Below, piece by piece: positions 1 to 64,000 of a stretch of DNA of 64,000 nucleotides (its first letter is position 1; the number at the start of each line of letters is the position of its first letter). The DNA is from Bdellovibrionales bacterium. Its GTDB lineage: Bacteria; Bdellovibrionota; Bdellovibrionia; Bdellovibrionales; UBA1609. Location of the stretch: the NCBI GenBank assembly GCA_965219095.1, contig CBDCMT010000001.1:32001-96000 (forward strand), written 5' to 3'. The notes under the pieces were generated by a model. That model searched no databases, had not been told where the DNA came from, and worked only from the letters and a program-made list of their open reading frames with translations. The translations under genes and the position numbers were made by a program.

Positions 1-1
1 C

Positions 2-742
2 TTCAGAATTAGCGATTTTACTGAGAAGTACATGGATTATGCAAAAAAAGAGTTGAATTTTGTGCTTGATAAATTTTTAGTTGAATCTAACAGTGCCGGT
101 TATCATTACTATAAAGTACCTGTAGGGGACGAAGGAGCTGTGTTGGCATTAGCTGAGATGTCATCTCGTAATATAGCAGGTGATATAGCAAGCACTTTAT
201 GGGCTTATAGAAATTCTTTTGCAGTTCAACAATTGATGGCTTTAAATCAAAGATTATCTAAATTTAGAAAAGGCAATGGAGGATATAAAAATGTCAAAAG
301 AGCTATTAACGGCTGGGGAGGAATTAATTCTATCTTTCAAAACGTTATTTCCTATCTAAACGAGAAGGACTATTATTATGATCCTTATAAACGAAATCAT
401 CACTACAAAAGAGATTATGAAAGAAATCATCACTACAAAAGACATTGCTCCTATGTGATCACTGTAGAAGAGGATATAAGGGGGTTAGGTGATTATATAG
501 AAGTGTCGATATCTCGTGTTCCTGATTATGTAGAAGAGTTAGTTGTTTCTTCTACAGCTTATGGGGCTGATGCTCAAGTAAGTGTGTGGACTAATGGAAG
601 GTCAAAAGGCATGATGGACATTCCCCAACATGATCCTAAATATTCTATTCCTGTTAAAGAAAGAATTCGAGATGTGAAATTTCATCTTACAAGAGGAGAG
701 AGAGTAAGAATTCATAATATAAAGATCAATTACTGTGAATAA
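2..742 (+). CDS. Secreted hypothetical protein, 3' part (runs off the left edge); paralogue of 52606..53931
   Basis: Frame is open from base 2 (FRISDFTEKYMDYAKK) and aligns with the C-terminal half of 52606..53931. Contains a 30-bp tandem repeat (RNHHYKR x2) at ~389-446. Confidence 0.85.
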   Translation, partial: FRISDFTEKYMDYAKKELNFVLDKFLVESNSAGYHYYKVPVGDEGAVLALAEMSSRNIAGDIASTLWAYRNSFAVQQLMALNQRLSKFRKGNGGYKNVKRAINGWGGINSIFQNVISYLNEKDYYYDPYKRNHHYKRDYERNHHYKRHCSYVITVEEDIRGLGDYIEVSISRVPDYVEELVVSSTAYGADAQVSVWTNGRSKGMMDIPQHDPKYSIPVKERIRDVKFHLTRGERVRIHNIKINYCE

Positions 743-801
743 ATTCTATGATGAAAATAAAACGAATAACAATGAAAACGAAAGAAGAAAGGAGTTTTAA
801 A

Positions 802-1671
802 ATGAAAAAGATTATTTTAACAATAGGACTGTTTTTAAGCCCTCTTTTATCTGAAGGTATGTTTACTGATGATGGTTTTCCACAAAGGCCTCACAACCAA
901 CAAGTTAAAAGAAAAGCTATAAGTAGTGAAGGTTCTTATCAAACTTATCATACAAAAATAAGGGAAGGTAAAGCTAATATCGATATTTATGTTCACCTAA
1001 GAGCCCTTAAAGTTCATTCTATGTCTGAGGAACAAATTTTTGCTGTGATAAAAATTACCAGAAAATACAAAAGAGAAACATCTACTAAGGTAGGGCTTTT
1101 TAGGCTTCTGCCTGCAGAAGGTGGTCAATATCACTGGAGCCTTCTTTTCACCCAAAACGGCACTTTAGAGTCTTCTAAAGATATTTTTTATACCAGTGTT
1201 TCTGCAAGTACAAATAGAGGAAAAAGGCAACTTCAGCTTCTAGAAACCAATCTATCATGTGATCTCAAAGTTCCTAATAAAATTGTGCTTCAACAGGTAG
1301 TCTCTTCTAGAAAGGAAGTTTGGAAGCCTTTTCCTTTCAATGCCTTTATTCAAAAGAACTCAAAAAAAGAGCAAATAGGCTATATACAAGAAGGGCAGTT
1401 TTATTCTGGAAGGGCTTTATCTCAAGAAGGAGATTTTATTCTACAGAAAATGACTCCTTATATAGCAATTTTGAGACCTAAGGTGCCATCTCTTTTTACA
1501 GCATCAGGATGGGATGTTAGCTTGGAATCTGAATCTATAGCCTTAGTTTTCCAAAACAAATCCTCTTGGCAAGATAATAAAACTATTCTATTTATTGATA
1601 ATGAGGATGGCAATGATAACTTATGTTTTAAAGATGCCGTTCCTTATGATTTTTACGAACAAAGAAATTAA
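802..1671 (+). CDS. Secreted hypothetical protein; paralogue of 53984..54844
   Basis: AAGGAG precedes ATG at 802. Signal-peptide-like MKKIILTIGLFLSPLLSEG. Colinear similarity to 53984..54844. Confidence 0.85.
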   Translation: MKKIILTIGLFLSPLLSEGMFTDDGFPQRPHNQQVKRKAISSEGSYQTYHTKIREGKANIDIYVHLRALKVHSMSEEQIFAVIKITRKYKRETSTKVGLFRLLPAEGGQYHWSLLFTQNGTLESSKDIFYTSVSASTNRGKRQLQLLETNLSCDLKVPNKIVLQQVVSSRKEVWKPFPFNAFIQKNSKKEQIGYIQEGQFYSGRALSQEGDFILQKMTPYIAILRPKVPSLFTASGWDVSLESESIALVFQNKSSWQDNKTILFIDNEDGNDNLCFKDAVPYDFYEQRN

Positions 1672-1749
1672 TTTATGATGGAGTAGAAAGATTAAAATAA
1701 AGGAATTTAAAAAAGAAGAAAAGTTTACAAATAAAATAAAGGAGAAAAA

Positions 1750-2685
1750 ATGAAAAATGCAATCAAAAGAATGAAAAGTTTAATTTTAACAATTTTTGTT
1801 TCAACTTTAAGCTTTTCTTTGTCTGCTGGTGTTTTAGAAGGACTTAAACCTGTTGTCTTAACTCCTGAAGAAAGACAACAGTTAAAGGAGTATGCTGAAA
1901 CCTCTAGAATTTTTCTAAAAGAAGCTCTTCGTAATGCCGAAGGAAAACCCAGAGATGCTCAGATTAGAATCTACAAACAAACCATTAGAAAGGTCGTATC
2001 TTCTTCTTATGAGAAAGGTCGTTATAGAGAACTTTTGATGAGGTTTATTTTAAACCAAGCTTTAAGGCTTACGGATGGAGATCCACTTCAAGGAGTGAAA
2101 GGAGTTTTGACTATGACTTACAACCCTGATGTTGTGATGTTAATTTATAGAGATTCCATAAATCTAGCTATTGATTATTCAGAAAAAGATTTAAAGTTTT
2201 TAAATGATAAGGAATTTCTTTTGCCTTACAATGATATGGCCTATGAGAGGCTACAATTTATTTATCAATGGTCTCACAAAGTTATGGATTCAGGGCTTAA
2301 AGCAAAGTTTTTAAAAACGGGCTTAAGAGATTGGCATACCACTGTGGCTCAACCTACAAATCATAAAAGAGAACAATTGTCTTATTTAATTTTAAAAATA
2401 GAAAAGATTTTAAAAGAAGTGAACTCCTATACTAGTGCAGCAAAAAGAGAAAGATTTTTATTGGGAGAAGTTCGCTGGCTCTTAAAAGAAGAAAAATACA
2501 GATTAGAAACAGAAAAAAAAGAAAGAAAATTACAGGAAGCATAAGTAAAAAGATTACGAGAAAAACGGGAAGCAGAAAAAAGAAGATTACAGGAAGCAGA
2601 AGAAAGAAGATTACGAGAAAAACGGGAAGCAGAAAAAAGAAGATTACAACCTAAAACTAGACAGTCACGCAATGACTGCATTAAA
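1750..2685 (+). pseudogene. Third member of the secreted stalk/head family; nonsense stop at 2542-2544, head absent, IS481 inserted at the 3' end
   Basis: N-terminus is similar to 54880/56663. A TAA stands where the EAE repeat has GAA. The frame continues (VKRLREKREAEKRRLQ...NDCIK) to the IS481 at 2686 and resumes as DIL after 3990, matching the NDCIEDL/NDCIRDL termini of the paralogues. Confidence 0.75.
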
Positions 2686-3899
2686 TGTAATAGACGTTAT
2701 ATGATCTGACAGTTACCCTTTCTGGGTTAATAAAAAACTGTCTGTCAGTTTTCGTTCTGTTCAATCATCTTTTGCCTTACTTTTTGTTTTCCGTCAAGGA
2801 AAGTTTCCATAGGTGTTCGACCACAACACATTTTTCCCTGATGAGTTCTCCTTTCATTATATTTTACAAGCCACAAGTCAAGGTCAGACTGCAACTCTTC
2901 TATGCTTTTGTACACTTTTTTTCTAAACTCCACTTGATAAAACTCCTCTAAAATTGTTCTATGAAATCTTTCACAGATGCCATTGGTTTGAGGATGTCTT
3001 GCCTTTGTTTTTGTGTGTTCTATATTGTTGATAGCCAAATAAAGCTCATAATCGTGACGATCTTGAACTCCACAGAACTCTGTACCCCTATTTGTTAACA
3101 TACGAAGCAGGGACACATCATGGTCTTCAAAGAAAGGGAACACTCTATCATTGAGAAGGTCAGCTGCTGTGATAGGTGTTTTCGTTTTATAGAGCTTACA
3201 GAAAGCAACTTTTGAGTAAGTGTCCACAAAGGTTTGTTGATAAAGACGTCCTACACCTTTCATAGTTCCCACATAAAAAGTGTCCTGTGAGCCTAAATAA
3301 CCAGGATGAGCTGTCTCTACCTCTCCGCACTCTAAATCCTCTTGTTTCTTCTTCTCTAGGGCTTGTAACTGCTCCTCTGTGAAAACCAAGCCTTCCTCTG
3401 CAGACTTCTTTTCTAAAGCTTTCAAACGCTTTTTGAAAGTCTCTAAATTATTTCTTAGCCAGACCCCTCTAACTCCTGCAGGAGAAATAAAAATTCCTTT
3501 TTTCCTTAACTCATTGGACGCTCTCAACTGTCCATAGGCAGGAAGTTCTATAGCGATCCTTAAACAAGCCTCTTCTGTCGTTTGATCAACTCTGTTTTTT
3601 AAATTAGGCTTTCTACGACTTTGCTCTCTTAATGATTCTAAACCTCCTTCCTCTTTGAGTGTCTTGTAACGATAAAATGTATCTCTTGAAAAGCCCATCA
3701 CCTTACAAGCTTGAGATACATTGCCTAACTCTTCTGCTAATTGCAAAAGACCTACTTTTGATTTTATAATTCTTTCTTGATATGTCATTTTTGTTATCCT
3801 TTCTCCACCCTTTGGGGTGGTATTGTTTATTTAAAAGGGTAACCTCTTTTCATCTCTTTGACATTTCGAGACGTGTCAGATTAAGTTGCGACTATTACA
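2686..3899 (-). mobile_element. IS481-family element, copy 1 (1214 bp)
   Basis: TGTAATAG...CTATTACA termini. Same length as, and near-identical to, the copies at 12924 and 30354. Confidence 0.95.
2745..3788 (-). CDS. IS481-family transposase (second catalytic Asp changed to Asn: LTNRG vs LTDRG in other copies)
   Basis: HTH N-terminus plus rve integrase core (SQDTF, TDRGTEF, NGICERFHRT). Confidence 0.93.
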   Translation of the reverse strand: MTYQERIIKSKVGLLQLAEELGNVSQACKVMGFSRDTFYRYKTLKEEGGLESLREQSRRKPNLKNRVDQTTEEACLRIAIELPAYGQLRASNELRKKGIFISPAGVRGVWLRNNLETFKKRLKALEKKSAEEGLVFTEEQLQALEKKKQEDLECGEVETAHPGYLGSQDTFYVGTMKGVGRLYQQTFVDTYSKVAFCKLYKTKTPITAADLLNDRVFPFFEDHDVSLLRMLTNRGTEFCGVQDRHDYELYLAINNIEHTKTKARHPQTNGICERFHRTILEEFYQVEFRKKVYKSIEELQSDLDLWLVKYNERRTHQGKMCCGRTPMETFLDGKQKVRQKMIEQNEN

Positions 3900-3984
3900 A
3901 GATGATTGAACAGAACGAAAACTGACAGACAGTTTTTTATCAACCCAGAAAGGGTAACTGTCAGATCATATAACGTCTATTACA
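3900..3984 (+). mobile_element. Extra IS481 right-end fragment (85 bp) in opposite orientation
   Basis: Reverse complement of 2686-2770, ending CTATTACA. Followed by ATTAAA, which also precedes 2686. Confidence 0.9.
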
Positions 3985-4092
3985 ATTAAAGATATTCTTC
4001 TAGTAGGAAAAAATAATCAAAATGGCTTAATTGACTCTATTGATCTTCTTGATGAAGACTCTATACAGAAACAACCAAAAGGAAGTTATTAT

Positions 4093-4140
4093 GCCTCCTC
4101 AAAAGAATCTGTGGGTTCCCGGAGGTTCTTTTGAGGAGGC
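4093..4140. repeat. 48-bp hairpin mini-element derived from the ISL3 right end
   Basis: GCCTCCTCAAAAGAA...TTCTTTTGAGGAGGC. The first ~36 bp equal the ISL3 end at 14751. Related copies at 39347 and 42785. Confidence 0.8.
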
Positions 4141-4178
4141 ATATAAAAGTATGGATTTAAAGAAACACTACTAAAAAA

Positions 4179-7169
4179 TTAATTTCTTGCACAACTGTAA
4201 TTTATATCATAGGATTCAGGATTAAGATGTATTTCGAAAGTGATTTTATTTTTATCTTGATTTAAAGTAAATTCGACTTGAGGATCAGGTAAAATTTCAA
4301 TATCATCTTTAAAGTCACCATTATCGTTGACATCTACAGATGAACATTCTAGCAAAACCTCTTTTGTGAGATCTTTTACAGAATCTGCAATCTCATCTAA
4401 AACTGTTGTATAATCAGAACTACAAATATTTAGAATTTCCCCTGGAAGAATACCTTTTTTAGGATCATCTGTATTTGATAACATTTCATAAACTGTTCCT
4501 TTTACATTTGTTGTTGCACAAGATCCTTTAGAGGGGTTAACAATAGAATGAAACTGAAAAACTTTACTGTTTCCAAGAGTAGCGACTTTTTTATTGATAA
4601 ATTTTTGAACCTGAGAGGGGTCATAAATATGATAAGAATGAGTTGAACTTTCATCTTCATCTGATATAAGAATAGAAATAAAATAAGCGTCTGGTCTTAA
4701 AAGATCATTTTGTGGATACGTATCTTTATTCTCAAGAAAATAAATCAATGACTTTATACCTCGTTCATTCCAACTTCCCTCTATTCCAAAAGATAAAATG
4801 GTCTGCCCTAGTATATCTTGTTTTTCTATCAAATTTCCATCAGAATCGAAATAAGAATCTTGTTTCTTTAAAATATATTTTCTTTCTACTGATGATTCTT
4901 CTCGAAAGTTTAATCGATTCCAAATTAAAGACTTCATATTGTTTTTCCCATTATCTACATCTGTAGATTGAAGAGCAATGTTCCAATCTATGTCGTCTGC
5001 ATTGAGTTTTTGAATGAATGTATTGATTTTATCAGATAAATGAATTTGTTCCTCTTTCATAGAGCTTGAATTATCAATGATAAATAAAAAATCAACAGGA
5101 GCGTTTTCTTTGATCGTAAAGCTTTTTGTTTTTTCTACAAAATCATGAGTAACTTGAAAATCAAGTTCGACCCTTGTTGTGTTTCCTGCTTTATCTTCTG
5201 CTCTGATCCTAAGTTTATAAGAACCAATTTCTTTAGGAGTAAAAGAAAGGTTTCCGTTATAGAGATCACCAATATTGCTAAAGTCCTTGACACTATCGTC
5301 ATGAGGCTTAGTGACAAAACTAGGCGTATTGCTTTTAACTCCTGAGGTGTCTTGAACAGTCCAATGAACAATAACTCTATGATTCTCATAAACAATTTTT
5401 TCTGGTTTCTGTGAAAAAGAAATCCTAGGGGGAGTGATATCTACAGTCCAAGTGTATTGACTCACGCTCCAATTTTCAAGTTTATCAACAGAAAGGACAT
5501 AAAAAGTATGCTCTCCCTCTGTGATTTCGTTGAAACGATGAGACGCAAGAGTGTTACATTGGAATTTTTTTGTGTTAGAAAGAACAGAGGAAAAAGTCAA
5601 ATGAAGGTTAAGTGAACAATAAGTTTTTACTCCTCCTGATTCTGATAAACTCCAAGAAAAATGAGCTGTTTGCAATTTACCTAAAGGCTCAGGCTTGTTT
5701 CTAAAGGTGATTTGAGGAGCTGTTGTATCAACAGTCCAAGTATAAAAAATTTCTGCTTTTAGACCTACAGCATCTATTGCTCGAATCTTAAACTCATGTT
5801 CTCCGTCTCTTAAGGAATCGAAAGAAGCTTCACTTAGAGAACAATCCTCAAAAGACCTTTGATCTAGTCTACATTCTATTTTTTGAAAAGGAGTACTGTC
5901 ATCTGTAACACTAAAACGAAAAGTAGCTGTGGTTTCTTTTGTAAATTTTTTAGGTTTTTGTGAAAAGGTCATACTAGGTGATTTTATATCCACAAACCAG
6001 CTATAAGAAGAGTTAGAAGAATTTCCTGAGGAGTCTGTACATTTTAATTCAAAGGTATGATTCCCATGCCCTAAATTAGAATAACTTTGACTTTTACTAC
6101 AAGACTGAAAAGAAGAGGCTCTCTTTTTATAGCCATGACGACATTCGTAGTTTACATCTTTTGAAGAGGGCAAAGTGAAGAGAATTTGAGTTTCTTTTGT
6201 AGGAGATGAAGGAATTTGGGCTAATTGACAATCAGGGGCTGTTGTATCAATGGTCCAAGTGTAGGATGCTTCAGAGCTTAGTCCTACTTGATTTAAAGCT
6301 TTTATTTCAAAAATATGAGAACCCTCACTTAAAATGTGAGTTTGGTATGTTTTAGAACTGCAATCCTCCCACTCTTGACCTTTCAGGCGACATTTGATCT
6401 CTTTCACTCCAGATTCCCCATCCACTACATCAAATATAAACTTCCCTCTCTGAATATTTGTGAGACTAGGTGGGCTTTTTCTCAGTACAATAAGACTTGG
6501 AGTTTTATCTTGTTGAACTGTAAAAGAGGAAGTTTTTTTATTTCCTGCTTTATCGAAAGCTTTAACATACAAAGTTTTTGTTCTTTCTGAAGCATTAAAG
6601 ACTAAAATATAAGAATCCCTACAATCAGAAAACTTTATAAAGCTTTCTGATAAAGAACAACTTGTTTCTTTTAACTCCCTATCATCTGAAATAAAAAAAT
6701 TTACTTTAAATTTCTCACCTGCTATCCAGAGATGAGAGATCTCCTTAAAGGTGATTTGAGGAGGGGTTTTATCATGAATGATAGAATCTGAATAACAATC
6801 ACTTTCCTGCTCTTCTGTCTGAAATTTTATATAAACAGATACCTCTTGATTCTCCTGTGATAGAGTCCAAGATTTTTTAATACTTTCACCTTTAGAGTAA
6901 TTTTCCCATTTCCCTCCCTTAGAACATTGCGGGTCATTAGTGATGTACATTCTCGTAGAAAAATCTCCTTCAATAGTCAAAATCACCCTTTTATCCTTAG
7001 TATAAGTATCTCCATCGTTGATCAGAAGACTCCTTGTGCTTTTAAGGATGGAATCCAAATCTCTTTGCCCAAAACTGGTTTCAGCACATGAGTTAAATAA
7101 AAAAGGTAAAGGAATGGATAAAATGATGAGAAAACTTATAAAAAGCCTTCTTATATGAATCTTTTTCAT
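4179..7169 (-). CDS. Large surface (lipo)protein with tandem Ig-like repeats and a C-terminal vWA-like domain
   Basis: Hydrophobic leader ending LFNSC. About six repeats ending WTVDTTAP, with C-x-L-D/C pairs and DxAGN motifs. MIDAS-like DFLFIIDNSSSM and a later SDEDE. Confidence 0.85.
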   Translation of the reverse strand: MKKIHIRRLFISFLIILSIPLPFLFNSCAETSFGQRDLDSILKSTRSLLINDGDTYTKDKRVILTIEGDFSTRMYITNDPQCSKGGKWENYSKGESIKKSWTLSQENQEVSVYIKFQTEEQESDCYSDSIIHDKTPPQITFKEISHLWIAGEKFKVNFFISDDRELKETSCSLSESFIKFSDCRDSYILVFNASERTKTLYVKAFDKAGNKKTSSFTVQQDKTPSLIVLRKSPPSLTNIQRGKFIFDVVDGESGVKEIKCRLKGQEWEDCSSKTYQTHILSEGSHIFEIKALNQVGLSSEASYTWTIDTTAPDCQLAQIPSSPTKETQILFTLPSSKDVNYECRHGYKKRASSFQSCSKSQSYSNLGHGNHTFELKCTDSSGNSSNSSYSWFVDIKSPSMTFSQKPKKFTKETTATFRFSVTDDSTPFQKIECRLDQRSFEDCSLSEASFDSLRDGEHEFKIRAIDAVGLKAEIFYTWTVDTTAPQITFRNKPEPLGKLQTAHFSWSLSESGGVKTYCSLNLHLTFSSVLSNTKKFQCNTLASHRFNEITEGEHTFYVLSVDKLENWSVSQYTWTVDITPPRISFSQKPEKIVYENHRVIVHWTVQDTSGVKSNTPSFVTKPHDDSVKDFSNIGDLYNGNLSFTPKEIGSYKLRIRAEDKAGNTTRVELDFQVTHDFVEKTKSFTIKENAPVDFLFIIDNSSSMKEEQIHLSDKINTFIQKLNADDIDWNIALQSTDVDNGKNNMKSLIWNRLNFREESSVERKYILKKQDSYFDSDGNLIEKQDILGQTILSFGIEGSWNERGIKSLIYFLENKDTYPQNDLLRPDAYFISILISDEDESSTHSYHIYDPSQVQKFINKKVATLGNSKVFQFHSIVNPSKGSCATTNVKGTVYEMLSNTDDPKKGILPGEILNICSSDYTTVLDEIADSVKDLTKEVLLECSSVDVNDNGDFKDDIEILPDPQVEFTLNQDKNKITFEIHLNPESYDINYSCARN

Positions 7170-7173
7170 GTCT

Positions 7174-7205
7174 TCTTTTTCGACAAAAATGTCTCAAGAC
7201 TTTAG
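7174..7205 (-). promoter_or_regulatory. Possible sigma28-like (FliA) promoter giving a near-leaderless transcript
   Basis: Minus strand reads CTAAAG-N15-GTCGAAAA, 7 nt before the ATG, with no clear Shine-Dalgarno. Spacing is 1 nt off the canonical consensus. Confidence 0.3.
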
Positions 7206-7555
7206 CCTAAACCTTGTACTTGTGTCTTTATTTTTAAAATTCTGTTTCAATTTGAGACATAAACTTGAAATAACAGAAGAAAATAAGATTGATAAAATGA
7301 TAAAAATACGATCGTTACACTTTATTTCATGTGGTTCTTTAGCTGCCGGACGTTTTTGTTATGAGTAAAAATATAAAAAAACTAAAAGTTAAACTAAAAA
7401 AAGACGCTACAAAATAAACTTTTTTAGAAAATTTGTCTACTCTTATCTCTTTTAAGGCCTTCACCTCCCCTTCTTTAGGAGCAGGAACTAAACTCTTAGA
7501 TTCAAGCAGAATTGTCTTTTTAAGCTTCTTTCTACTACGAGAAGATAGTTTTCTT

Positions 7556-7824
7556 GCCTCCTCAAAAGAATCTGTGGGTTCCCGGAGGTTCTGGCAGTTT
7601 TCCAAGGTTATGATATAAGGCGATTTTTATAGCTTTAGAGGTTCTAAAGCCGTAAGATTTTCTCATAGTGAGTTTTACTTTGTTGTTTAAACCCTCTACA
7701 ATCCCTGAGGAGAAGGCTTTTTTAGCCTTGAAGTAATTAAGAATAAGTAGCTTATGTCTTCGTATGGTTTTTGCTTCTCTTTTCATAGGTTCAATTTTTG
7801 AAAGCATGACTCGTCTCGTCCAAC
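7556..7824 (-). mobile_element. ISL3-family 3' fragment
   Basis: Identical to 14751-15019 (SSGIVEGLNNKVK plus right end). Confidence 0.9.
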
Positions 7825-7854
7825 GAGGATGTCCCATTCATGGGACTTTAAAGT

Positions 7855-8925
7855 TCATAATTTTTCAGTAATTTTCTTTCCTATAAGAGGAGCAAGAGTG
7901 AATCCTGTGCAACTCCATCCAGCCGAAATAAGAAGATTTTTATATTTAGAATCATATTCTAAAATCCCTTGAGAATCTTTACTATAACTTTCAATAGCTC
8001 GTATTCCTCCTTCAAGGGTGGAGTTTTTCACCCAATTCAACCGATGACTGATTCGTTGTTTTGCTACATTGGCATCCCGAATGCTTAAATGTTCTAATGC
8101 TTTTTGTCGGCTATTGATTTGAGTTGCTTCAAAAAGATATCCACCCACGAATGATCCGTTCGGAAAAAAATGACCAAAAGTCCTTGAATTTTTATCAACA
8201 AATAAAGGGACTTTGGTTTGTCGATTCCTCCTAAAAAACCTGTTAACTTGAATAACTTGGGGAAAAATGTCCACCTTAGTTCCAAGAGTTTTTAATAAAT
8301 CATATGTCCATATGCCAGCAGTCAACACCAATTTTTCGCAGTTCAAAACCTCTCCTTGGCTAGTTTTAATTCCGGTAACTTTATTTTTTTTGGCCAAAAT
8401 TTCTAATACAGAAGTGTTAAGTTTTACATTGGCACCTCTTCTTTTAGAGTACCATACAAAAGCTTGTGTTGTGCTATAGGGACAAGCGTTTCCAGCACAG
8501 GGTTCATAAATGGCTACATCATCCTCATACCAGTAAAAATCAGGAAATTCTTTTTTACCTATAATTGGATCAATAATATGAAAATCCACTCCTGATGTTT
8601 TTAAAATAGAAAGATGTTCTGAAAAAGACCTAAGCTTATGACGTTTTAAAAAATACAAAGACCCTGTTCTATTAAAATGACATGGAAAGCCTACTTTTTC
8701 ATCAAAATTTACATAGAAAGGGACACTCTTGGCTGCATTTTTTGTTGTTTCTGGATTTTTATGCATAACTCTTATAAGAGATCCCCATGATCCTGTTGCA
8801 CCGCAACCAAAGCTAGATTTCTTCTCAATAAGCAAACAGTTGTAAATTCCTTTTTCAGTTAAATGATAAAGCACTGATGTTCCTACAGCTCCAGCTCCGA
8901 TGATAATGATATCGAAGTGTTTCAT
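7855..8925 (-). CDS. FAD-dependent oxidoreductase, DAO/glycine oxidase family (Spb39/Tri27-like role inferred)
   Basis: IIIGAGAVG dinucleotide motif, GATGSWGSLIR and C-terminal GFTLAPLIG. ATGA overlap couples it to the upstream cupin-MetRS gene. Confidence 0.88.
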   Translation of the reverse strand: MKHFDIIIIGAGAVGTSVLYHLTEKGIYNCLLIEKKSSFGCGATGSWGSLIRVMHKNPETTKNAAKSVPFYVNFDEKVGFPCHFNRTGSLYFLKRHKLRSFSEHLSILKTSGVDFHIIDPIIGKKEFPDFYWYEDDVAIYEPCAGNACPYSTTQAFVWYSKRRGANVKLNTSVLEILAKKNKVTGIKTSQGEVLNCEKLVLTAGIWTYDLLKTLGTKVDIFPQVIQVNRFFRRNRQTKVPLFVDKNSRTFGHFFPNGSFVGGYLFEATQINSRQKALEHLSIRDANVAKQRISHRLNWVKNSTLEGGIRAIESYSKDSQGILEYDSKYKNLLISAGWSCTGFTLAPLIGKKITEKL

Positions 8926-10883
8926 TTTTTTAAAAACTTTCGAAATTGTTCTAAGCTTATGGAAAAATCAGATATTTTAAGATCGCAAAGGTGTCGAGTG
9001 ACCTTATTGGTTTCAACCACTCCTGCCGAGGTTTCTTCACACATCAGATGGGTGGAAAGTTTTTTTCCAAAATTTATCATAATAGGTGTGATGAGTTTTG
9101 CCCATTCTTGCAGTGCTGATAAACATAAACTAAGATTTTCCTTTGTATGTCTATGGCGATTTCTGAACCAGAATTTTCTTAAAAAATTCAGATAATAAGA
9201 CAATTGATCCGAAGCACCATTAAGAGAAAAATTTCTAAGTTCATAGAATTCTTGAATTTTCCAAGACTGTTGGGTGGATTCAAAGAGAAATTTTTCTTGG
9301 TAGCCCTTGAGTTTTGGCATAACAGCCCATTCATACCTGTACCTTTTTAGTGTATGATCTAATGAGTTAAAAAAACTCTCCCAGCGATCAACTAACTCGG
9401 TTTTAAGAAAATTTTCAAAATCAGAGAGTTGAAAGTTTGTTTCCTCATCTTCAGATCGAGTCAGGCACAAATAAAAACGCAGTGAATCTGAAGGAACAAA
9501 TTCTAAAATATCATGAGCCCAAATAGCATGGTTCCGACTCGTTGAAAACTTCTTTTCATTCAGTTGATAGAAATAATTGGAAAGAAAGCCTTTAGGTGGT
9601 CTTATGTTAGTGTCAATTTTATGCATTAAAGCTGGGAGTAGTAACCCGTAAAAAAAACTATTATCAAAACCAAAAGACTGAACTACTTCATTTTGATGAG
9701 ATTTCCAAAATTGAACTCCTTTTTGTCCCTTTCTTTTTGACAGGTAAAGTAAACTTGCAGCCATTTCTATCCATTCATAAATAATTTGATTTTTTTGACC
9801 TGGTACTGGAATACCCCAATTGGAAAATTGGCTAGCAGAGACATCGGGAAGTCCTAGTTTGAAATAGTTCAGATAAAACTCTCTTAGTTTTGGATGCATT
9901 TCAATGTGTTTCAGAGTTTCTTCTAAAAATGAGGAAGATTGAGAGAGGGGAAAATAATACCGATTCACTTCCTTTATGGAGATTTTACCATCGCCAAAGT
10001 TTGATTTTGGATCAATAAGATCAATACAGTCATTATAACAGCCACAGTTTTCACATCCATTTCCTCCAGTAGGGGTTTTGCAATGAGGACAAGTGCCTGA
10101 GATTTGGGAGCCGTAAATAAACTTTTGTGTGCTTTCGCAAAAAACTGTAGGAGCTTTTCTTAAGATTAAAAAACCTCCGTCTATCAACTTTTTAAAAATG
10201 TCTTGAACAAATTTTGTATAATCATTATTTTGGAAAGGGCTTAACCATTCATCATATGAACAGCCAAAAGCTTTCAGAGACTGTATAATAAGAGGTCTAT
10301 ATCTCTTGACGACCTCTTCATTTGTTAAATTGAGTTGAAGGGCTTGAGAGGGAACATAAGACTGATTGTCATCAGTTCCAATGGACACAGATACGTTTGC
10401 ATTTTGTATAGAAAGGTAGCGAGCAAAAACGTCCGCAGATAAATAGGGCCCAGACAAATGGCCTAGATGCAAGGGGCCGTTGGGGGTTGGAGGGGCTGGA
10501 ATGATCAAAGTAAAAGTAGGTTTTTTGACTCGGTAAGGAAGCACCCAGGCTATAGAGTGAAATTCCAATGGCTCAGAATGAGAAAGGTTTCTTAGAGTAT
10601 GCTCAGAATGAGGGGGAATGAAAATTGCATCTCCTGTGCTTACTTCTTGTATTTCTTCTTCAATTTGCATTACTCCACTTCCTTTTATGATAAGAAAAAT
10701 TTCCTGATCTTCATGGCAATGAGATGCTGTCGAATGGTATGGAGGAATTTGACAAAGAGTTAGTGCAAAAGGTGTTCGAAGCTCTTTGTCTCCTAAAGGT
10801 AAAGCTGTTTTACAAAAAATATTATAGGCTTTTTCCCAAGTGTGAGATCCTATCTTTTTAATCTGCACAAGTTGACTCTCCAA
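8922..10883 (-). CDS. Cupin / methionyl-tRNA-synthetase-like didomain protein (putative hydrazine synthetase)
   Basis: N-terminal cupin with HCHEDQE...GDAIFIPP..EH metal ligands. Class I aaRS core PPTPNGPLHLGHLSGPYLSAD, zinc knuckle CPHC..CENC, and KFSTS in place of KMSKS. Confidence 0.9.
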   Translation of the reverse strand: MESQLVQIKKIGSHTWEKAYNIFCKTALPLGDKELRTPFALTLCQIPPYHSTASHCHEDQEIFLIIKGSGVMQIEEEIQEVSTGDAIFIPPHSEHTLRNLSHSEPLEFHSIAWVLPYRVKKPTFTLIIPAPPTPNGPLHLGHLSGPYLSADVFARYLSIQNANVSVSIGTDDNQSYVPSQALQLNLTNEEVVKRYRPLIIQSLKAFGCSYDEWLSPFQNNDYTKFVQDIFKKLIDGGFLILRKAPTVFCESTQKFIYGSQISGTCPHCKTPTGGNGCENCGCYNDCIDLIDPKSNFGDGKISIKEVNRYYFPLSQSSSFLEETLKHIEMHPKLREFYLNYFKLGLPDVSASQFSNWGIPVPGQKNQIIYEWIEMAASLLYLSKRKGQKGVQFWKSHQNEVVQSFGFDNSFFYGLLLPALMHKIDTNIRPPKGFLSNYFYQLNEKKFSTSRNHAIWAHDILEFVPSDSLRFYLCLTRSEDEETNFQLSDFENFLKTELVDRWESFFNSLDHTLKRYRYEWAVMPKLKGYQEKFLFESTQQSWKIQEFYELRNFSLNGASDQLSYYLNFLRKFWFRNRHRHTKENLSLCLSALQEWAKLITPIMINFGKKLSTHLMCEETSAGVVETNKVTRHLCDLKISDFSISLEQFRKFLKK

Positions 10884-10943
10884 AACTTTTACAATAATAA
10901 AAAATAACGTTATAAACTAGTACAGACGGGAGTACATTTTGCT

Positions 10944-11516
10944 GTGAGTCAAAGAGCCTTTACTAATAAAATTCCATCACTTGAAACTCCACGTCTTTTC
11001 TTAAGGGAACTTCAAATAAAAGACAGCAGATCTTATTTTCAACTGTGTTCAAATCCAAGTGTCATGAAAGCTTACGGAGTCGCTCATCACAAAAATGAAA
11101 ACGAAACGAAAAAAATCATCCAATTCCATAAAAAACAATTTCAAAACAAAGTGGCTATTCGTTGGGGAATTTTTTATAAAGAAAATAACAGCCTTATTGG
11201 CGATGTAGGATATTGGCGTTTTGATTGGAATCGCAATCGTGGTGAAATGGGTGCAAAACTAATACCTTGTTTCTTCCAAAAAGGTCTTATGACTGAAGCT
11301 TTGAGAAAGCTTATTACCTTTGGATTTGAAAAACTTAGACTGCATAGTATAGAAGGAGCAGCATTTCCACAGAATCCAGCCTCTAAAAAGCTTCTAGAAA
11401 AGCTAGGATTTCGACAAGAAGGTTATAGAAAAGAATTCTCTTATTCTCCTTACGAAAAAAAATATCTCGATAGTTACCTTTACTCGCTTCTTGAAAGTGA
11501 CTGGAAGGATATGTAA
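10944..11516 (+). CDS. GNAT family N-acetyltransferase (RimJ/RimL type)
   Basis: LETPRLFLR, QKGLMTEAL and NPASKKLLEKLGFRQEG motifs. Confidence 0.9.
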   Translation: MSQRAFTNKIPSLETPRLFLRELQIKDSRSYFQLCSNPSVMKAYGVAHHKNENETKKIIQFHKKQFQNKVAIRWGIFYKENNSLIGDVGYWRFDWNRNRGEMGAKLIPCFFQKGLMTEALRKLITFGFEKLRLHSIEGAAFPQNPASKKLLEKLGFRQEGYRKEFSYSPYEKKYLDSYLYSLLESDWKDM

Positions 11517-11517
11517 A

Positions 11518-12765
11518 ATGCATAAGGTCTGTTGCATTGTGGATGCCTATTCTTCTGGAAATTTCCTTGCACCTGAATTTAAAAAACTAGGCTATCCATC
11601 AATTCATGTTCAAACTACGAAAGAAATTTTTTCAGTACTGCAACCAAGCTTTCGCAAAAATGATTTTTCAGAAAATATTATTTTTGATGGAAATTTCGAA
11701 AACCTAAGGGAACGTCTTAGAAAATATCCCATAGCTTGTCTTCTGCCAGGAACAGAAACAGGCGTAGAACTGGCTGATCGACTCAGTGAAACCCTTAATC
11801 TTCCCACAAATGGGACCAGAAAAAGTCAAGCCCGTCGCAATAAATTTGAAATGTCTGAAGCTGTTAAAACTTTCGGCTTAGAGGTTGCAAAACAAAAAAT
11901 GTCTTGTGATGTCGAAAATTTGATTCATTGGTATAAAACAAGTAGCTTAAAAAAAGTTGTAATAAAGCCTATTGCAAGTGCTGGATCAGAGGATGTTAAA
12001 ATCTGTCATTCGGAAAGTGATATAAGTAAAGCATTCAGTCGAATGATGGGAAAAGTTAATAAGCTTGGTCATAAAAATGAAGCCCTTGTAGTACAAGAGT
12101 TTCTAGAAGGGGAGGAATATTTTATCAATTCTGTATCATGCCAGGGAAAACATCATATTACGGATATTTGGAAGCACCAAAAACGATCTTTAAATGGATG
12201 CGATTTTGTTTATGACTGTGCTGAACTGTGTTCCAGACAAGGAGAGGTTGAAGATAAAATCAGTGACTATCTTTTGAAAGTTTTAGAAGCTCTTGAAGTT
12301 CGGTTTGGACCAGCCCATTCTGAGATTATGATGACCTCAACAGGGCCGAAGCTCATTGAAATGGGAGCACGGATTCAGGGAATGTCTGTTCCAAGTTTAA
12401 ACCAAGAATGTATTGGATACGGACCCATTGACTTAACTGCAGAAGCTTATTTAAATTCAAGGAAATTTCAAGAAACAGCAAAAAACTCTTATCAACTCAA
12501 AAAGTATGCTTTAAGAGTGAATCTTATTTCTTATAAAAAAGGGATTCTTAAAAGTTTACCTGGTGAACATTTATTAAGAAAACTTGAAACTTTTTTCTTT
12601 TTAAGATGGATTAAAACTCCAGGTATGAAGATACCCAGAACTATTAATTATTTTACCGTCCCGGGCTTTGTTATACTCGTTCATGAAAACAAAGAAAAAC
12701 TCTATGAAGACTACACTAGGATACAGGAAATGGAAAGCCATAATGATATTTTAATGTATGAATGA
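11518..12765 (+). CDS. ATP-grasp domain protein, L-amino-acid-ligase type (DdaF/NikS/BacD-like)
   Basis: IVDAYSSG start, ARRNKFEM, VVIKPIASAGSEDV, VQEFLEGEEY, GPAHSE and LIEMGAR. ATG lies 1 nt after the GNAT stop. Confidence 0.9.
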   Translation: MHKVCCIVDAYSSGNFLAPEFKKLGYPSIHVQTTKEIFSVLQPSFRKNDFSENIIFDGNFENLRERLRKYPIACLLPGTETGVELADRLSETLNLPTNGTRKSQARRNKFEMSEAVKTFGLEVAKQKMSCDVENLIHWYKTSSLKKVVIKPIASAGSEDVKICHSESDISKAFSRMMGKVNKLGHKNEALVVQEFLEGEEYFINSVSCQGKHHITDIWKHQKRSLNGCDFVYDCAELCSRQGEVEDKISDYLLKVLEALEVRFGPAHSEIMMTSTGPKLIEMGARIQGMSVPSLNQECIGYGPIDLTAEAYLNSRKFQETAKNSYQLKKYALRVNLISYKKGILKSLPGEHLLRKLETFFFLRWIKTPGMKIPRTINYFTVPGFVILVHENKEKLYEDYTRIQEMESHNDILMYE

Positions 12766-12812
12766 GAGAAATGCACTGGATACTTGCAGTTAATACTTGC
12801 AGTTAGGTGACA

Positions 12813-12923
12813 TATAGTGCTTCCGTTTAGGTTTTCAGTTTCCTAAGATAGAGAAGTTATCAGTTATCAAAGTTTCTAATTTAGATCTGTGTTTTCGTAT
12901 TCCTCTAAAAAATTGACTTAAAC
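12813..12923 (-). mobile_element. IS630-family element, 3' end (rest at 22584..23621)
   Basis: IR TATAGTGCTTCCGTTTAGGTTTT. Encodes SLSQFFRGIRKHRSKLETLITDNF, which joins in frame to ...FKGSLS at 22584. Confidence 0.88.
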
Positions 12924-14137
12924 TGTAATAGTCGCGACTTAATCTGACACGTCTCGAAATGTCAAAGAGATGAAAAGAGGTTACCCTTTTAAATAAACAA
13001 TACCACCCCAAAGGGTGGAGAAAGGATAACAAAAATGACATATCAAGAAAGAATTATAAAATCAAAAGTAGGTCTTTTGCAATTAGCAGAAGAGTTAGGC
13101 AATGTATCTCAAGCTTGTAAGGTGATGGGCTTTTCAAGAGATACATTTTATCGTTACAAGACACTCAAAGAGGAAGGAGGTTTAGAATCATTAAGAGAGC
13201 AAAGTCGTAGAAAGCCTAATTTAAAAAACAGAGTTGATCAAACGACAGAAGAGGCTTGTTTAAGGATCGCTATAGAACTTCCTGCCTATGGACAGTTGAG
13301 AGCGTCCAATGAGTTAAGGAAAAAAGGAATTTTTATTTCTCCTGCAGGAGTTAGAGGGGTCTGGCTGAGAAATAATTTAGAGACTTTCAAAAAGCGTTTG
13401 AAAGCTTTAGAAAAGAAGTCTGCAGAGGAAGGCTTGGTTTTCACAGAGGAGCAGTTACAAGCCCTAGAGAAGAAGAAACAAGAGGATTTAGAGTGCGGAG
13501 AGGTAGAGACAGCTCATCCTGGTTATTTAGGCTCACAGGACACTTTTTATGTGGGAACTATGAAAGGTGTAGGACGTCTTTATCAACAAACCTTTGTGGA
13601 CACTTACTCAAAAATTGCTTTCTGTAAGCTCTATAAAACGAAAACACCTATTACAGCAGCTGACCTTCTCAATGATAGAGTGTTTCCTTTTTTTGAAGAC
13701 CATGATGTGCCCCTGCTTCGTATGTTAACAGATAGGGGTACAGAGTTCTGTGGAGTTCAAGATCGTCACGATTATGAGCTTTATTTGGCTATCAATGATA
13801 TAGAGCACACAAAAACAAAGGCAAGACATCCTCAAACCAATGGCATCTGTGAAAGATTTCATAGAACAATTTTAGAGGAGTTTTATCAAGTGGAGTTTAG
13901 AAAAAAAGTGTACAAAAGCATAGAAGAGTTGCAGTCTAACCTTGACTTGTGGCTTGTGAAATATAATGAAAGGAGAACTCATCAGGGAAAAATGTGTTGT
14001 GGTCGAACACCTATGGAAACTTTCCTTGACGGAAAACAAAAAGTAAGGCAAAAGATGATTGAACAGAACGCAAACTGACAGACAGTTTTTTATCAACCCA
14101 GAAAGGGTAACTGTCAGATCATATAACGTCTATTACA
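12924..14137 (+). mobile_element. IS481-family element, copy 2 (1214 bp)
   Basis: TGTAATAGTCGC...GTCTATTACA termini. Confidence 0.95.
13035..14078 (+). CDS. IS481-family transposase
   Basis: 347 aa with intact DDE motifs. Confidence 0.95.
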   Translation: MTYQERIIKSKVGLLQLAEELGNVSQACKVMGFSRDTFYRYKTLKEEGGLESLREQSRRKPNLKNRVDQTTEEACLRIAIELPAYGQLRASNELRKKGIFISPAGVRGVWLRNNLETFKKRLKALEKKSAEEGLVFTEEQLQALEKKKQEDLECGEVETAHPGYLGSQDTFYVGTMKGVGRLYQQTFVDTYSKIAFCKLYKTKTPITAADLLNDRVFPFFEDHDVPLLRMLTDRGTEFCGVQDRHDYELYLAINDIEHTKTKARHPQTNGICERFHRTILEEFYQVEFRKKVYKSIEELQSNLDLWLVKYNERRTHQGKMCCGRTPMETFLDGKQKVRQKMIEQNAN

Positions 14138-14310
14138 GTTAAAAGGAGAGTTTCATCTTGAGCATTCTCGCCATCGTAGCCCACAAAACTTTGTCATCAA
14201 TCTTTTAGGTACTCTCATCTCCTATTGTTTAAAACCTAAAAAACCCTCCATTCAACTTAAAACTCAAGAACAGGGGCCTCTGAGCAATATATAAAAGTCG
14301 AAACTCGGGT
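14138..14310 (+). mobile_element. IS982-family 3' fragment
   Basis: Translates LKGEFHLEHSRHRSPQNFVINLL...KPKKPSI and ends AACTCGGGT (IS982-type ACCC terminus). Confidence 0.75.
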
Positions 14311-14517
14311 TAATAGGTATAATCCCAGTCAACATCTGGTTTGTTGTGGTGGTTCATACCCAATTCTAATTGGTCCCAATCATTATCAGAAAATCTTAAA
14401 ACTTTAGCATATTCATCAAGATTTTTTGATGTGAAATATTCACACTCAGTTTTTACATTATGATGATGTCCATATGAACCACAAAACGTATCAAACCATT
14501 TATTGTAAGGTTTAGTA

Positions 14518-14591
14518 TATAGTGCTTCCGTTTAGGTTTTCAGTTTTTTTCTCTAGAGAATCGACCGGAAAATCTAAGCGTATTCACTATA
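14518..14591. mobile_element. 74-bp IS630-derived MITE
   Basis: Ends TATAGTGCTTCCGTTTAGGTTTTC / GAAAATCTAAGCGTATTCACTATA, with TA on both flanks. Confidence 0.8.
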
Positions 14592-14750
14592 TACTTGTCT
14601 TACCTTCAAATCCTGCATTTCCTTATTAGTGAGATCCCATGCAAGATGGTAACTTTGCCCTTCAGGATTAATTTTAATTTTGTCGAGATTGATACTGACT
14701 AGAGTTTTTTCTTCCACCTCAATAAATTGTCTTGTTTCACTATAAACTAA

Positions 14751-16267
14751 GCCTCCTCAAAAGAATCTGTGGGTTCCCGGAGGTTCTGGCAGTTTTCCAA
14801 GGTTATGATATAAGGCGATTTTTATAGCTTTAGAGGTTCTAAAGCCGTAAGATTTTCTCATAGTGAGTTTTACTTTGTTGTTTAAACCCTCTACAATCCC
14901 TGAGGAGAAGGCTTTTTTAGCCTTGAAGTAATTAAGAATAAGTAGCTTATGTCTTCGTATGGTTTTTGCTTCTCTTTTCATAGGTTCAATTTTTGAAAGC
15001 ATGACTCGTCTCGTCCAACTGTCTATAAATTTACCAGCCCAAGTTGGTGAAACATAGGTCCATAACTGTCGGAAGTCTTCTTTTAAAAAATAACAGCGGA
15101 TACTTTTTAAATTGTACTGTATTAAATGCCTTAATTTTACTTTTTCATAAGATTTTAAATTTTCTGCATTTTTTAACAAGGGCCATCTAGCTTTTGTTAA
15201 AAGGGGTTCATACCCGTCTTCTTTCATTTTTTTGTGTTCTGAAGCTCTCACTTCGTCTAAAGCCTTATTGAGTCTTGCTACGATATGAAACCGATCTAAT
15301 ATGTGTAAAGCTCCACTTGCCCTCTCCTTTATGACTTTTAAATAAGGCTTCCACATATCAGACACACAAACCGTATATCTTTTGACTTCTCTCCTAGTAA
15401 ATCAAAGAATTTTCTAAAACTCTTTTCTGTTCGTTTCTCTCCTATCCACAACAAGCGTACACGGGTTTTGCTTATTTCATAGACTAAGGTGAGATACTGA
15501 TGGTTCTTTTTCCATTGTATTTCATCTACACCTATAGCTTGTATTCCCTTTAAAACCCTTTGTTTTAAACCATATTCTACGACCCATTCTACCGAAGCAT
15601 AGACCTGATTCCAACTGACATGAAACTTACAAGAAACCTCTTTCCAAGACAGGTGACGACACCAGTCTGCTAAATACTTCATGTAAAAGATCGTTAAACT
15701 CTTCTTACCATCGGCCCAAGGTAAATACTCAACTTTTACCCCACAGCAAGGACAATTAACTCTTCTTACAAAATAAACAAAAAACACCCTGTAACTTAAA
15801 ATAGGAAGGGATTCAAAGTCCCGTGATGATTTACTGCTGTCATACACTGAACAGGGCTTCTTACAAACACTACAAAAAGCTTGGCCATTTTTACGAGCCT
15901 TAATAGGAACATTAATTGACTTTCTATCTTTTGAAAAATAAATGTCTCCGTATACAAAAGACTTCCATCTTAAACAATCATTTAGTATAGTCTTCAAAAG
16001 CATCTCTTCCCTCCTTTTTTTTTTTGAATAACATTTTAAGGCATCTGGGAAGTAGGTGCTTCTTTTTTAAAATTTTAATGTAACACAGCAAATAAAAGCA
16101 AATAAAATGAATGTTTTTGAGTTCAATCGCCAAAGGCGATAGAGGCCAGTAAGGGCCTCAAAGAACTCAAAAATACAAGATAGGATGTCTTACTCTTACT
16201 TTGATTAATATGAGCCTTTTTGGGGGATTTCTAGCTACTTTTCACCCACAGATTCCCGGGAGGAGCC
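14751..16267 (-). mobile_element. ISL3-family element (1517 bp); transposase frameshifted (15338..16003 + 14757..15365)
   Basis: 8-bp TSD TAAACTAA on both sides. Zinc finger CSVC/CPCC, GVDE, SDMWKPY, DRFH and EGLNNK motifs. Frameshift near 15360. Confidence 0.93.
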
Positions 16268-17161
16268 TAAACTAATAGATAAACTCCTGCTTCAAGAGAA
16301 ATTCCTTCGTTTAATTTTTGTTTTGTTAAGTTATGGCAACTATATTTTTCAGGAAGTTCAAGATTTCCTCCACAGGCGAAGATATCATAGTCAGAAGATT
16401 GACCGTCTCCTGGAGTTCCATTGACCTTTAATGTCCCTTTACTTTTAGGGGGAGATATACTGCTAATAATGAAGTTTTCATCATACATGATGGGTTTTCC
16501 CATGGAGTTTGTAAAAGTAAGCTCTGGCTTTCTTCTTCTACGATGTCTCCATAAGAAAGCCCTCCTAAAGACATCAAAAATAAAAATGTTAGTATTAATT
16601 TTTTCATAACGTAAAATCCCTCCTTTTCTAAGTTTTTTGTTATGTTGGTTTCTTAAGTCTTATTTTTTAAACTCAAATTATAAAATTAGAATCTGTTCGC
16701 TAAATTAAAAAACCTAGTAAAAACAAAAAGCTTTTTGTTTTTTAAAAGTATTTTTCTCTGAAAAGAGCCTTTTAAGTGGACCTTATTTTATGAATTAAGC
16801 TCTACTTAACTTTCATTTTAAGAATGATGTGATTTCAAGTAGTTGAGCAAAACCGTGATCACTACACTTTAACCGGTGAGTTATAGGATTTTAGGGGTTA
16901 AAATTGAATGGTTTTTTGGGTGACTTTATTTGTATTTTCTTGTTCTCTACAATCTGAACTAAGATAGAACCATTTTTTCTTGGATCTTTTTTACAAATAT
17001 ATTTATAAAAATTTTAAAATCATATGTAAAAATTACAATTCAAAATTTTTTAGTTGAATTTTTAACTCAGTCTGTTAACATTCATATAGTATTTAACAAT
17101 TATTAAAAAAACGGGTAAAAAACAGGGTTTTTGATCCTAAACAAAAAAAAGAGGAATAAAA

Positions 17162-17905
17162 ATGAAAAGTAAAATGATCATCATAATAAGTCTCAGTCTT
17201 TTCATATCATCTTTTGTTAAGGCTCAAAATTTATCCGATGAAATTCTCAATGCTATGGTAACCGATTATAGAGAGATAGAAGATAGAAGAAAAGTGACTG
17301 AAGATATTATTAATGACAACAATGTGGCTTCTATTATTGTAAGGAGCGAATCAGGGGAGTTTTGTGAGATTTCTTCCCATAAAGAAGATTATACCCCTGA
17401 TTTTTTGGATGTAGTTTCTTCAAAACAACCTTTATTTCATTTGAAAAAATGCGGAGTTGAAGAGTTAGAGATAGCAGAAATCACAGCTCAAACAGCTGGC
17501 TTACAAAATGGCCCCAGTGGAGTTCAAGTCGCTGTTGCCCCAGTACTCGCAGGAGCTGTTGTAGCAACAGGTTGTGGTCTTGGTATTTGGTCTGGGATTG
17601 AACTTTCAAAGGGGAGTACTTTCCGACGTTTCCGATCGACCCGGATATTTGGCGATTTTATGACAGTACTTGGAGGGACATTAATAACAGTTATGGGAAT
17701 GGGATTTGCAGCCACTGAAATTAGATTTAATAACCTCTTTTTTCCAACAAAAAAGTTCAAATTATTTAAACTTTCAAATTTTTTAAAGAATTCCCCCATT
17801 TCAGGTTTCTCAACCGCAGTCACCGGAGTAGGTACTGCTATACTTTGTGGAAATGTGGCATATATCCTTGGGACTGAAAAGAGGGTTAAAAGCAAAAGAA
17901 AGTAG
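17162..17905 (+). CDS. Secreted/membrane hypothetical protein with Gly/Ala-rich hydrophobic C-terminal helices
   Basis: GAGG RBS, signal peptide ending VKA, and three Gly-rich hydrophobic segments. Confidence 0.75.
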   Translation: MKSKMIIIISLSLFISSFVKAQNLSDEILNAMVTDYREIEDRRKVTEDIINDNNVASIIVRSESGEFCEISSHKEDYTPDFLDVVSSKQPLFHLKKCGVEELEIAEITAQTAGLQNGPSGVQVAVAPVLAGAVVATGCGLGIWSGIELSKGSTFRRFRSTRIFGDFMTVLGGTLITVMGMGFAATEIRFNNLFFPTKKFKLFKLSNFLKNSPISGFSTAVTGVGTAILCGNVAYILGTEKRVKSKRK

Positions 17906-17955
17906 GATGAAGATGAACTCGATCTGTTCTCAAGACCATAAGATAAAGATAAGCT

Positions 17956-18651
17956 TTAAGCTTTCTCTTTAACATCCTTTTCGGCTATATCTTCAATGCT
18001 TTCACTTGTTGTTTCTACAAGTCGTTTTTGATAAGACTCAAGCCATTGTAAATCTTTTAGAGTCAATTTTTGTCCTTCTTCTAAAGCACTTAACAAACGG
18101 CTTGCTTTTTTCTCTTTCTTCTCCTTTTCAAAAAACTCTGTTGTTGTTTTAATCTCTTTGAGCGTTTCTGTCATATCTTCTAAATCTTTTTCTTGAGCAG
18201 AATAAGTTTTTAAAAACCCCTCTCTTTGAGCTTCAGACACATCAGATAAGGTTGTTTGCTTTGTCTCATCAGCTACATCTTCGGGGAACAATTCCTCAAT
18301 TTCAGAAAGAGAGGGAAGGTCTTTTAGAGACTTCAGGCCAAAAACTTCTAAAAATTTAGATGTTGTTTTATAGAGCATGGGTTTTCCTGGGAGATCACTT
18401 TTTCCATCAAAACAGAGAAGGTTTTTTTCCATAAGAGTTCTTATTAAATGACTGCAGTCAATCCCTCTCATCTCATCCACTTTAGCTTTAATGCAGGGTT
18501 GATAGTAAGCTATAAGAGATAAAACCTCTAAGGCAGGGCCTGATAATCTGAAAGGACGTGTTTTAATGGTTTTTTGCAAGAAAACTTTATTTTCCACTTT
18601 TGTGCGAATTTGAAAACCTCCTCCAAGTTCTTCTAATACAATACCTCTCCT
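17956..18651 (-). pseudogene. scpB: SMC-Scp complex subunit ScpB, 5'-truncated by IS1634
   Basis: RGIVLEELGGGFQIRT, LSGPALEVLSLIAYYQP and GKPMLYKTTSKFLEVFGLKSLKDLP. The frame runs into the IS IR at 18652. Confidence 0.88.
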
Positions 18652-20544
18652 CCTGAGTTTGCCCTTTCATTAAAAAAACACCTTCAGATCGAAAACAATG
18701 CAGTTTCATGTCTTTTTTCTTTAAGTTTATAATATGTCAGGTAATGTGCAATTATATAACTTGGAGAAAAAAGAGGGAGGGATTTTTTATGTTCATGGCT
18801 TGTCCTAAAAGAAAAGATGGAAATATTGTAGTTAGGCTGATTGTATCCTATAGAAAGGAGGGTAAACCTAAATCCAAAATAGTTAAAACTATCGGTCAAT
18901 CTAAAGATCCTAAAGCTGTAGAGCGGTATAAAAAGATAGCTAAAGAATTAATTGAAAAAGAAAAAAAGGGACTTGTTTCAATAGAGGGTGCTATTCGTAA
19001 TAAGATTACAGTAAATCTTTCAGATGTAGACAATGAAGAGCGTCGTAATAATGGCTTTAATGACATTCTAGGTTTTACTTACCAACAGTTGGGTTTTAAT
19101 GATCTCATCCAAGCAGGAAGAGATCCTAAAAAGCTCAATGCTATTTTAAAGAATCTAGTTTTGATGAGAGTTTTTGATCCATCAAGTAAATTAAAAAGTT
19201 CCTATTTACTTGAGGAGCATTTTGGTAAAAATATAACTCTCAAACAAATTTTAAATTTGATGGATCACATATCAGATCAGGAAGAAAACATTAGGGATAG
19301 AATTTCCCAAGTTATTCTTAATGGGGAAAAGAGCTTAGACATTGTCCTTTTTGATGTAACGACCTTGGCCTTTGAAAGTGTTGTCCCAACGGACTTATTA
19401 GATTTTGGTTACAGCAAAGATGGTAAACCTGGAGAGGTTCAAGTTGTTTTAGCTGTTTTATCGAATCAGAAGGGTTTGCCTATAAGTTATGAATTATTTG
19501 CTGGCAACACTTCAGAGTTTGAGACCTTTGAATCAATGATTAAGGGGGTTTCTAGGAAGTATAACCTTAGAAAGATAAGGGTTATAGCAGACCGAGGTTT
19601 GTTTTCCAATAATAATCTTGAAGCTTTAGAGGGGTTAAATTCAGAGGGAATCAAAGCTGAGTACATTGTTTCTTGTCCCTTAAAAAAACTTCCTAAATCT
19701 CTTAAGGACAGTATTTTGAATAAGAGTAATTACAAAGATGATGGTACAGAAGGCTCTAAAATCTTATACCATGAGGTTGAGTATAATAACCGACGAATTA
19801 TTATAAGTTACAGTGAGAAACGTGGGCGACATGATATAAAAAAAAGGGAACGTGCTGTAGAAAAGCTAAAGGAGTTAGAAAAAGATGGAAAGATTAAAAG
19901 TTCTAAGCTGATAAAAGGTGGAGGGAAAAATAAATATATACAAAAAGTTCGTGGGGACACAAAGATTGATTGGAAAAAAGTGGAGCAAGACGCCTTGTGG
20001 GATGGTCTATATGGAGTTTGTACAAATTTAAAATCAGAGTCTGTTCATGCCATTTGTGAGGCCCGCTACAATCTTTGGCGAATTGAAGAGCTGTTTCGGA
20101 TTAACAAACATAATTTAAAAATGCGACCCATATATCATAGAAAAACTCAAAGAATAAGATCACACATAGCTATTTGTTTTTTAGCTTATGTGGTTCTGAG
20201 AAGTACAGAAATAACTTTAAAAGAAGCAGGGGTGAATATTAGCTCCCAAGAGCTTATTGAGACTCTTAAGGATGTAGAGACTAATATTATTCGAAATAGA
20301 GTAAAAGTTCCCTCTAAAGCTTATGGCCTTCCTCGTAAGTTATCTGCAAAGGCTAAGAAAATTTATAAGCTCTTTGGAAAGGAGTTTCCTGAAAGAGCCT
20401 ATGAAATAACATAATTGTGAATGTTTATTGGAGAGCTTTTGGTATGTAGAAAAATGTAGTATGTCTTTTTCATTGGAACAGTGCATAAACCTAGTTATTT
20501 CAGGTACTTAAAGTAATAGCTAAATTTGAAAGGGCAAACTCAGG
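18652..20544 (+). mobile_element. IS1634-family element type A (1893 bp), no matching TSD
   Basis: Perfect 18-bp IR CCTGAGTTTGCCCTTTCA. Left flank is scpB; right flank is IS481 interior. Confidence 0.92.
18789..20414 (+). CDS. IS1634-family transposase
   Basis: FDVTTLAFES, GYSKDGK, IADRG, YNLWRIEELFR and MRPIYH motifs. Confidence 0.92.
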   Translation: MFMACPKRKDGNIVVRLIVSYRKEGKPKSKIVKTIGQSKDPKAVERYKKIAKELIEKEKKGLVSIEGAIRNKITVNLSDVDNEERRNNGFNDILGFTYQQLGFNDLIQAGRDPKKLNAILKNLVLMRVFDPSSKLKSSYLLEEHFGKNITLKQILNLMDHISDQEENIRDRISQVILNGEKSLDIVLFDVTTLAFESVVPTDLLDFGYSKDGKPGEVQVVLAVLSNQKGLPISYELFAGNTSEFETFESMIKGVSRKYNLRKIRVIADRGLFSNNNLEALEGLNSEGIKAEYIVSCPLKKLPKSLKDSILNKSNYKDDGTEGSKILYHEVEYNNRRIIISYSEKRGRHDIKKRERAVEKLKELEKDGKIKSSKLIKGGGKNKYIQKVRGDTKIDWKKVEQDALWDGLYGVCTNLKSESVHAICEARYNLWRIEELFRINKHNLKMRPIYHRKTQRIRSHIAICFLAYVVLRSTEITLKEAGVNISSQELIETLKDVETNIIRNRVKVPSKAYGLPRKLSAKAKKIYKLFGKEFPERAYEIT

Positions 20545-20890
20545 AGAGGGGTCTGGCTGAGAAATAATTTAGAGACTTTCAAAAAGCGTTTGAAAGCTTT
20601 AGAAAAGAAGTCTGCAGAGGAAGGCTTGGTTTTCACAGAGGAGCAGTTACAAGCCCTAGAGAAGAAGAAACAAGAGGATTTAGAGTGCGGAGAGGTAGAG
20701 ACAGCTCATCCTGGTTATTTAGGCTCACAGGACACTTTTTATGTGGGAACTATGAAAGGTGTAGGACGTCTTTATCAACAAACCTTTGTGGACACTTACT
20801 CAAAAATTGCTTTCTGTAAGCTCTATAAAACGAAAACTGAACTTCCCCTGTTTCTGCGGACAGTCAATTTTCTCTTAAAGTCTCCATAAA

Positions 20891-21196
20891 ATGGAGGTAA
20901 AAGAAAGAATGGAAAAAGTAAAACAGTACTCGGAAGAGTTTAAAAAGCAAGCCATTGAATTGGCAGAGGAAATAGATGCAAAGGAAGCCTCAGAGAAGCT
21001 AGGACTGAGAAATTTCCAAGTGATAAGCTCTTGGAAGCGTTTTCTAAAGCCTGAAGTAGAAAGACAAGCTTCCCATGACTTGGCTTCGGCATTGGAGGAA
21101 ATAAAGAGGTTAAAAAAGGAGCTGGTCTATGAGAGGCGGAGTGTAGGTATATTGAAAGAGGCAGCGGCTTTTTTTTCAAAGGAAATCCTGAAATGA
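20891..21196 (+). CDS. IS3-family transposase OrfA
   Basis: YSEEFKKQAI HTH and ILKEAAAFF terminus. ATGA overlap with OrfB. Confidence 0.88.
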   Translation: MEVKERMEKVKQYSEEFKKQAIELAEEIDAKEASEKLGLRNFQVISSWKRFLKPEVERQASHDLASALEEIKRLKKELVYERRSVGILKEAAAFFSKEILK

Positions 21197-22059
21197 GATT
21201 TAAGGCTATGTTTTATGTAAAAGAGAAAGGGCATCCAGTGCTTCGCATCTGCGAATTATTAAGAGGATCTCGTTCTGGTTTTTATAGTTTTTTAAAAACC
21301 AGGGGAAAGCTTGAAAAGGATAAAAATCTGGAGAAAAACATAGAATCTATTTTTAAAAAAAATAAAGGCTGTTATGGTTCCCCCAGGGTGTATAGGGAAT
21401 TAAAGCGTTGCGGAGTGAGTGCTGGAGAAAACAAAGTAGCTCGAATTATGAAACTAAAGAATCTCAGTGCCCGTCAGAAAAAACCCTATGTTCCTAGAAC
21501 AACAAAGAATAACCCTCTCATGATTAAGTCTCCTCGGTTGTTTAAGACAGGACAGAGCCAAGCAGGAAAAGAAAACCAGGTATGGTGTTCGGATTTAACC
21601 TATATTCCTTTTAGAGATAAATTTCTGTATTTGGTTGTATTTTTAGATGTCTATAATCGAGAGATTAAGTCTTGGAAGCTCTGTGAGAGCTTGGACGGGG
21701 TTCATTCAAAACAGGCTCTGAGAGCCGCAGTCCAATCTGTTTCTGGGAACTTAGAGGGCTTGATAATCCACTCGGATCAAGGGGTTCAATATTGTTGTGA
21801 AGGGTTTAGAAAAGAATTGAAATTCTTTGGCCTCAAGCAATCTATGTCTAGGAAAGGAAATTGTTATGATAATGCGTTTGTGGAGAGCTTTTTCCATACG
21901 TTGAAGGATGAACTGGAATACAAAGACTGTACAACAAAGGAAGAGTTGGAAAAAAAAATTGCAATTTACATGGATTGGTATAACAAGGTAAGAATGCATT
22001 CTTCCTTGAAATACATGAGCCCAAAAGAATTTAAACAAAGGAGGGCTTTAAGAACATAA
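21193..22059 (+). CDS. IS3-family transposase OrfB
   Basis: YGSPR, WCSDLTY, HSDQGVQY and GNCYDNAFVESFF motifs. Confidence 0.93.
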   Translation: MRFKAMFYVKEKGHPVLRICELLRGSRSGFYSFLKTRGKLEKDKNLEKNIESIFKKNKGCYGSPRVYRELKRCGVSAGENKVARIMKLKNLSARQKKPYVPRTTKNNPLMIKSPRLFKTGQSQAGKENQVWCSDLTYIPFRDKFLYLVVFLDVYNREIKSWKLCESLDGVHSKQALRAAVQSVSGNLEGLIIHSDQGVQYCCEGFRKELKFFGLKQSMSRKGNCYDNAFVESFFHTLKDELEYKDCTTKEELEKKIAIYMDWYNKVRMHSSLKYMSPKEFKQRRALRT

Positions 22060-22583
22060 AAACTGTCCACTTTTTTGGGGGAAGATCAAACACCTATTAC
22101 AGCAGCTGACCTTCTCAATGATAGAGTGTTTCCTTTTTTTGAAGACCATGATGTGCCCCTGCTTCGTATGTTAACAGATAGGGGTACAGAGTTCTGTGGA
22201 GTTCAAGATCATCACGATTATGAGCTTTATTTGGCTATCAATGATATAGAGCACACAAAAACAAAGGCAAGACATCCTCAAACCAATGGCATCTGTGAAA
22301 GATTTCATAGAACAATTTTAGAGGAGTTTTATCAAGTGGAGTTTAGAAAAAAAGTGTACAAAAGCATAGAAGAGTTGCAGTCTGACCTTGACTTGTGGCT
22401 TGTGAAATATAATGAAAGGAGAACTCATCAGGGAAAAATGTGTTGTGGTCGAACACCTATGGAAACTTTCCTTGACGGAAAACAAAAAGTAAGGCAAAAG
22501 ATGATTGAACAGAACGAAAACTGACAGACAGTTTTTTATCAACCCAGAAAGGGTAACTGTCAGATCATATAACGTCTATTACA

Positions 22584-23621
22584 CTTAAACTTCCCTTGAA
22601 ATCGTCATAGTTTTCATAATAGCGATTTGCTGTGACCTCTTTTTTCATAAACTTCCAAAGCCTTTCTATAGGATTTAAATTCGGTGAATACGGAGGAAGA
22701 TAAACAAGTTTTATATTCAACTCTTTCGCTAACTTCTTGACAGACTTCGATCTATTGTATCCGGCCCCATCTAAGATAAGATGAATCTCTTTTTCATCGG
22801 GATGCTTCTTGCGAAGATGATGGAGCATATCACATAGAAAAACTTCGTTAACTGTCTTATAACTCCTGACTACCGTCTTCAAACTATTGATCTCAATAGC
22901 TCCACAAACATTCACTCTTTTTCTCCAGCCTGAATTGGTCTTCACTTCAAACTTCTTACCCTCTCTTATCCAACCATATGAAATCGTAGGGCCCCACTCA
23001 GGATGTGTGGAATCAGCAAAGTAAACAGGACTGTCTTTCTTCTTAATTCTCTTGTATTTACGCACAAACTTTTTCTGCTCTTCTCTCTTTGCCTTACCTG
23101 GTATCGCTGTGGCTTTTTTATAAGAAAAACCAAGGCGATGGAGAAGATCAATTACACCACTTGTTAAAGTACGTAACACCAAAATTCTCCTCAATGAATT
23201 GGATGACAGACTGTGATGATGGAAAAATTCTTTTCTCTAATTCCTTTAAAAGCATTTTCTCCTCTTTCTTAGTTAAAAAGGACCTTTTAGGGTTGTAATT
23301 GTCGTTGATTAAACACTCTATCCCACCTTTGTTATAAGGATCTCTATAGGCTCTTATCGTGCCCTCATCAATGAAAAGAAAACGGGAAATATCTTTACAC
23401 AACTCACCTTTATCTAAATGGAGAATTGTCATAATCCTTTTTGCGTATTTAAGATTTTTCTCTAGAGATAGTTCATAGAGTAAATCTTTTCGCTCTTTTT
23501 TTGATAGAAACCCTGATATATGAAACTATTTTTAAAAATAAATGACTTTTTATCAAGGCCTTAGAACAAAAACTAGACCTCAACTCAAAAAAAAACGGAA
23601 AACCTAAGCGGAAGCACTATA
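22584..23621 (-). mobile_element. IS630-family element, main part; transposase frameshifted near 23170
   Basis: IR AAAACCTAAGCGGAAGCACTATA. YFAD, ILDGAGY and LPPYSPNLNPIERLW motifs. Confidence 0.9.
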
Positions 23622-23810
23622 TACTAATTGTATTTCAAAATCCACACACAGAGAGTGGGGTCTAGTTTTTGTTAAAATGTCTTGATAGCACAGAGTTCTA
23701 TGTAAACAATATCTTTTATGGGAACCTTGTTATCAAAAAAAGTGTAAGAGCTTTTATCAGCATGCTTCTTCCTAAAAAATTAATGTGTGGATTTTGAAGT
23801 GTAATCAGTA
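23622..23810. mobile_element. 189-bp MITE-like element with ~27-bp IRs
   Basis: TACTAATTGTATTTCAAAATCCACACA ... TGTGTGGATTTTGAAGTGTAATCAGTA, flanked by TA. A lone related end lies at 25096-25140. Confidence 0.7.
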
Positions 23811-23814
23811 TAAT

Positions 23815-24942
23815 TTATCTAAGTTTCAGAAAATCAATTTCATATTCAATTTTCTCTGAATGAATCATTTTTTTAACTAAATCTCCAATCAATGGAATAA
23901 ATTTAAAAGCGTGACCTGAACCTCCGGTAGCAAGAACTACATTTTTAAATTCTGGATGAAAATCTATTAAAAAATTTTCATCTTTTGTTAGGGTATAAAA
24001 ACACATTTTCCAGTTTAATGGTTTTTTATGCACATGAGGCAGAAACCTATCAATGACTTGAGTGATGGGTTTTAGCTCTTTTTCTTTGTACTCATATTTT
24101 TTTTCTAAAGCTCCTTCAATCTGATCAGAGGGAGCATAGTTGGAAATCTTAAGGCCTGATTGATCGACATCAGGGAATCCATAAATAAACTCTCTGTTTT
24201 CTATAACAGCAAAGCAGGGCATTTTTTCCTTATAAGAATGTTTACTTGCAAACCAAAACTGAGGAGCACGTGTGATTTTAAATATCATAGGAAGAGGGGA
24301 TAATAAATCTGAACTCCAAGGCCCTGGTGATAGAACAAGATAATTCGCCCAATATTCACTCTTATCAGTTACAACATGGACCTCTGAGCCGTGGTTTTCC
24401 CACGAAGATACTCTCTCATTTGTTTTAAATATTGCACCTTTTTTACGAGCTAAAGATAAAAATGTTTCAATAGTTAGATCTGATCTTATAATACCTGCTT
24501 TTTTTTCAAATTGACCCATAAAGCCCATGGGCATTAGAAATTGGGGAAAACTGTTTTTAAGTTGCTTTCGGCTTAAGGTTTCATTTTCAATGTTATAAGA
24601 GTCTGCATAAGAAAAAATTGTCTCTGAAATTTGTTCTTTTTCGGGACTTAAAACTAAAAACCCTGTCTCCGTTAATAGATCTTGGTTGAAGTTTCTTTGG
24701 GTATTAAGTTTTTTCCAAAGCTCATAGGAGTGTTTTGCAAGAGGGATGTATCTTGGGTCTTCAAAGTAAGTTTGACGGAAAAGCCTTGTCTTTCCGCTTG
24801 AGCTTCCTTTCTGGTGTGGAGGAGAAAAGCGATCAATTCCAATGACATTTAATCCACTGAGAGTCAAATAATAACAAATAGCAGACCCCATTCCTCCATA
24901 ACCTACAACTATGACATCACTTTTTAAAATTTTTTTTGTCAT
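23815..24942 (-). CDS. Monomeric sarcosine oxidase / N-methyltryptophan oxidase family flavoenzyme (SolA/NikD/PIPOX-like)
   Basis: VVGYGGMGSA, GSSSGKTRLFRQTYFE, covalent-flavin Cys in MCFYT, and SGHAFKF. Confidence 0.9.
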   Translation of the reverse strand: MTKKILKSDVIVVGYGGMGSAICYYLTLSGLNVIGIDRFSPPHQKGSSSGKTRLFRQTYFEDPRYIPLAKHSYELWKKLNTQRNFNQDLLTETGFLVLSPEKEQISETIFSYADSYNIENETLSRKQLKNSFPQFLMPMGFMGQFEKKAGIIRSDLTIETFLSLARKKGAIFKTNERVSSWENHGSEVHVVTDKSEYWANYLVLSPGPWSSDLLSPLPMIFKITRAPQFWFASKHSYKEKMPCFAVIENREFIYGFPDVDQSGLKISNYAPSDQIEGALEKKYEYKEKELKPITQVIDRFLPHVHKKPLNWKMCFYTLTKDENFLIDFHPEFKNVVLATGGSGHAFKFIPLIGDLVKKMIHSEKIEYEIDFLKLR

Positions 24943-25095
24943 CTACAACTCCTAATCTTTCTAAAACAAGGGGAGTACGATCATAAAATCTTTCATGAAT
25001 GATCAAAAATCAATCCGCCTTTCATTAAAATAACATCAATACCCCTAAAGTCTTTAAAAACTTTTCCTCTATAACAGATGTCTGTACTGTAAATA
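24917..25095 (-). pseudogene. 3' remnant of a possible SnoaL/NTF2-like gene overlapping the oxidase start
   Basis: Removing a 4-bp TCAT duplication gives FRGIDVILMKGGLIFDHERFYD..., resembling NTF2-fold C-termini. The 5' part is lost at the element end at 25096. Confidence 0.4.
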
Positions 25096-25178
25096 TACTA
25101 ACTGCACTTCAAAATCCACACATTAATTTTTTAGGAAGAATCATACACATGGAAGTTGTAGGTCAAGAGACTGCTCAA

Positions 25179-25308
25179 TTCTTTCTTGATATGTCATTTT
25201 TGTTATCCTTTCTCCACCCTTTGGGGTGGTATTGTTTATTTAAAAGGGTAACCTCTTTTCATCTCTTTGACATTTCGAGACGTGTCAGATCAAGTCACAA
25301 CTATCACA
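25179..25308 (-). mobile_element. IS481 left-end fragment (slightly diverged)
   Basis: Matches 3770-3899 apart from a few substitutions in the IR. Confidence 0.85.
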
Positions 25309-25345
25309 GCTTATTACTAAAAGTGACTCCTCTCGGAAATCTGTG

Positions 25346-25377
25346 AGAGCCTGTAAATTTACAGGCTCTTTTTTTTT
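25346..25377. terminator. Perfect palindrome followed by a T-run; possible intrinsic terminator or IS5-end-derived hairpin
   Basis: AGAGCCTGTAAATTTACAGGCTCT plus a T-tract, downstream of the MATE gene. Confidence 0.5.
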
Positions 25378-25443
25378 CCCTCTAATCCATCTTTGTCCAC
25401 TTTGTACAAAGTTGTCTTGCTTCTTCATATGTCATAAAACCTC

Positions 25444-26841
25444 CTAAACAATTGCTTTATTTTTAATCATCTTTAACTGGTGAGTAATTTTCATCCAAGA
25501 ACATAAAATCATAACAGCAATGCTTATAACCCCCACACACAAACCAATCCAAAGACCTGTCAATCTCAGATGAAAACTAAAGCAAAGTATCAATGCCAAT
25601 AACAGTCCTATGGGATAATACCCTATAGCACAAGCTACAGAAGCCGTCTTTGTATGCCCTAACCCTCTTAAAGCCCCGGTAGCGCATGCTTGTACAGCAT
25701 CAAAAACTTGAAACACAGCCCCCCAAAATATAATTTTAGATCCCATACGAATCACATTAAGATCATAAGTGAACCAACTTAAAATCATTTCTGGAAAATT
25801 AAACAAAACAACTGCGATGATTGACATTATAAAAATTCCAATGATGATGGAGATCCAGCCGGCTTGTTTAGCATGCTCTCTATCGCCGGTTCCAACAAAG
25901 TACCCCACTCTATAGGCTGCAGCACTTGAAAGTCCCACTGGAAACATGTAAGTAAAAGAAACAATCATGATGACAACATGGTGGGCTGCTGTTTCATAAG
26001 GGTTAAGCCAGGCGGCAAACACAGTGGTAAGAGAAAAAATACCCACTTCAAAAACTTGCTGCCATCCTGCTGGAATTCCTAATCTTAATACATTATGTGC
26101 AAATGTTCGATCTATAGAAAAAGGGTTTAAAAGTTTTTTTAAATTAAAATTTCTATTTGTTTTAAAATAATTGAATGTCAGCATAAACATGGCTAAACAA
26201 AGACTTCCTCTAGAAAAGTTTGTAGCTACGGCTGCACCATAAACACCCCAGGATGGAAAGCCAAATTCACCAAAAATCAAGGCTCTATTGGCAAAATAAT
26301 TTATAACATTAGCAACCAACACCATCACTAATATTGGTTTTGTCACTTTTCGACTTTGCCAATACCTTTGCATACCTGTAAAAAAGAGTAAAAAAGGTAA
26401 TCCTGTACCTATAATGGCAAGGTATATTTCAGCATTTTCTAAAAGAGATGGGTCTGATTTAAACACCCAAAGATTTTTAGAAATGAAAAGAATCAAAGGT
26501 GAGAAAATGATAGACAGATAAAAACAGAACTTTAAACTTTGATACAATATACTTTCAAGAGTTTTTGAATTTCCTGCTCCATAGGCTTGAGATGTAATGG
26601 TATCCAGGGCTGACAAAATCCCCATCGCAAAAACCGCTATCACCCAAAAAATAGATCGAGCCAATCCAGCACTAGCTAGAGAATTTGTATCAATACGACC
26701 TAACATCACTGTATCTACAAGGCCCATTAACATAAAACTTACTTGAGCCAAAACTATAGGAAAAGCAAACCGAATGGTGTTTTTTAATTCGTCTCTAAAA
26801 GAATGTGATTTCAAAAACATACTCTTCATCGTACTTTTCAT
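25444..26841 (-). CDS. MATE family efflux transporter (NorM-like)
   Basis: About 12 TM helices; VDTVMLG, SQAYGAG, GVYGAAVAT, RLGIPAG and GALRGLGHT motifs. Confidence 0.95.
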   Translation of the reverse strand: MKSTMKSMFLKSHSFRDELKNTIRFAFPIVLAQVSFMLMGLVDTVMLGRIDTNSLASAGLARSIFWVIAVFAMGILSALDTITSQAYGAGNSKTLESILYQSLKFCFYLSIIFSPLILFISKNLWVFKSDPSLLENAEIYLAIIGTGLPFLLFFTGMQRYWQSRKVTKPILVMVLVANVINYFANRALIFGEFGFPSWGVYGAAVATNFSRGSLCLAMFMLTFNYFKTNRNFNLKKLLNPFSIDRTFAHNVLRLGIPAGWQQVFEVGIFSLTTVFAAWLNPYETAAHHVVIMIVSFTYMFPVGLSSAAAYRVGYFVGTGDREHAKQAGWISIIIGIFIMSIIAVVLFNFPEMILSWFTYDLNVIRMGSKIIFWGAVFQVFDAVQACATGALRGLGHTKTASVACAIGYYPIGLLLALILCFSFHLRLTGLWIGLCVGVISIAVMILCSWMKITHQLKMIKNKAIV

Positions 26842-28178
26842 TAAGTCAACAAATCTCGATTAAGTTCTGGAAGATTTTTATTTCCAGAATGAAGGGGAAT
26901 ATATTTAGAAAGAATATGGTCGGAAAGTCTTCCAAGACAACTTAAACTCGCAAATCCCGGCCCCTGATTGAGTCCCGCCATCATGGGTAAATGAAGCGAT
27001 GGCTGCAATCCTGAAATTGCAAGATTTTCATCAATTCTTTTTTCAACATTCTGAGCACTAAGCTCTTTTAATTTTGTTTGACGGAGTATTGATTCTTTTG
27101 CATTTTCACTTAAAAGTTTTTCTACAAAATCCATGTGATTAAAACCAGTTGTAATAACAACTAAGTCATAAATTCGTTTTTCCCGATCTTTATCATATTC
27201 AATGTCAAGTACAATTTGGTTAAGAGAGTCAATGCCAATGGATCGACAAGTTCCTGGAATGATTTCCACATTTGATAAACGATCCAAATCTCTTTTAGTA
27301 AGAAAAGAGAAAACTCCCTTATCAGTGCGGTTGATAAAATTCCTCCTATCTTTTTCGGTTAATTGGAGCCAGTTTCCTTGGAAAGGATCAGTGTAGATAT
27401 GGTTTTCTGCGTAGCTTTCGCCTCGTGTATAAGTCATTGCATTAGGAGAGATGATATCGACATGAAAGCTTGGATCGAGCTGTCCTAATGTTACAGCAAT
27501 AGCTGCTGAACTTTCACCAGAACCCACTAAAGCGGCTTGAATGTTTTTTTCTTTTGTGTAATCTTCGTGGGTTTTCCAAAAGTTTTCTGTTTTTAATATT
27601 CTAGGATGGTGCGGAATACAAAAGGGGAGATGAGTTGATCCTGGACCTGTGATCACTAAACTGTCAGAAAAGTGATCAAAAAAACGTCCTTCAGAACTTT
27701 CGGCTTGAACCCTCCACCTTCCATTATCAATATCTATGGATTTAACTGCTGCATTTATATACTGAACTTCACTTTGAACTTTATGAAACACCCATTCCAT
27801 ATACTCAGCCCACATGTGATGGGAGGGAGCAGGTCGTCCTCGGTCGATCCAATCTGCATATTGATGTTTCCCAATAAAAAAACTCTGCCAAGAAAATTGC
27901 TGCATTAATGCATCCACCATGCGATTTTCAGAATCACCCCAACAAAAAGAATAATAAGGAAATCCTAAATCTTTTTCAGGAGATGTTCCCAAGGGAAGTT
28001 GACCATTTGTGTACCCAGAACCATTTCGCCAATGATGGCCTACCTCTTCTTTCTCAAAAAGGATAAGAGAAGGGACAGGAAAACCAACTTTTTTGAGAAC
28101 AAATGCTTTTGTAATGACGGCAAGTGCCTTAGGCCCCGCTCCAATAAGAGCTAAAGTTTTTTGTTCTTTCTTAGCCAT
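26841..28178 (-). CDS. Lysine/ornithine N-monooxygenase (SidA/IucD/PvdA family, MbtG-like)
   Basis: LIGAGPKAL (FAD), LGTSPEKDLGFPY, WIDRGRPAP, VGSGESSA (NADPH) and MbtG-type C-terminus QGPGFASLSCLGRLSDHIL. TAATG overlap with the MATE gene. Confidence 0.9.
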   Translation of the reverse strand: MAKKEQKTLALIGAGPKALAVITKAFVLKKVGFPVPSLILFEKEEVGHHWRNGSGYTNGQLPLGTSPEKDLGFPYYSFCWGDSENRMVDALMQQFSWQSFFIGKHQYADWIDRGRPAPSHHMWAEYMEWVFHKVQSEVQYINAAVKSIDIDNGRWRVQAESSEGRFFDHFSDSLVITGPGSTHLPFCIPHHPRILKTENFWKTHEDYTKEKNIQAALVGSGESSAAIAVTLGQLDPSFHVDIISPNAMTYTRGESYAENHIYTDPFQGNWLQLTEKDRRNFINRTDKGVFSFLTKRDLDRLSNVEIIPGTCRSIGIDSLNQIVLDIEYDKDREKRIYDLVVITTGFNHMDFVEKLLSENAKESILRQTKLKELSAQNVEKRIDENLAISGLQPSLHLPMMAGLNQGPGFASLSCLGRLSDHILSKYIPLHSGNKNLPELNRDLLT

Positions 28179-28389
28179 AAAAACCTCCTTTTTAATTCTA
28201 AAACTTCAAGAAAGCTCAAAAAGCAACTTTACTACTACTCCATTCGTTCTATCAGTTCAAGAGATTTCTAATGAATTTATCTGCAGAAAACAAGACACAT
28301 AGTTTCTTTTTGTTTTTTGCTTACTCTCAAGAGAGGCTAATTAAAATACTCTAAAGTAGGAATTCATACAGAAGGTGAAGCTTTATCAG

Positions 28390-28541
28390 GAGGTGTCGTC
28401 AATTGATTTAATGTGGAAAACTTACCAGCAAAGATCAATAGAAAAGCGCAGAAGCCTTATGATAAAGACATTTATAAATTGTCTATCAAAAAGAAGGAGC
28501 CTGTAATTAGGCTCTGTAGAGCCTGTAATAAATTACAAGCT
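28390..28541 (+). mobile_element. Degraded IS5-family relic
   Basis: PAKINRKAQKPYDKDIYK resembles IS5/IS427 C-termini and is followed by GAGCCTGTAA hairpins. Confidence 0.4.
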
Positions 28542-28558
28542 TCAGCTTCCCATTCTTC

Positions 28559-29813
28559 TTATTTTGACTCACAAGTTCTATAAACTTTCGTTAATATTTT
28601 CTCTATACCTAAAACATAAACCTTTCTATTAGAGCGTATGACAATTTTTCCATCATCCATTATAACAGGAGAGGAATAAGGCCAATCGGGACAACCAAAT
28701 GTTTCAAAAGAAGCTAATTTAACCAACTCACCACTTCCCCAAGAAGTAGACTTAAGCTTTAAAACATAAACCTTTCCACCAGAACTTATGACAATTCTTC
28801 CACCATCCATTATAGCAGGAGAAGATCCTATCATCTGTTTCAAAAGAAGCTAATACAGCTAACATAGTAACTCCGAAAGCATACCTCTTAAGCTTTAAAA
28901 CATAAACCTTTCTATTAGAGCGTATGATAATTTTTCCATCATCCATTATAACAGGAGAGGAATAAATCGCTTTATCTATTTGAAAAGAGACCATTTTAAC
29001 TAACTTCTTACCCTTAAGTTTTAAAACATAAACCTTTCTAGTAAAGTTTATGACAATTGTTTCATCATCCATTATAGCAGGAGAAGAATAAATCACTTCA
29101 TCTGTTTTAAAGGAGGCCATTTTAACTAACTTCTTACCCTTAAGTTCTAAAACATAAACCTCTCTATTAGAATTTATGACAATTCTTCCATAATCCATTA
29201 CAACAAAATAGAAAGGTAAACTTATAGCACCTGTTTTAAAAGAGGCCATTTTAACTAACTTCTTACCCTTAAGTTCTAAAACATAAAACTCTCTACCAAA
29301 ACTTGTAACAATTCTTTCATTATCCATTACAACAGGAGAGGTATGAATCACAGCAGTTCTTTCAAAAAAAGCCACTTCAGCTAACTTCTTACCCAAAAGC
29401 TCTAAAACATGAATCCCTCTACTAGAACGTATGACAATTTTTCCATCATTCATTATAGCAGGAGAGGAATAAATTAGACCACCTATTTCAAAAGAAGCCA
29501 CTTCAACTAACTTATTATCCCAAAAACTATCCCAAAAACCCTTAGGCTCTAAAACATAAACAACACCTCTACTAGAACGTATGACAATTTTTCCATCATT
29601 CATTATAGCAGGAGAGGAATAACTCACATCATCTAATTCTTTACTTGCATATCTGAATTTAAACTTATAAACTTCCTCTTCTTTGAAACATATTTTATCA
29701 TGAGAGTCTCCTAAAGCGTAGTATTGTGCTGACTTTTTCTGAAAGACAAAAAAGCTGGAAAAAGCAAAGATTAGACTTAAGCTCGCTAAATGGAAAAAAA
29801 TTTTTGTTTTCAT
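28559..29813 (-). pseudogene. Eight-repeat PQQ-like beta-propeller secreted protein, frameshifted near 28825
   Basis: Signal/anchor, then eight ~42-aa repeats (YSSPAIMDDGKIVIxSxxKVYVL), split across ORFs 28752..29813 and 28559..28843. Confidence 0.75.
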
Positions 29814-30353
29814 AATTTACCTCCTATTGGTTTGAAAGTGTTTAATTTTTTGTTTTTAAGTCCTGTTCTCTATGTTAAGTCAAGTGAAGGACTCTTAACG
29901 TAACTGTTCAGAAAAATTCTAGTAAATTGTTGAAATTTCACTAAAAGCTCCTATGCCTATAATGTTATATGATGTTTTTCGTTTAGATTTTCAGATTTTT
30001 TGAGTTAGGGTCTAGTTTTTATTCAAAAGTATTGATAAATCGTCATTTGTTTTAAAAAATAGGTAACTGCTCACTCTCGTAAGTTTTTATTTAAAGCCAT
30101 AGAGATGGCTTCTAAAGAAGAATACCCTCTATTTCTCATTGTTTTAACATAGCTGGTAATACGACAAAAATATTTCGCCATTTCTTCTGTTCTGAAACAC
30201 CCTGACACTTTCTTTTTCACTTTAGTCATTCTTAGATCTCTTTCAGATCTGTTATTAGTAGGATCTACGTTCTTTCTTTTAGAAAAACACAGTATTTCTG
30301 CTTCATACTTTTTAAATCGCAGCCAAAGGTTTTGAGCTTGTGTATGCTTTATT

Positions 30354-31567
30354 TGTAATAGACGTTATATGATCTGACAGTTACCCTTTCTGGGTTGATA
30401 AAAAACTGTCTGTCAGTTTTCGTTCTGTTCAATCATCTTTTGCCTTACTTTTTGTTTTCCGTCAAGGAAAGTTTCCATAGGTGTTCGACCACAACACATT
30501 TTTCCCTGATGAGTTCTCCTTTCATTATATTTCACAAGCCACAAGTCAAGGTCAGACTGCAACTCTTCTATGCTTTTGTACACTTTTTTTCTAAACTCCA
30601 CTTGATAAAACTCCTCTAAAATTGTTCTATGAAATCTTTCACAGATGCCATTGGTTTGAGGATGTCTTGCCTTTGTTTTTGTGTGCTCTATATCATTGAT
30701 AGCCAAATAAAGCTCATAATCGTGACGATCTTGAACTCCACAGAACTCTGTACCCCTATCTGTTAACATACGAAGCAGGGGCACATCATGGTCTTCAAAA
30801 AAAGGAAACACTCTATCATTGAGAAGGTCAGCTGCTGTAATAGGTGTTTTCGTTTTATAGAGCTTACAGAAAGCAACTTTTGAGTAAGTGTCCACAAAGG
30901 TTTGTTGATAAAGACGTCCTACACCTTTCATAGTTCCCACATAAAAAGTGTCCTGTGAGCCTAAATAACCAGGATGAGCTGTCTCTACCTCTCCGCACTC
31001 TAAATCCTCTTGTTTCTTCTTCTCTAGGGCTTGTAACTGCTCCTCTGTGAAAACCAAGCCTTCCTCTGCAGACTTCTTTTCTAAAGCTTTCAAACGCTTT
31101 TTGAAAGTCTCTAAATTATTTCTCAGCCAGACCCCTCTAACTCCTGCAGGAGAAATAAAAATTCCTTTTTTCCTTAACTCATTGGACGCTCTCAACTGTC
31201 CATAGGCAGGAAGTTCTATAGCGATCCTTAAACAAGCCTCTTCTGTCGTTTGATCAACTCTGTTTTTTAAATTAGGCTTTCTACGACTTTGCTCTCTTAA
31301 TGATTCTAAACCTCCTTCCTCTTTGAGTGTCTTGTAACGATAAAATGTATCTCTTGAAAAGCCCATCACCTTACAAGCTTGAGATACATTGCCTAACTCT
31401 TCTGCTAATTGCAAAAGACCTACTTTTGATTTTATAATTCTTTCTTGATATGTCATTTTTGTTATCCTTTCTCCACCCTTTGGGGTGGTATTGTTTATTT
31501 AAAAGGGTAACCTCTTTTCATCTCTTTGACATTTCGAGACGTGTCAGATTAAGTTGCGACTATTACA
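30354..31567 (-). mobile_element. IS481-family element, copy 3 (1214 bp)
   Basis: TGT...ACA ends and 7-bp TSD CTTTATT. Confidence 0.96.
30413..31456 (-). CDS. IS481-family transposase
   Basis: 347 aa with intact DDE motifs. Confidence 0.95.
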   Translation of the reverse strand: MTYQERIIKSKVGLLQLAEELGNVSQACKVMGFSRDTFYRYKTLKEEGGLESLREQSRRKPNLKNRVDQTTEEACLRIAIELPAYGQLRASNELRKKGIFISPAGVRGVWLRNNLETFKKRLKALEKKSAEEGLVFTEEQLQALEKKKQEDLECGEVETAHPGYLGSQDTFYVGTMKGVGRLYQQTFVDTYSKVAFCKLYKTKTPITAADLLNDRVFPFFEDHDVPLLRMLTDRGTEFCGVQDRHDYELYLAINDIEHTKTKARHPQTNGICERFHRTILEEFYQVEFRKKVYKSIEELQSDLDLWLVKYNERRTHQGKMCCGRTPMETFLDGKQKVRQKMIEQNEN

Positions 31568-32659
31568 CTTTATTCGTCCTTTCTTGCCATTTTTCTTAGG
31601 AAATTCTGGAAGCTCTTTTAAGCCTTTTGTAAGAATACTCCTATACCTTCTCTGAAGAGTTTCGTACTCTTTTTGAGTCAGAACTCTTGACTCTTTTTTA
31701 TGAACTAACTCCACAGTCTCTTTAAGAAGTTTTTTGAGATTTGTAGCCCATTTGAATCCATTGCTTTCTTCTATAAATTTAAGCTCTCTCAAAAGGTGAG
31801 CCACACACAAAGCATGAGTTATCTTATCATAACAAAAGTAAGGACTCCAACAATCATGCACAAGCACTCCTCCATATCTATCCAAGAGACCAATATCTTT
31901 TATGGCTTCCCTTCCACCTGAAAGGTGGAGAAACTGCAAGACTAATTCTCCTGAACTATAAGTATGAATCCAGTAGTTTTTACCCTTAACCCTCATAGAG
32001 GTCTCATCAACATGAATGACCTCTGATTCAAGTATCTTTTCTTTCATCTGCTCTTCCCAACTTTTAAGAAACTCTCCTAATTCAGCAATGTATCTCAACA
32101 TAACTGCAGGAGAAATCATTCGACCTATAAGCCCCATGTAATGTTCCCCAACACGTTGAAAAGACAGCATCTGAACTATAATGAAATTGATGATGGAAGC
32201 TCTAATGCCTATACCATACTGAAGAGGACCACTCATACCTTTAGGGAATTGACCTTTATTTCTAGCTCCACATGAGGGACAATCCTTAACTTCAGAAGTT
32301 ACAGTATGGGTCTGAATTTCATAAAAAATATCAATCTTTTTACGCTTCTCAAGGCTTTTTACCTCTGCTGTCTTTAAACACATCCCACACTGAGAACACT
32401 CTGAGGGAGAGACAGTCTCCTCACTGTTTGTATCTTTACTGTTATCAAGTCTAGAGCCCTTTTTCTGACTCCCACTAGCTTTCTTATTACGATTCCCTTG
32501 ACGACTAAAATCTTGCGAAGGAGGAAGACCGCTGTTGCTGGAATTTTTTCGAACCTGTTTTTCTAAAAACACAACAATCAGAATGTTCACAACCTTAAAG
32601 AGAGATTCAACAATCACAGAAATCTCAGCTATGAATCTCCTTTCAACTCATCATCTTTC

Positions 32660-32830
32660 AAAAAAAGGAAAGAAAAAGCCCAAGAAAAGAAAGATAGATA
32701 AAAATCCAAATTTAAAAAAATATGTTAAAGAAGGTTTAAAGATGTCTTGGTCTCCAGAACAAATAGTAGGAAGGATGAAGTTAGAGGGCAAAAATTTTTC
32801 CATTTCTACTGAATCCATTTACGCTTATCT
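32660..32830 (+). mobile_element. IS30-family internal fragment
   Basis: WSPEQIVGR...ISTESIY motif. Confidence 0.75.
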
Positions 32831-32833
32831 TTT

Positions 32834-33260
32834 CCTGACTTCGACACAACACACTGCAACAAGTGAATAATTTCAAATAGTTACAATTTTTGGGGCCACA
32901 GGAAAGGGTTTTTTAAAGGTCGACAGATGTTGTGGGAATGAGGCTCATAGAAGAGTTTCTTTTAAGCGAAAAAGCACTATAAATTTCTTCTACTTCCTTT
33001 GTACAACCTGAGGGAAGGCGATAAAGTTTTTTCGTCTTTTTTTCTTCTAAAATACTGTACTGATCTCTTTTTAAGATCTTTCTCATTCTTTCAAAGCTTA
33101 AATTAAGTCCTGCTTGTTTGAGTTTATAAACCATTGTGTAAGAGATCGCATAGGCTAAAAAACAAATGGCAATGTGAGTTTCTATTCTTCTTTTTTTCCA
33201 ATGATAAACAGGCCTCATCTTTAACGTCGTCTTAATTCACTCTAAAAGCCTCTTCTAATA
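32834..33260 (-). mobile_element. IS1634-family 3' fragment
   Basis: MRPVYHWKKRRIETHIAICFLAY and a CCTGAC-type end. Confidence 0.8.
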
Positions 33261-33289
33261 CAGAAAAATGGGTATAAAAAAAATACAGA

Positions 33290-33581
33290 AGCCATGACTT
33301 ACAAAGACTTTGTAAACGTTTGGTCAAATATCGAGATGAAATTTATACTTTCATTAAGTCTGGAGTAGACCCCACTAACAATTATGGAGAGAGGGAAATT
33401 AGGCCTGCTGTACTTATGAGAAAAATCTCTTATTGCAATCGCTCAGAACAGGGAGCACATAACCAAGAGGTTATGATGAGTGTCGCTCGAACGGCCAAAA
33501 AACAGAATCTATCCTTCGTTGACATAGCTACTGAATACCTCTCTAAACATTAAAATCACTAGAATTTAAGTGAACAGTTAC
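33290..33581 (+). mobile_element. IS66-family 3' fragment
   Basis: DPTNNYGEREIRPAVLMRKIS and GTGAACAGTTAC terminus. Confidence 0.8.
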
Positions 33582-33609
33582 CTCTTAACCTTATCTAATA
33601 ATACGTAAT

Positions 33610-33626
33610 AGCAAAAACTATTCCAA
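33610..33626 (-). promoter_or_regulatory. Sigma54-like -24/-12 promoter whose gene has been replaced by IS DNA
   Basis: Minus strand reads TTGGAATAGTTTTTGCT (GG-N10-GC). Confidence 0.4.
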
Positions 33627-33845
33627 GCCTAACTCCTTATTATTTAAACTTGAGCCTCTTTAAATTCAAAGGTGACAAAAATTGTTAAACACTTGTGACA
33701 AAAATTGTCACACACTTTCTTCAATTTTTTTTGCTAAATTAAAAATTAAGTCACCAGTTTGAGGGAGGATCTCCGTTACTAAAGGGCAAATTGAGGATTA
33801 TAACACTTGACTTCAAAAGAACTATTATGATAAAATACAATCCTT

Positions 33846-36800
33846 ATGGTGAAAATGGATAAGATGCAAAAAAAAAAAATTCAAATATTTTTTTTCTAAT
33901 ATTCTAATATATTTAACTTTACTTTCGTGGTCTTTTGAATCTTTGGCCAGTTTCTCTTGTGCAAACCTCTTTCAATCAAATGAAAAATCCCTTTTCTATA
34001 ACGATATGATTTCAAAAAATAACGATATGATTTCAAAAAAAATAGATGATATTGAAAGAGATTTTTCAGAGCCAGACAAGACTTTCAAAATTATTGAATC
34101 TATAGATCGTTTGGATTTAAAGAAGCTAGAAAGTGTTCATAAAAAAAGACTTATAAACATTCTCCTTCCTAAGAAAGCAAATACTCTTGAGGAAAAAAAA
34201 AGTATAAACAATTTTTGGACATATCTATCATTAGAGATTTTTCAGAGCCAGATGGGACTTTCAAACGAAAACTACAAGCACTTAGAGGGACATATTAAAG
34301 TAATGAAGGCTCTAGTTGAGGAGCTTAAATTATTTAAAAAAACTATTCAAGAAGACATTCTTTATAGAATATTTGAACATAAAATTTATGATAATTATTG
34401 GCTGTTCCTTGAAATTTTTAATAGAGAAGATTTAAAAGATGTATTTTTAAAATATATAGAGCAAGAAGATGCCTTTTCCAAACATCTAGAAAACATGAAT
34501 ACCTTTGATTTCTTTTTGATAAATGCTTTTTTGGTACCTGAACTTACAAGTGGGAGAAATCTTGATTATTTAGAAAAAAATAAAAAAGCATGGAAAGCCT
34601 TAGAGTTTCTTTTTCTCATCCCTGAACTCCATGAGAGTTATCTTAATACTTATATAAGTAAAGAAAAATGGCTAACTAAAAAAAACATTTCTTTTGCCGT
34701 AAAGACTTGGCTTTATCTACAGTATAAATCAAATAAACAATTTAAAAATATAAGCAGTCTATTTTCTACACTTTTTGATGTGCTTAAACAATTTAATTAT
34801 AATAGTGATTCTTATATCATTAATTATGGAGATATAATGTTTTCAATAATTTTTATGCCATCTCAGCATCAGAAGGAGATTAGGAAGTACATTACAGCTG
34901 TATTAAAAACTCCAACTGAACTCATACAAGAATTCACTATTCCCAATCTCCAACTTGATAGGCTACCTTTAAAAACCAGCAATGGTGAAAAAAGCCTATC
35001 TCAAATACTAGAAACTTTCTCGGGAACACATCCAGATCTCCTTCCCAATAAAATATTGCCTACTCTATGGGATCGAGTACAAAGCATGCCTTCTGTTTTA
35101 GGACTCTTAAACGGTTGGTTAAAACATTTACCAAAATTTTATTTGAATGGACTTCCCCAAATTCCTAAAAATTCAACAGAGCTTTTGTGTAAAATTACAG
35201 GCCTTCATGTTTCTCATACTCCTTACATACAAAATTTAAAAAATCCAAATCAGTTGTTTGAGATGCTTCTAGATATGCAAAGTAGATATAAAGCACCAAT
35301 TTTTCATAATTTAGAAATAAACTCTAATCTGTTTGAATCTTCTCAAACGAAACATTTTTTTCTAAATTTTTTAGAAGCATTAAGACGAATCGAGTTATTT
35401 GAAAATACTAAAAGGAATAACGCTTATGTAGGACCTCACTCATCTTTTCAGAAAATTACTTCAAAATACAAACTTGATCAAACAGAAATCAATCTTCAAA
35501 ATATTGAGAATATAACCTCTTTTTTAAAGAAAGAGTTTATCAAAAAACTTCCAGATTTTTTTGATAACAATGAGATTAACTTCTCCCATGATGAATGGAA
35601 AAAATTAGAAGAAAAATTAGGTGATTTAGATGCTGTTTTTACTCTTTTATCAAGATTATCAGGGGCAAAAGATGAACAATATTCTATTGTTCAATCTTTA
35701 GAGGCTATTTTAAAAGATGAATTTGAAAAGTACAAATTTGATGATAATAGAGATTATCAGCTTAAAAGCTTAAATGATCAACAATTTAATGCTTGGAAAA
35801 AGAAAAGAGTTCTTTTAAGTTTAATCGATACTGAAAAGAAGGTCATTAAAAATGAATTTAATAATAGAAGGGATCAGGTTAAAAAATACATTCAAAATAA
35901 ACTGCTACCACCAATTCAAAAAATCACTCAAAAACTTGGAGAGAAGAATAAATCAGAAAAAACTCTTTCCAAAGAACTTCTTGAGCCTCTAATTTTAGAA
36001 CACATTCATCAACCTAAAGCCCCAAAAGAAATTTTACAACAATACTTTGCTGAAAAAGGTTTTTCCGAAACAAAATCCAAATCTTTTACAACTCAACTTT
36101 TTAAAGGTTTAGTCCAGTTATTACAGACAGAAGGAATTAACAATTCTCTTTTTTTAAAGGGGCTTCAAAAAGTTATAAAACTTTACTTATTTGAAATGAG
36201 GAAAGGTGATCTTTTTGATGAAATTAAACCATTTATAAAACCATTTATAGAGAGTTTAAAAGAAATAGACAATATATTTCAAGCAGTAAACTTAGAGCAT
36301 GTAAATAATGGTTTTATAGTTTCAGTTGTAGATCATTCTCCAAAACTTTTAATGACTACAGGAAATTTAGTAAAAAATTGTGCAAGTTGCATGAATCATA
36401 AAACAGGTTCTCAAATTGGTTACTTACCATCTTATGTTATTGATGGCAACATTCAAATCATGCTCAGTTTTCATTTAAAAGAAAAAGATTTTTATATTAG
36501 AAGAGATTATTTAACTGTTCTTAAATCTTATATTAATGACAACTTATCAGTTTCTTTTAACGGCAACTTAAAAGTATTTACTTTTAAAACAAAAGAGGGG
36601 GAATTTGCAACTCGTCCCATTGAGTATGCAGTTTTACGTCAGATGTTAAAAATAGGGTTTGAAGAAAAAGCTGTCCTCTCACGTGTCTCACGTGTACGTC
36701 AGATGTTAAAAATAGGGTTTGAAGAAAAAACTTCTCGTCCAGGGGTTTTCTTGGAGTTATCGTATAATAAATACGATAACTCTCATATAATTGATCAAAT

Positions 36801-36978
36801 TTCTCAAGACAACCATAAGAAACTTCTTTTAGAGATCATTCATGACATGAAGGCTTTAAATGAATCTTCTAGAATTATTATGGCTCCATCACGAAATTCT
36901 TTAGGGGCTTATGGTTACGTACATGAAGGAAAAGTAGATATTGCTCCAATCAAACTATACGAAGAGCCTGTAAATTAA
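33846..36978 (+). CDS. ~1000-aa secreted hypothetical protein, copy 1; leader disconnected by a T8 tract (long ORF 33943..36978)
   Basis: Leader matches 59525 but has A12/T8 instead of A9/T7. Body is colinear with 59998..62457. Carries a 60-bp in-frame duplication at ~36635-36729. Confidence 0.8.
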
Positions 36979-37020
36979 ATTGTGTAACTGATTTTTTTAA
37001 AAAATTTTTCTGAAATGAAC

Positions 37021-37342
37021 CCTAACCGCAATTCACTAGTGCAACCTTTTCTTTCATCATAATCTCATAAGGTGTTAACCAGTCAAGACATTTCATGAGC
37101 CTATTGTTAATTTCAAATTCAATTTTCTTTAAACGTCGTCGAGTAGGTCAACGAGTTGAGATCAGAACCCTTGGGAAGGTATTGTCTCAACACACCAATG
37201 CGATTCTCATTAGTTCCTCTTTGATAACTGGAGTAAGGATCACATAAGAAAACTTTCACTCCTACTTTATCTTCGTAACCTCTATGATCTGAAAACTCTT
37301 GACCTCTATCATTAACCATGGATTTCTTAGGAAGCTTTCTTA
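37021..37342 (-). mobile_element. IS30-family 3' relic
   Basis: DRGQEF and PYSSYQRGTNENRIGVLRQYLPK motifs. Cut by IS1634 type B. Confidence 0.85.
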
Positions 37343-39044
37343 CCTAAAATCCCGTTAAGTTATAACTAGGATTTTAACAAAATCTTATAAGTGCTTAAAA
37401 ATACGGTGATTTTTTTAATTTTTTTTCTTGCAATCTCTTTTTCCATGGTTATAATTATAACTATGAGCTACAGAGTCGAGCAAAAAATTAAAGGAAAAAT
37501 TTACATTTATGAAGTTAAGAGCTTTTGGGATAAATCCAAGCAACAAGCAAGACAAAAAAGAACTTATCTTGGACGCAAGGATGAAAAAACAGGCAAAATT
37601 GTTTTAACTTCTAAAAACTCTATTGTTCCTAAAGGTTCCTATAAATTTGGCAGTTTTTTTCTACTTAAAAATCTATCTGATCAAATTAATTTAACAAAAG
37701 TTCTAAAAAAAGTTTTTCCATACGATTACAAAAAATACCTTTCTGTTGTATTTTACAAAGTGATCCAAGCTGATCCTTACTATTTATACAAGCTATGGGA
37801 AGAGGAAACCTATACTTTTTCCAATATTGGGCTTGATTCCCAGAGAATAAGTGAGATGCTCTTGGATATTGGAAAAAATGAAAAGCACATTGAAGTGTTT
37901 TTTAGCAATTGGATTAATGAGTAGGACAATAAATATTCAGTTATGTTTGATATTTCATCCATTTCTTCTTATTCTAAAAATAACGAACTAGTTGATCGTA
38001 GCTATAACTGTGACAAGAAGAATCTCGGTCAAACAAATTTAGGGATTATTAGTAGACGTGAGAAAAACTCTATTCAACTACCTTTAGCTTATAGAATATA
38101 TCCTGGAAGTATATCGGATGTAGTAACTTTAAAAAACATAATTAAACTGATTAAGTACTATAAACTTAATGTTAATTATTTTGTTATGGATAGAGGTTTT
38201 TATAGCAAGGAAAATATACGAGAGATGAATAACAAAGGGCTAAAATTCCTCCTACCACTGGTCTTTACAACACGAAAAGCAAAACAATTAGTTTATGATT
38301 TTGATGAAGAAATCAGCAAACCTATTTGCTCTTTTTTATACAATGAAAATGTTTATTCTCATGTAAGGACTAAGGTAGAAATAAATGGAGTTATGTGTGT
38401 AGCACATATTTTTTTAGATAAAGAAAGAAGAGCAAGGGAGGAGAGTTTGTTGATAAGAAAAATGTCATATTTGGAATCAATTTTCTCAGAGAAGGGTTTT
38501 AAAGATGAAATAAGTGCTGAAGAATATATTAAAGAAACAATGAAGTCAAAGAGAAGATTCTTTAAAGTAAAGAAGAGAAATAAAAGGGTTACTATAGAAA
38601 GAGATGAAGTTTTCCTCAAAGAGGCAGTTATGCAAATGGGAAAGTTTATTTTTATTACAAATGAAAGGGGCTTAGATCGGAAGGATGTGTTATTGCTTTA
38701 TCGCAGTAGAGATGGGATAGAAAGATTATTTAGATCTTTTAAGCACGATATTCTTGAAAAAAGGAGTAGGGTAAAATCATCCACTTCAATGAAGGGAAGT
38801 GTTTTTATAAACTTTTTGGCTTTGATTTTAATTTCTCATATTGATAAAATTATGAATCAAGAAAAGTTATACAAAAAAGTTACTAAAAAGGAGTTATTTA
38901 GAACACTTGATCAGCTTAAAGTTTACCATCTTGCAAATGATAAGATCATTTTAGCCGAAGTATCAAAACGTCAAAAAGAAATTTTTTCGGCGTTTAAATT
39001 GTTGAAAAAGCTCAAACCTAGTTATAACTCAGCGGGATTTTAGG
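37343..39044 (+). mobile_element. IS1634-like element type B (1702 bp); transposase split by an in-frame TAG at 37922-37924
   Basis: IR CCTAAAATCCCG(T/C)T(A/G)AGTTATAACTAGG. FDISSISSYS, VMDRGFYS and YRSRDGIERLF motifs. Confidence 0.88.
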
Positions 39045-39346
39045 TTTAAAAGCTCTAAACGACTGAGGAATCCAGTTCAACAATTTTTTCATATTTGAGT
39101 GTGTATTTTTACAATTTTTTCACAAAAAATTCTTATTTGTTTTGATGGAGAAGAGAAGAACTAATTTCGAGATCAAATTCTAGGGCAAGGACTTTCAAAA
39201 AACCCTTTTCGTTGGAAAAAGAGAATTTGTAAAAAATTATCAAAAATACTTAGTACTACTTTGGCAAGTGAATTAAGTTGTGTTATAATAGGCTCAAAGA
39301 TACTTAAGGAGGGGTTGAGTATGAGATATTCAGAGTTAAAAAAAAT

Positions 39347-39395
39347 GCCTCCTCAAAAGAACCTCCGAGAACCTACAGATTCTTTTGAGGGGGGC
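39347..39395. repeat. ISL3-end hairpin mini-element, diverged copy
   Basis: Reverse-orientation match to 4093..4140 with a few differences. Confidence 0.75.
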
Positions 39396-39647
39396 GAAAA
39401 TACTTTCTCTATCGTTCGTCAACAAACAAGAAAGGTGAAGAATTGGAAGAGAAATCCTCGACAAATCTCCTTATGGATCGCAGCTTCCTTGTTACATGTT
39501 GAAAAAAAGTTTTGCACTGTCAGGGGATATAAACAAATCCCTCTATTTATAGAAGAAATAAATAAAATAAACCTTGAAAAATAAATGGAGATAGCTTAAT
39601 TATGAAAAAGCCCTTTCTGAAAGTCTAACGGGATTACGGACATCCTC
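39396..39647 (+). mobile_element. IS256-family 3' fragment
   Basis: Similar to the reverse complement of 46243-46495, ending TTACGGACATCCTC. Confidence 0.85.
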
Positions 39648-39691
39648 CATTCTAGCATAGTCCGCAAGTATGCTTCGGAGGGTTCATTCAC

Positions 39692-39709
39692 CCACGGCTA
39701 AAGCCGTGG
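39692..39709. mobile_element. IS200/IS605-type subterminal hairpin relic
   Basis: CCACGGCTAAAGCCGTGG hairpin typical of this superfamily's ends. No tnpA or tnpB nearby. Confidence 0.5.
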
Positions 39710-39803
39710 TGCTCTGTCTTCGACTGCATAGAGAAGATATTATAAAAAAAGACATAAATTGTAAAATTTAAGCAAAAAAAGAGTTTAAACAAAATACTGT
39801 TAA

Positions 39804-41432
39804 ATTAACTCAGGCTTAGAGTGTGGTAGCAAACCTGAACTGCTTATTGCTTTAGCTCTTATGAAAAACCCTGAAGCCGCCATCATATGTAACGGCTTTA
39901 AAGATCGAGATTATATTGAAATGACCTTACTGGCTCAGAAAATCAACAAACATACCATCATTGTTGTAGAGAGAATAGAAGAGTTAGAAACCATTATAGA
40001 GATCAGTAAAAGCATAGACCTTAAGCCTTCTATTGGTTTTAGAGTGAAGCTCCACACCTCCTCTAAAAGCCATTGGAGGGATAGTACAGGAATGAATTCT
40101 AAGTTTGGTTTGACCTCTAGAGAGGTTGTTCATTGCATGGAAACACTAAAAAATAACAATTTCACAAATTCCTTAGAACTACTTCACTTCCATATTGGTT
40201 CTCAAGTCCCCTCCATACAACATATTAAAAACGGTGTTAAAGAAGGTGTTCGTTTTTATGTAGAAATTAAAAAACAAGCCCCGTCTTTAAAATATCTAGA
40301 TGTGGGAGGAGGTTTAGGGGTCAATTATGAGGCTCCTCAAAATTTAGATTCTAAAAACTCTCTGAATTACACTCCTCAAGAATACGCTAATGACATCATT
40401 TTTATCACCCAATCCATTTGCGATGAACAAGATATCGAACATCCATGTATTATTACTGAATCAGGACGTTTTCTTGTAGCTCATAGTTCTGTTCTCATCA
40501 CAGACGTTCTAGGAGAACAAGCTAAGTCTTTACAAGAAGAGATTGTTTTTACCATCAACTCTAAAGATTCTCAAATCGTAAAAGAGCTCTTAGAACTCTA
40601 TACCGATGTAAATGAGAAAAACTTTTACGAGTTTTATAACGATCTAGTAGAAAAAAAGAGAGATATTTTACAAATGTTCACTTATGGGGTTTTAAGTTTA
40701 GAACAAAGAGGGCGAGCTGAAGAGTTATACCAAGCTATTGCACAAAAAATGATCCGGTTAGCAAAAAAAACAAAAGGATCTGAGGAAATTTGCTATAACC
40801 TAGAAAGCCAATTGTCCTCTATTTATTTCTGCAACTTCTCTGTGTTCCAATCACTACCTGATTCTTGGGCCTTAAGCCAAGTCTTTCCTATCATGCCCAT
40901 TCAAAGACTTCATGAAAAACCAACACAACGTGCGATTTTAGCTGACTTGACCTGTGACTCTGATGGAAAAATTGAACGTTTCATCGATCCAGAAACAAAA
41001 GAAGTACAAAAGTATTTAGAGGTTCATGAGTTGAATTTAAAAGATCCTTACTACATTGGATTTTTTCTAACAGGAGCTTATCAAGAAGTTTTAGGAGACT
41101 TACATAACCTTTTTGGAGATACCAATACAGTCCAAGTATCCATTCATGAAGATGGCGGTTATACACTTAATGAAGTGTCCAGAGAGGATTCTGTCTCTGA
41201 AGTTCTAAGTTATTTAAGATACCAAGGGCATGATCTCTTTGAAAAAGTAAGAAAAGAGTGTGAAAAAAGCATTCAAGAAAAAAGATTCTCTATGAAAGAA
41301 GCCCACCTTTTCCTTAGAAAGTATGGGAAGAGTTTAAAAGGCTCCCCTTATCTTATCTCTTCAAAAAATAAAGACTTACTCAATTCCGACACCCTATTTT
41401 CAGAAGGAATTTCAAGTTCATGTCATATCTAA
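39804..41432 (+). pseudogene. speA: Biosynthetic arginine decarboxylase, 5'-truncated (PLP-Lys YPIK region missing)
   Basis: GLECGSKPEL, CNGFKD, SKFGL, HFHIGSQ, DVGGGLGV, ESGR, DLTCDSDG and GAYQE motifs. The frame is closed upstream of 39804. Confidence 0.9.
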
Positions 41433-42034
41433 TTTTAGCTTTTGCCCTTTTATTTTTCTTAGGTCATTTTTTAAACTGGGTTTTTATAAAGACAAAAGTC
41501 CCTGATCTATTAATTCTCATTGTTATTGGGTATGTTATAGGGCCTGTTTTAGGACTTATGAAGCCTTCAGACTTTGGCACCTTAGGTCCTTTTTTTTCTA
41601 CAACAGCCCTCATTGTGATTTTGTATGAAGGTGGCTTAAACCTTAAATTTCAAAAACTTACAGCCTCAGCAAGTCTTGCGTTAAAGATCTCTTGCCTTTC
41701 CTTCCTGACTATAAGCATCACTTCTTTTTTCCTTATAGTGACTCTTTTTCTGAAAGATTTCACAACAGCTCTTTTAACTTCTCTTGCCCTAGGATCTACT
41801 TCTTCTGCTATCGTCATACCTCTTCTTAAAAACCTCAATATATCTGGAAAAATGAAAGATGTCTTAGCTTTAGAATCAGCCTTTACTGATGTTTTAGCCA
41901 TCGTTTTGTTCCTAGTTGTTTTAGATTCAACCATCAGTGAAAAATTTGAAGCCTCTCAGATTTTCATTGCTGTAGGACCTAACACTTTAATAGCTATTCT
42001 ATGGGGTTTTTTCAGTGGTATTGTTATTTTTTAG
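41420..42034 (+). pseudogene. Cation:proton antiporter (NhaP/CPA1-like), 3'-truncated at the inversion junction
   Basis: KVPDLLILI, ILYEGGL, GSTSSAIVIP and LESAFTD motifs. Cut at 42020. Confidence 0.85.
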
Positions 42035-43519
42035 TGTTTCCATGCAATGAACAACCTCTCTAGAGGTCAAACCAAACTTAGAATTCATTCCTGTACTATC
42101 CCTCCAATGGCTTTTAGAGGAGGTGTGGAGCTTCACTCTAAAACCAATAGAAGGCTTAAGGTCTATGCTTTTACTGATCTCTATAATGGTTTCTAACTCT
42201 TCTATTCTCTCTACAACAATGATGGTATGTTTGTTGATTTTCTGAGCCAGTAAGGTCATTTCAATATAATCTCGATCTTTAAAGCCGTTACATATGATGG
42301 CGGCTTCAGGGTTTTTCATAAGAGCTAAAGCAATAAGCAGTTCAGGTTTGCTACCACACTCTAAGCCTGAGTTAATTTAACAGTATTTTGTTTAAACTCT
42401 TTTTTTGCTTAAATTTTACAATTTATGTCTTTTTTTATAATATCTTCTCTATGCAGTCGAAGACAGAGCACCACGGCTTTAGCCGTGGGTGAATGAACCC
42501 TCCGAAGCATACTTGCGGACTATGCTAGAATGGAGGATGTCCGTAATCCCGTTAGACTTTCAGAAAGGGCTTTTTCATAATTAAGCTATCTCCATTTATT
42601 TTTCAAGGTTTATTTTATTTATTTCTTCTATAAATAGAGGGATTTGTTTATATCCCCTGACAGTGCAAAACTTTTTTTCAACATGTAACAAGGAAGCTGC
42701 GATCCATAAGGAGATTTGTCGAGGATTTCTCTTCCAATTCTTCACCTTTCTTGTTTGTTGACGAACGATAGAGAAAGTATTTTCGCCCCCCTCAAAAGAA
42801 TCTGTAGGTTCTCGGAGGTTCTTTTGAGGAGGCATTTTTTTTAACTCTGAATATCTCATACTCAACCCCTCCTTAAGTATCTTTGAGCCTATTATAACAC
42901 AACTTAATTCACTTGCCAAAGTAGTACTAAGTATTTTTGATAATTTTTTACAAATTCTCTTTTTCCAACGAAAAGGGTTTTTTGAAAGTCCTTGCCCTAG
43001 AATTTGATCTCGAAATTAGTTCTTCTCTTCTCCATCAAAACAAATAAGAATTTTTTGTGAAAAAATTGTAAAAATACACACTCAAATATGAAAAAATTGT
43101 TGAACTGGATTCCTCAGTCGTTTAGAGCTTTTAAACCTAAAATCCCGCTGAGTTATAACTAGGTTTGAGCTTTTTCAACAATTTAAACGCCGAAAAAATT
43201 TCTTTTTGACGTTTTGATACTTCGGCTAAAATGATCTTATCATTTGCAAGATGGTAAACTTTAAGCTGATCAAGTGTTCTAAATAACTCCTTTTTAGTAA
43301 CTTTTTTGTATAACTTTTCTTGATTCATAATTTTATCAATATGAGAAATTAAAATCAAAGCCAAAAAGTTTATAAAAACACTTCCCTTCATTGAAGTGGA
43401 TGATTTTACCCTACTCCTTTTTTCAAGAATATCGTGCTTAAAAGATCTAAATAATCTTTCTATCCCATCTCTACTGCGATAAAGCAATAACACATCCTTC
43501 CGATCTAAGCCCCTTTCAT
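42020..43519 (-). repeat. 1500-bp inverted duplicate of 38661..40160
   Basis: Both ends and the internal ORFs (107 aa, IS1634 tail, speA piece) are identical in reverse complement. Confidence 0.95.
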
Positions 43520-44368
43520 GAGTGTAACCTTGAGGCTACGAGAAATAACTTGAGAAGGAGAGGGCATCATTTTGCAATAATAACATATAATATTATTATT
43601 GCAAGATCATGATTTTCTTGCCTAATTCCAAATACTTTTCCACCAAGGAGTCTTCTCATCATCTCTGTTGGAGGAACTAGCTCCTTTTTTTTACGTTTGA
43701 CTAAATAGAAAAAGCAGGTCATTGGTTTAACTACGATTTAAACCAATCCCCCTCTCAGAAACCCAAAAATCAATGTGCCTATTTCTAAAAACCCAAGCAT
43801 TTCCAGAAACTCTAGCATTGTCAGAAACTTTAGTATCTCCATAAATCCCTCTTTCTTTTAGAGCTTTAAGAATATTGAGCGATTTTGTTATTTATACGGG
43901 GCACTTTCTAACTCATTCAAAAATGCTACCATTAAAATTTAATCCTTCAGAGAAAGCCTTAGGAAAATGTTTTACAATAAGATCAATAAAAACTTCCCCT
44001 TGAAAATTTAAGAAACATCTTCCTCCGTAGGGTCAAGGGCTGTTAAGAAATCGACTTATAATATTTTTATTAAATGAACTTGTAATTTAGGCTTAGTTTT
44101 AGAAATACATCTTTCTTTTCAAGACTTTGATCTTCTCTGTGAACAGGTTAAAAAACTGTCTTTTCGGTGTAAGTATCCGTCTACGATTTTCTTTTCAGTC
44201 AATTAAAGAATGAACTGAGTCTAAAAAGTCCTCTGTGAGTAAAGCTTTTAAAATAGGTTGTAAATAAGATTGGGAATGCATCAACAACCGTGATCTTGAC
44301 ACACAAGAAAAAACCTTTGCTATAAAATTAGCTTTGTATAGTATAGGTGACTCAACGACTGAGTTATG

Positions 44369-45652
44369 CTAAAACAATGATTTGCATGAGTTGCTGTCGT
44401 TTTCTGAAGATGGAGTTGTGTTAGGTTTTTCTTCTTGTTTTGTTGGTGCTGCTACTTGGGCAGCTTTGTATTTTAAAAGAAGCTTTTGGATGGATTCGTC
44501 TTTTAAAAGAGATTCGTCTAAAGCTCTAACTAACTTTTCCCACTGAGGATGTTTCATTGCCATTTCTCTTGACAAAACTTTCTTCCATAGAGTACGTTGA
44601 AAATCATAGTCCCTTATTCTTATCAATTCTTTAATCCAACTTTCCCATAAGAGAGCGTGTTTTAGAATTACGAAATCTTTTGCCAAGAGGTCTAGCATGG
44701 GATTTTCGAAAAAAGTATAGAACCCTTTAAATCTTAATCTTCTCATCAAGACTTTCGTAACCCAAACATCAAAATGCGAGGAGAACTTCTCCATTATTGA
44801 TTTGTCTATTAAAATTTCTTTTGCGAGAAAAAAATGAACATAATGGCAAAGGCTTTTGCTGCTAACTAAAGAGTTTATAAATTTCAAAGAATTTTCTTTT
44901 TGGCTAAGATGTTCTGCTAAACTTATGTCATCTCTTTGTATGTTCTGCTCAGTTAATTTCTCAACATCAAAACTTCCTCTTTCTATCAATTCTTCCATTT
45001 GAACCCTAAAATTAGTATCCTTTCTTTGATCGAGGAGGGACCTAAGATCATCCACTATACGTGATATCGGTATCGGTTCAGGCCCGGGCCATTGAGAATT
45101 ATTTACATTTATAAGGCCAAGGCCTAGCCTTCCTCTTAAAATTTGTGTTGATGTAGAACGGAGTTCCCAAGATCCAGCCAACTCTTTTGGAAAAATTTTC
45201 CTAAGAATATCCCTAGTAATTATATCATTATGAGGTTTAAGCCAAGATCCAGCCAACTTCTCCAATTTTTTAGGTGTTCTCCGTCTTATTAATTCTTCCA
45301 TCAACTCATGTCTTTTTAAAAGATTTTCTGTAATTGCTTCACGAACTGTATCAGCGCCTCGTTTCATTAAATGTTCCACCCATGAGATCCATTGAGATTC
45401 TATTGTATAGGAATCATCAATAGATTGGAATATGTTATGAATTTCAACCGTTATATCATTACCAGTTAAAACCCTCCTTTCTAAATAATAATCCTTATAA
45501 TAAGTATCTTGAGTGGAGAGGGAGTCATTTGCATGTTGCGAAGATGTTTGTGAATTTGAGTGAATGCTCCATGAGATGAAAGTTAGAAAGCTTATAAGAA
45601 AAGCAAGTGCTTTGAATTTCTTTAGGATTGTTCTGCTTTTTGATGTGAACAT
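44369..45652 (-). CDS. Secreted hypothetical protein (427 aa)
   Basis: Signal-like N-terminus, internal LAGSW duplication, low-complexity linker, and C-terminus SCKSLF. Confidence 0.75.
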   Translation of the reverse strand: MFTSKSRTILKKFKALAFLISFLTFISWSIHSNSQTSSQHANDSLSTQDTYYKDYYLERRVLTGNDITVEIHNIFQSIDDSYTIESQWISWVEHLMKRGADTVREAITENLLKRHELMEELIRRRTPKKLEKLAGSWLKPHNDIITRDILRKIFPKELAGSWELRSTSTQILRGRLGLGLINVNNSQWPGPEPIPISRIVDDLRSLLDQRKDTNFRVQMEELIERGSFDVEKLTEQNIQRDDISLAEHLSQKENSLKFINSLVSSKSLCHYVHFFLAKEILIDKSIMEKFSSHFDVWVTKVLMRRLRFKGFYTFFENPMLDLLAKDFVILKHALLWESWIKELIRIRDYDFQRTLWKKVLSREMAMKHPQWEKLVRALDESLLKDESIQKLLLKYKAAQVAAPTKQEEKPNTTPSSENDSNSCKSLF

Positions 45653-46242
45653 TTCCCTTTTTCCTTTCTTATGGAGGTTAATTTTAAATCTTCAGTAAGT
45701 TTAGACTTTGCAACGTTTTTTTAAATCCTCTAGTGTAATTTTTTGGATTCATCTTTAGTTTTGTTGTATTCCTTGAGTGCTGTCTCCAAGACTCTTTTTT
45801 CTAGTTTGTCCTTTATTAGTAGTCATAAAAACATGATCGCTATTTTTATCTGTGTTCTTGATAGCTGTTGCTATTTCGGTTACTAACTGTTCCATATTTT
45901 TAACCTCTATTGTCTTTTTGTTTTTGCTTTTGTTCAGAAGTTTTAAATCAAATACTTCAAAAAGACTGAAAATTGACACTTACTTTACTATTTACGTTCT
46001 TGCTGATAATGTTTTTTGCATCAATTCCTTTTTTCTCATGTCAGCTTTGGGTTTTTCTTCTTGTAGCAGAACTTACGGAAAGAAAAACAACTGTTTAGAA
46101 CTCCTAGCAGAAAAATAGTTTTAAAAATGTCTTTATGTTTTCATGTTCTTTATCTCCTTTCCTTATCTTTACTTCTTTTTTAGAATAAGCTAAGTTTGCA
46201 AAAAAATCAAGAAAAATTTTTTATTTATAACAGCAACTTGAA

Positions 46243-47608
46243 GAGGATGTCCGTAATCCCGTTAGGGTTTCAGAAGGGACTTTTTCATAATTAAGCTATC
46301 TCCATTTGTTTTTCAAGGGTTATTTTATTTATTTCTTCTATAAATAGAGGGATTTGTTTATGTCCCCTGATAGTGCGAAATTTTTTCTCGACATGTAACA
46401 AGGAAGCTGCGACCCATAAGGAGATTTGTCGAGGATTTTTTTTCCAATTCTTCACTCTTCCTGTTTGTTGACGAACGATAGAGAAGGCACTTTCTATTGG
46501 GTTCGTAGAGCTTAAAGTCTTTCGTAAAAGAGGAGGAGTTTTTAAACGAAGGACTGTCAATGTTTCTAAATGGGCTTCTTTAAGACTTTCTGAAGCTTCA
46601 GAGCTTATTTTTTTAAGCCACTTCAGAAGACTATCATGTTCTTTTTTAGCACTTTCATAATCTTCCAATCCATGAAGTTTTTTCCAACGTCTTTTAAACT
46701 CTAAGTGCTTTTCTTTGGGAAGATAGGAGAGGATATTCCTCTCCTTATGATGAATGCATCTTTGAACCAAAGAGTTCTGTCCAAAAACATCATTGATGGA
46801 TTTGCGAAGAGCTTTGCTTCCGTCAGTCACAAACAGTTTTTTGCTATCTTGTGGAAGACCACGTTCTATAAGATTTTGCAAGAGGTCTGTCACGATGACA
46901 GCGTTCTCTGTAGAGCCTTCTCTGAGACCTAAAATCATCTTTTTTCCTTCACTTGTAATTCCAAGAACGCAAATCACTGTTCTTTTTGAAAATTCAATGC
47001 CGTCAATCATTAAAAGCCACGAAACTTTCTTGTGAAAGATTCCGAGACTGAATGGCTTCCAAAGACTTTTGACAACTCATCTTGAAAGCTTTACTGACAG
47101 AGGATTTTTTTAAACCTAAGCCGTCTTCCAACTTCCTTTGTAAAGGCTCATAGTTTCTGGTGCTGACTCCTAAAAGCATAGCCCTCATTACATCTTCACA
47201 GAGAAGATCAAAGCTCTGGAGAACTGTATAACTCTCCAGAGGAACTTCCTCTTTGTTTTTTCTAAGACGAGGACGTTGAACTCTTATCCTCTGTCCTTGA
47301 AGAATAACAGATCCTTTCCCACTTCCTCCTCTGTGACAGAGACCCTCTGACTTTTTGTGGGAAAAGGGCTTTCCGCAGAGTCTTTTTACTTCCTCTTGGA
47401 AAAGATCATGGACTAATTTCAGCGTTGCTCCTTCAAGCTGCATAGCAATAAGCTGGCGAATCTTCTCATGTTTATTTTTTACCATTTGTAACTGGGATTG
47501 ATATTGTGTATCTTTCATTTGGGGCTCCTTTTTGGTTTGTTTATAATACCCTGAGTTTAGCTCAGGGGAGCCCCTTCTTCAAACCCTAACGACTTTACGG
47601 ACAATCTC
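46243..47608 (-). mobile_element. IS256-family element (1366 bp); transposase frameshifted near 47005
   Basis: 8-bp TSD AACTTGAA. GVSTRNY, MIDG, VTDG, QRCIHHK and STNPIES motifs. Confidence 0.93.
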
Positions 47609-47720
47609 AACTTGAAGCAGAAAGACTTTGAGAAGGTGTGATAATTTTTGTCAGTCGTATAAAATTTATACACTTTTTTGCACATTTTTTTTGCGATACT
47701 TTTTCAGAAAAGCCTTTAAA

Positions 47721-49209
47721 CCTAAAATCCCGTTAAGTTATAACTAGGATTTTAACAAAATCTTATAAGTGCTTAAAAATACGGTGATTTTTTTAATTTT
47801 TTTTCTTGCAATCTCTTTTTCCATGGTTATAATTATAACTATGAGCTACAGAGTCGAGCAAAAAATTAAAGGAAAAATTTACATTTATGAAGTTAAGAGC
47901 TTTTGGGATAAATCCAAGCAACAAGCAAGACAAAAAAGAACTTATCTTGGACGCAAGGATGAAAAAACAGGCAAAATTGTTTTAACTTCTAAAAACTCTA
48001 TTGTTCCTAAAGGTTCCTATAAATTTGGCAGTTTTTTTCTACTTAAAAATCTATCTGATCAAATTAATTTAACAAAAGTTCTAAAAAAAGTTTTTCCATA
48101 CGATTACAAAAAATACCTTTCTGTTGTATTTTACAAAGTGATCCAAGCTGATCCTTACTATTTATACAAGCTATGGGAAGAGGAAACCTATACTTTTTCC
48201 AATATTGGGCTTGATTCCCAGAGAATAAGTGAGATGCTCTTGGATATTGGAAAAAATGAAAAGCACATTGAAGTGTTTTTTAGCAATTGGATTAATGAGT
48301 AGGACAATAAATATTCAGTTATGTTTGATATTTCATCCATTTCTTCTTATTCTAAAAATAACGAACTAGTTGATCGTAGCTATAACTGTGACAAGAAGAA
48401 TCTCGGTCAAACAAATTTAGGGATTATTAGTAGACGTGAGAAAAACTCTATTCAACTACCTTTAGCTTATAGAATATATCCTGGAAGTATATCGGATGTA
48501 GTAACTTTAAAAAACATAATTAAACTGATTAAGTACTATAAACTTAATGTTAATTATTTTGTTATGGATAGAGGTTTTTATAGCAAGGAAAATATACGAG
48601 AGATGAATAACAAAGGGCTAAAATTCCTCCTACCACTGGTCTTTACAACACGAAAAGCAAAACAATTAGTTTATGATTTTGATGAAGAAATCAGCAAACC
48701 TATTTGCTCTTTTTTATACAATGAAAATGTTTATTCTCATGTAAGGACTAAGGTAGAAATAAATGGAGTTATGTGTGTAGCACATATTTTTTTAGATAAA
48801 GAAAGAAGAGCAAGGGAGGAGAGTTTGTTGATAAGAAAAATGTCATATTTGGAATCAATTTTCTCAGAGAAGGGTTTTAAAGATGAAATAAGTGCTGAAG
48901 AATATATTAAAGAAACAATGAAGTCAAAGAGAAGATTCTTTAAAGTAAAGAAGAGAAATAAAAGGGTTACTATAGAAAGAGATGAAGTTTTCCTCAAAGA
49001 GGCAGTTATGCAAATGGGAAAGTTTATTTTTATTACAAATGAAAGGGGCTTAGATCGGAAGGATGTGTTATTGCTTTATCGCAGTAGAGATGGGATAGAA
49101 AGATTATTTAGATCTTTTAAGCACGATATTCTTGAAAAAAGGAGTAGGGTAAAATCATCCACTTCAATGAAGGGAAGTGTTTTTATAAACTTTTTGGCTT
49201 TGATTTTAA
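47721..49209 (+). mobile_element. IS1634-like type B, copy 2, 3'-truncated; same in-frame TAG
   Basis: Identical to 37343-38829 by inspection. Confidence 0.9.
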
Positions 49210-49441
49210 AAGCTGTAGCAGAAACAATTAGCCCTTTTACATAAGTTGAAGTATTAGATACCGACACCTCTACATAATCACTTAACCCGCTTAGCTCCTC
49301 TTCTACAGTAATCACATAAGAGCAATGTCTTCTATTGCGATGGTCTCGTCCATAAGAATCATAATGGTAGTCCTCCTCATCTAGATAGGAGATAACTTGT
49401 TGGAAAACAGAATTAATTCCTCCCCAGCCGTTGATGGCTTT
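49210..49441 (-). repeat. 232-bp inverted duplicate of 53518..53749
   Basis: Reverse complement encodes KAINGWGGINSVFQQ...IVSATA, identical to part of 52606..53931. Confidence 0.95.
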
Positions 49442-50116
49442 ATGAATCGAGCTCATGCTTATAAGGCTTTAGTACATGAGACCAAAAGTGATGATAAGGT
49501 CAGTATGGGGCTTTATTTTTACCCTGTTCTTATGGCTAGTGATATTTTGCTTTTTTCTTCAGATCAGGTTCCTGTAGGAGAGGATCAACTTCAGCACATT
49601 GAGTTTGCTCGTGATATTGCAAAAAAATTTAACAACAAATACGGTGAGATTTTGAAAGTCCCTCAAGCTGTGAAACAATCAAAAAAATCAATTTTAGGCA
49701 CTGATGGAAGAAAGATGTCAAAAAGCTATGACAATACTATCTGTATGTTTGATGATCCTCAAAAACTAAGAAAATCCATTATGAAAATTAAAACTGATTC
49801 TTTAGGTATTGATGAGCCTAAAAGTGTTGAATCATGTCTTTTATTCCATCTTTATCAAGAGTTCGCTAATGAACAAGAAATTGAAGTTTTAAAACATAAA
49901 TATCAAGAAGGGGTAGGTTGGGGTGAGGTCAAAGAAATTTTATTTTTGAAAATAGAGTCTTTTTTTGAATCTTCCTATGAAAAGTACCTTTATTACAAAA
50001 ACAAACCTCAAGAAGTAGAAGAGATTTTACAAGCAGGAGCTAGGAGAGTCCGTAAAGAGGCTTTAAGCCTTTTAAAAGATATCCGAAAAGCCATAGGTCT
50101 TAGTCATACTTTTTAA
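49442..50116 (+). pseudogene. trpS: Tryptophanyl-tRNA synthetase, 3' part only (HIGH region absent)
   Basis: MNRAHAYK, YPVLMASDILL, VPVGEDQLQHIEFARDIA and GRKMSKS motifs. Confidence 0.92.
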
Positions 50117-50332
50117 ATCATGAATTTTTTGTCTATCATCCTATTTTTATACCCATAGAACAAAGTAATTTTATTGACAATAAATCATCTTAGATAGCTT
50201 TAACTTTGGTTTGAATCATTTTCTTATCTTTCATCTTGAAATTGACAATACATCCATGAAATCTCTTACTAGAGAACACCTTATGAGGTTATGATGAAAA
50301 AAATTCTTGCACTGGGTAGTTGCAGTTAGGAA

Positions 50333-51283
50333 CTATTTGAATCGAATCTCCAAACAGTAAATACCATAAGATTGAACATAATAGTTAGTGTTTGAAGATG
50401 TTTTGCAGTTTTTATTTTTATTTAAATAAACTTGTGCTGAATAGGGTGGGAGGTTCTGCAGAGGTTTTTTGCGAGGATGAGCTTTAGGGCTTTCTATAAC
50501 AACATAACCCCATGGATCTAAAACGTTGGGAAAAAATCTAGCTAACTGGAAAGCTTTAAAACTTTCTTTAAAGGAAGAGCAAGTCTTTATGCGAAGTACA
50601 TTCTTTTTATTTTTTTGCTCTTTTAAGGTCTCCTCAATAAAATCTAGACCTTGTTTTTGAGATGATGATGTTAGAAGGTTGTGGAAGAGTTCATCTTCTC
50701 CACAGATTCTATAAACATAGTAAAAGTACTGGAAAAGCTGTCCATATTGAGATAGAGATTCTCTTGCTTTCAAATCTTCAGTCCATTGATGAGGTGAATG
50801 TATTTTAGTTAATGAAACTTCAGGTTTTTGAATCCCCTGATCGATAACAGCATTTAGTTTTTGCGTGATTAAATATTCAGAAAGAAGAGCTATACCTTCT
50901 TGCACCCATAATTTTTCATGAGGGCGATAGTAATTATGAATTAAATGGGTTATTTCATGGGAGAGGAGTTTTCTTCGGCTGTTTTGGTTTGATGTGAAAA
51001 AGTCATAATTCCCTATAAAAATAGTATTTGATGCAGGATGATAAAGTCCTCCAAAAGCCACCTTTTTTTCATTTGTAAACTCTATTGTCCATGATAGAGA
51101 GGAAGGTAGATGCTGTTTAATGATCGCACTTTTTAAAATAAAGGAAAGGTCTTGTTCTATCAAAAATCTTTTATCCTTTTTTAAATAAGAGGGCTGAATC
51201 TTATAGTCTCCCCATACGAAACATATTCCTACTAAGGAACAAAATAAAAAAATGAATTCGGATTTTATTGATTTATAACTCAT
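50333..51283 (-). CDS. Secreted gluzincin-like zinc metallopeptidase
   Basis: Signal peptide, then HEITH followed by WVQEGIA. Confidence 0.75.
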   Translation of the reverse strand: MSYKSIKSEFIFLFCSLVGICFVWGDYKIQPSYLKKDKRFLIEQDLSFILKSAIIKQHLPSSLSWTIEFTNEKKVAFGGLYHPASNTIFIGNYDFFTSNQNSRRKLLSHEITHLIHNYYRPHEKLWVQEGIALLSEYLITQKLNAVIDQGIQKPEVSLTKIHSPHQWTEDLKARESLSQYGQLFQYFYYVYRICGEDELFHNLLTSSSQKQGLDFIEETLKEQKNKKNVLRIKTCSSFKESFKAFQLARFFPNVLDPWGYVVIESPKAHPRKKPLQNLPPYSAQVYLNKNKNCKTSSNTNYYVQSYGIYCLEIRFK

Positions 51284-51570
51284 ACCTCTTTCCTTGCATT
51301 TATGAAAATCTTAGCGACAGAACTTAATGCATCGTAGCATTTTTAAGCTGATTTGTCCATCATTTTAAATCATCACCTGCAAGTTATTGAAATTATATTT
51401 TAAATAAGTAAACTATAACGCACCATTTCTTCGTATTAGAATTTAACAAATGTATCACTATTTACATTAATATTTTATGTATATTTTTCATATTAAATTT
51501 TAATATATTGAAATTACTTATTTTTATTCTTAAATATAATAACTATGTATTTTTTACACGAAATAAATTT

Positions 51571-51603
51571 AACAAAAATTTTTTAAATTAAAAAATTTTT
51601 GTT
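51571..51603. promoter_or_regulatory. Perfect 16-bp-arm palindrome in the divergent AT-rich intergenic region (candidate operator)
   Basis: AACAAAAATTTTTTAA-A-TTAAAAAATTTTTGTT, 57 bp upstream of the TIGR02147 gene. Confidence 0.45.
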
Positions 51604-51660
51604 GCTATTTTCTCCCTTGTTAGTTTATACTTGCTCAAAAGAGAAAGGAAATAGAACAAA

Positions 51661-52578
51661 ATGGAATATGAAAAAGAAAAGGGCTTACCAAAAAAGGGTG
51701 CAAGACAGGATTTTTATTCTGATTTACCTGATGTTTTTCAATACCAAGATTATAGAGAGTTTTTAAAACATTGGTTTGAAGCGAAAAAAAAGCAAAGAAA
51801 TAATTACTCTGGAGCTATTTTTGCTAAAAAAGGAGGTTTTAACTCCCATACTCTCCTGAAAATGGTTATTGATAAAAAAAGAAACCTCACCTATAACACT
51901 CTCTTAGCTTTTTCCAAAGCCTTAGGTTTAAAAACTAAACAAAGGCAATATTTTGAAAAGCTAGTTTTGTTCAATCAAGCCAAGAGTTCAGAGGTGAAGG
52001 CTGATTTTTTCCATGAACTTTGTCTGCTTTCCAAACAATCTAAGTACACAGTTTTAGATAAAATTAAGAACTACCAAAGATATTGCTCTTACTGGTATGT
52101 GATAGCAATTCATGAAATGACGGCCTTGGAGGACTTTAGAGATGATCCTGAGTGGATAGCAAAAAAATTAAAAAATAAGATCACAAAAAAGGAGGCGCAA
52201 AAAGCATGGCAGACTTTATTAGACTTAGGCTTTGTTGTGAAGAAGAAGGGACGCTTTGAGGCTGTTGATCCAGTAATTGATTTCAGTACAGGAAAGGCTG
52301 ATTTTGTGATTCAAAATTTTCATAAACAATATTTGAAACATACGTTTTCTTTTATTGATAAGGAAGGTCTTGCAGAAAGAGAGCTTTCCTCTCTAACTTT
52401 GGCTGTATCCAGTGAAGATAAGGAGAAAATTCGAGAAATGGTCAATGAATTCAGAAGATATATTAATTTAATTTATACAAAATCAAGACAAAAACAAAAA
52501 CCTCGTCATTTACTAGCCATAAATATGCAGATTTTAAATCTTACTACAGAAGTTAAAGAGGATGATATAAAAAAATAA
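51661..52578 (+). CDS. TIGR02147 family protein (XRE-like HTH plus DUF4423), putative regulator
   Basis: VFQYQDYREFL..., YFEKLVLFNQAK, WYVIAIHEM, IQNFHKQ, ERELSSLTLAV and EFRR motifs. Confidence 0.88.
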   Translation: MEYEKEKGLPKKGARQDFYSDLPDVFQYQDYREFLKHWFEAKKKQRNNYSGAIFAKKGGFNSHTLLKMVIDKKRNLTYNTLLAFSKALGLKTKQRQYFEKLVLFNQAKSSEVKADFFHELCLLSKQSKYTVLDKIKNYQRYCSYWYVIAIHEMTALEDFRDDPEWIAKKLKNKITKKEAQKAWQTLLDLGFVVKKKGRFEAVDPVIDFSTGKADFVIQNFHKQYLKHTFSFIDKEGLAERELSSLTLAVSSEDKEKIREMVNEFRRYINLIYTKSRQKQKPRHLLAINMQILNLTTEVKEDDIKK

Positions 52579-52605
52579 AAAAACCAAAATTATAAGGAGA
52601 AAAAA

Positions 52606-53931
52606 ATGAAAAAAATAAAAAGACAAAAAATAATTTCAGTTATACTTTTTCTATTTTCTGTTTCAGCATTAGGTGTTCAGGGAATAGGTAAGGGAATAGG
52701 TATAGGAAGCGGATCTAAAGGAGAAGATCAAGTACGTCAAATAAGTGCTGGAGTGAATCCCTTATTTCCCTCTGACTTAGACAGCTATATGGTGTATAGC
52801 GAAGAGGATATCAATTCTGTGCTACACTGGGGATCAGGCTCTGTTTCAACGATAGAACAAGCTCTTTATGAGGCAAGTGATTATGCCAACGAAGGAAAAT
52901 TAGAAAAAGCCAAAAAGATTTTAAAGACGGCTCTTATTATAGCAGCTAAGAACTTTCCTAAAAACCCTGCAGATTCAGGAAGTCCTATAACACAGAAACT
53001 AATACATCGCTCTCTTCAGTACTTAGGAGCTTTAGAAAAAGTTTTTTTAAACGATGGGAAATATACACAAAGAGAAAAAGGAACTGAGTTTTATTTCCTT
53101 CAAGAATATGCTTTTATGATTGTGTCTGCGTGGAGGGATCTGGATCAAGATTATTACATTCCCTACTATCATAGATATCACAGATGCCATCCTTATCATT
53201 ATCAATGCAGACCTGAGATCTTCAGTTATAGCGATTTTAGTGAGAAGTACATAGATTATGCAAAAAAAGAGTTGAAGTTTATACTTGATAAATTTTTAGT
53301 TGAAGCTAACAGTGCTGGTTATCACTATTACAAAGTGCCTGTGGGTGATGAGGGGGCTGTGTTGGTGTTAGCTGAGATGTCATCTCGTAATGTGGCAGGT
53401 GATATAGCCAGTACTCTATGGGCTTATAAAAATTCTTTTGCGGTTCAACAATTGATGGCTTTAAATCGAAGATTATCTCAATTTAGAAAAGGCAATGGAG
53501 GGTATAAAAATGTTCACAAAGCCATCAACGGCTGGGGAGGAATTAATTCTGTTTTCCAACAAGTTATCTCCTATCTAGATGAGGAGGACTACCATTATGA
53601 TTCTTATGGACGAGACCATCGCAATAGAAGACATTGCTCTTATGTGATTACTGTAGAAGAGGAGCTAAGCGGGTTAAGTGATTATGTAGAGGTGTCGGTA
53701 TCTAATACTTCAACTTATGTAAAAGGGCTAATTGTTTCTGCTACAGCTTATGGAGCTGATGCTCAGGTGAGTGTGTGGTCTAATAGAAAGTCAAAAGGCA
53801 TGATGGACATTCCTCAATATGATCCTAAATATTCTATTCCTGTTAAGGAAAGAATCCGAGATGTAAGATTTCATCTTACAAGAGGACAGAGAGTAAGAAT
53901 TCATAGTATAAAAGTTAATTACTGTGAGTAA
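52606..53931 (+). CDS. Secreted hypothetical protein (441 aa)
   Basis: AAGGAG RBS, signal peptide and Gly-rich GIGKGIGIGSG N-terminus. Paralogue at 2..742. Confidence 0.85.
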   Translation: MKKIKRQKIISVILFLFSVSALGVQGIGKGIGIGSGSKGEDQVRQISAGVNPLFPSDLDSYMVYSEEDINSVLHWGSGSVSTIEQALYEASDYANEGKLEKAKKILKTALIIAAKNFPKNPADSGSPITQKLIHRSLQYLGALEKVFLNDGKYTQREKGTEFYFLQEYAFMIVSAWRDLDQDYYIPYYHRYHRCHPYHYQCRPEIFSYSDFSEKYIDYAKKELKFILDKFLVEANSAGYHYYKVPVGDEGAVLVLAEMSSRNVAGDIASTLWAYKNSFAVQQLMALNRRLSQFRKGNGGYKNVHKAINGWGGINSVFQQVISYLDEEDYHYDSYGRDHRNRRHCSYVITVEEELSGLSDYVEVSVSNTSTYVKGLIVSATAYGADAQVSVWSNRKSKGMMDIPQYDPKYSIPVKERIRDVRFHLTRGQRVRIHSIKVNYCE

Positions 53932-53983
53932 ATGTTATGATGAAAATAAAAAAAATGAAATGAAAGGAAGAAAGGGTTTTAAA

Positions 53984-54844
53984 ATGAAAAAAGTTATTTT
54001 AACAGTAGGATTATTTCTAAGTCCTATTTTATCTGAAAGTATGTTTCCTGAAGATGCTTTTATACAAAAGCCTAAGGAACAAAATAAAAATAAAAGCACT
54101 TACCAAATCTATCACGCCAAGATAAGGAAAGACAAAACTAATACAGATGTTTATGTACATTTAAGGACTTTTAAGGTTCGTTCTACTTCTGAGGAACAAA
54201 CTTTTGCTGTGATAAAAATTACTAGAAAGTACAAATACAAAAAAGAAATATCTATCAAGGTAGGACTTTTTAGACTCCTACCTGCAGATGGCGGCCGATA
54301 CCATTGGAGTCTCCTATTCACCCGAGATGGCATCTTGGAATCTTCTAAAGATATTGTTTATACCAGCACTTCTACAAAAATAAATAAAGGGAGAAAGAAG
54401 ATGCAGCTTCTAAAAGCTAATCTATCATGTAATATTAAGGATCTTCTTCCTAACAAAATTGTGCTTCAACAGGTAGTCTCTTCTCATCATGAGGTTTGGA
54501 TGCCCTTTCCTTTCAATGCTTTTGTTCAAAAGAGATCAAAAAGAGATCAAATAGGTTACATACAAGAAGGGGAATTTTATTCTGGCAGGGGTTTTTCTCA
54601 AGAAGGTGATTTTATTCTACAGAAAATGACTCCATATGTGACGACTCTAAGACCTAAAGTAGCCTCTCTTTTTACATCATCAGGGTGGGACATTAGTTTA
54701 GAAGCTGAATCTATAGCCCTAGCCTTTCAAAATAAATCCTCATGGAAAAATCATAAAACTATTCTATTTGTTGATAATGAGGGTGGTGATGATATATGTT
54801 TTAAAAATGCTGTTTTTTATAATCTTCACGAGCCAAGAGATTAA
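53984..54844 (+). CDS. Secreted hypothetical protein
   Basis: Signal peptide MKKVILTVGLFLSPILSES. Paralogue at 802..1671. Confidence 0.85.
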   Translation: MKKVILTVGLFLSPILSESMFPEDAFIQKPKEQNKNKSTYQIYHAKIRKDKTNTDVYVHLRTFKVRSTSEEQTFAVIKITRKYKYKKEISIKVGLFRLLPADGGRYHWSLLFTRDGILESSKDIVYTSTSTKINKGRKKMQLLKANLSCNIKDLLPNKIVLQQVVSSHHEVWMPFPFNAFVQKRSKRDQIGYIQEGEFYSGRGFSQEGDFILQKMTPYVTTLRPKVASLFTSSGWDISLEAESIALAFQNKSSWKNHKTILFVDNEGGDDICFKNAVFYNLHEPRD

Positions 54845-54879
54845 TCTATGATTAGAAGGAGTAAAACAAAGGAGAAAAA

Positions 54880-56559
54880 ATGAAAAACAAGATAGAAAGA
54901 ATAAAGAGTTTAATTTTAACAATTTTTGTTTTGAATTTGAGCTTTTCTTTGTCTGCTGATGTTTTAGAAGGACTTAAGCCTGTTGTTTTAAGTCCTGAAG
55001 AAAGACAACAGTTAAAGGAGTATGCTGAGACCTCTAGAGTTTTTCTTAAAGAAGCTCTTCGTAATGCCGAAGGAAAGTCTCGAGACACTCAGCTTAGAAT
55101 CTACAAACAATCCATTAGAGAGGTTGTTTCTTCTTCTTATGGGAAAAGCCGCCATAGTGAACTTTTGATGAGGTTTATTTTAAACCAAGCTTTAAGGCTT
55201 ACGGATGGAGATCCATCTCAAGGAGTTCGAGGAGTTTTAACTAAGACTTATAACCCTGATGTTGTGATGCTGATCTATAGAGATTCCATAAAGCTAGCTG
55301 TCGAGTATGCAGAAAAAGATTTAAAGTTTTTAGAAGATAGAGAGTTTCTCCTGCCTTACAATGATATGGCCTATGAGAGGTTGAAGTTAGTTTATCAATG
55401 GTCTCATAAGATCATGGATTCGAGTCTTAAAGCAAAGTTTTTGAAGACAGGTTTAAGAGATTGGCATACCACTGTAGCACAGCCGACCAATCAGAAAAGA
55501 GAACAATTTTCTTATTTCATTTTAAAAGTTGAGGGAGTTTTAAAGGAAGCGGACACCTATACTGATGCGGCAAAAAGGGAAAGATTTTTACTTGGCGAAG
55601 CTCGCTGGCTCTTAAAAGAGGGAGAAAGAAGATTACAAGAAATACAGGAAGCAGAAGAAAGAGGATTACAAGAAGTACAGGAAGCAGAAGACAGAAGATT
55701 ACGAAAAATACAGGAAGTAAAGGAAGCGGAAGAAAGAAGATTACAAGAAATACGGGAAGCAGAAGACAGAAGATTACGAAAAATACAGGAAGCAGAAGAA
55801 AGAAGATTACAAGAAATACGGGAAGCAGAAGACAGAAGATTACGAAAAATACAGGAAGCAGAAGAAAGAAGATTACAAGAAATACGGGAAGCAGAAGACA
55901 GAAGATTACGAAAAATACAGGAAGCAAAGGAAGCGGAAGAAAGAAGATTAATAGAGCAAAAATTTAAACAACAAATGACAATTGCAAAAGAAAAATATCA
56001 ATGTAAAAAAAACAGTGACACAGGTGACTATCATATTACTTTAAAAAACAATGAGGAATCGAATATAAAATCTAACGTCAATGGTTTTTTCAATAAAAAA
56101 TATTGTGAAGAAAAGATGATATCTGTTTATAACCACCTTACATGTTTTCATAATGGTGTAAATTATCAACCCTACAACATTGAGACAAATAATTTTATAG
56201 GTAGATATAAATACTCAGGTAGTAAAAGTAATTGTATGAAGGCAGTACAAGAAAGCTCGACACACTTGGTTTGTCATTGGGATGGTGGCGGATACAAAGC
56301 TTATTTAACAAACCACTTTTATAAAAAAGATAAAAGTTCAGCTAGAAAGGGAAGTTTAGGTGGAAAAGGGCATGGTGAAAGCAAATTAAAGAATTGTTTA
56401 AAAGTTACAAGAAAAGCTACTAAAACTCATGCCTGTAATTGGGAAAATAGTAGTGATGATGGTTATTATATCTATAATTTAATAACAAATGAGAAAGTAG
56501 GTAACGGAAGATATAAGTATAACAGCCTAAATGATTGCATTGAAGATTTGTGGAAATAG
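54880..56559 (+). CDS. Secreted protein: constant helical N-domain, ~10 x 11-aa E/R/K stalk, Cys-rich repeat head
   Basis: Signal peptide, 33-bp tandem units (EAEERRLQEIR/EAEDRRLRKIQ) and four two-Cys modules. Confidence 0.88.
   Translation: MKNKIERIKSLILTIFVLNLSFSLSADVLEGLKPVVLSPEERQQLKEYAETSRVFLKEALRNAEGKSRDTQLRIYKQSIREVVSSSYGKSRHSELLMRFILNQALRLTDGDPSQGVRGVLTKTYNPDVVMLIYRDSIKLAVEYAEKDLKFLEDREFLLPYNDMAYERLKLVYQWSHKIMDSSLKAKFLKTGLRDWHTTVAQPTNQKREQFSYFILKVEGVLKEADTYTDAAKRERFLLGEARWLLKEGERRLQEIQEAEERGLQEVQEAEDRRLRKIQEVKEAEERRLQEIREAEDRRLRKIQEAEERRLQEIREAEDRRLRKIQEAEERRLQEIREAEDRRLRKIQEAKEAEERRLIEQKFKQQMTIAKEKYQCKKNSDTGDYHITLKNNEESNIKSNVNGFFNKKYCEEKMISVYNHLTCFHNGVNYQPYNIETNNFIGRYKYSGSKSNCMKAVQESSTHLVCHWDGGGYKAYLTNHFYKKDKSSARKGSLGGKGHGESKLKNCLKVTRKATKTHACNWENSSDDGYYIYNLITNEKVGNGRYKYNSLNDCIEDLWK
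55621..55950 (+). repeat. Coding 33-bp tandem repeat (~10 units)
   Basis: GAAGCAGAAGA(A/C)AGAAGATTAC... units. Confidence 0.9.
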
Positions 56560-56662
56560 TATGAGGGATAAGAGTTCTTTCCCAGTAAATAGAATTCAAA
56601 ACGAATTAAATAACAGAAAGATGTTACTTTTTTAAGTTTGATATCTTTCATAGGAGGAAAAA

Positions 56663-58255
56663 ATGAAAAACAAGATAGAAAGAATAAAGAGTTTAATTTT
56701 AACAATTTTTGTTTTGAATTTGAGCTTTTCTTTGTCTGCTGATGTTTTAGAAGGACTTAAGCCTGTTGTTTTAAGTCCTGAAGAAAGACAACAGTTAAAG
56801 GAGTATGCTGAGACCTCTAGAGTTTTTCTTAAAGAAGCTCTTCGTAATGCCGAAGGAAAGTCTCGAGACACTCAGCTTAGAATCTACAAACAATCCATTA
56901 GAGAGGTTGTTTCTTCTTCTTATGGGAAAAGCCGCCATAGTGAACTTTTGATGAGGTTTATTTTAAACCAAGCTTTAAGGCTTACGGATGGAGATCCATC
57001 TCAAGGAGTTCGAGGAGTTTTAACTAAGACTTATAACCCTGATGTTGTGATGCTGATCTATAGAGATTCCATAAAGCTAGCTGTCGAGTATGCAGAAAAA
57101 GATTTAAAGTTTTTAGAAGATAGAGAGTTTCTCCTGCCTTACAATGATATGGCCTATGAGAGGTTGAAGTTAGTTTATCAATGGTCTCATAAGATCATGG
57201 ATTCGAGTCTTAAAGCAAAGTTTTTGAAGACAGGTTTAAGAGATTGGCATACCACTGTAGCACAGCCGACCAATCAGAAAAGAGAACAATTTTCTTATTT
57301 CATTTTAAAAGTTGAGGGAGTTTTAAAGGAAGCGGACACCTATACTGATGCGGCAAAAAGGGAAAGATTTTTACTTGGCGAAGCTCGCTGGCTCTTAAAA
57401 GAGGGAGAAAGAAGATTACAAGAAATACAGGAAGCAGAAGAAAGAAGATTACAAGAAATACGGGAAGCAGAAGACAGAAGATTACGAAAAATACAGGAAG
57501 CAGAAGAAAGAAGATTACGAAAAATACAGGAAGCAGAAGACAGAAGATTACGAAAAATACAGGAAGCAAGGGAAGCGGAAGAAAGAAAATTAATAGAGGA
57601 GAAAACTAAACAACGAATGACAATTGCAAGAGAAAAATATCAATGTAAAAAAAATAGTGATACAGGTAATTATCATATTACTTTAAAAAACAATAGGAAG
57701 TCAAATATAAAATCTACAATCAATGTTTTTCCTAATAAAAAATCTTGTGAAGAAAAGATGATATCTGTTTATAACCACCTTACATGTTTTCATAATGGTG
57801 ATGAGGCTGGTTATATAATGAATACGCTTGGAGTTTCAGTTTTTTTCTCTAGAGAATCGATTTATAAACTCTATCAACCTTACAACATTGAGACAAATAC
57901 TTTTATAGGTAGAAAGGGATATGGATATAATAAGAGCGATTGTATGAAGGCAGTACAAGAAAGCTCGACATACTTGGTTTGTAATTGGGATGGTGGCGGA
58001 TACAACCCTTATTTTATAAACCACTTTTATAAAAAAGATGAAAGTTCAGCTAGAAAAGGAAGTTTAGGTGGAAAAGAGCATGGTTTTGAAAAATTAAAGG
58101 GCTGTTCAAAAGCTACAAGAAAAGCTACTGAAACTCATGCCTGTAATTGGGATGCTAATGAAGATAGATTTTTTATCTATAATTTGATGAAAAATCAGAA
58201 AATAGGCAGAAAATATAGGTATGAAACCATAAATGATTGTATTCGAGATTTGTAG
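56663..58255 (+). CDS. Tandem paralogue of 54880..56559 with ~6 stalk units and a divergent head
   Basis: First ~780 bp identical to the upstream copy. Head has substitutions and a ~21-aa insertion. Confidence 0.88.
   Translation: MKNKIERIKSLILTIFVLNLSFSLSADVLEGLKPVVLSPEERQQLKEYAETSRVFLKEALRNAEGKSRDTQLRIYKQSIREVVSSSYGKSRHSELLMRFILNQALRLTDGDPSQGVRGVLTKTYNPDVVMLIYRDSIKLAVEYAEKDLKFLEDREFLLPYNDMAYERLKLVYQWSHKIMDSSLKAKFLKTGLRDWHTTVAQPTNQKREQFSYFILKVEGVLKEADTYTDAAKRERFLLGEARWLLKEGERRLQEIQEAEERRLQEIREAEDRRLRKIQEAEERRLRKIQEAEDRRLRKIQEAREAEERKLIEEKTKQRMTIAREKYQCKKNSDTGNYHITLKNNRKSNIKSTINVFPNKKSCEEKMISVYNHLTCFHNGDEAGYIMNTLGVSVFFSRESIYKLYQPYNIETNTFIGRKGYGYNKSDCMKAVQESSTYLVCNWDGGGYNPYFINHFYKKDESSARKGSLGGKEHGFEKLKGCSKATRKATETHACNWDANEDRFFIYNLMKNQKIGRKYRYETINDCIRDL
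57404..57592 (+). repeat. Coding 33-bp tandem repeat (~6 units)
   Basis: Same unit as 55621..55950. Confidence 0.88.
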
Positions 58256-58379
58256 AGGGTTTGGAGGGATATAGTTTTAAACCTAAAATCCCTCTGAGTT
58301 ATAATGTGATAGTTGCGACTTTAAAAAGTTTGTGCTTTTTTAGAAAGACTGGTAAGCTGTCATTATCTTTTCAGGCTTT

Positions 58380-58454
58380 TCAGGTGTAGCTCAGTGGTAG
58401 AGCAGGTGACTGTTAATCACCGGGTCGGGGGTTCGAATCCCTCCACCTGAGCCA
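58380..58454 (+). tRNA. tRNA-Asn (GTT)
   Basis: Acceptor stem TCAGGTG/CACCTGA, D-arm TAGCTCAGTGGTAGAGC, anticodon loop CTGTTAA, T-loop GGTTCGAATCC and encoded CCA. Confidence 0.97.
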
Positions 58455-59335
58455 AATTTTCGGTGATCATTTCATGGCCAATCCAACAAACAGGGCTTTT
58501 GATTTTGTCAGCATATCTATAAATGATATAACCAGCCACTCTAAATACAAGCTGGCTTAAAAGAGCCGCCACAAGCTCTTTTTTGCTTTTATGCATGCTG
58601 AGGATGTTTTGGGAGTGAAATCGCATCAAATCCAGTTGTTCTTTACAAGAATGAGCAGGCCATGAATTAAAGTCATTCCAGTTTTCAAAATTTGGGTGTG
58701 TAAAATATTTTTGAGCTTCTTGGAATATGTTTTCAAGTTTGAATTCATCCTTTAAAAAGTCTTTAGATAAGTCTTGAAAGGCTTTGGTCCAAGGATGCAG
58801 AGGGGCTTTTTCTTTTAAAGAGCCAATGAGATTAAAAAGAGCAAGTTCTACTCCCGAAAAAACGGTTGTGGAGTTAGTTAAGATCTCAGGGACATTAAAA
58901 ACGCAAACCCGAAGTCCTTCCCTATGAGCCTTTAAACTTATCTCCTCTAAGCGAAGTTTAGCAAAGCCTTGAAGGTAAGGGGTATAAGATTGCCATTTAT
59001 AGGAATCTCCTATTAAAACTTCATTGCCGTGATAACCGTAAGCGATGTAGCTAACTTCATGGTTGCTTCTTAAATCTTCTGTATGCTCCATAAGATGGAA
59101 AAAACTTTCTGCTGTCACATCTTGAAAGTTTTTCAAACATAGATGACCCAGGTCGCTTTTATTCCAAAAATCTTTCGAAGAGATAAAGCGATCTCCTGAG
59201 GCTTTAAAAACACGGTTCATAAGAGCGAAAATGATCTTTGCACGAGGAATGCCTCCTGCCATAGTATGGATGAATAAGATTTTTCTTTTGTTTTTTAAAT
59301 GAGGTTTTAATTGTTCAAAATATATTTTGAGTCTT
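58417..59335 (-). pseudogene. Enoyl-ACP reductase FabMG-family protein, 5'-truncated
   Basis: HTMAGGIPRAK, AYGYHG, WQSYTPYLQGFAK and PEILTNS motifs, recalled from the FabMG family. The 5' end is replaced by the duplicated block starting ~59330. Confidence 0.7.
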
Positions 59336-59524
59336 GACTTAAATTCAAAGGTGACAAAAATTGTTAAACACTTGTGACAAAAATTGTCACACACTTTCTT
59401 CAATTTTTTTTGGTAAATTAAAAAGTAAGTCACCAGTTTGAAGGAGGATCTCCGTTACTAAAGGGCGAATTCAGGATTATAGTACTTGATTTCAAAAGAA
59501 CTATTATGATAAAATACAATCCTT

Positions 59525-62457
59525 ATGGTGAAAATGGATAAGATGCAAAAAAAAATTCAAATATTTTTTTCTAATATTCTAATATATTTAACTTTACTTT
59601 TGTGGTCTTTTGAATCTTTGGCCAGTTTCTCTTGTGCAAACATTTTTCAATCAAATGAAAGATCCCTTTTCTATAACGATATGATTTCAAAAAAAATAGA
59701 TGATATCGAAAGAGATTTTTCAAAACCAGGAAAGTTTTTCAAAATTATTGAATCTATAGATCGTTTGGATTTAAAGAAGCTAGAAAGTGTTCATAAAAAA
59801 AGACTTATAAACATTCTCCTTCCTAAGAAAACAAATACTCTTGAGGAAAAAAAAGTATAGAAATATTTTGGAAATATGTAGCAAACAGAGACGACAAGTA
59901 TTGGCTGTTCCTTAAAAATTTTAATAGAGAAGATTTAAAAGATATATTTTTAAAATATATAGAGCAAGAAGATGCCTTTTCCAATCATCTAGAAAACATG
60001 AATGCTTCCGATCATCTAAAATACATGAATGCTTTTGACTTACTTTTGATAAATGATTTTTTGATACCTGAACTTGAAAGCGGGAGAAATCTTGATTATT
60101 TAGAAAAAAATGAAAAAGCCTGGAAAGCCTTAGGGTTTCTTTTTCGCATCCCTGAACTCTATGAGCGTTATCCTAATGTTTATCATCACATAGATAGAAG
60201 AAAATGGCTAACTAAAAAAAACATTTCTTTTGCCATAAAGACTTGGCTTTATCTACAGTATAAATCAAATAAACAATTTAAAAATATAAGCAGTCTATTT
60301 TCTACACTTTTTGATGTGCTTAAACAACTTGATTATGTTAGTAATTCTTATTTCATTAATTATGGAGATATAATGCTTTCAATAATTTTTATGCCATCTC
60401 AGCATCAGAAGGAGATTAGGAAGTACATTACAGCTGTATTAAAAACTCCAACTGAACTCATACAAGAACTCACTATTCCCAATCTCCAACTTGATACGCT
60501 ACCTTTAAAAACCAGCAATGGTGAAAAAAGCCTATCTCAAATACTAGAAACTTTCTCGGGAACACATCCAGATCTCCTTCCCAATAAAATATTGCCTACT
60601 CTATGGGATCGAGTACAAAGCATGCCTTCTGTTTTAGGACTCTTAAACGGTTGGTTAAAACATTTACCAAAATTTTATTTGAATGGACTTCCTCAAATTC
60701 CTAAAAATTCAACAGAGCTTTTGTGTGAAATTACAGGCCTTCATGTTTCTCATACTCCTTACATACAAAATTTAAAAAATCCAAATCAGTTGTTTGAGAT
60801 GCTTCTAGATATGCAAAGTAGATATAAAGCACCAATTTTTCATAATTTAGAAATAAACTCTAATCTGTTTGAATCTTCTCAAACGAAACATTTTTTTCTA
60901 AATTTTTTAGAAGCATTAAGACGAATCGAGTTATTTGAAAATACTAAAAGGAGGAGAACTTATAGGACACCTCACTCCTCTTTTCAGGAAATTACTTCAA
61001 AATATAAACTTGATCAAACAGAAATCAATCTTCAAAATATTGAGAATATAACCTCTTTTTTAAAGAAAGAATTTATCAAAAAACTTCCAGATTTATTTGA
61101 TAACAATGAGATTAACTTCTCCCATGATAAATGGAAAAAATTAGAAGAAAAATTAGGTAATTTAGATGCTGTTTTTACTCTTTTATCAAGATTATCAGGA
61201 GAAAAAGGTGAACAATTTTTTATTGTTAAATCTTTAGAGGCTATTTTAAAAGATGAATTTGAAAAGTACAAATTTGATGATTATAGAGATTATCAGCTTG
61301 GAAGCTTAAATGATCAACAATTTAATGCCTGGAAAAAGAAAAGAGTTTTTTTAAGTTTAATCGATGTTGAAAAGAAGGTTATTAAAAATGAATTTAATGA
61401 TAGAAAGGATCAGGTTAAAAAATACATTCAAAATAAACTGCTACCACAAACTCAAAAAATCACTCAAAAACTTGAAGAGAAGAATAAATCAGAAAAAACT
61501 CTTTCCAAAGAACTTCTTGAGCCTCTAATTTTAGAACACATTCATCAACCTAAAGCTCCAAAAGAAATTTTACAACAATACTTTGCTGAAAAAGGTTTTT
61601 CCGAAACAAAATCCAAATCTTTTACAACTCAACTTTTTAAAGGTTTAGTTCAGTTATTACAAACAGAGGGAATTAACAATTCTCTTTTTTTAAAGGGGCT
61701 TCAAAAAGTTATAAAACTTTACTTATTTGAAATGAGGAAAGGTGATCTTTTTGATGAAATTAAACCATTTATAGAACTATTTATAGAGAGTTTAAAAGAA
61801 ATAGACAATATATTTCAAGCAGTAAACTCAGAGCATGTAAGTGATGGTTTTATAGTTTCAGTTGTAGATCATTCTCCAAAACTTTTAATGACTACAGGAA
61901 ATTTAGTAAAAAATTGTGCAAGTTGCCTGAATTATAAAACAGGTGTTCTGATTGAGTACTTACCATCTTATGTTATTGATGGCAATATTCAAATCATGCT
62001 CAGCTTTCATTTAAAAGAAAAAGATTTTTATATTAGAAGAGATTATTTAACTGTTCTTAAATCTTATATTAATGACAACTTATCAGTTTCTTTTAACGGC
62101 AATTCAAGGGTATTTACTTTTAAAACAAAAGAGGGGGAATTTGCAACTCGTCCCATTGAGTATGCAGTTTTACGTCAGATGTTAAAAATAGGATTCGAAG
62201 AAAAAACTTCTCGTCCAGGGGTTTTCTTGGAGAGTGCGTATAATCAATACCATAGCTCTCATATAATTGATCAAATTTCTCGAAACAACCATAAGGAACT
62301 TCTTTTAGAGATCATTCATGACATGAAGGCTTTAAATGAATCTTCTAGAATTATTATGGCTCCATCACGAAATCCTTTAGGGGCTTATAGTGAAATCGTA
62401 TGGGAAGGAAAAGTAGATATTGCTCCAATCAAACTATACGAAGAGCCTGTAAATTAA
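59525..62457 (+). pseudogene. ~1000-aa secreted protein, copy 2; frameshift at an A8 tract (~59847-59854) and a shorter N-terminal region
   Basis: ORFs 59525..59860 and 59998..62457 join if A8 becomes A9, as in copy 1. Confidence 0.8.
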
Positions 62458-62500
62458 ATTGTGTAACTGATTTTTTTAAAAAATTTTGCTGAAATGAACC

Positions 62501-63135
62501 CTAACCGCAATTCATTAGTGCAACCTTTTCTTTCATCATAATCTCATAAGGTGTTAACCAGTCAAGACATTTCATGAACCTATTGTTAATTTCAAATTCA
62601 ATTTTCTTTAAACGTCGTCGATAGGTCAACCAGTTGAGATCAGAACTCTTGGGAAGGTATTGTCTCAACACACCAATGCGATTCTCATTAGTTCCCCTTT
62701 GATAACTGGAGTAAGGATCACAAAAGAAAACTTTCACTCCTACTTTATCTTCGTAACCTCTATGATCTGAAAACGCTTGACCTCTATCATTAACGTAAGT
62801 CGGTTTCTTAACAGCCCTTGACTCCTACAAGGAGATATTTCTTAGATTTTAAAGGGGTTTTTTTGAAAGAAATGTAGTCAGTATAAGTTAAGAGCAGTTT
62901 AAAAACCGAGTTACCATTAACCATGGATTTCTTAGGAAGCTTTCTTAAGGCAAGAAGAGTTTCTTTTGTAACACCCTTAGCTGATTTGTTTTTAAGCTTT
63001 CGAAATTTATTGAAACGAGATTTACGATCAGTCAAGACTAAAACACAAGATTGGTGAGCTTTGCCTATCATAAGGCCTCTTTCCCAGTGACCTACTGTAT
63101 TTCGTTTCTTACAGGCACGAGGTCTTTATCTAATG
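62501..63135 (-). mobile_element. IS30-family relic
   Basis: GHWE, VLTDRKSR and QRGTNENRIG motifs. Same position relative to the large gene as 37021..37342. Confidence 0.85.
62795..62914. mobile_element. 120-bp MITE with GTAA ends (IS66-like)
   Basis: IR GTAAGTCGGTTT / AAACCGAGTTAC and 7-bp duplication CATTAAC. The empty site is visible at ~37310. Confidence 0.82.
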
Positions 63136-63265
63136 TCTCAAAATAAAAGAATAAAAGAGTGGTATGAGTCGAAATAGGGGAGTAATTCTTAACGTAACTC
63201 ATACCCATTTGATCTTTTAATCTTCTCTACATAATAATACAGGGAATATACGGATTTTAAAAATA

Positions 63266-64000
63266 TCAAAGGTGTGGGGACAAAAGGTTATCCTCTGTTT
63301 GATACACAAGGCCTTGAATTTCAAAACCCCTATCAGAAGAATCATGATGATCAGAACCAGAAACAAACTCCACAATCATTTTGTTCCCATCTCCTCCTTC
63401 TGTCACAAACTGACCTAAATCTCCTCCGCCTCTTAAAGTTTCGAGTTTCTTGCCCTTTTCTCCTTCATCTGAAACTAGAAAAATATGAACTGCATCTAAT
63501 AAGTGCAGTTTAAACTTTGAAAAACTCACCGCCACTTTTACAGCTTTTTTAGGAGCTTTCAGAGTCCAAGTGTATACCTCACCTCTCTTATAGTTATGAG
63601 GAGATACGAGGGTGTGTTCTTGAAAAGCAGTCCAGAAACGGGAATCATTGGGGTCAATGAGATTGCGTTCATTATTGAGAGCACGTCGGGCATTGATAAA
63701 GCCACCGGACAGAGAACGTTCTTTCAAGCTTGTTTGAAGATCAGAAGTCCAAATCAAACGAGATTTGATTTCTTTATAACTTATTTCAGGATCAACTGCC
63801 TTCATAAGAGCTGCTACACCTGTCACATGAGGAGCTGCCATAGAAGTCCCACTGATGGACTTATACTTTCCATTTCTAACGGTGCTTAAAATGTTTTCAC
63901 CAGGAGCAAAAACATGAACCAAACGTTTTCCATAATTAGACATACCGCTCTTCTCTCCATTAGCCCGCATTGCTCCCACAGAAATAATATTATCTACACC
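63266..64000 (-). CDS. S8 (subtilisin) serine protease, 3' part, with a C-terminal CUB-like domain
   Basis: VFAPGENILST and catalytic SGTSMAAPHVTG; SPHNY...FVS...RGF CUB-like tail. Runs off the right edge. Confidence 0.9.
   Translation of the reverse strand, partial: GVDNIISVGAMRANGEKSGMSNYGKRLVHVFAPGENILSTVRNGKYKSISGTSMAAPHVTGVAALMKAVDPEISYKEIKSRLIWTSDLQTSLKERSLSGGFINARRALNNERNLIDPNDSRFWTAFQEHTLVSPHNYKRGEVYTWTLKAPKKAVKVAVSFSKFKLHLLDAVHIFLVSDEGEKGKKLETLRGGGDLGQFVTEGGDGNKMIVEFVSGSDHHDSSDRGFEIQGLVYQTEDNLLSPHL

Follow-up and report, generated by a model that had tools for sequence, protein, structure and literature searches.

A hydrazine synthetase gene cluster broken apart by mobile elements in a probable Bdellovibrionales bacterium

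Introduction

When a gene for a cupin/methionyl-tRNA synthetase (MetRS)-like protein and a gene for a lysine N-hydroxylase are separated by 11 kb rich in insertion sequences (IS), do they still belong to one pathway for an N-N bonded small molecule? The question is raised by a 64,000-nucleotide stretch of DNA (the window), for which an earlier note had proposed a seven-gene hydrazine cluster, hidden by IS insertion, in a Bdellovibrionota host. Hydrazine synthetases beyond actinobacteria have already been characterised in Bacillus, Pseudomonas, Microcystis, Mesorhizobium, Ralstonia, and Corallococcus. Here, we report that the locus is a real gene cluster around an N-N-joining enzyme, broken apart by mobile elements. 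The host is probably a member of the Bdellovibrionales, as the note expected at the phylum level, judging from RecA: 12 of 13 organism-labelled matches, among the 120 matches listed, are Bdellovibrionales.

Results

Genes of the locus

ORF calls and family profiles recovered all seven ORFs of the earlier note at full length. The count of seven is too low, since the PLP decarboxylase and a SnoaL-like gene were overlooked; the cluster has eight core genes plus an optional SnoaL. The eight core ORFs total 10,212 bp and can be aligned end to end with their homologues. The features are as follows.

7855..8925, minus strand: DAO-family FAD oxidase, 356 aa (PF01266, 2e-39), candidate Spb39/Apy10-type C-N cleaving enzyme
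8922..10883, minus strand: didomain cupin/MetRS-like hydrazine synthetase, 653 aa from TTG (Cupin_2, residues 43-111; tRNA-synt_1g, 129-505)
10944..11516, plus strand: RimJ/RimL-type GNAT acyltransferase, 190 aa (PF13302, 3e-29)
11491..12765, plus strand: ATP-grasp amide ligase, 424 aa (NCBIfam PRK07206, 431 bits; cut-off 302)
12766..23814: IS-rich gap at the position of the relatives' PLP decarboxylase
23815..24942, minus strand: MSOX/N-methyltryptophan oxidase-family flavoenzyme, 375 aa (PRK11259, 344 bits; cut-off 257)
about 24950..25435, minus strand: broken SnoaL-like gene (tblastn pieces in two frames)
25444..26841, minus strand: predicted MATE exporter, 465 aa (TIGR00797, 253 bits; cut-off 147)
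26841..28178, minus strand: Lys N6-monooxygenase, NbtG/MbtG type, 445 aa (PF13434, 2e-15)
G000:C2:331740-333206, minus strand, outside the window: PLP decarboxylase, 488 aa, intact

Homologues suggest that the synthetase starts at a GTG five codons downstream of the annotated TTG.

Identification of the didomain protein as a hydrazine synthetase by sequence and structure

Our sequence and structure comparisons identify the cupin-MetRS-like protein as a hydrazine synthetase, and it very probably forms an N-N bond. Its best sequence match is PyrN-C (203 bits versus 172 bits for the best MetRS), and the fold comparison to PyrN-C gives a TM of 0.89-0.91 with an rmsd of 2.5-3.0 Å, versus 4.3-7.2 Å for MetRS. 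In the cupin motif, H55-x-H57-x3-E61...H95, the residues H55/H57/E61/H95 match PyrN H50/H52/E56/H90; the zinc site, including the catalytic Glu, is intact, and these residues are retained in 118 of 120 homologues. The MetRS-like domain carries HLGH (139-142) and KFSTS (445-449). When the hydroxylamine-contact set of PyrN (N143, Q/N184, E284, E286, D420, N421, and L424) was read by hand from the alignment, four of the seven were identical in the synthetase (N135, E278, D407, and N408) and Y176, G276, and F411 differed.

A housekeeping MetG was considered and rejected: TIGR00398 scores 253 against a cut-off of 336, the protein falls below every metG cut-off, and both its pocket and its motif at the KMSKS position are unlike MetG. 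The genome has a separate metG copy at C2:401.8 kb. The phylogeny against MetG proposed in the earlier note was run as a quick tree, with two long-branched rows and with plasmid-borne TPDQWMNH enzymes as stand-ins for Spb40, Apy9, and FuzG; six MetG rows separate from 37 synthetase rows with an SH-aLRT of 99. The tree split, the PyrN-C match, and the separate metG bear out the note's Spb40/PyrN-type assignment.

The amino-acid pocket code of the synthetase is APDQWMNY, which agrees at six of eight positions with the glycine code TPDQWMNH (Spb40, AzsN) and falls outside the glycine subtype. The mapping of pocket columns was checked by the recovery of TPDQWMNH from the same alignment columns in 20 of 120 homologues; APDQWMNY itself is common (86 of the 120 nearest homologues). 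No published substrate for this code was found in the literature and supplements searched; the PyrN-C bioRxiv code tables and two 2024 Matsuda ChemBioChem papers, outside that scope, might contain this code or clusters of this kind. The pocket resembles that for glycine but is altered, which suggests that the enzyme uses Ala, Ser, or Gly, all small amino acids.

Both linked enzymes of the hydrazine synthetase cassette, the amine N-hydroxylase and the FAD oxidase, are present. The best PDB match of the monooxygenase is 4D7E, "L-Lys monooxygenase" (295 bits over residues 7-424), which we take to be NbtG; the enzyme is presumably of the mycobactin/nocobactin type and is only about 20% identical to those of the Bacillus and Mesorhizobium hydrazine clusters, and the DAO-family oxidase is 27-30% identical to the oxidases of the Bacillus clusters. 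The MSOX-like enzyme scores above its family cut-off and best matches MSOX in the PDB (204 bits); R53, R56, C314, H344, and K347, among them presumably the flavinylation Cys and carboxylate-binding Arg/Lys, are identical in eight of eight cluster homologues. The ATP-grasp best matches an L-amino acid ligase (30VH, 225 bits); an assignment as the dapdiamide synthase DdaF was rejected (NF041595, 270 bits against a cut-off of 840).

The two blocks are linked across genomes

Homologous loci were found by an alignment-based scan; a single-sequence locus scan gave none. Of the 12 loci, 10 have the N-hydroxylase no more than 10 kb from the synthetase, nine contain the PLP decarboxylase, and six contain all eight genes. 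One locus (L011) has the exact gene order of the window, and two (L016 and L017) show the right-hand block including SnoaL. In the reverse search, 17 of 18 other genomes having this monooxygenase carry the didomain synthetase within 10 kb. Co-location of the two genes is far beyond chance. The synteny search suggested earlier thus links cupin-MetRS loci to the N-hydroxylase/MATE block in relatives, and the idea of one cluster spanning the IS block holds. The DAO-family gene directly follows the synthetase in most homologous loci (37-50% identity), its ORF overlapping the synthetase stop by 4 nt in the window, and GNAT homologues (41-48% identity) occur in eight of 12. That the eight genes act in a single pathway is highly likely.

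The order of the genes varies from relative to relative. Nor is the gene set fixed: L014 has no MSOX within its flanks, and in the fetched loci L012, L014, and L020 have no RimL-type GNAT and carry an extra adenylation enzyme. Of 400 genomes of the phylum, 10 encode a decarboxylase of this subfamily, and eight of these also have the closest monooxygenases; the 10 genomes that have the shorter cluster type all lack it. In one genome (G290), the decarboxylase stands without any other cluster gene on the 12 kb fetched. Most co-occurring genomes belong to one family and are therefore not independent. No didomain homologue was found in 40 relatives, and 27 genomes of the same family gave no match to the monooxygenase or the decarboxylase. 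The metagenome loci are four short contigs.

Rearrangement and gene loss in the gap

Repeats of high copy number make up 82% of the 11-kb gap, which contains IS481, ISL3, IS1634, IS3, and IS630, a 247-aa hypothetical protein, and a truncated scpB duplicate. In relatives, a conserved PLP decarboxylase gene occupies this position; the only copy in this genome is intact and lies about 270 kb away from the cluster, without its native promoter context. A 192-nt ATP-grasp remnant precedes it, and because this remnant is only 86% identical to the ATP-grasp of the window, the decarboxylase derives from a diverged second copy. No decarboxylase remnant was found in the gap by tblastn or blastn, just a 12-nt match past the ATP-grasp stop. 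The SnoaL gene survives as a C-terminal third in two frames (tblastn 1e-11 and 8e-5) and a weak N-terminal trace (13 residues, E 0.014), with IS scars between the pieces and a repeat at 25093-25315, between MATE and MSOX. With the decarboxylase displaced and SnoaL broken, the gap reflects a rearrangement in which genes were lost rather than a simple insertion; the "hidden by IS insertion" of the earlier note stands insofar as an IS-rich gap splits the cluster, and fails as a clean insertion. An assembly artefact was considered; contigs of runs X1 and X2, which may be the assembly's own source, show both the ATP-grasp end of the window and the diverged remnant leading into the decarboxylase. 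We infer that IS elements divided the cluster and that their activity either moved or replaced the decarboxylase, with each of the eight genes still present in one full-length copy.

We put even odds on the pathway still being active in this strain. It may be real in relatives and here a recent relic, split, decaying, and silent, a reading to which we give roughly one chance in three. The lost position of the decarboxylase, the broken SnoaL, the IS scars within the NMO-MATE-MSOX operon, the many truncated 90% duplicates in the window, and the missing matches in same-family genomes are consistent with decay. Yet the eight ORFs are full length with intact catalytic motifs, unlike the SnoaL and spare ATP-grasp pieces with their frameshift and stop, and splitting need not abolish function because the gene order of relatives is also shuffled. 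A scan for promoters and terminators gave numbers close to those expected by chance (16 versus 16.8 and 4 versus 3.4).

Discussion

The overall model that we consider probable is a pathway of eight genes, working without a carrier protein, whose exported product would be a small molecule with an N-N bond. The monooxygenase, whose family is clear, would make N6-hydroxy-lysine. The MetRS-like domain would adenylate a small amino acid and form an O-aminoacyl ester, which the zinc cupin would rearrange to Lys-NH-NH-amino acid, following established family chemistry. The DAO-like oxidase may then cut one of the C-N bonds flanking N-N, on either side, and the ATP-grasp ligase may acylate the hydrazine or an amine, as FuzC in fuscazine. 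The decarboxylase could supply or trim an amine unit, the GNAT could cap or protect, the MSOX-like enzyme would most likely oxidise an N-substituted amino acid to a hydrazone, and the MATE would export the product. This downstream order is tentative and rather unlikely to be right in full.

A different outcome, somewhat unlikely in our judgment, is retention of the lysine backbone: a cut on the amino-acid side would give N6-amino-lysine, and the decarboxylase would turn it into hydrazino-pentylamine, which is then acylated. Group II PLP decarboxylases require a free alpha-amino acid, and the lysine head is an obvious one; the cluster also has two flavin oxidases. Apy10, which works with an Ala-using synthetase and cuts the other C-N bond than Spb39/Tri27, is a precedent (PMC11705231). 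Nevertheless, the decarboxylase is no closer to lysine decarboxylases than to aromatic or DABA ones (27-30% in each case), and it could use a free amino acid instead, as that of the E-64 cluster appears to. In a further reading, the blocks have nothing to do with each other: one would be a second MetRS next to a GNAT, the other a siderophore-type N-hydroxylase and an exporter. This is very improbable and largely refuted by synteny: the 11-kb separation and a presumably mycobactin/nocobactin-type monooxygenase so distant from those of the Bacillus and Mesorhizobium hydrazine clusters would fit it, but the blocks are contiguous in most homologous loci and in the reverse search, and the synthetase differs from MetG in score and pocket.

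For the eight-gene pathway, the core N-N chemistry is established and the set of finishing enzymes matches no characterised pathway that we found. The cassettes Spb38/39/40 (s56-p1), Tri26/27/28 (triacsin), AzsL/M/N (azaserine), and PyrM/PyrN (pyrazomycin) have the same N-hydroxylase, didomain synthetase, and FAD oxidase, with the cupin H-H-E-H, HLGH, and KFST motifs in common and the PyrN-C fold. They differ in pocket code (TPDQWMNH for Gly and SFVQALNR for Glu, versus APDQWMNY) and in zinc knuckles (two in PyrN, one here), and the window's set is without a carrier protein or NRPS and adds an MSOX-like oxidase, a PLP decarboxylase, and a MATE. The closest characterised pathway is fuscazine (fuz) of Microbispora fusca, likewise a carrier-free hydrazine cassette with ATP-grasp ligation to a hydrazide as the last step (PMC13149037). 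Its cupin and MetRS are encoded by separate genes, it includes two ATP-grasps, an Fe/alphaKG hydroxylase, and a tRNA deacylase, and it uses Arg; no decarboxylase, MSOX, or GNAT appears in the list of its seven enzymes (PMC13149037); a fuscazine-type cluster was rejected on the two ATP-grasps, the hydroxylase, the deacylase, and the split cupin. Actinopyridazinone (apy), compared by description rather than sequence, also has a small-amino-acid (Ala) synthetase and an oxidase able to retain the hydroxylamine-derived chain, but uses a DABA hydroxylase. Dapdiamide DdaF and the fungal E-64 clusters, the latter also with a PLP decarboxylase, share the ATP-grasp amide ligase logic without N-N chemistry, and the window's ligase lies far under the DdaF cut-off. 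No characterised pathway with this gene set was found in the literature searched, in keeping with the earlier note, nor was hydrazine-to-hydrazone oxidation by the sarcosine-oxidase family.

The product is probably an exported small molecule of an undescribed kind, going by the genes present. A bolder picture, which we hold to be improbable, is a conserved, still active pathway shared by bacteria that prey on or engulf other cells (Bdellovibrionota, Uabimicrobium), whose undescribed exported hydrazone or hydrazide would act against prey or competitors, made by carrier-free hydrazine-to-hydrazone oxidation through a sarcosine-oxidase-family enzyme, with selection keeping eight genes that IS elements scattered over three sites. 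At least 12 genomes carry the cluster in intact form, among them two complete Uabimicrobium chromosomes, and as a compact carrier-free eight-gene N-N pathway, it could be synthesised and expressed whole. Its MSOX-like enzyme and PLP decarboxylase are tailoring enzymes not found in the characterised hydrazine clusters of the literature covered here, and a Bdellovibrionota natural product would inform how these little-studied bacteria use chemistry.

Gene content of the cluster

All seven ORFs that the earlier note had assigned to a candidate hydrazine cluster were recovered at its coordinates and in its families, and its interpretation was largely right but incomplete, a PLP decarboxylase and a SnoaL remnant having been overlooked. 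The features are:

7855-8925, minus strand: DAO-family oxidase
8922-10883, minus strand: cupin/MetRS-like protein (the synthetase)
10944-11516, plus strand: GNAT
11491-12765, plus strand: ATP-grasp
12766-23814: gap containing fragments of IS481, ISL3, IS1634, IS3 and IS630, together with a hypothetical gene (247 aa) and a truncated scpB (90% identity to a copy on contig C1)
23815-24942, minus strand: MSOX-like protein
~24950-25435, minus strand: SnoaL remnant
25444-26841, minus strand: MATE
26841-28178, minus strand: NbtG-type monooxygenase

High-copy repeat makes up 82% of the gap versus 36% of the whole window; cluster GC is 34-38% and genome GC 34%. With the decarboxylase, the eight enzyme/transporter ORFs total 10,212 bp, and their homologue alignments span essentially the full length. 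A SnoaL-like gene lies between MATE and MSOX in three homologous loci (L016, L017, L021); what survives of it in the window has a frameshift and bears IS scars. Because the eight ORFs align full length while SnoaL decayed, purifying selection is hinted at, although the contrast does not date the SnoaL loss.

Identity of the synthetase and its amino-acid pocket

The 653-aa synthetase scores under every metG cut-off, and a separate MetG is encoded elsewhere in the genome. Its closest solved relative by sequence is the C-terminal domain of PyrN, the pyrazomycin hydrazine synthetase (203 bits vs 172 for the best MetRS), which is also the best fold match of the synthetase model (pLDDT 89; TM 0.89-0.91, rmsd 2.5-3.0 Å), whereas MetRS entries among the matches listed give 4.3-7.2 Å. 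Residues H55, H57, E61 and H95 correspond to PyrN H50, H52, E56 and H90; E56 is an essential residue of PyrN (PMC8664883). All four are kept in 118 of the best 120 of 2,839 homologues. The phylogeny that the earlier note proposed, here a quick tree of 43 rows, sets the synthetase outside six MetG rows, which separate from the remainder at SH-aLRT 99.

At the eight pocket positions that PMC12376268 quotes from Matsuda et al., the protein reads APDQWMNY, a code shared by 86 of the same 120 homologues; another 20 carry TPDQWMNH, the published glycine code (PMC12376268). The pocket inspection, which had also been proposed, shows a code that differs from that of MetG ([AG]LDGWAIH) and from the glycine code. 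The two replacements, Ala for Thr and Tyr for His, flank a pocket sized for glycine and would point to Ala, Ser or Gly as the substrate. APDQWMNY itself had no match in searchable literature texts.

Synteny among homologous loci

With the synthetase as sole criterion, 12 genome loci were found. The earlier note had made its case depend in part on linkage, and the synteny search bears it out: the monooxygenase lies inside the fetched flanks in 10 of the 12, the other two sitting on contigs 2.5 and 7 kb long. The complete eight-gene set occurs in six (L011, L016, L017, L018, L021, L022). L011 has exactly the gene order and orientation of the window, with a 488-aa gene, a group II PLP decarboxylase (PF00282), at the place of the gap. 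An adenylation enzyme is present in the variant loci L012, L014 and L020, which suggests a family of related products.

Searching in the opposite direction, from the monooxygenase, gave matches at E<=1e-30 in 18 of 400 genomes from the host's phylum and in none of 27 from its family. The didomain synthetase lies <=10 kb from it in 17 of the 18; the remaining one has cupin-only neighbours. Five of these loci duplicate members of the 12-locus set. If L019, split over two contigs, is counted and L054 and L057 are included, the long cluster type is full or nearly full in 12 distinct genomes.

A shorter type (L060-L069; synthetase, oxidase, monooxygenase, often a methyltransferase) occurs in 10 of the 400. 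Its synthetases, often only 560-610 aa, also read APDQWMNY; a 210-aa protein without Pfam match is present, and two close loci scanned have the methyltransferase. One genome has two monooxygenase loci (L058, L059), each adjoined by a stand-alone cupin, with no MetRS-like gene detected in their flanks.

The displaced decarboxylase

The PLP decarboxylase is present in nine of the 12 loci, on another contig in two more of these genomes, and without match in one. Ten of the 400 phylum genomes have it, eight of them with the closest monooxygenases; the other two are G218, with a partial cluster, and G290, where it stands alone on the 12 kb fetched. It is absent from all short-type genomes (0/10).

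The sole copy in the genome under study lies on its contig C2 (C2:331740-333206), intact and with the PLP lysine kept. Directly ahead, within C2:331740-333415 (L027:9740-11415), is a decayed 192-nt ATP-grasp tail, which matches the 3' end of the window ATP-grasp at 86% identity and contains a stop codon; IS66 and IS630 follow beyond it. This tail indicates that the C2 decarboxylase came from a second, diverged copy of this segment of the window. Its surroundings hold IS66, IS630, ISL3 and IS1634-like elements, and a serine-recombinase-like ORF lies beside a tRNA-Met nearby.

Several other truncated duplicates (~90% identity) occur in the window. Pieces of the following genes are each 90-93% identical to another genome site:

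17968-18651: scpB
39805-42019: arginine decarboxylase
49436-50112: Tyr/Trp tRNA synthetase
58315-59352: FabMG

The picture is one of numerous diverged duplicates of segments, interspersed with IS elements. A dispersed ~32-bp repeat (36964-36996, 62443-62475) has >100 matches genome-wide, one just 3' of the C2 decarboxylase. A family of hypothetical genes without Pfam match (236-1011 aa; 1-2649, 33660-37316, 51375-62794) recurs in the window and again at C2:81-95 kb, its copies being 80-97% identical. At 4179-7169 and 28752-29813 are a 996-aa Ig-repeat protein, weakly matching a Bdellovibrio MIDAS adhesin, and a repeat beta-propeller protein, both with paralogues elsewhere in the genome.

Proposed pathway

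N6-hydroxylation, O-aminoacylation and cupin rearrangement, chemistry that is established (10.1101/2025.08.22.671884), would form the first two steps. The oxidase would then cut a C-N bond, either on the lysine side, as Spb39 of the s56-p1 pathway does, or on the amino-acid side, as does Apy10 of the actinopyridazinone pathway (PMC11705231). The ATP-grasp may acylate the hydrazine to a hydrazide, like FuzC, the ATP-grasp of the fuscazine pathway (PMC13149037). Since sarcosine oxidase residues are retained, the MSOX-like protein should oxidize an N-substituted amino acid, and if that were a hydrazino acid, the product would be a hydrazone. The decarboxylase may trim the lysine head or supply an amine, the latter with precedent in E-64 (PMC12568646).

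Distribution and novelty

Hydrazine synthetases are estimated at >1,200, and the cassette with ATP-grasp neighbours was predicted in 2010 (PMC2922099). In the openly accessible literature covered, including PMC13755311, PMC13061610 and PMC13274452, we found neither a characterized cluster with this gene set nor a characterized hydrazine cluster from Bdellovibrionota. 

By record title, the 12 loci belong to Bdellovibrionota (five), Planctomycetota (three, two of them Uabimicrobium, which engulfs cells), and Pseudomonadota, Deltaproteobacteria, Cyanobacteria and Bacteroidota (one each). For the host itself, 120 RecA matches were listed, 13 of them with an organism label, and 12 of these 13 name Bdellovibrionales or one of its families. 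Bdellovibrionota prey on bacteria (PMC8067016). Planctomycete sequences stand near the window synthetase in the tree (support 83), and, the distribution being patchy as well, lateral transfer of the cluster would fit.
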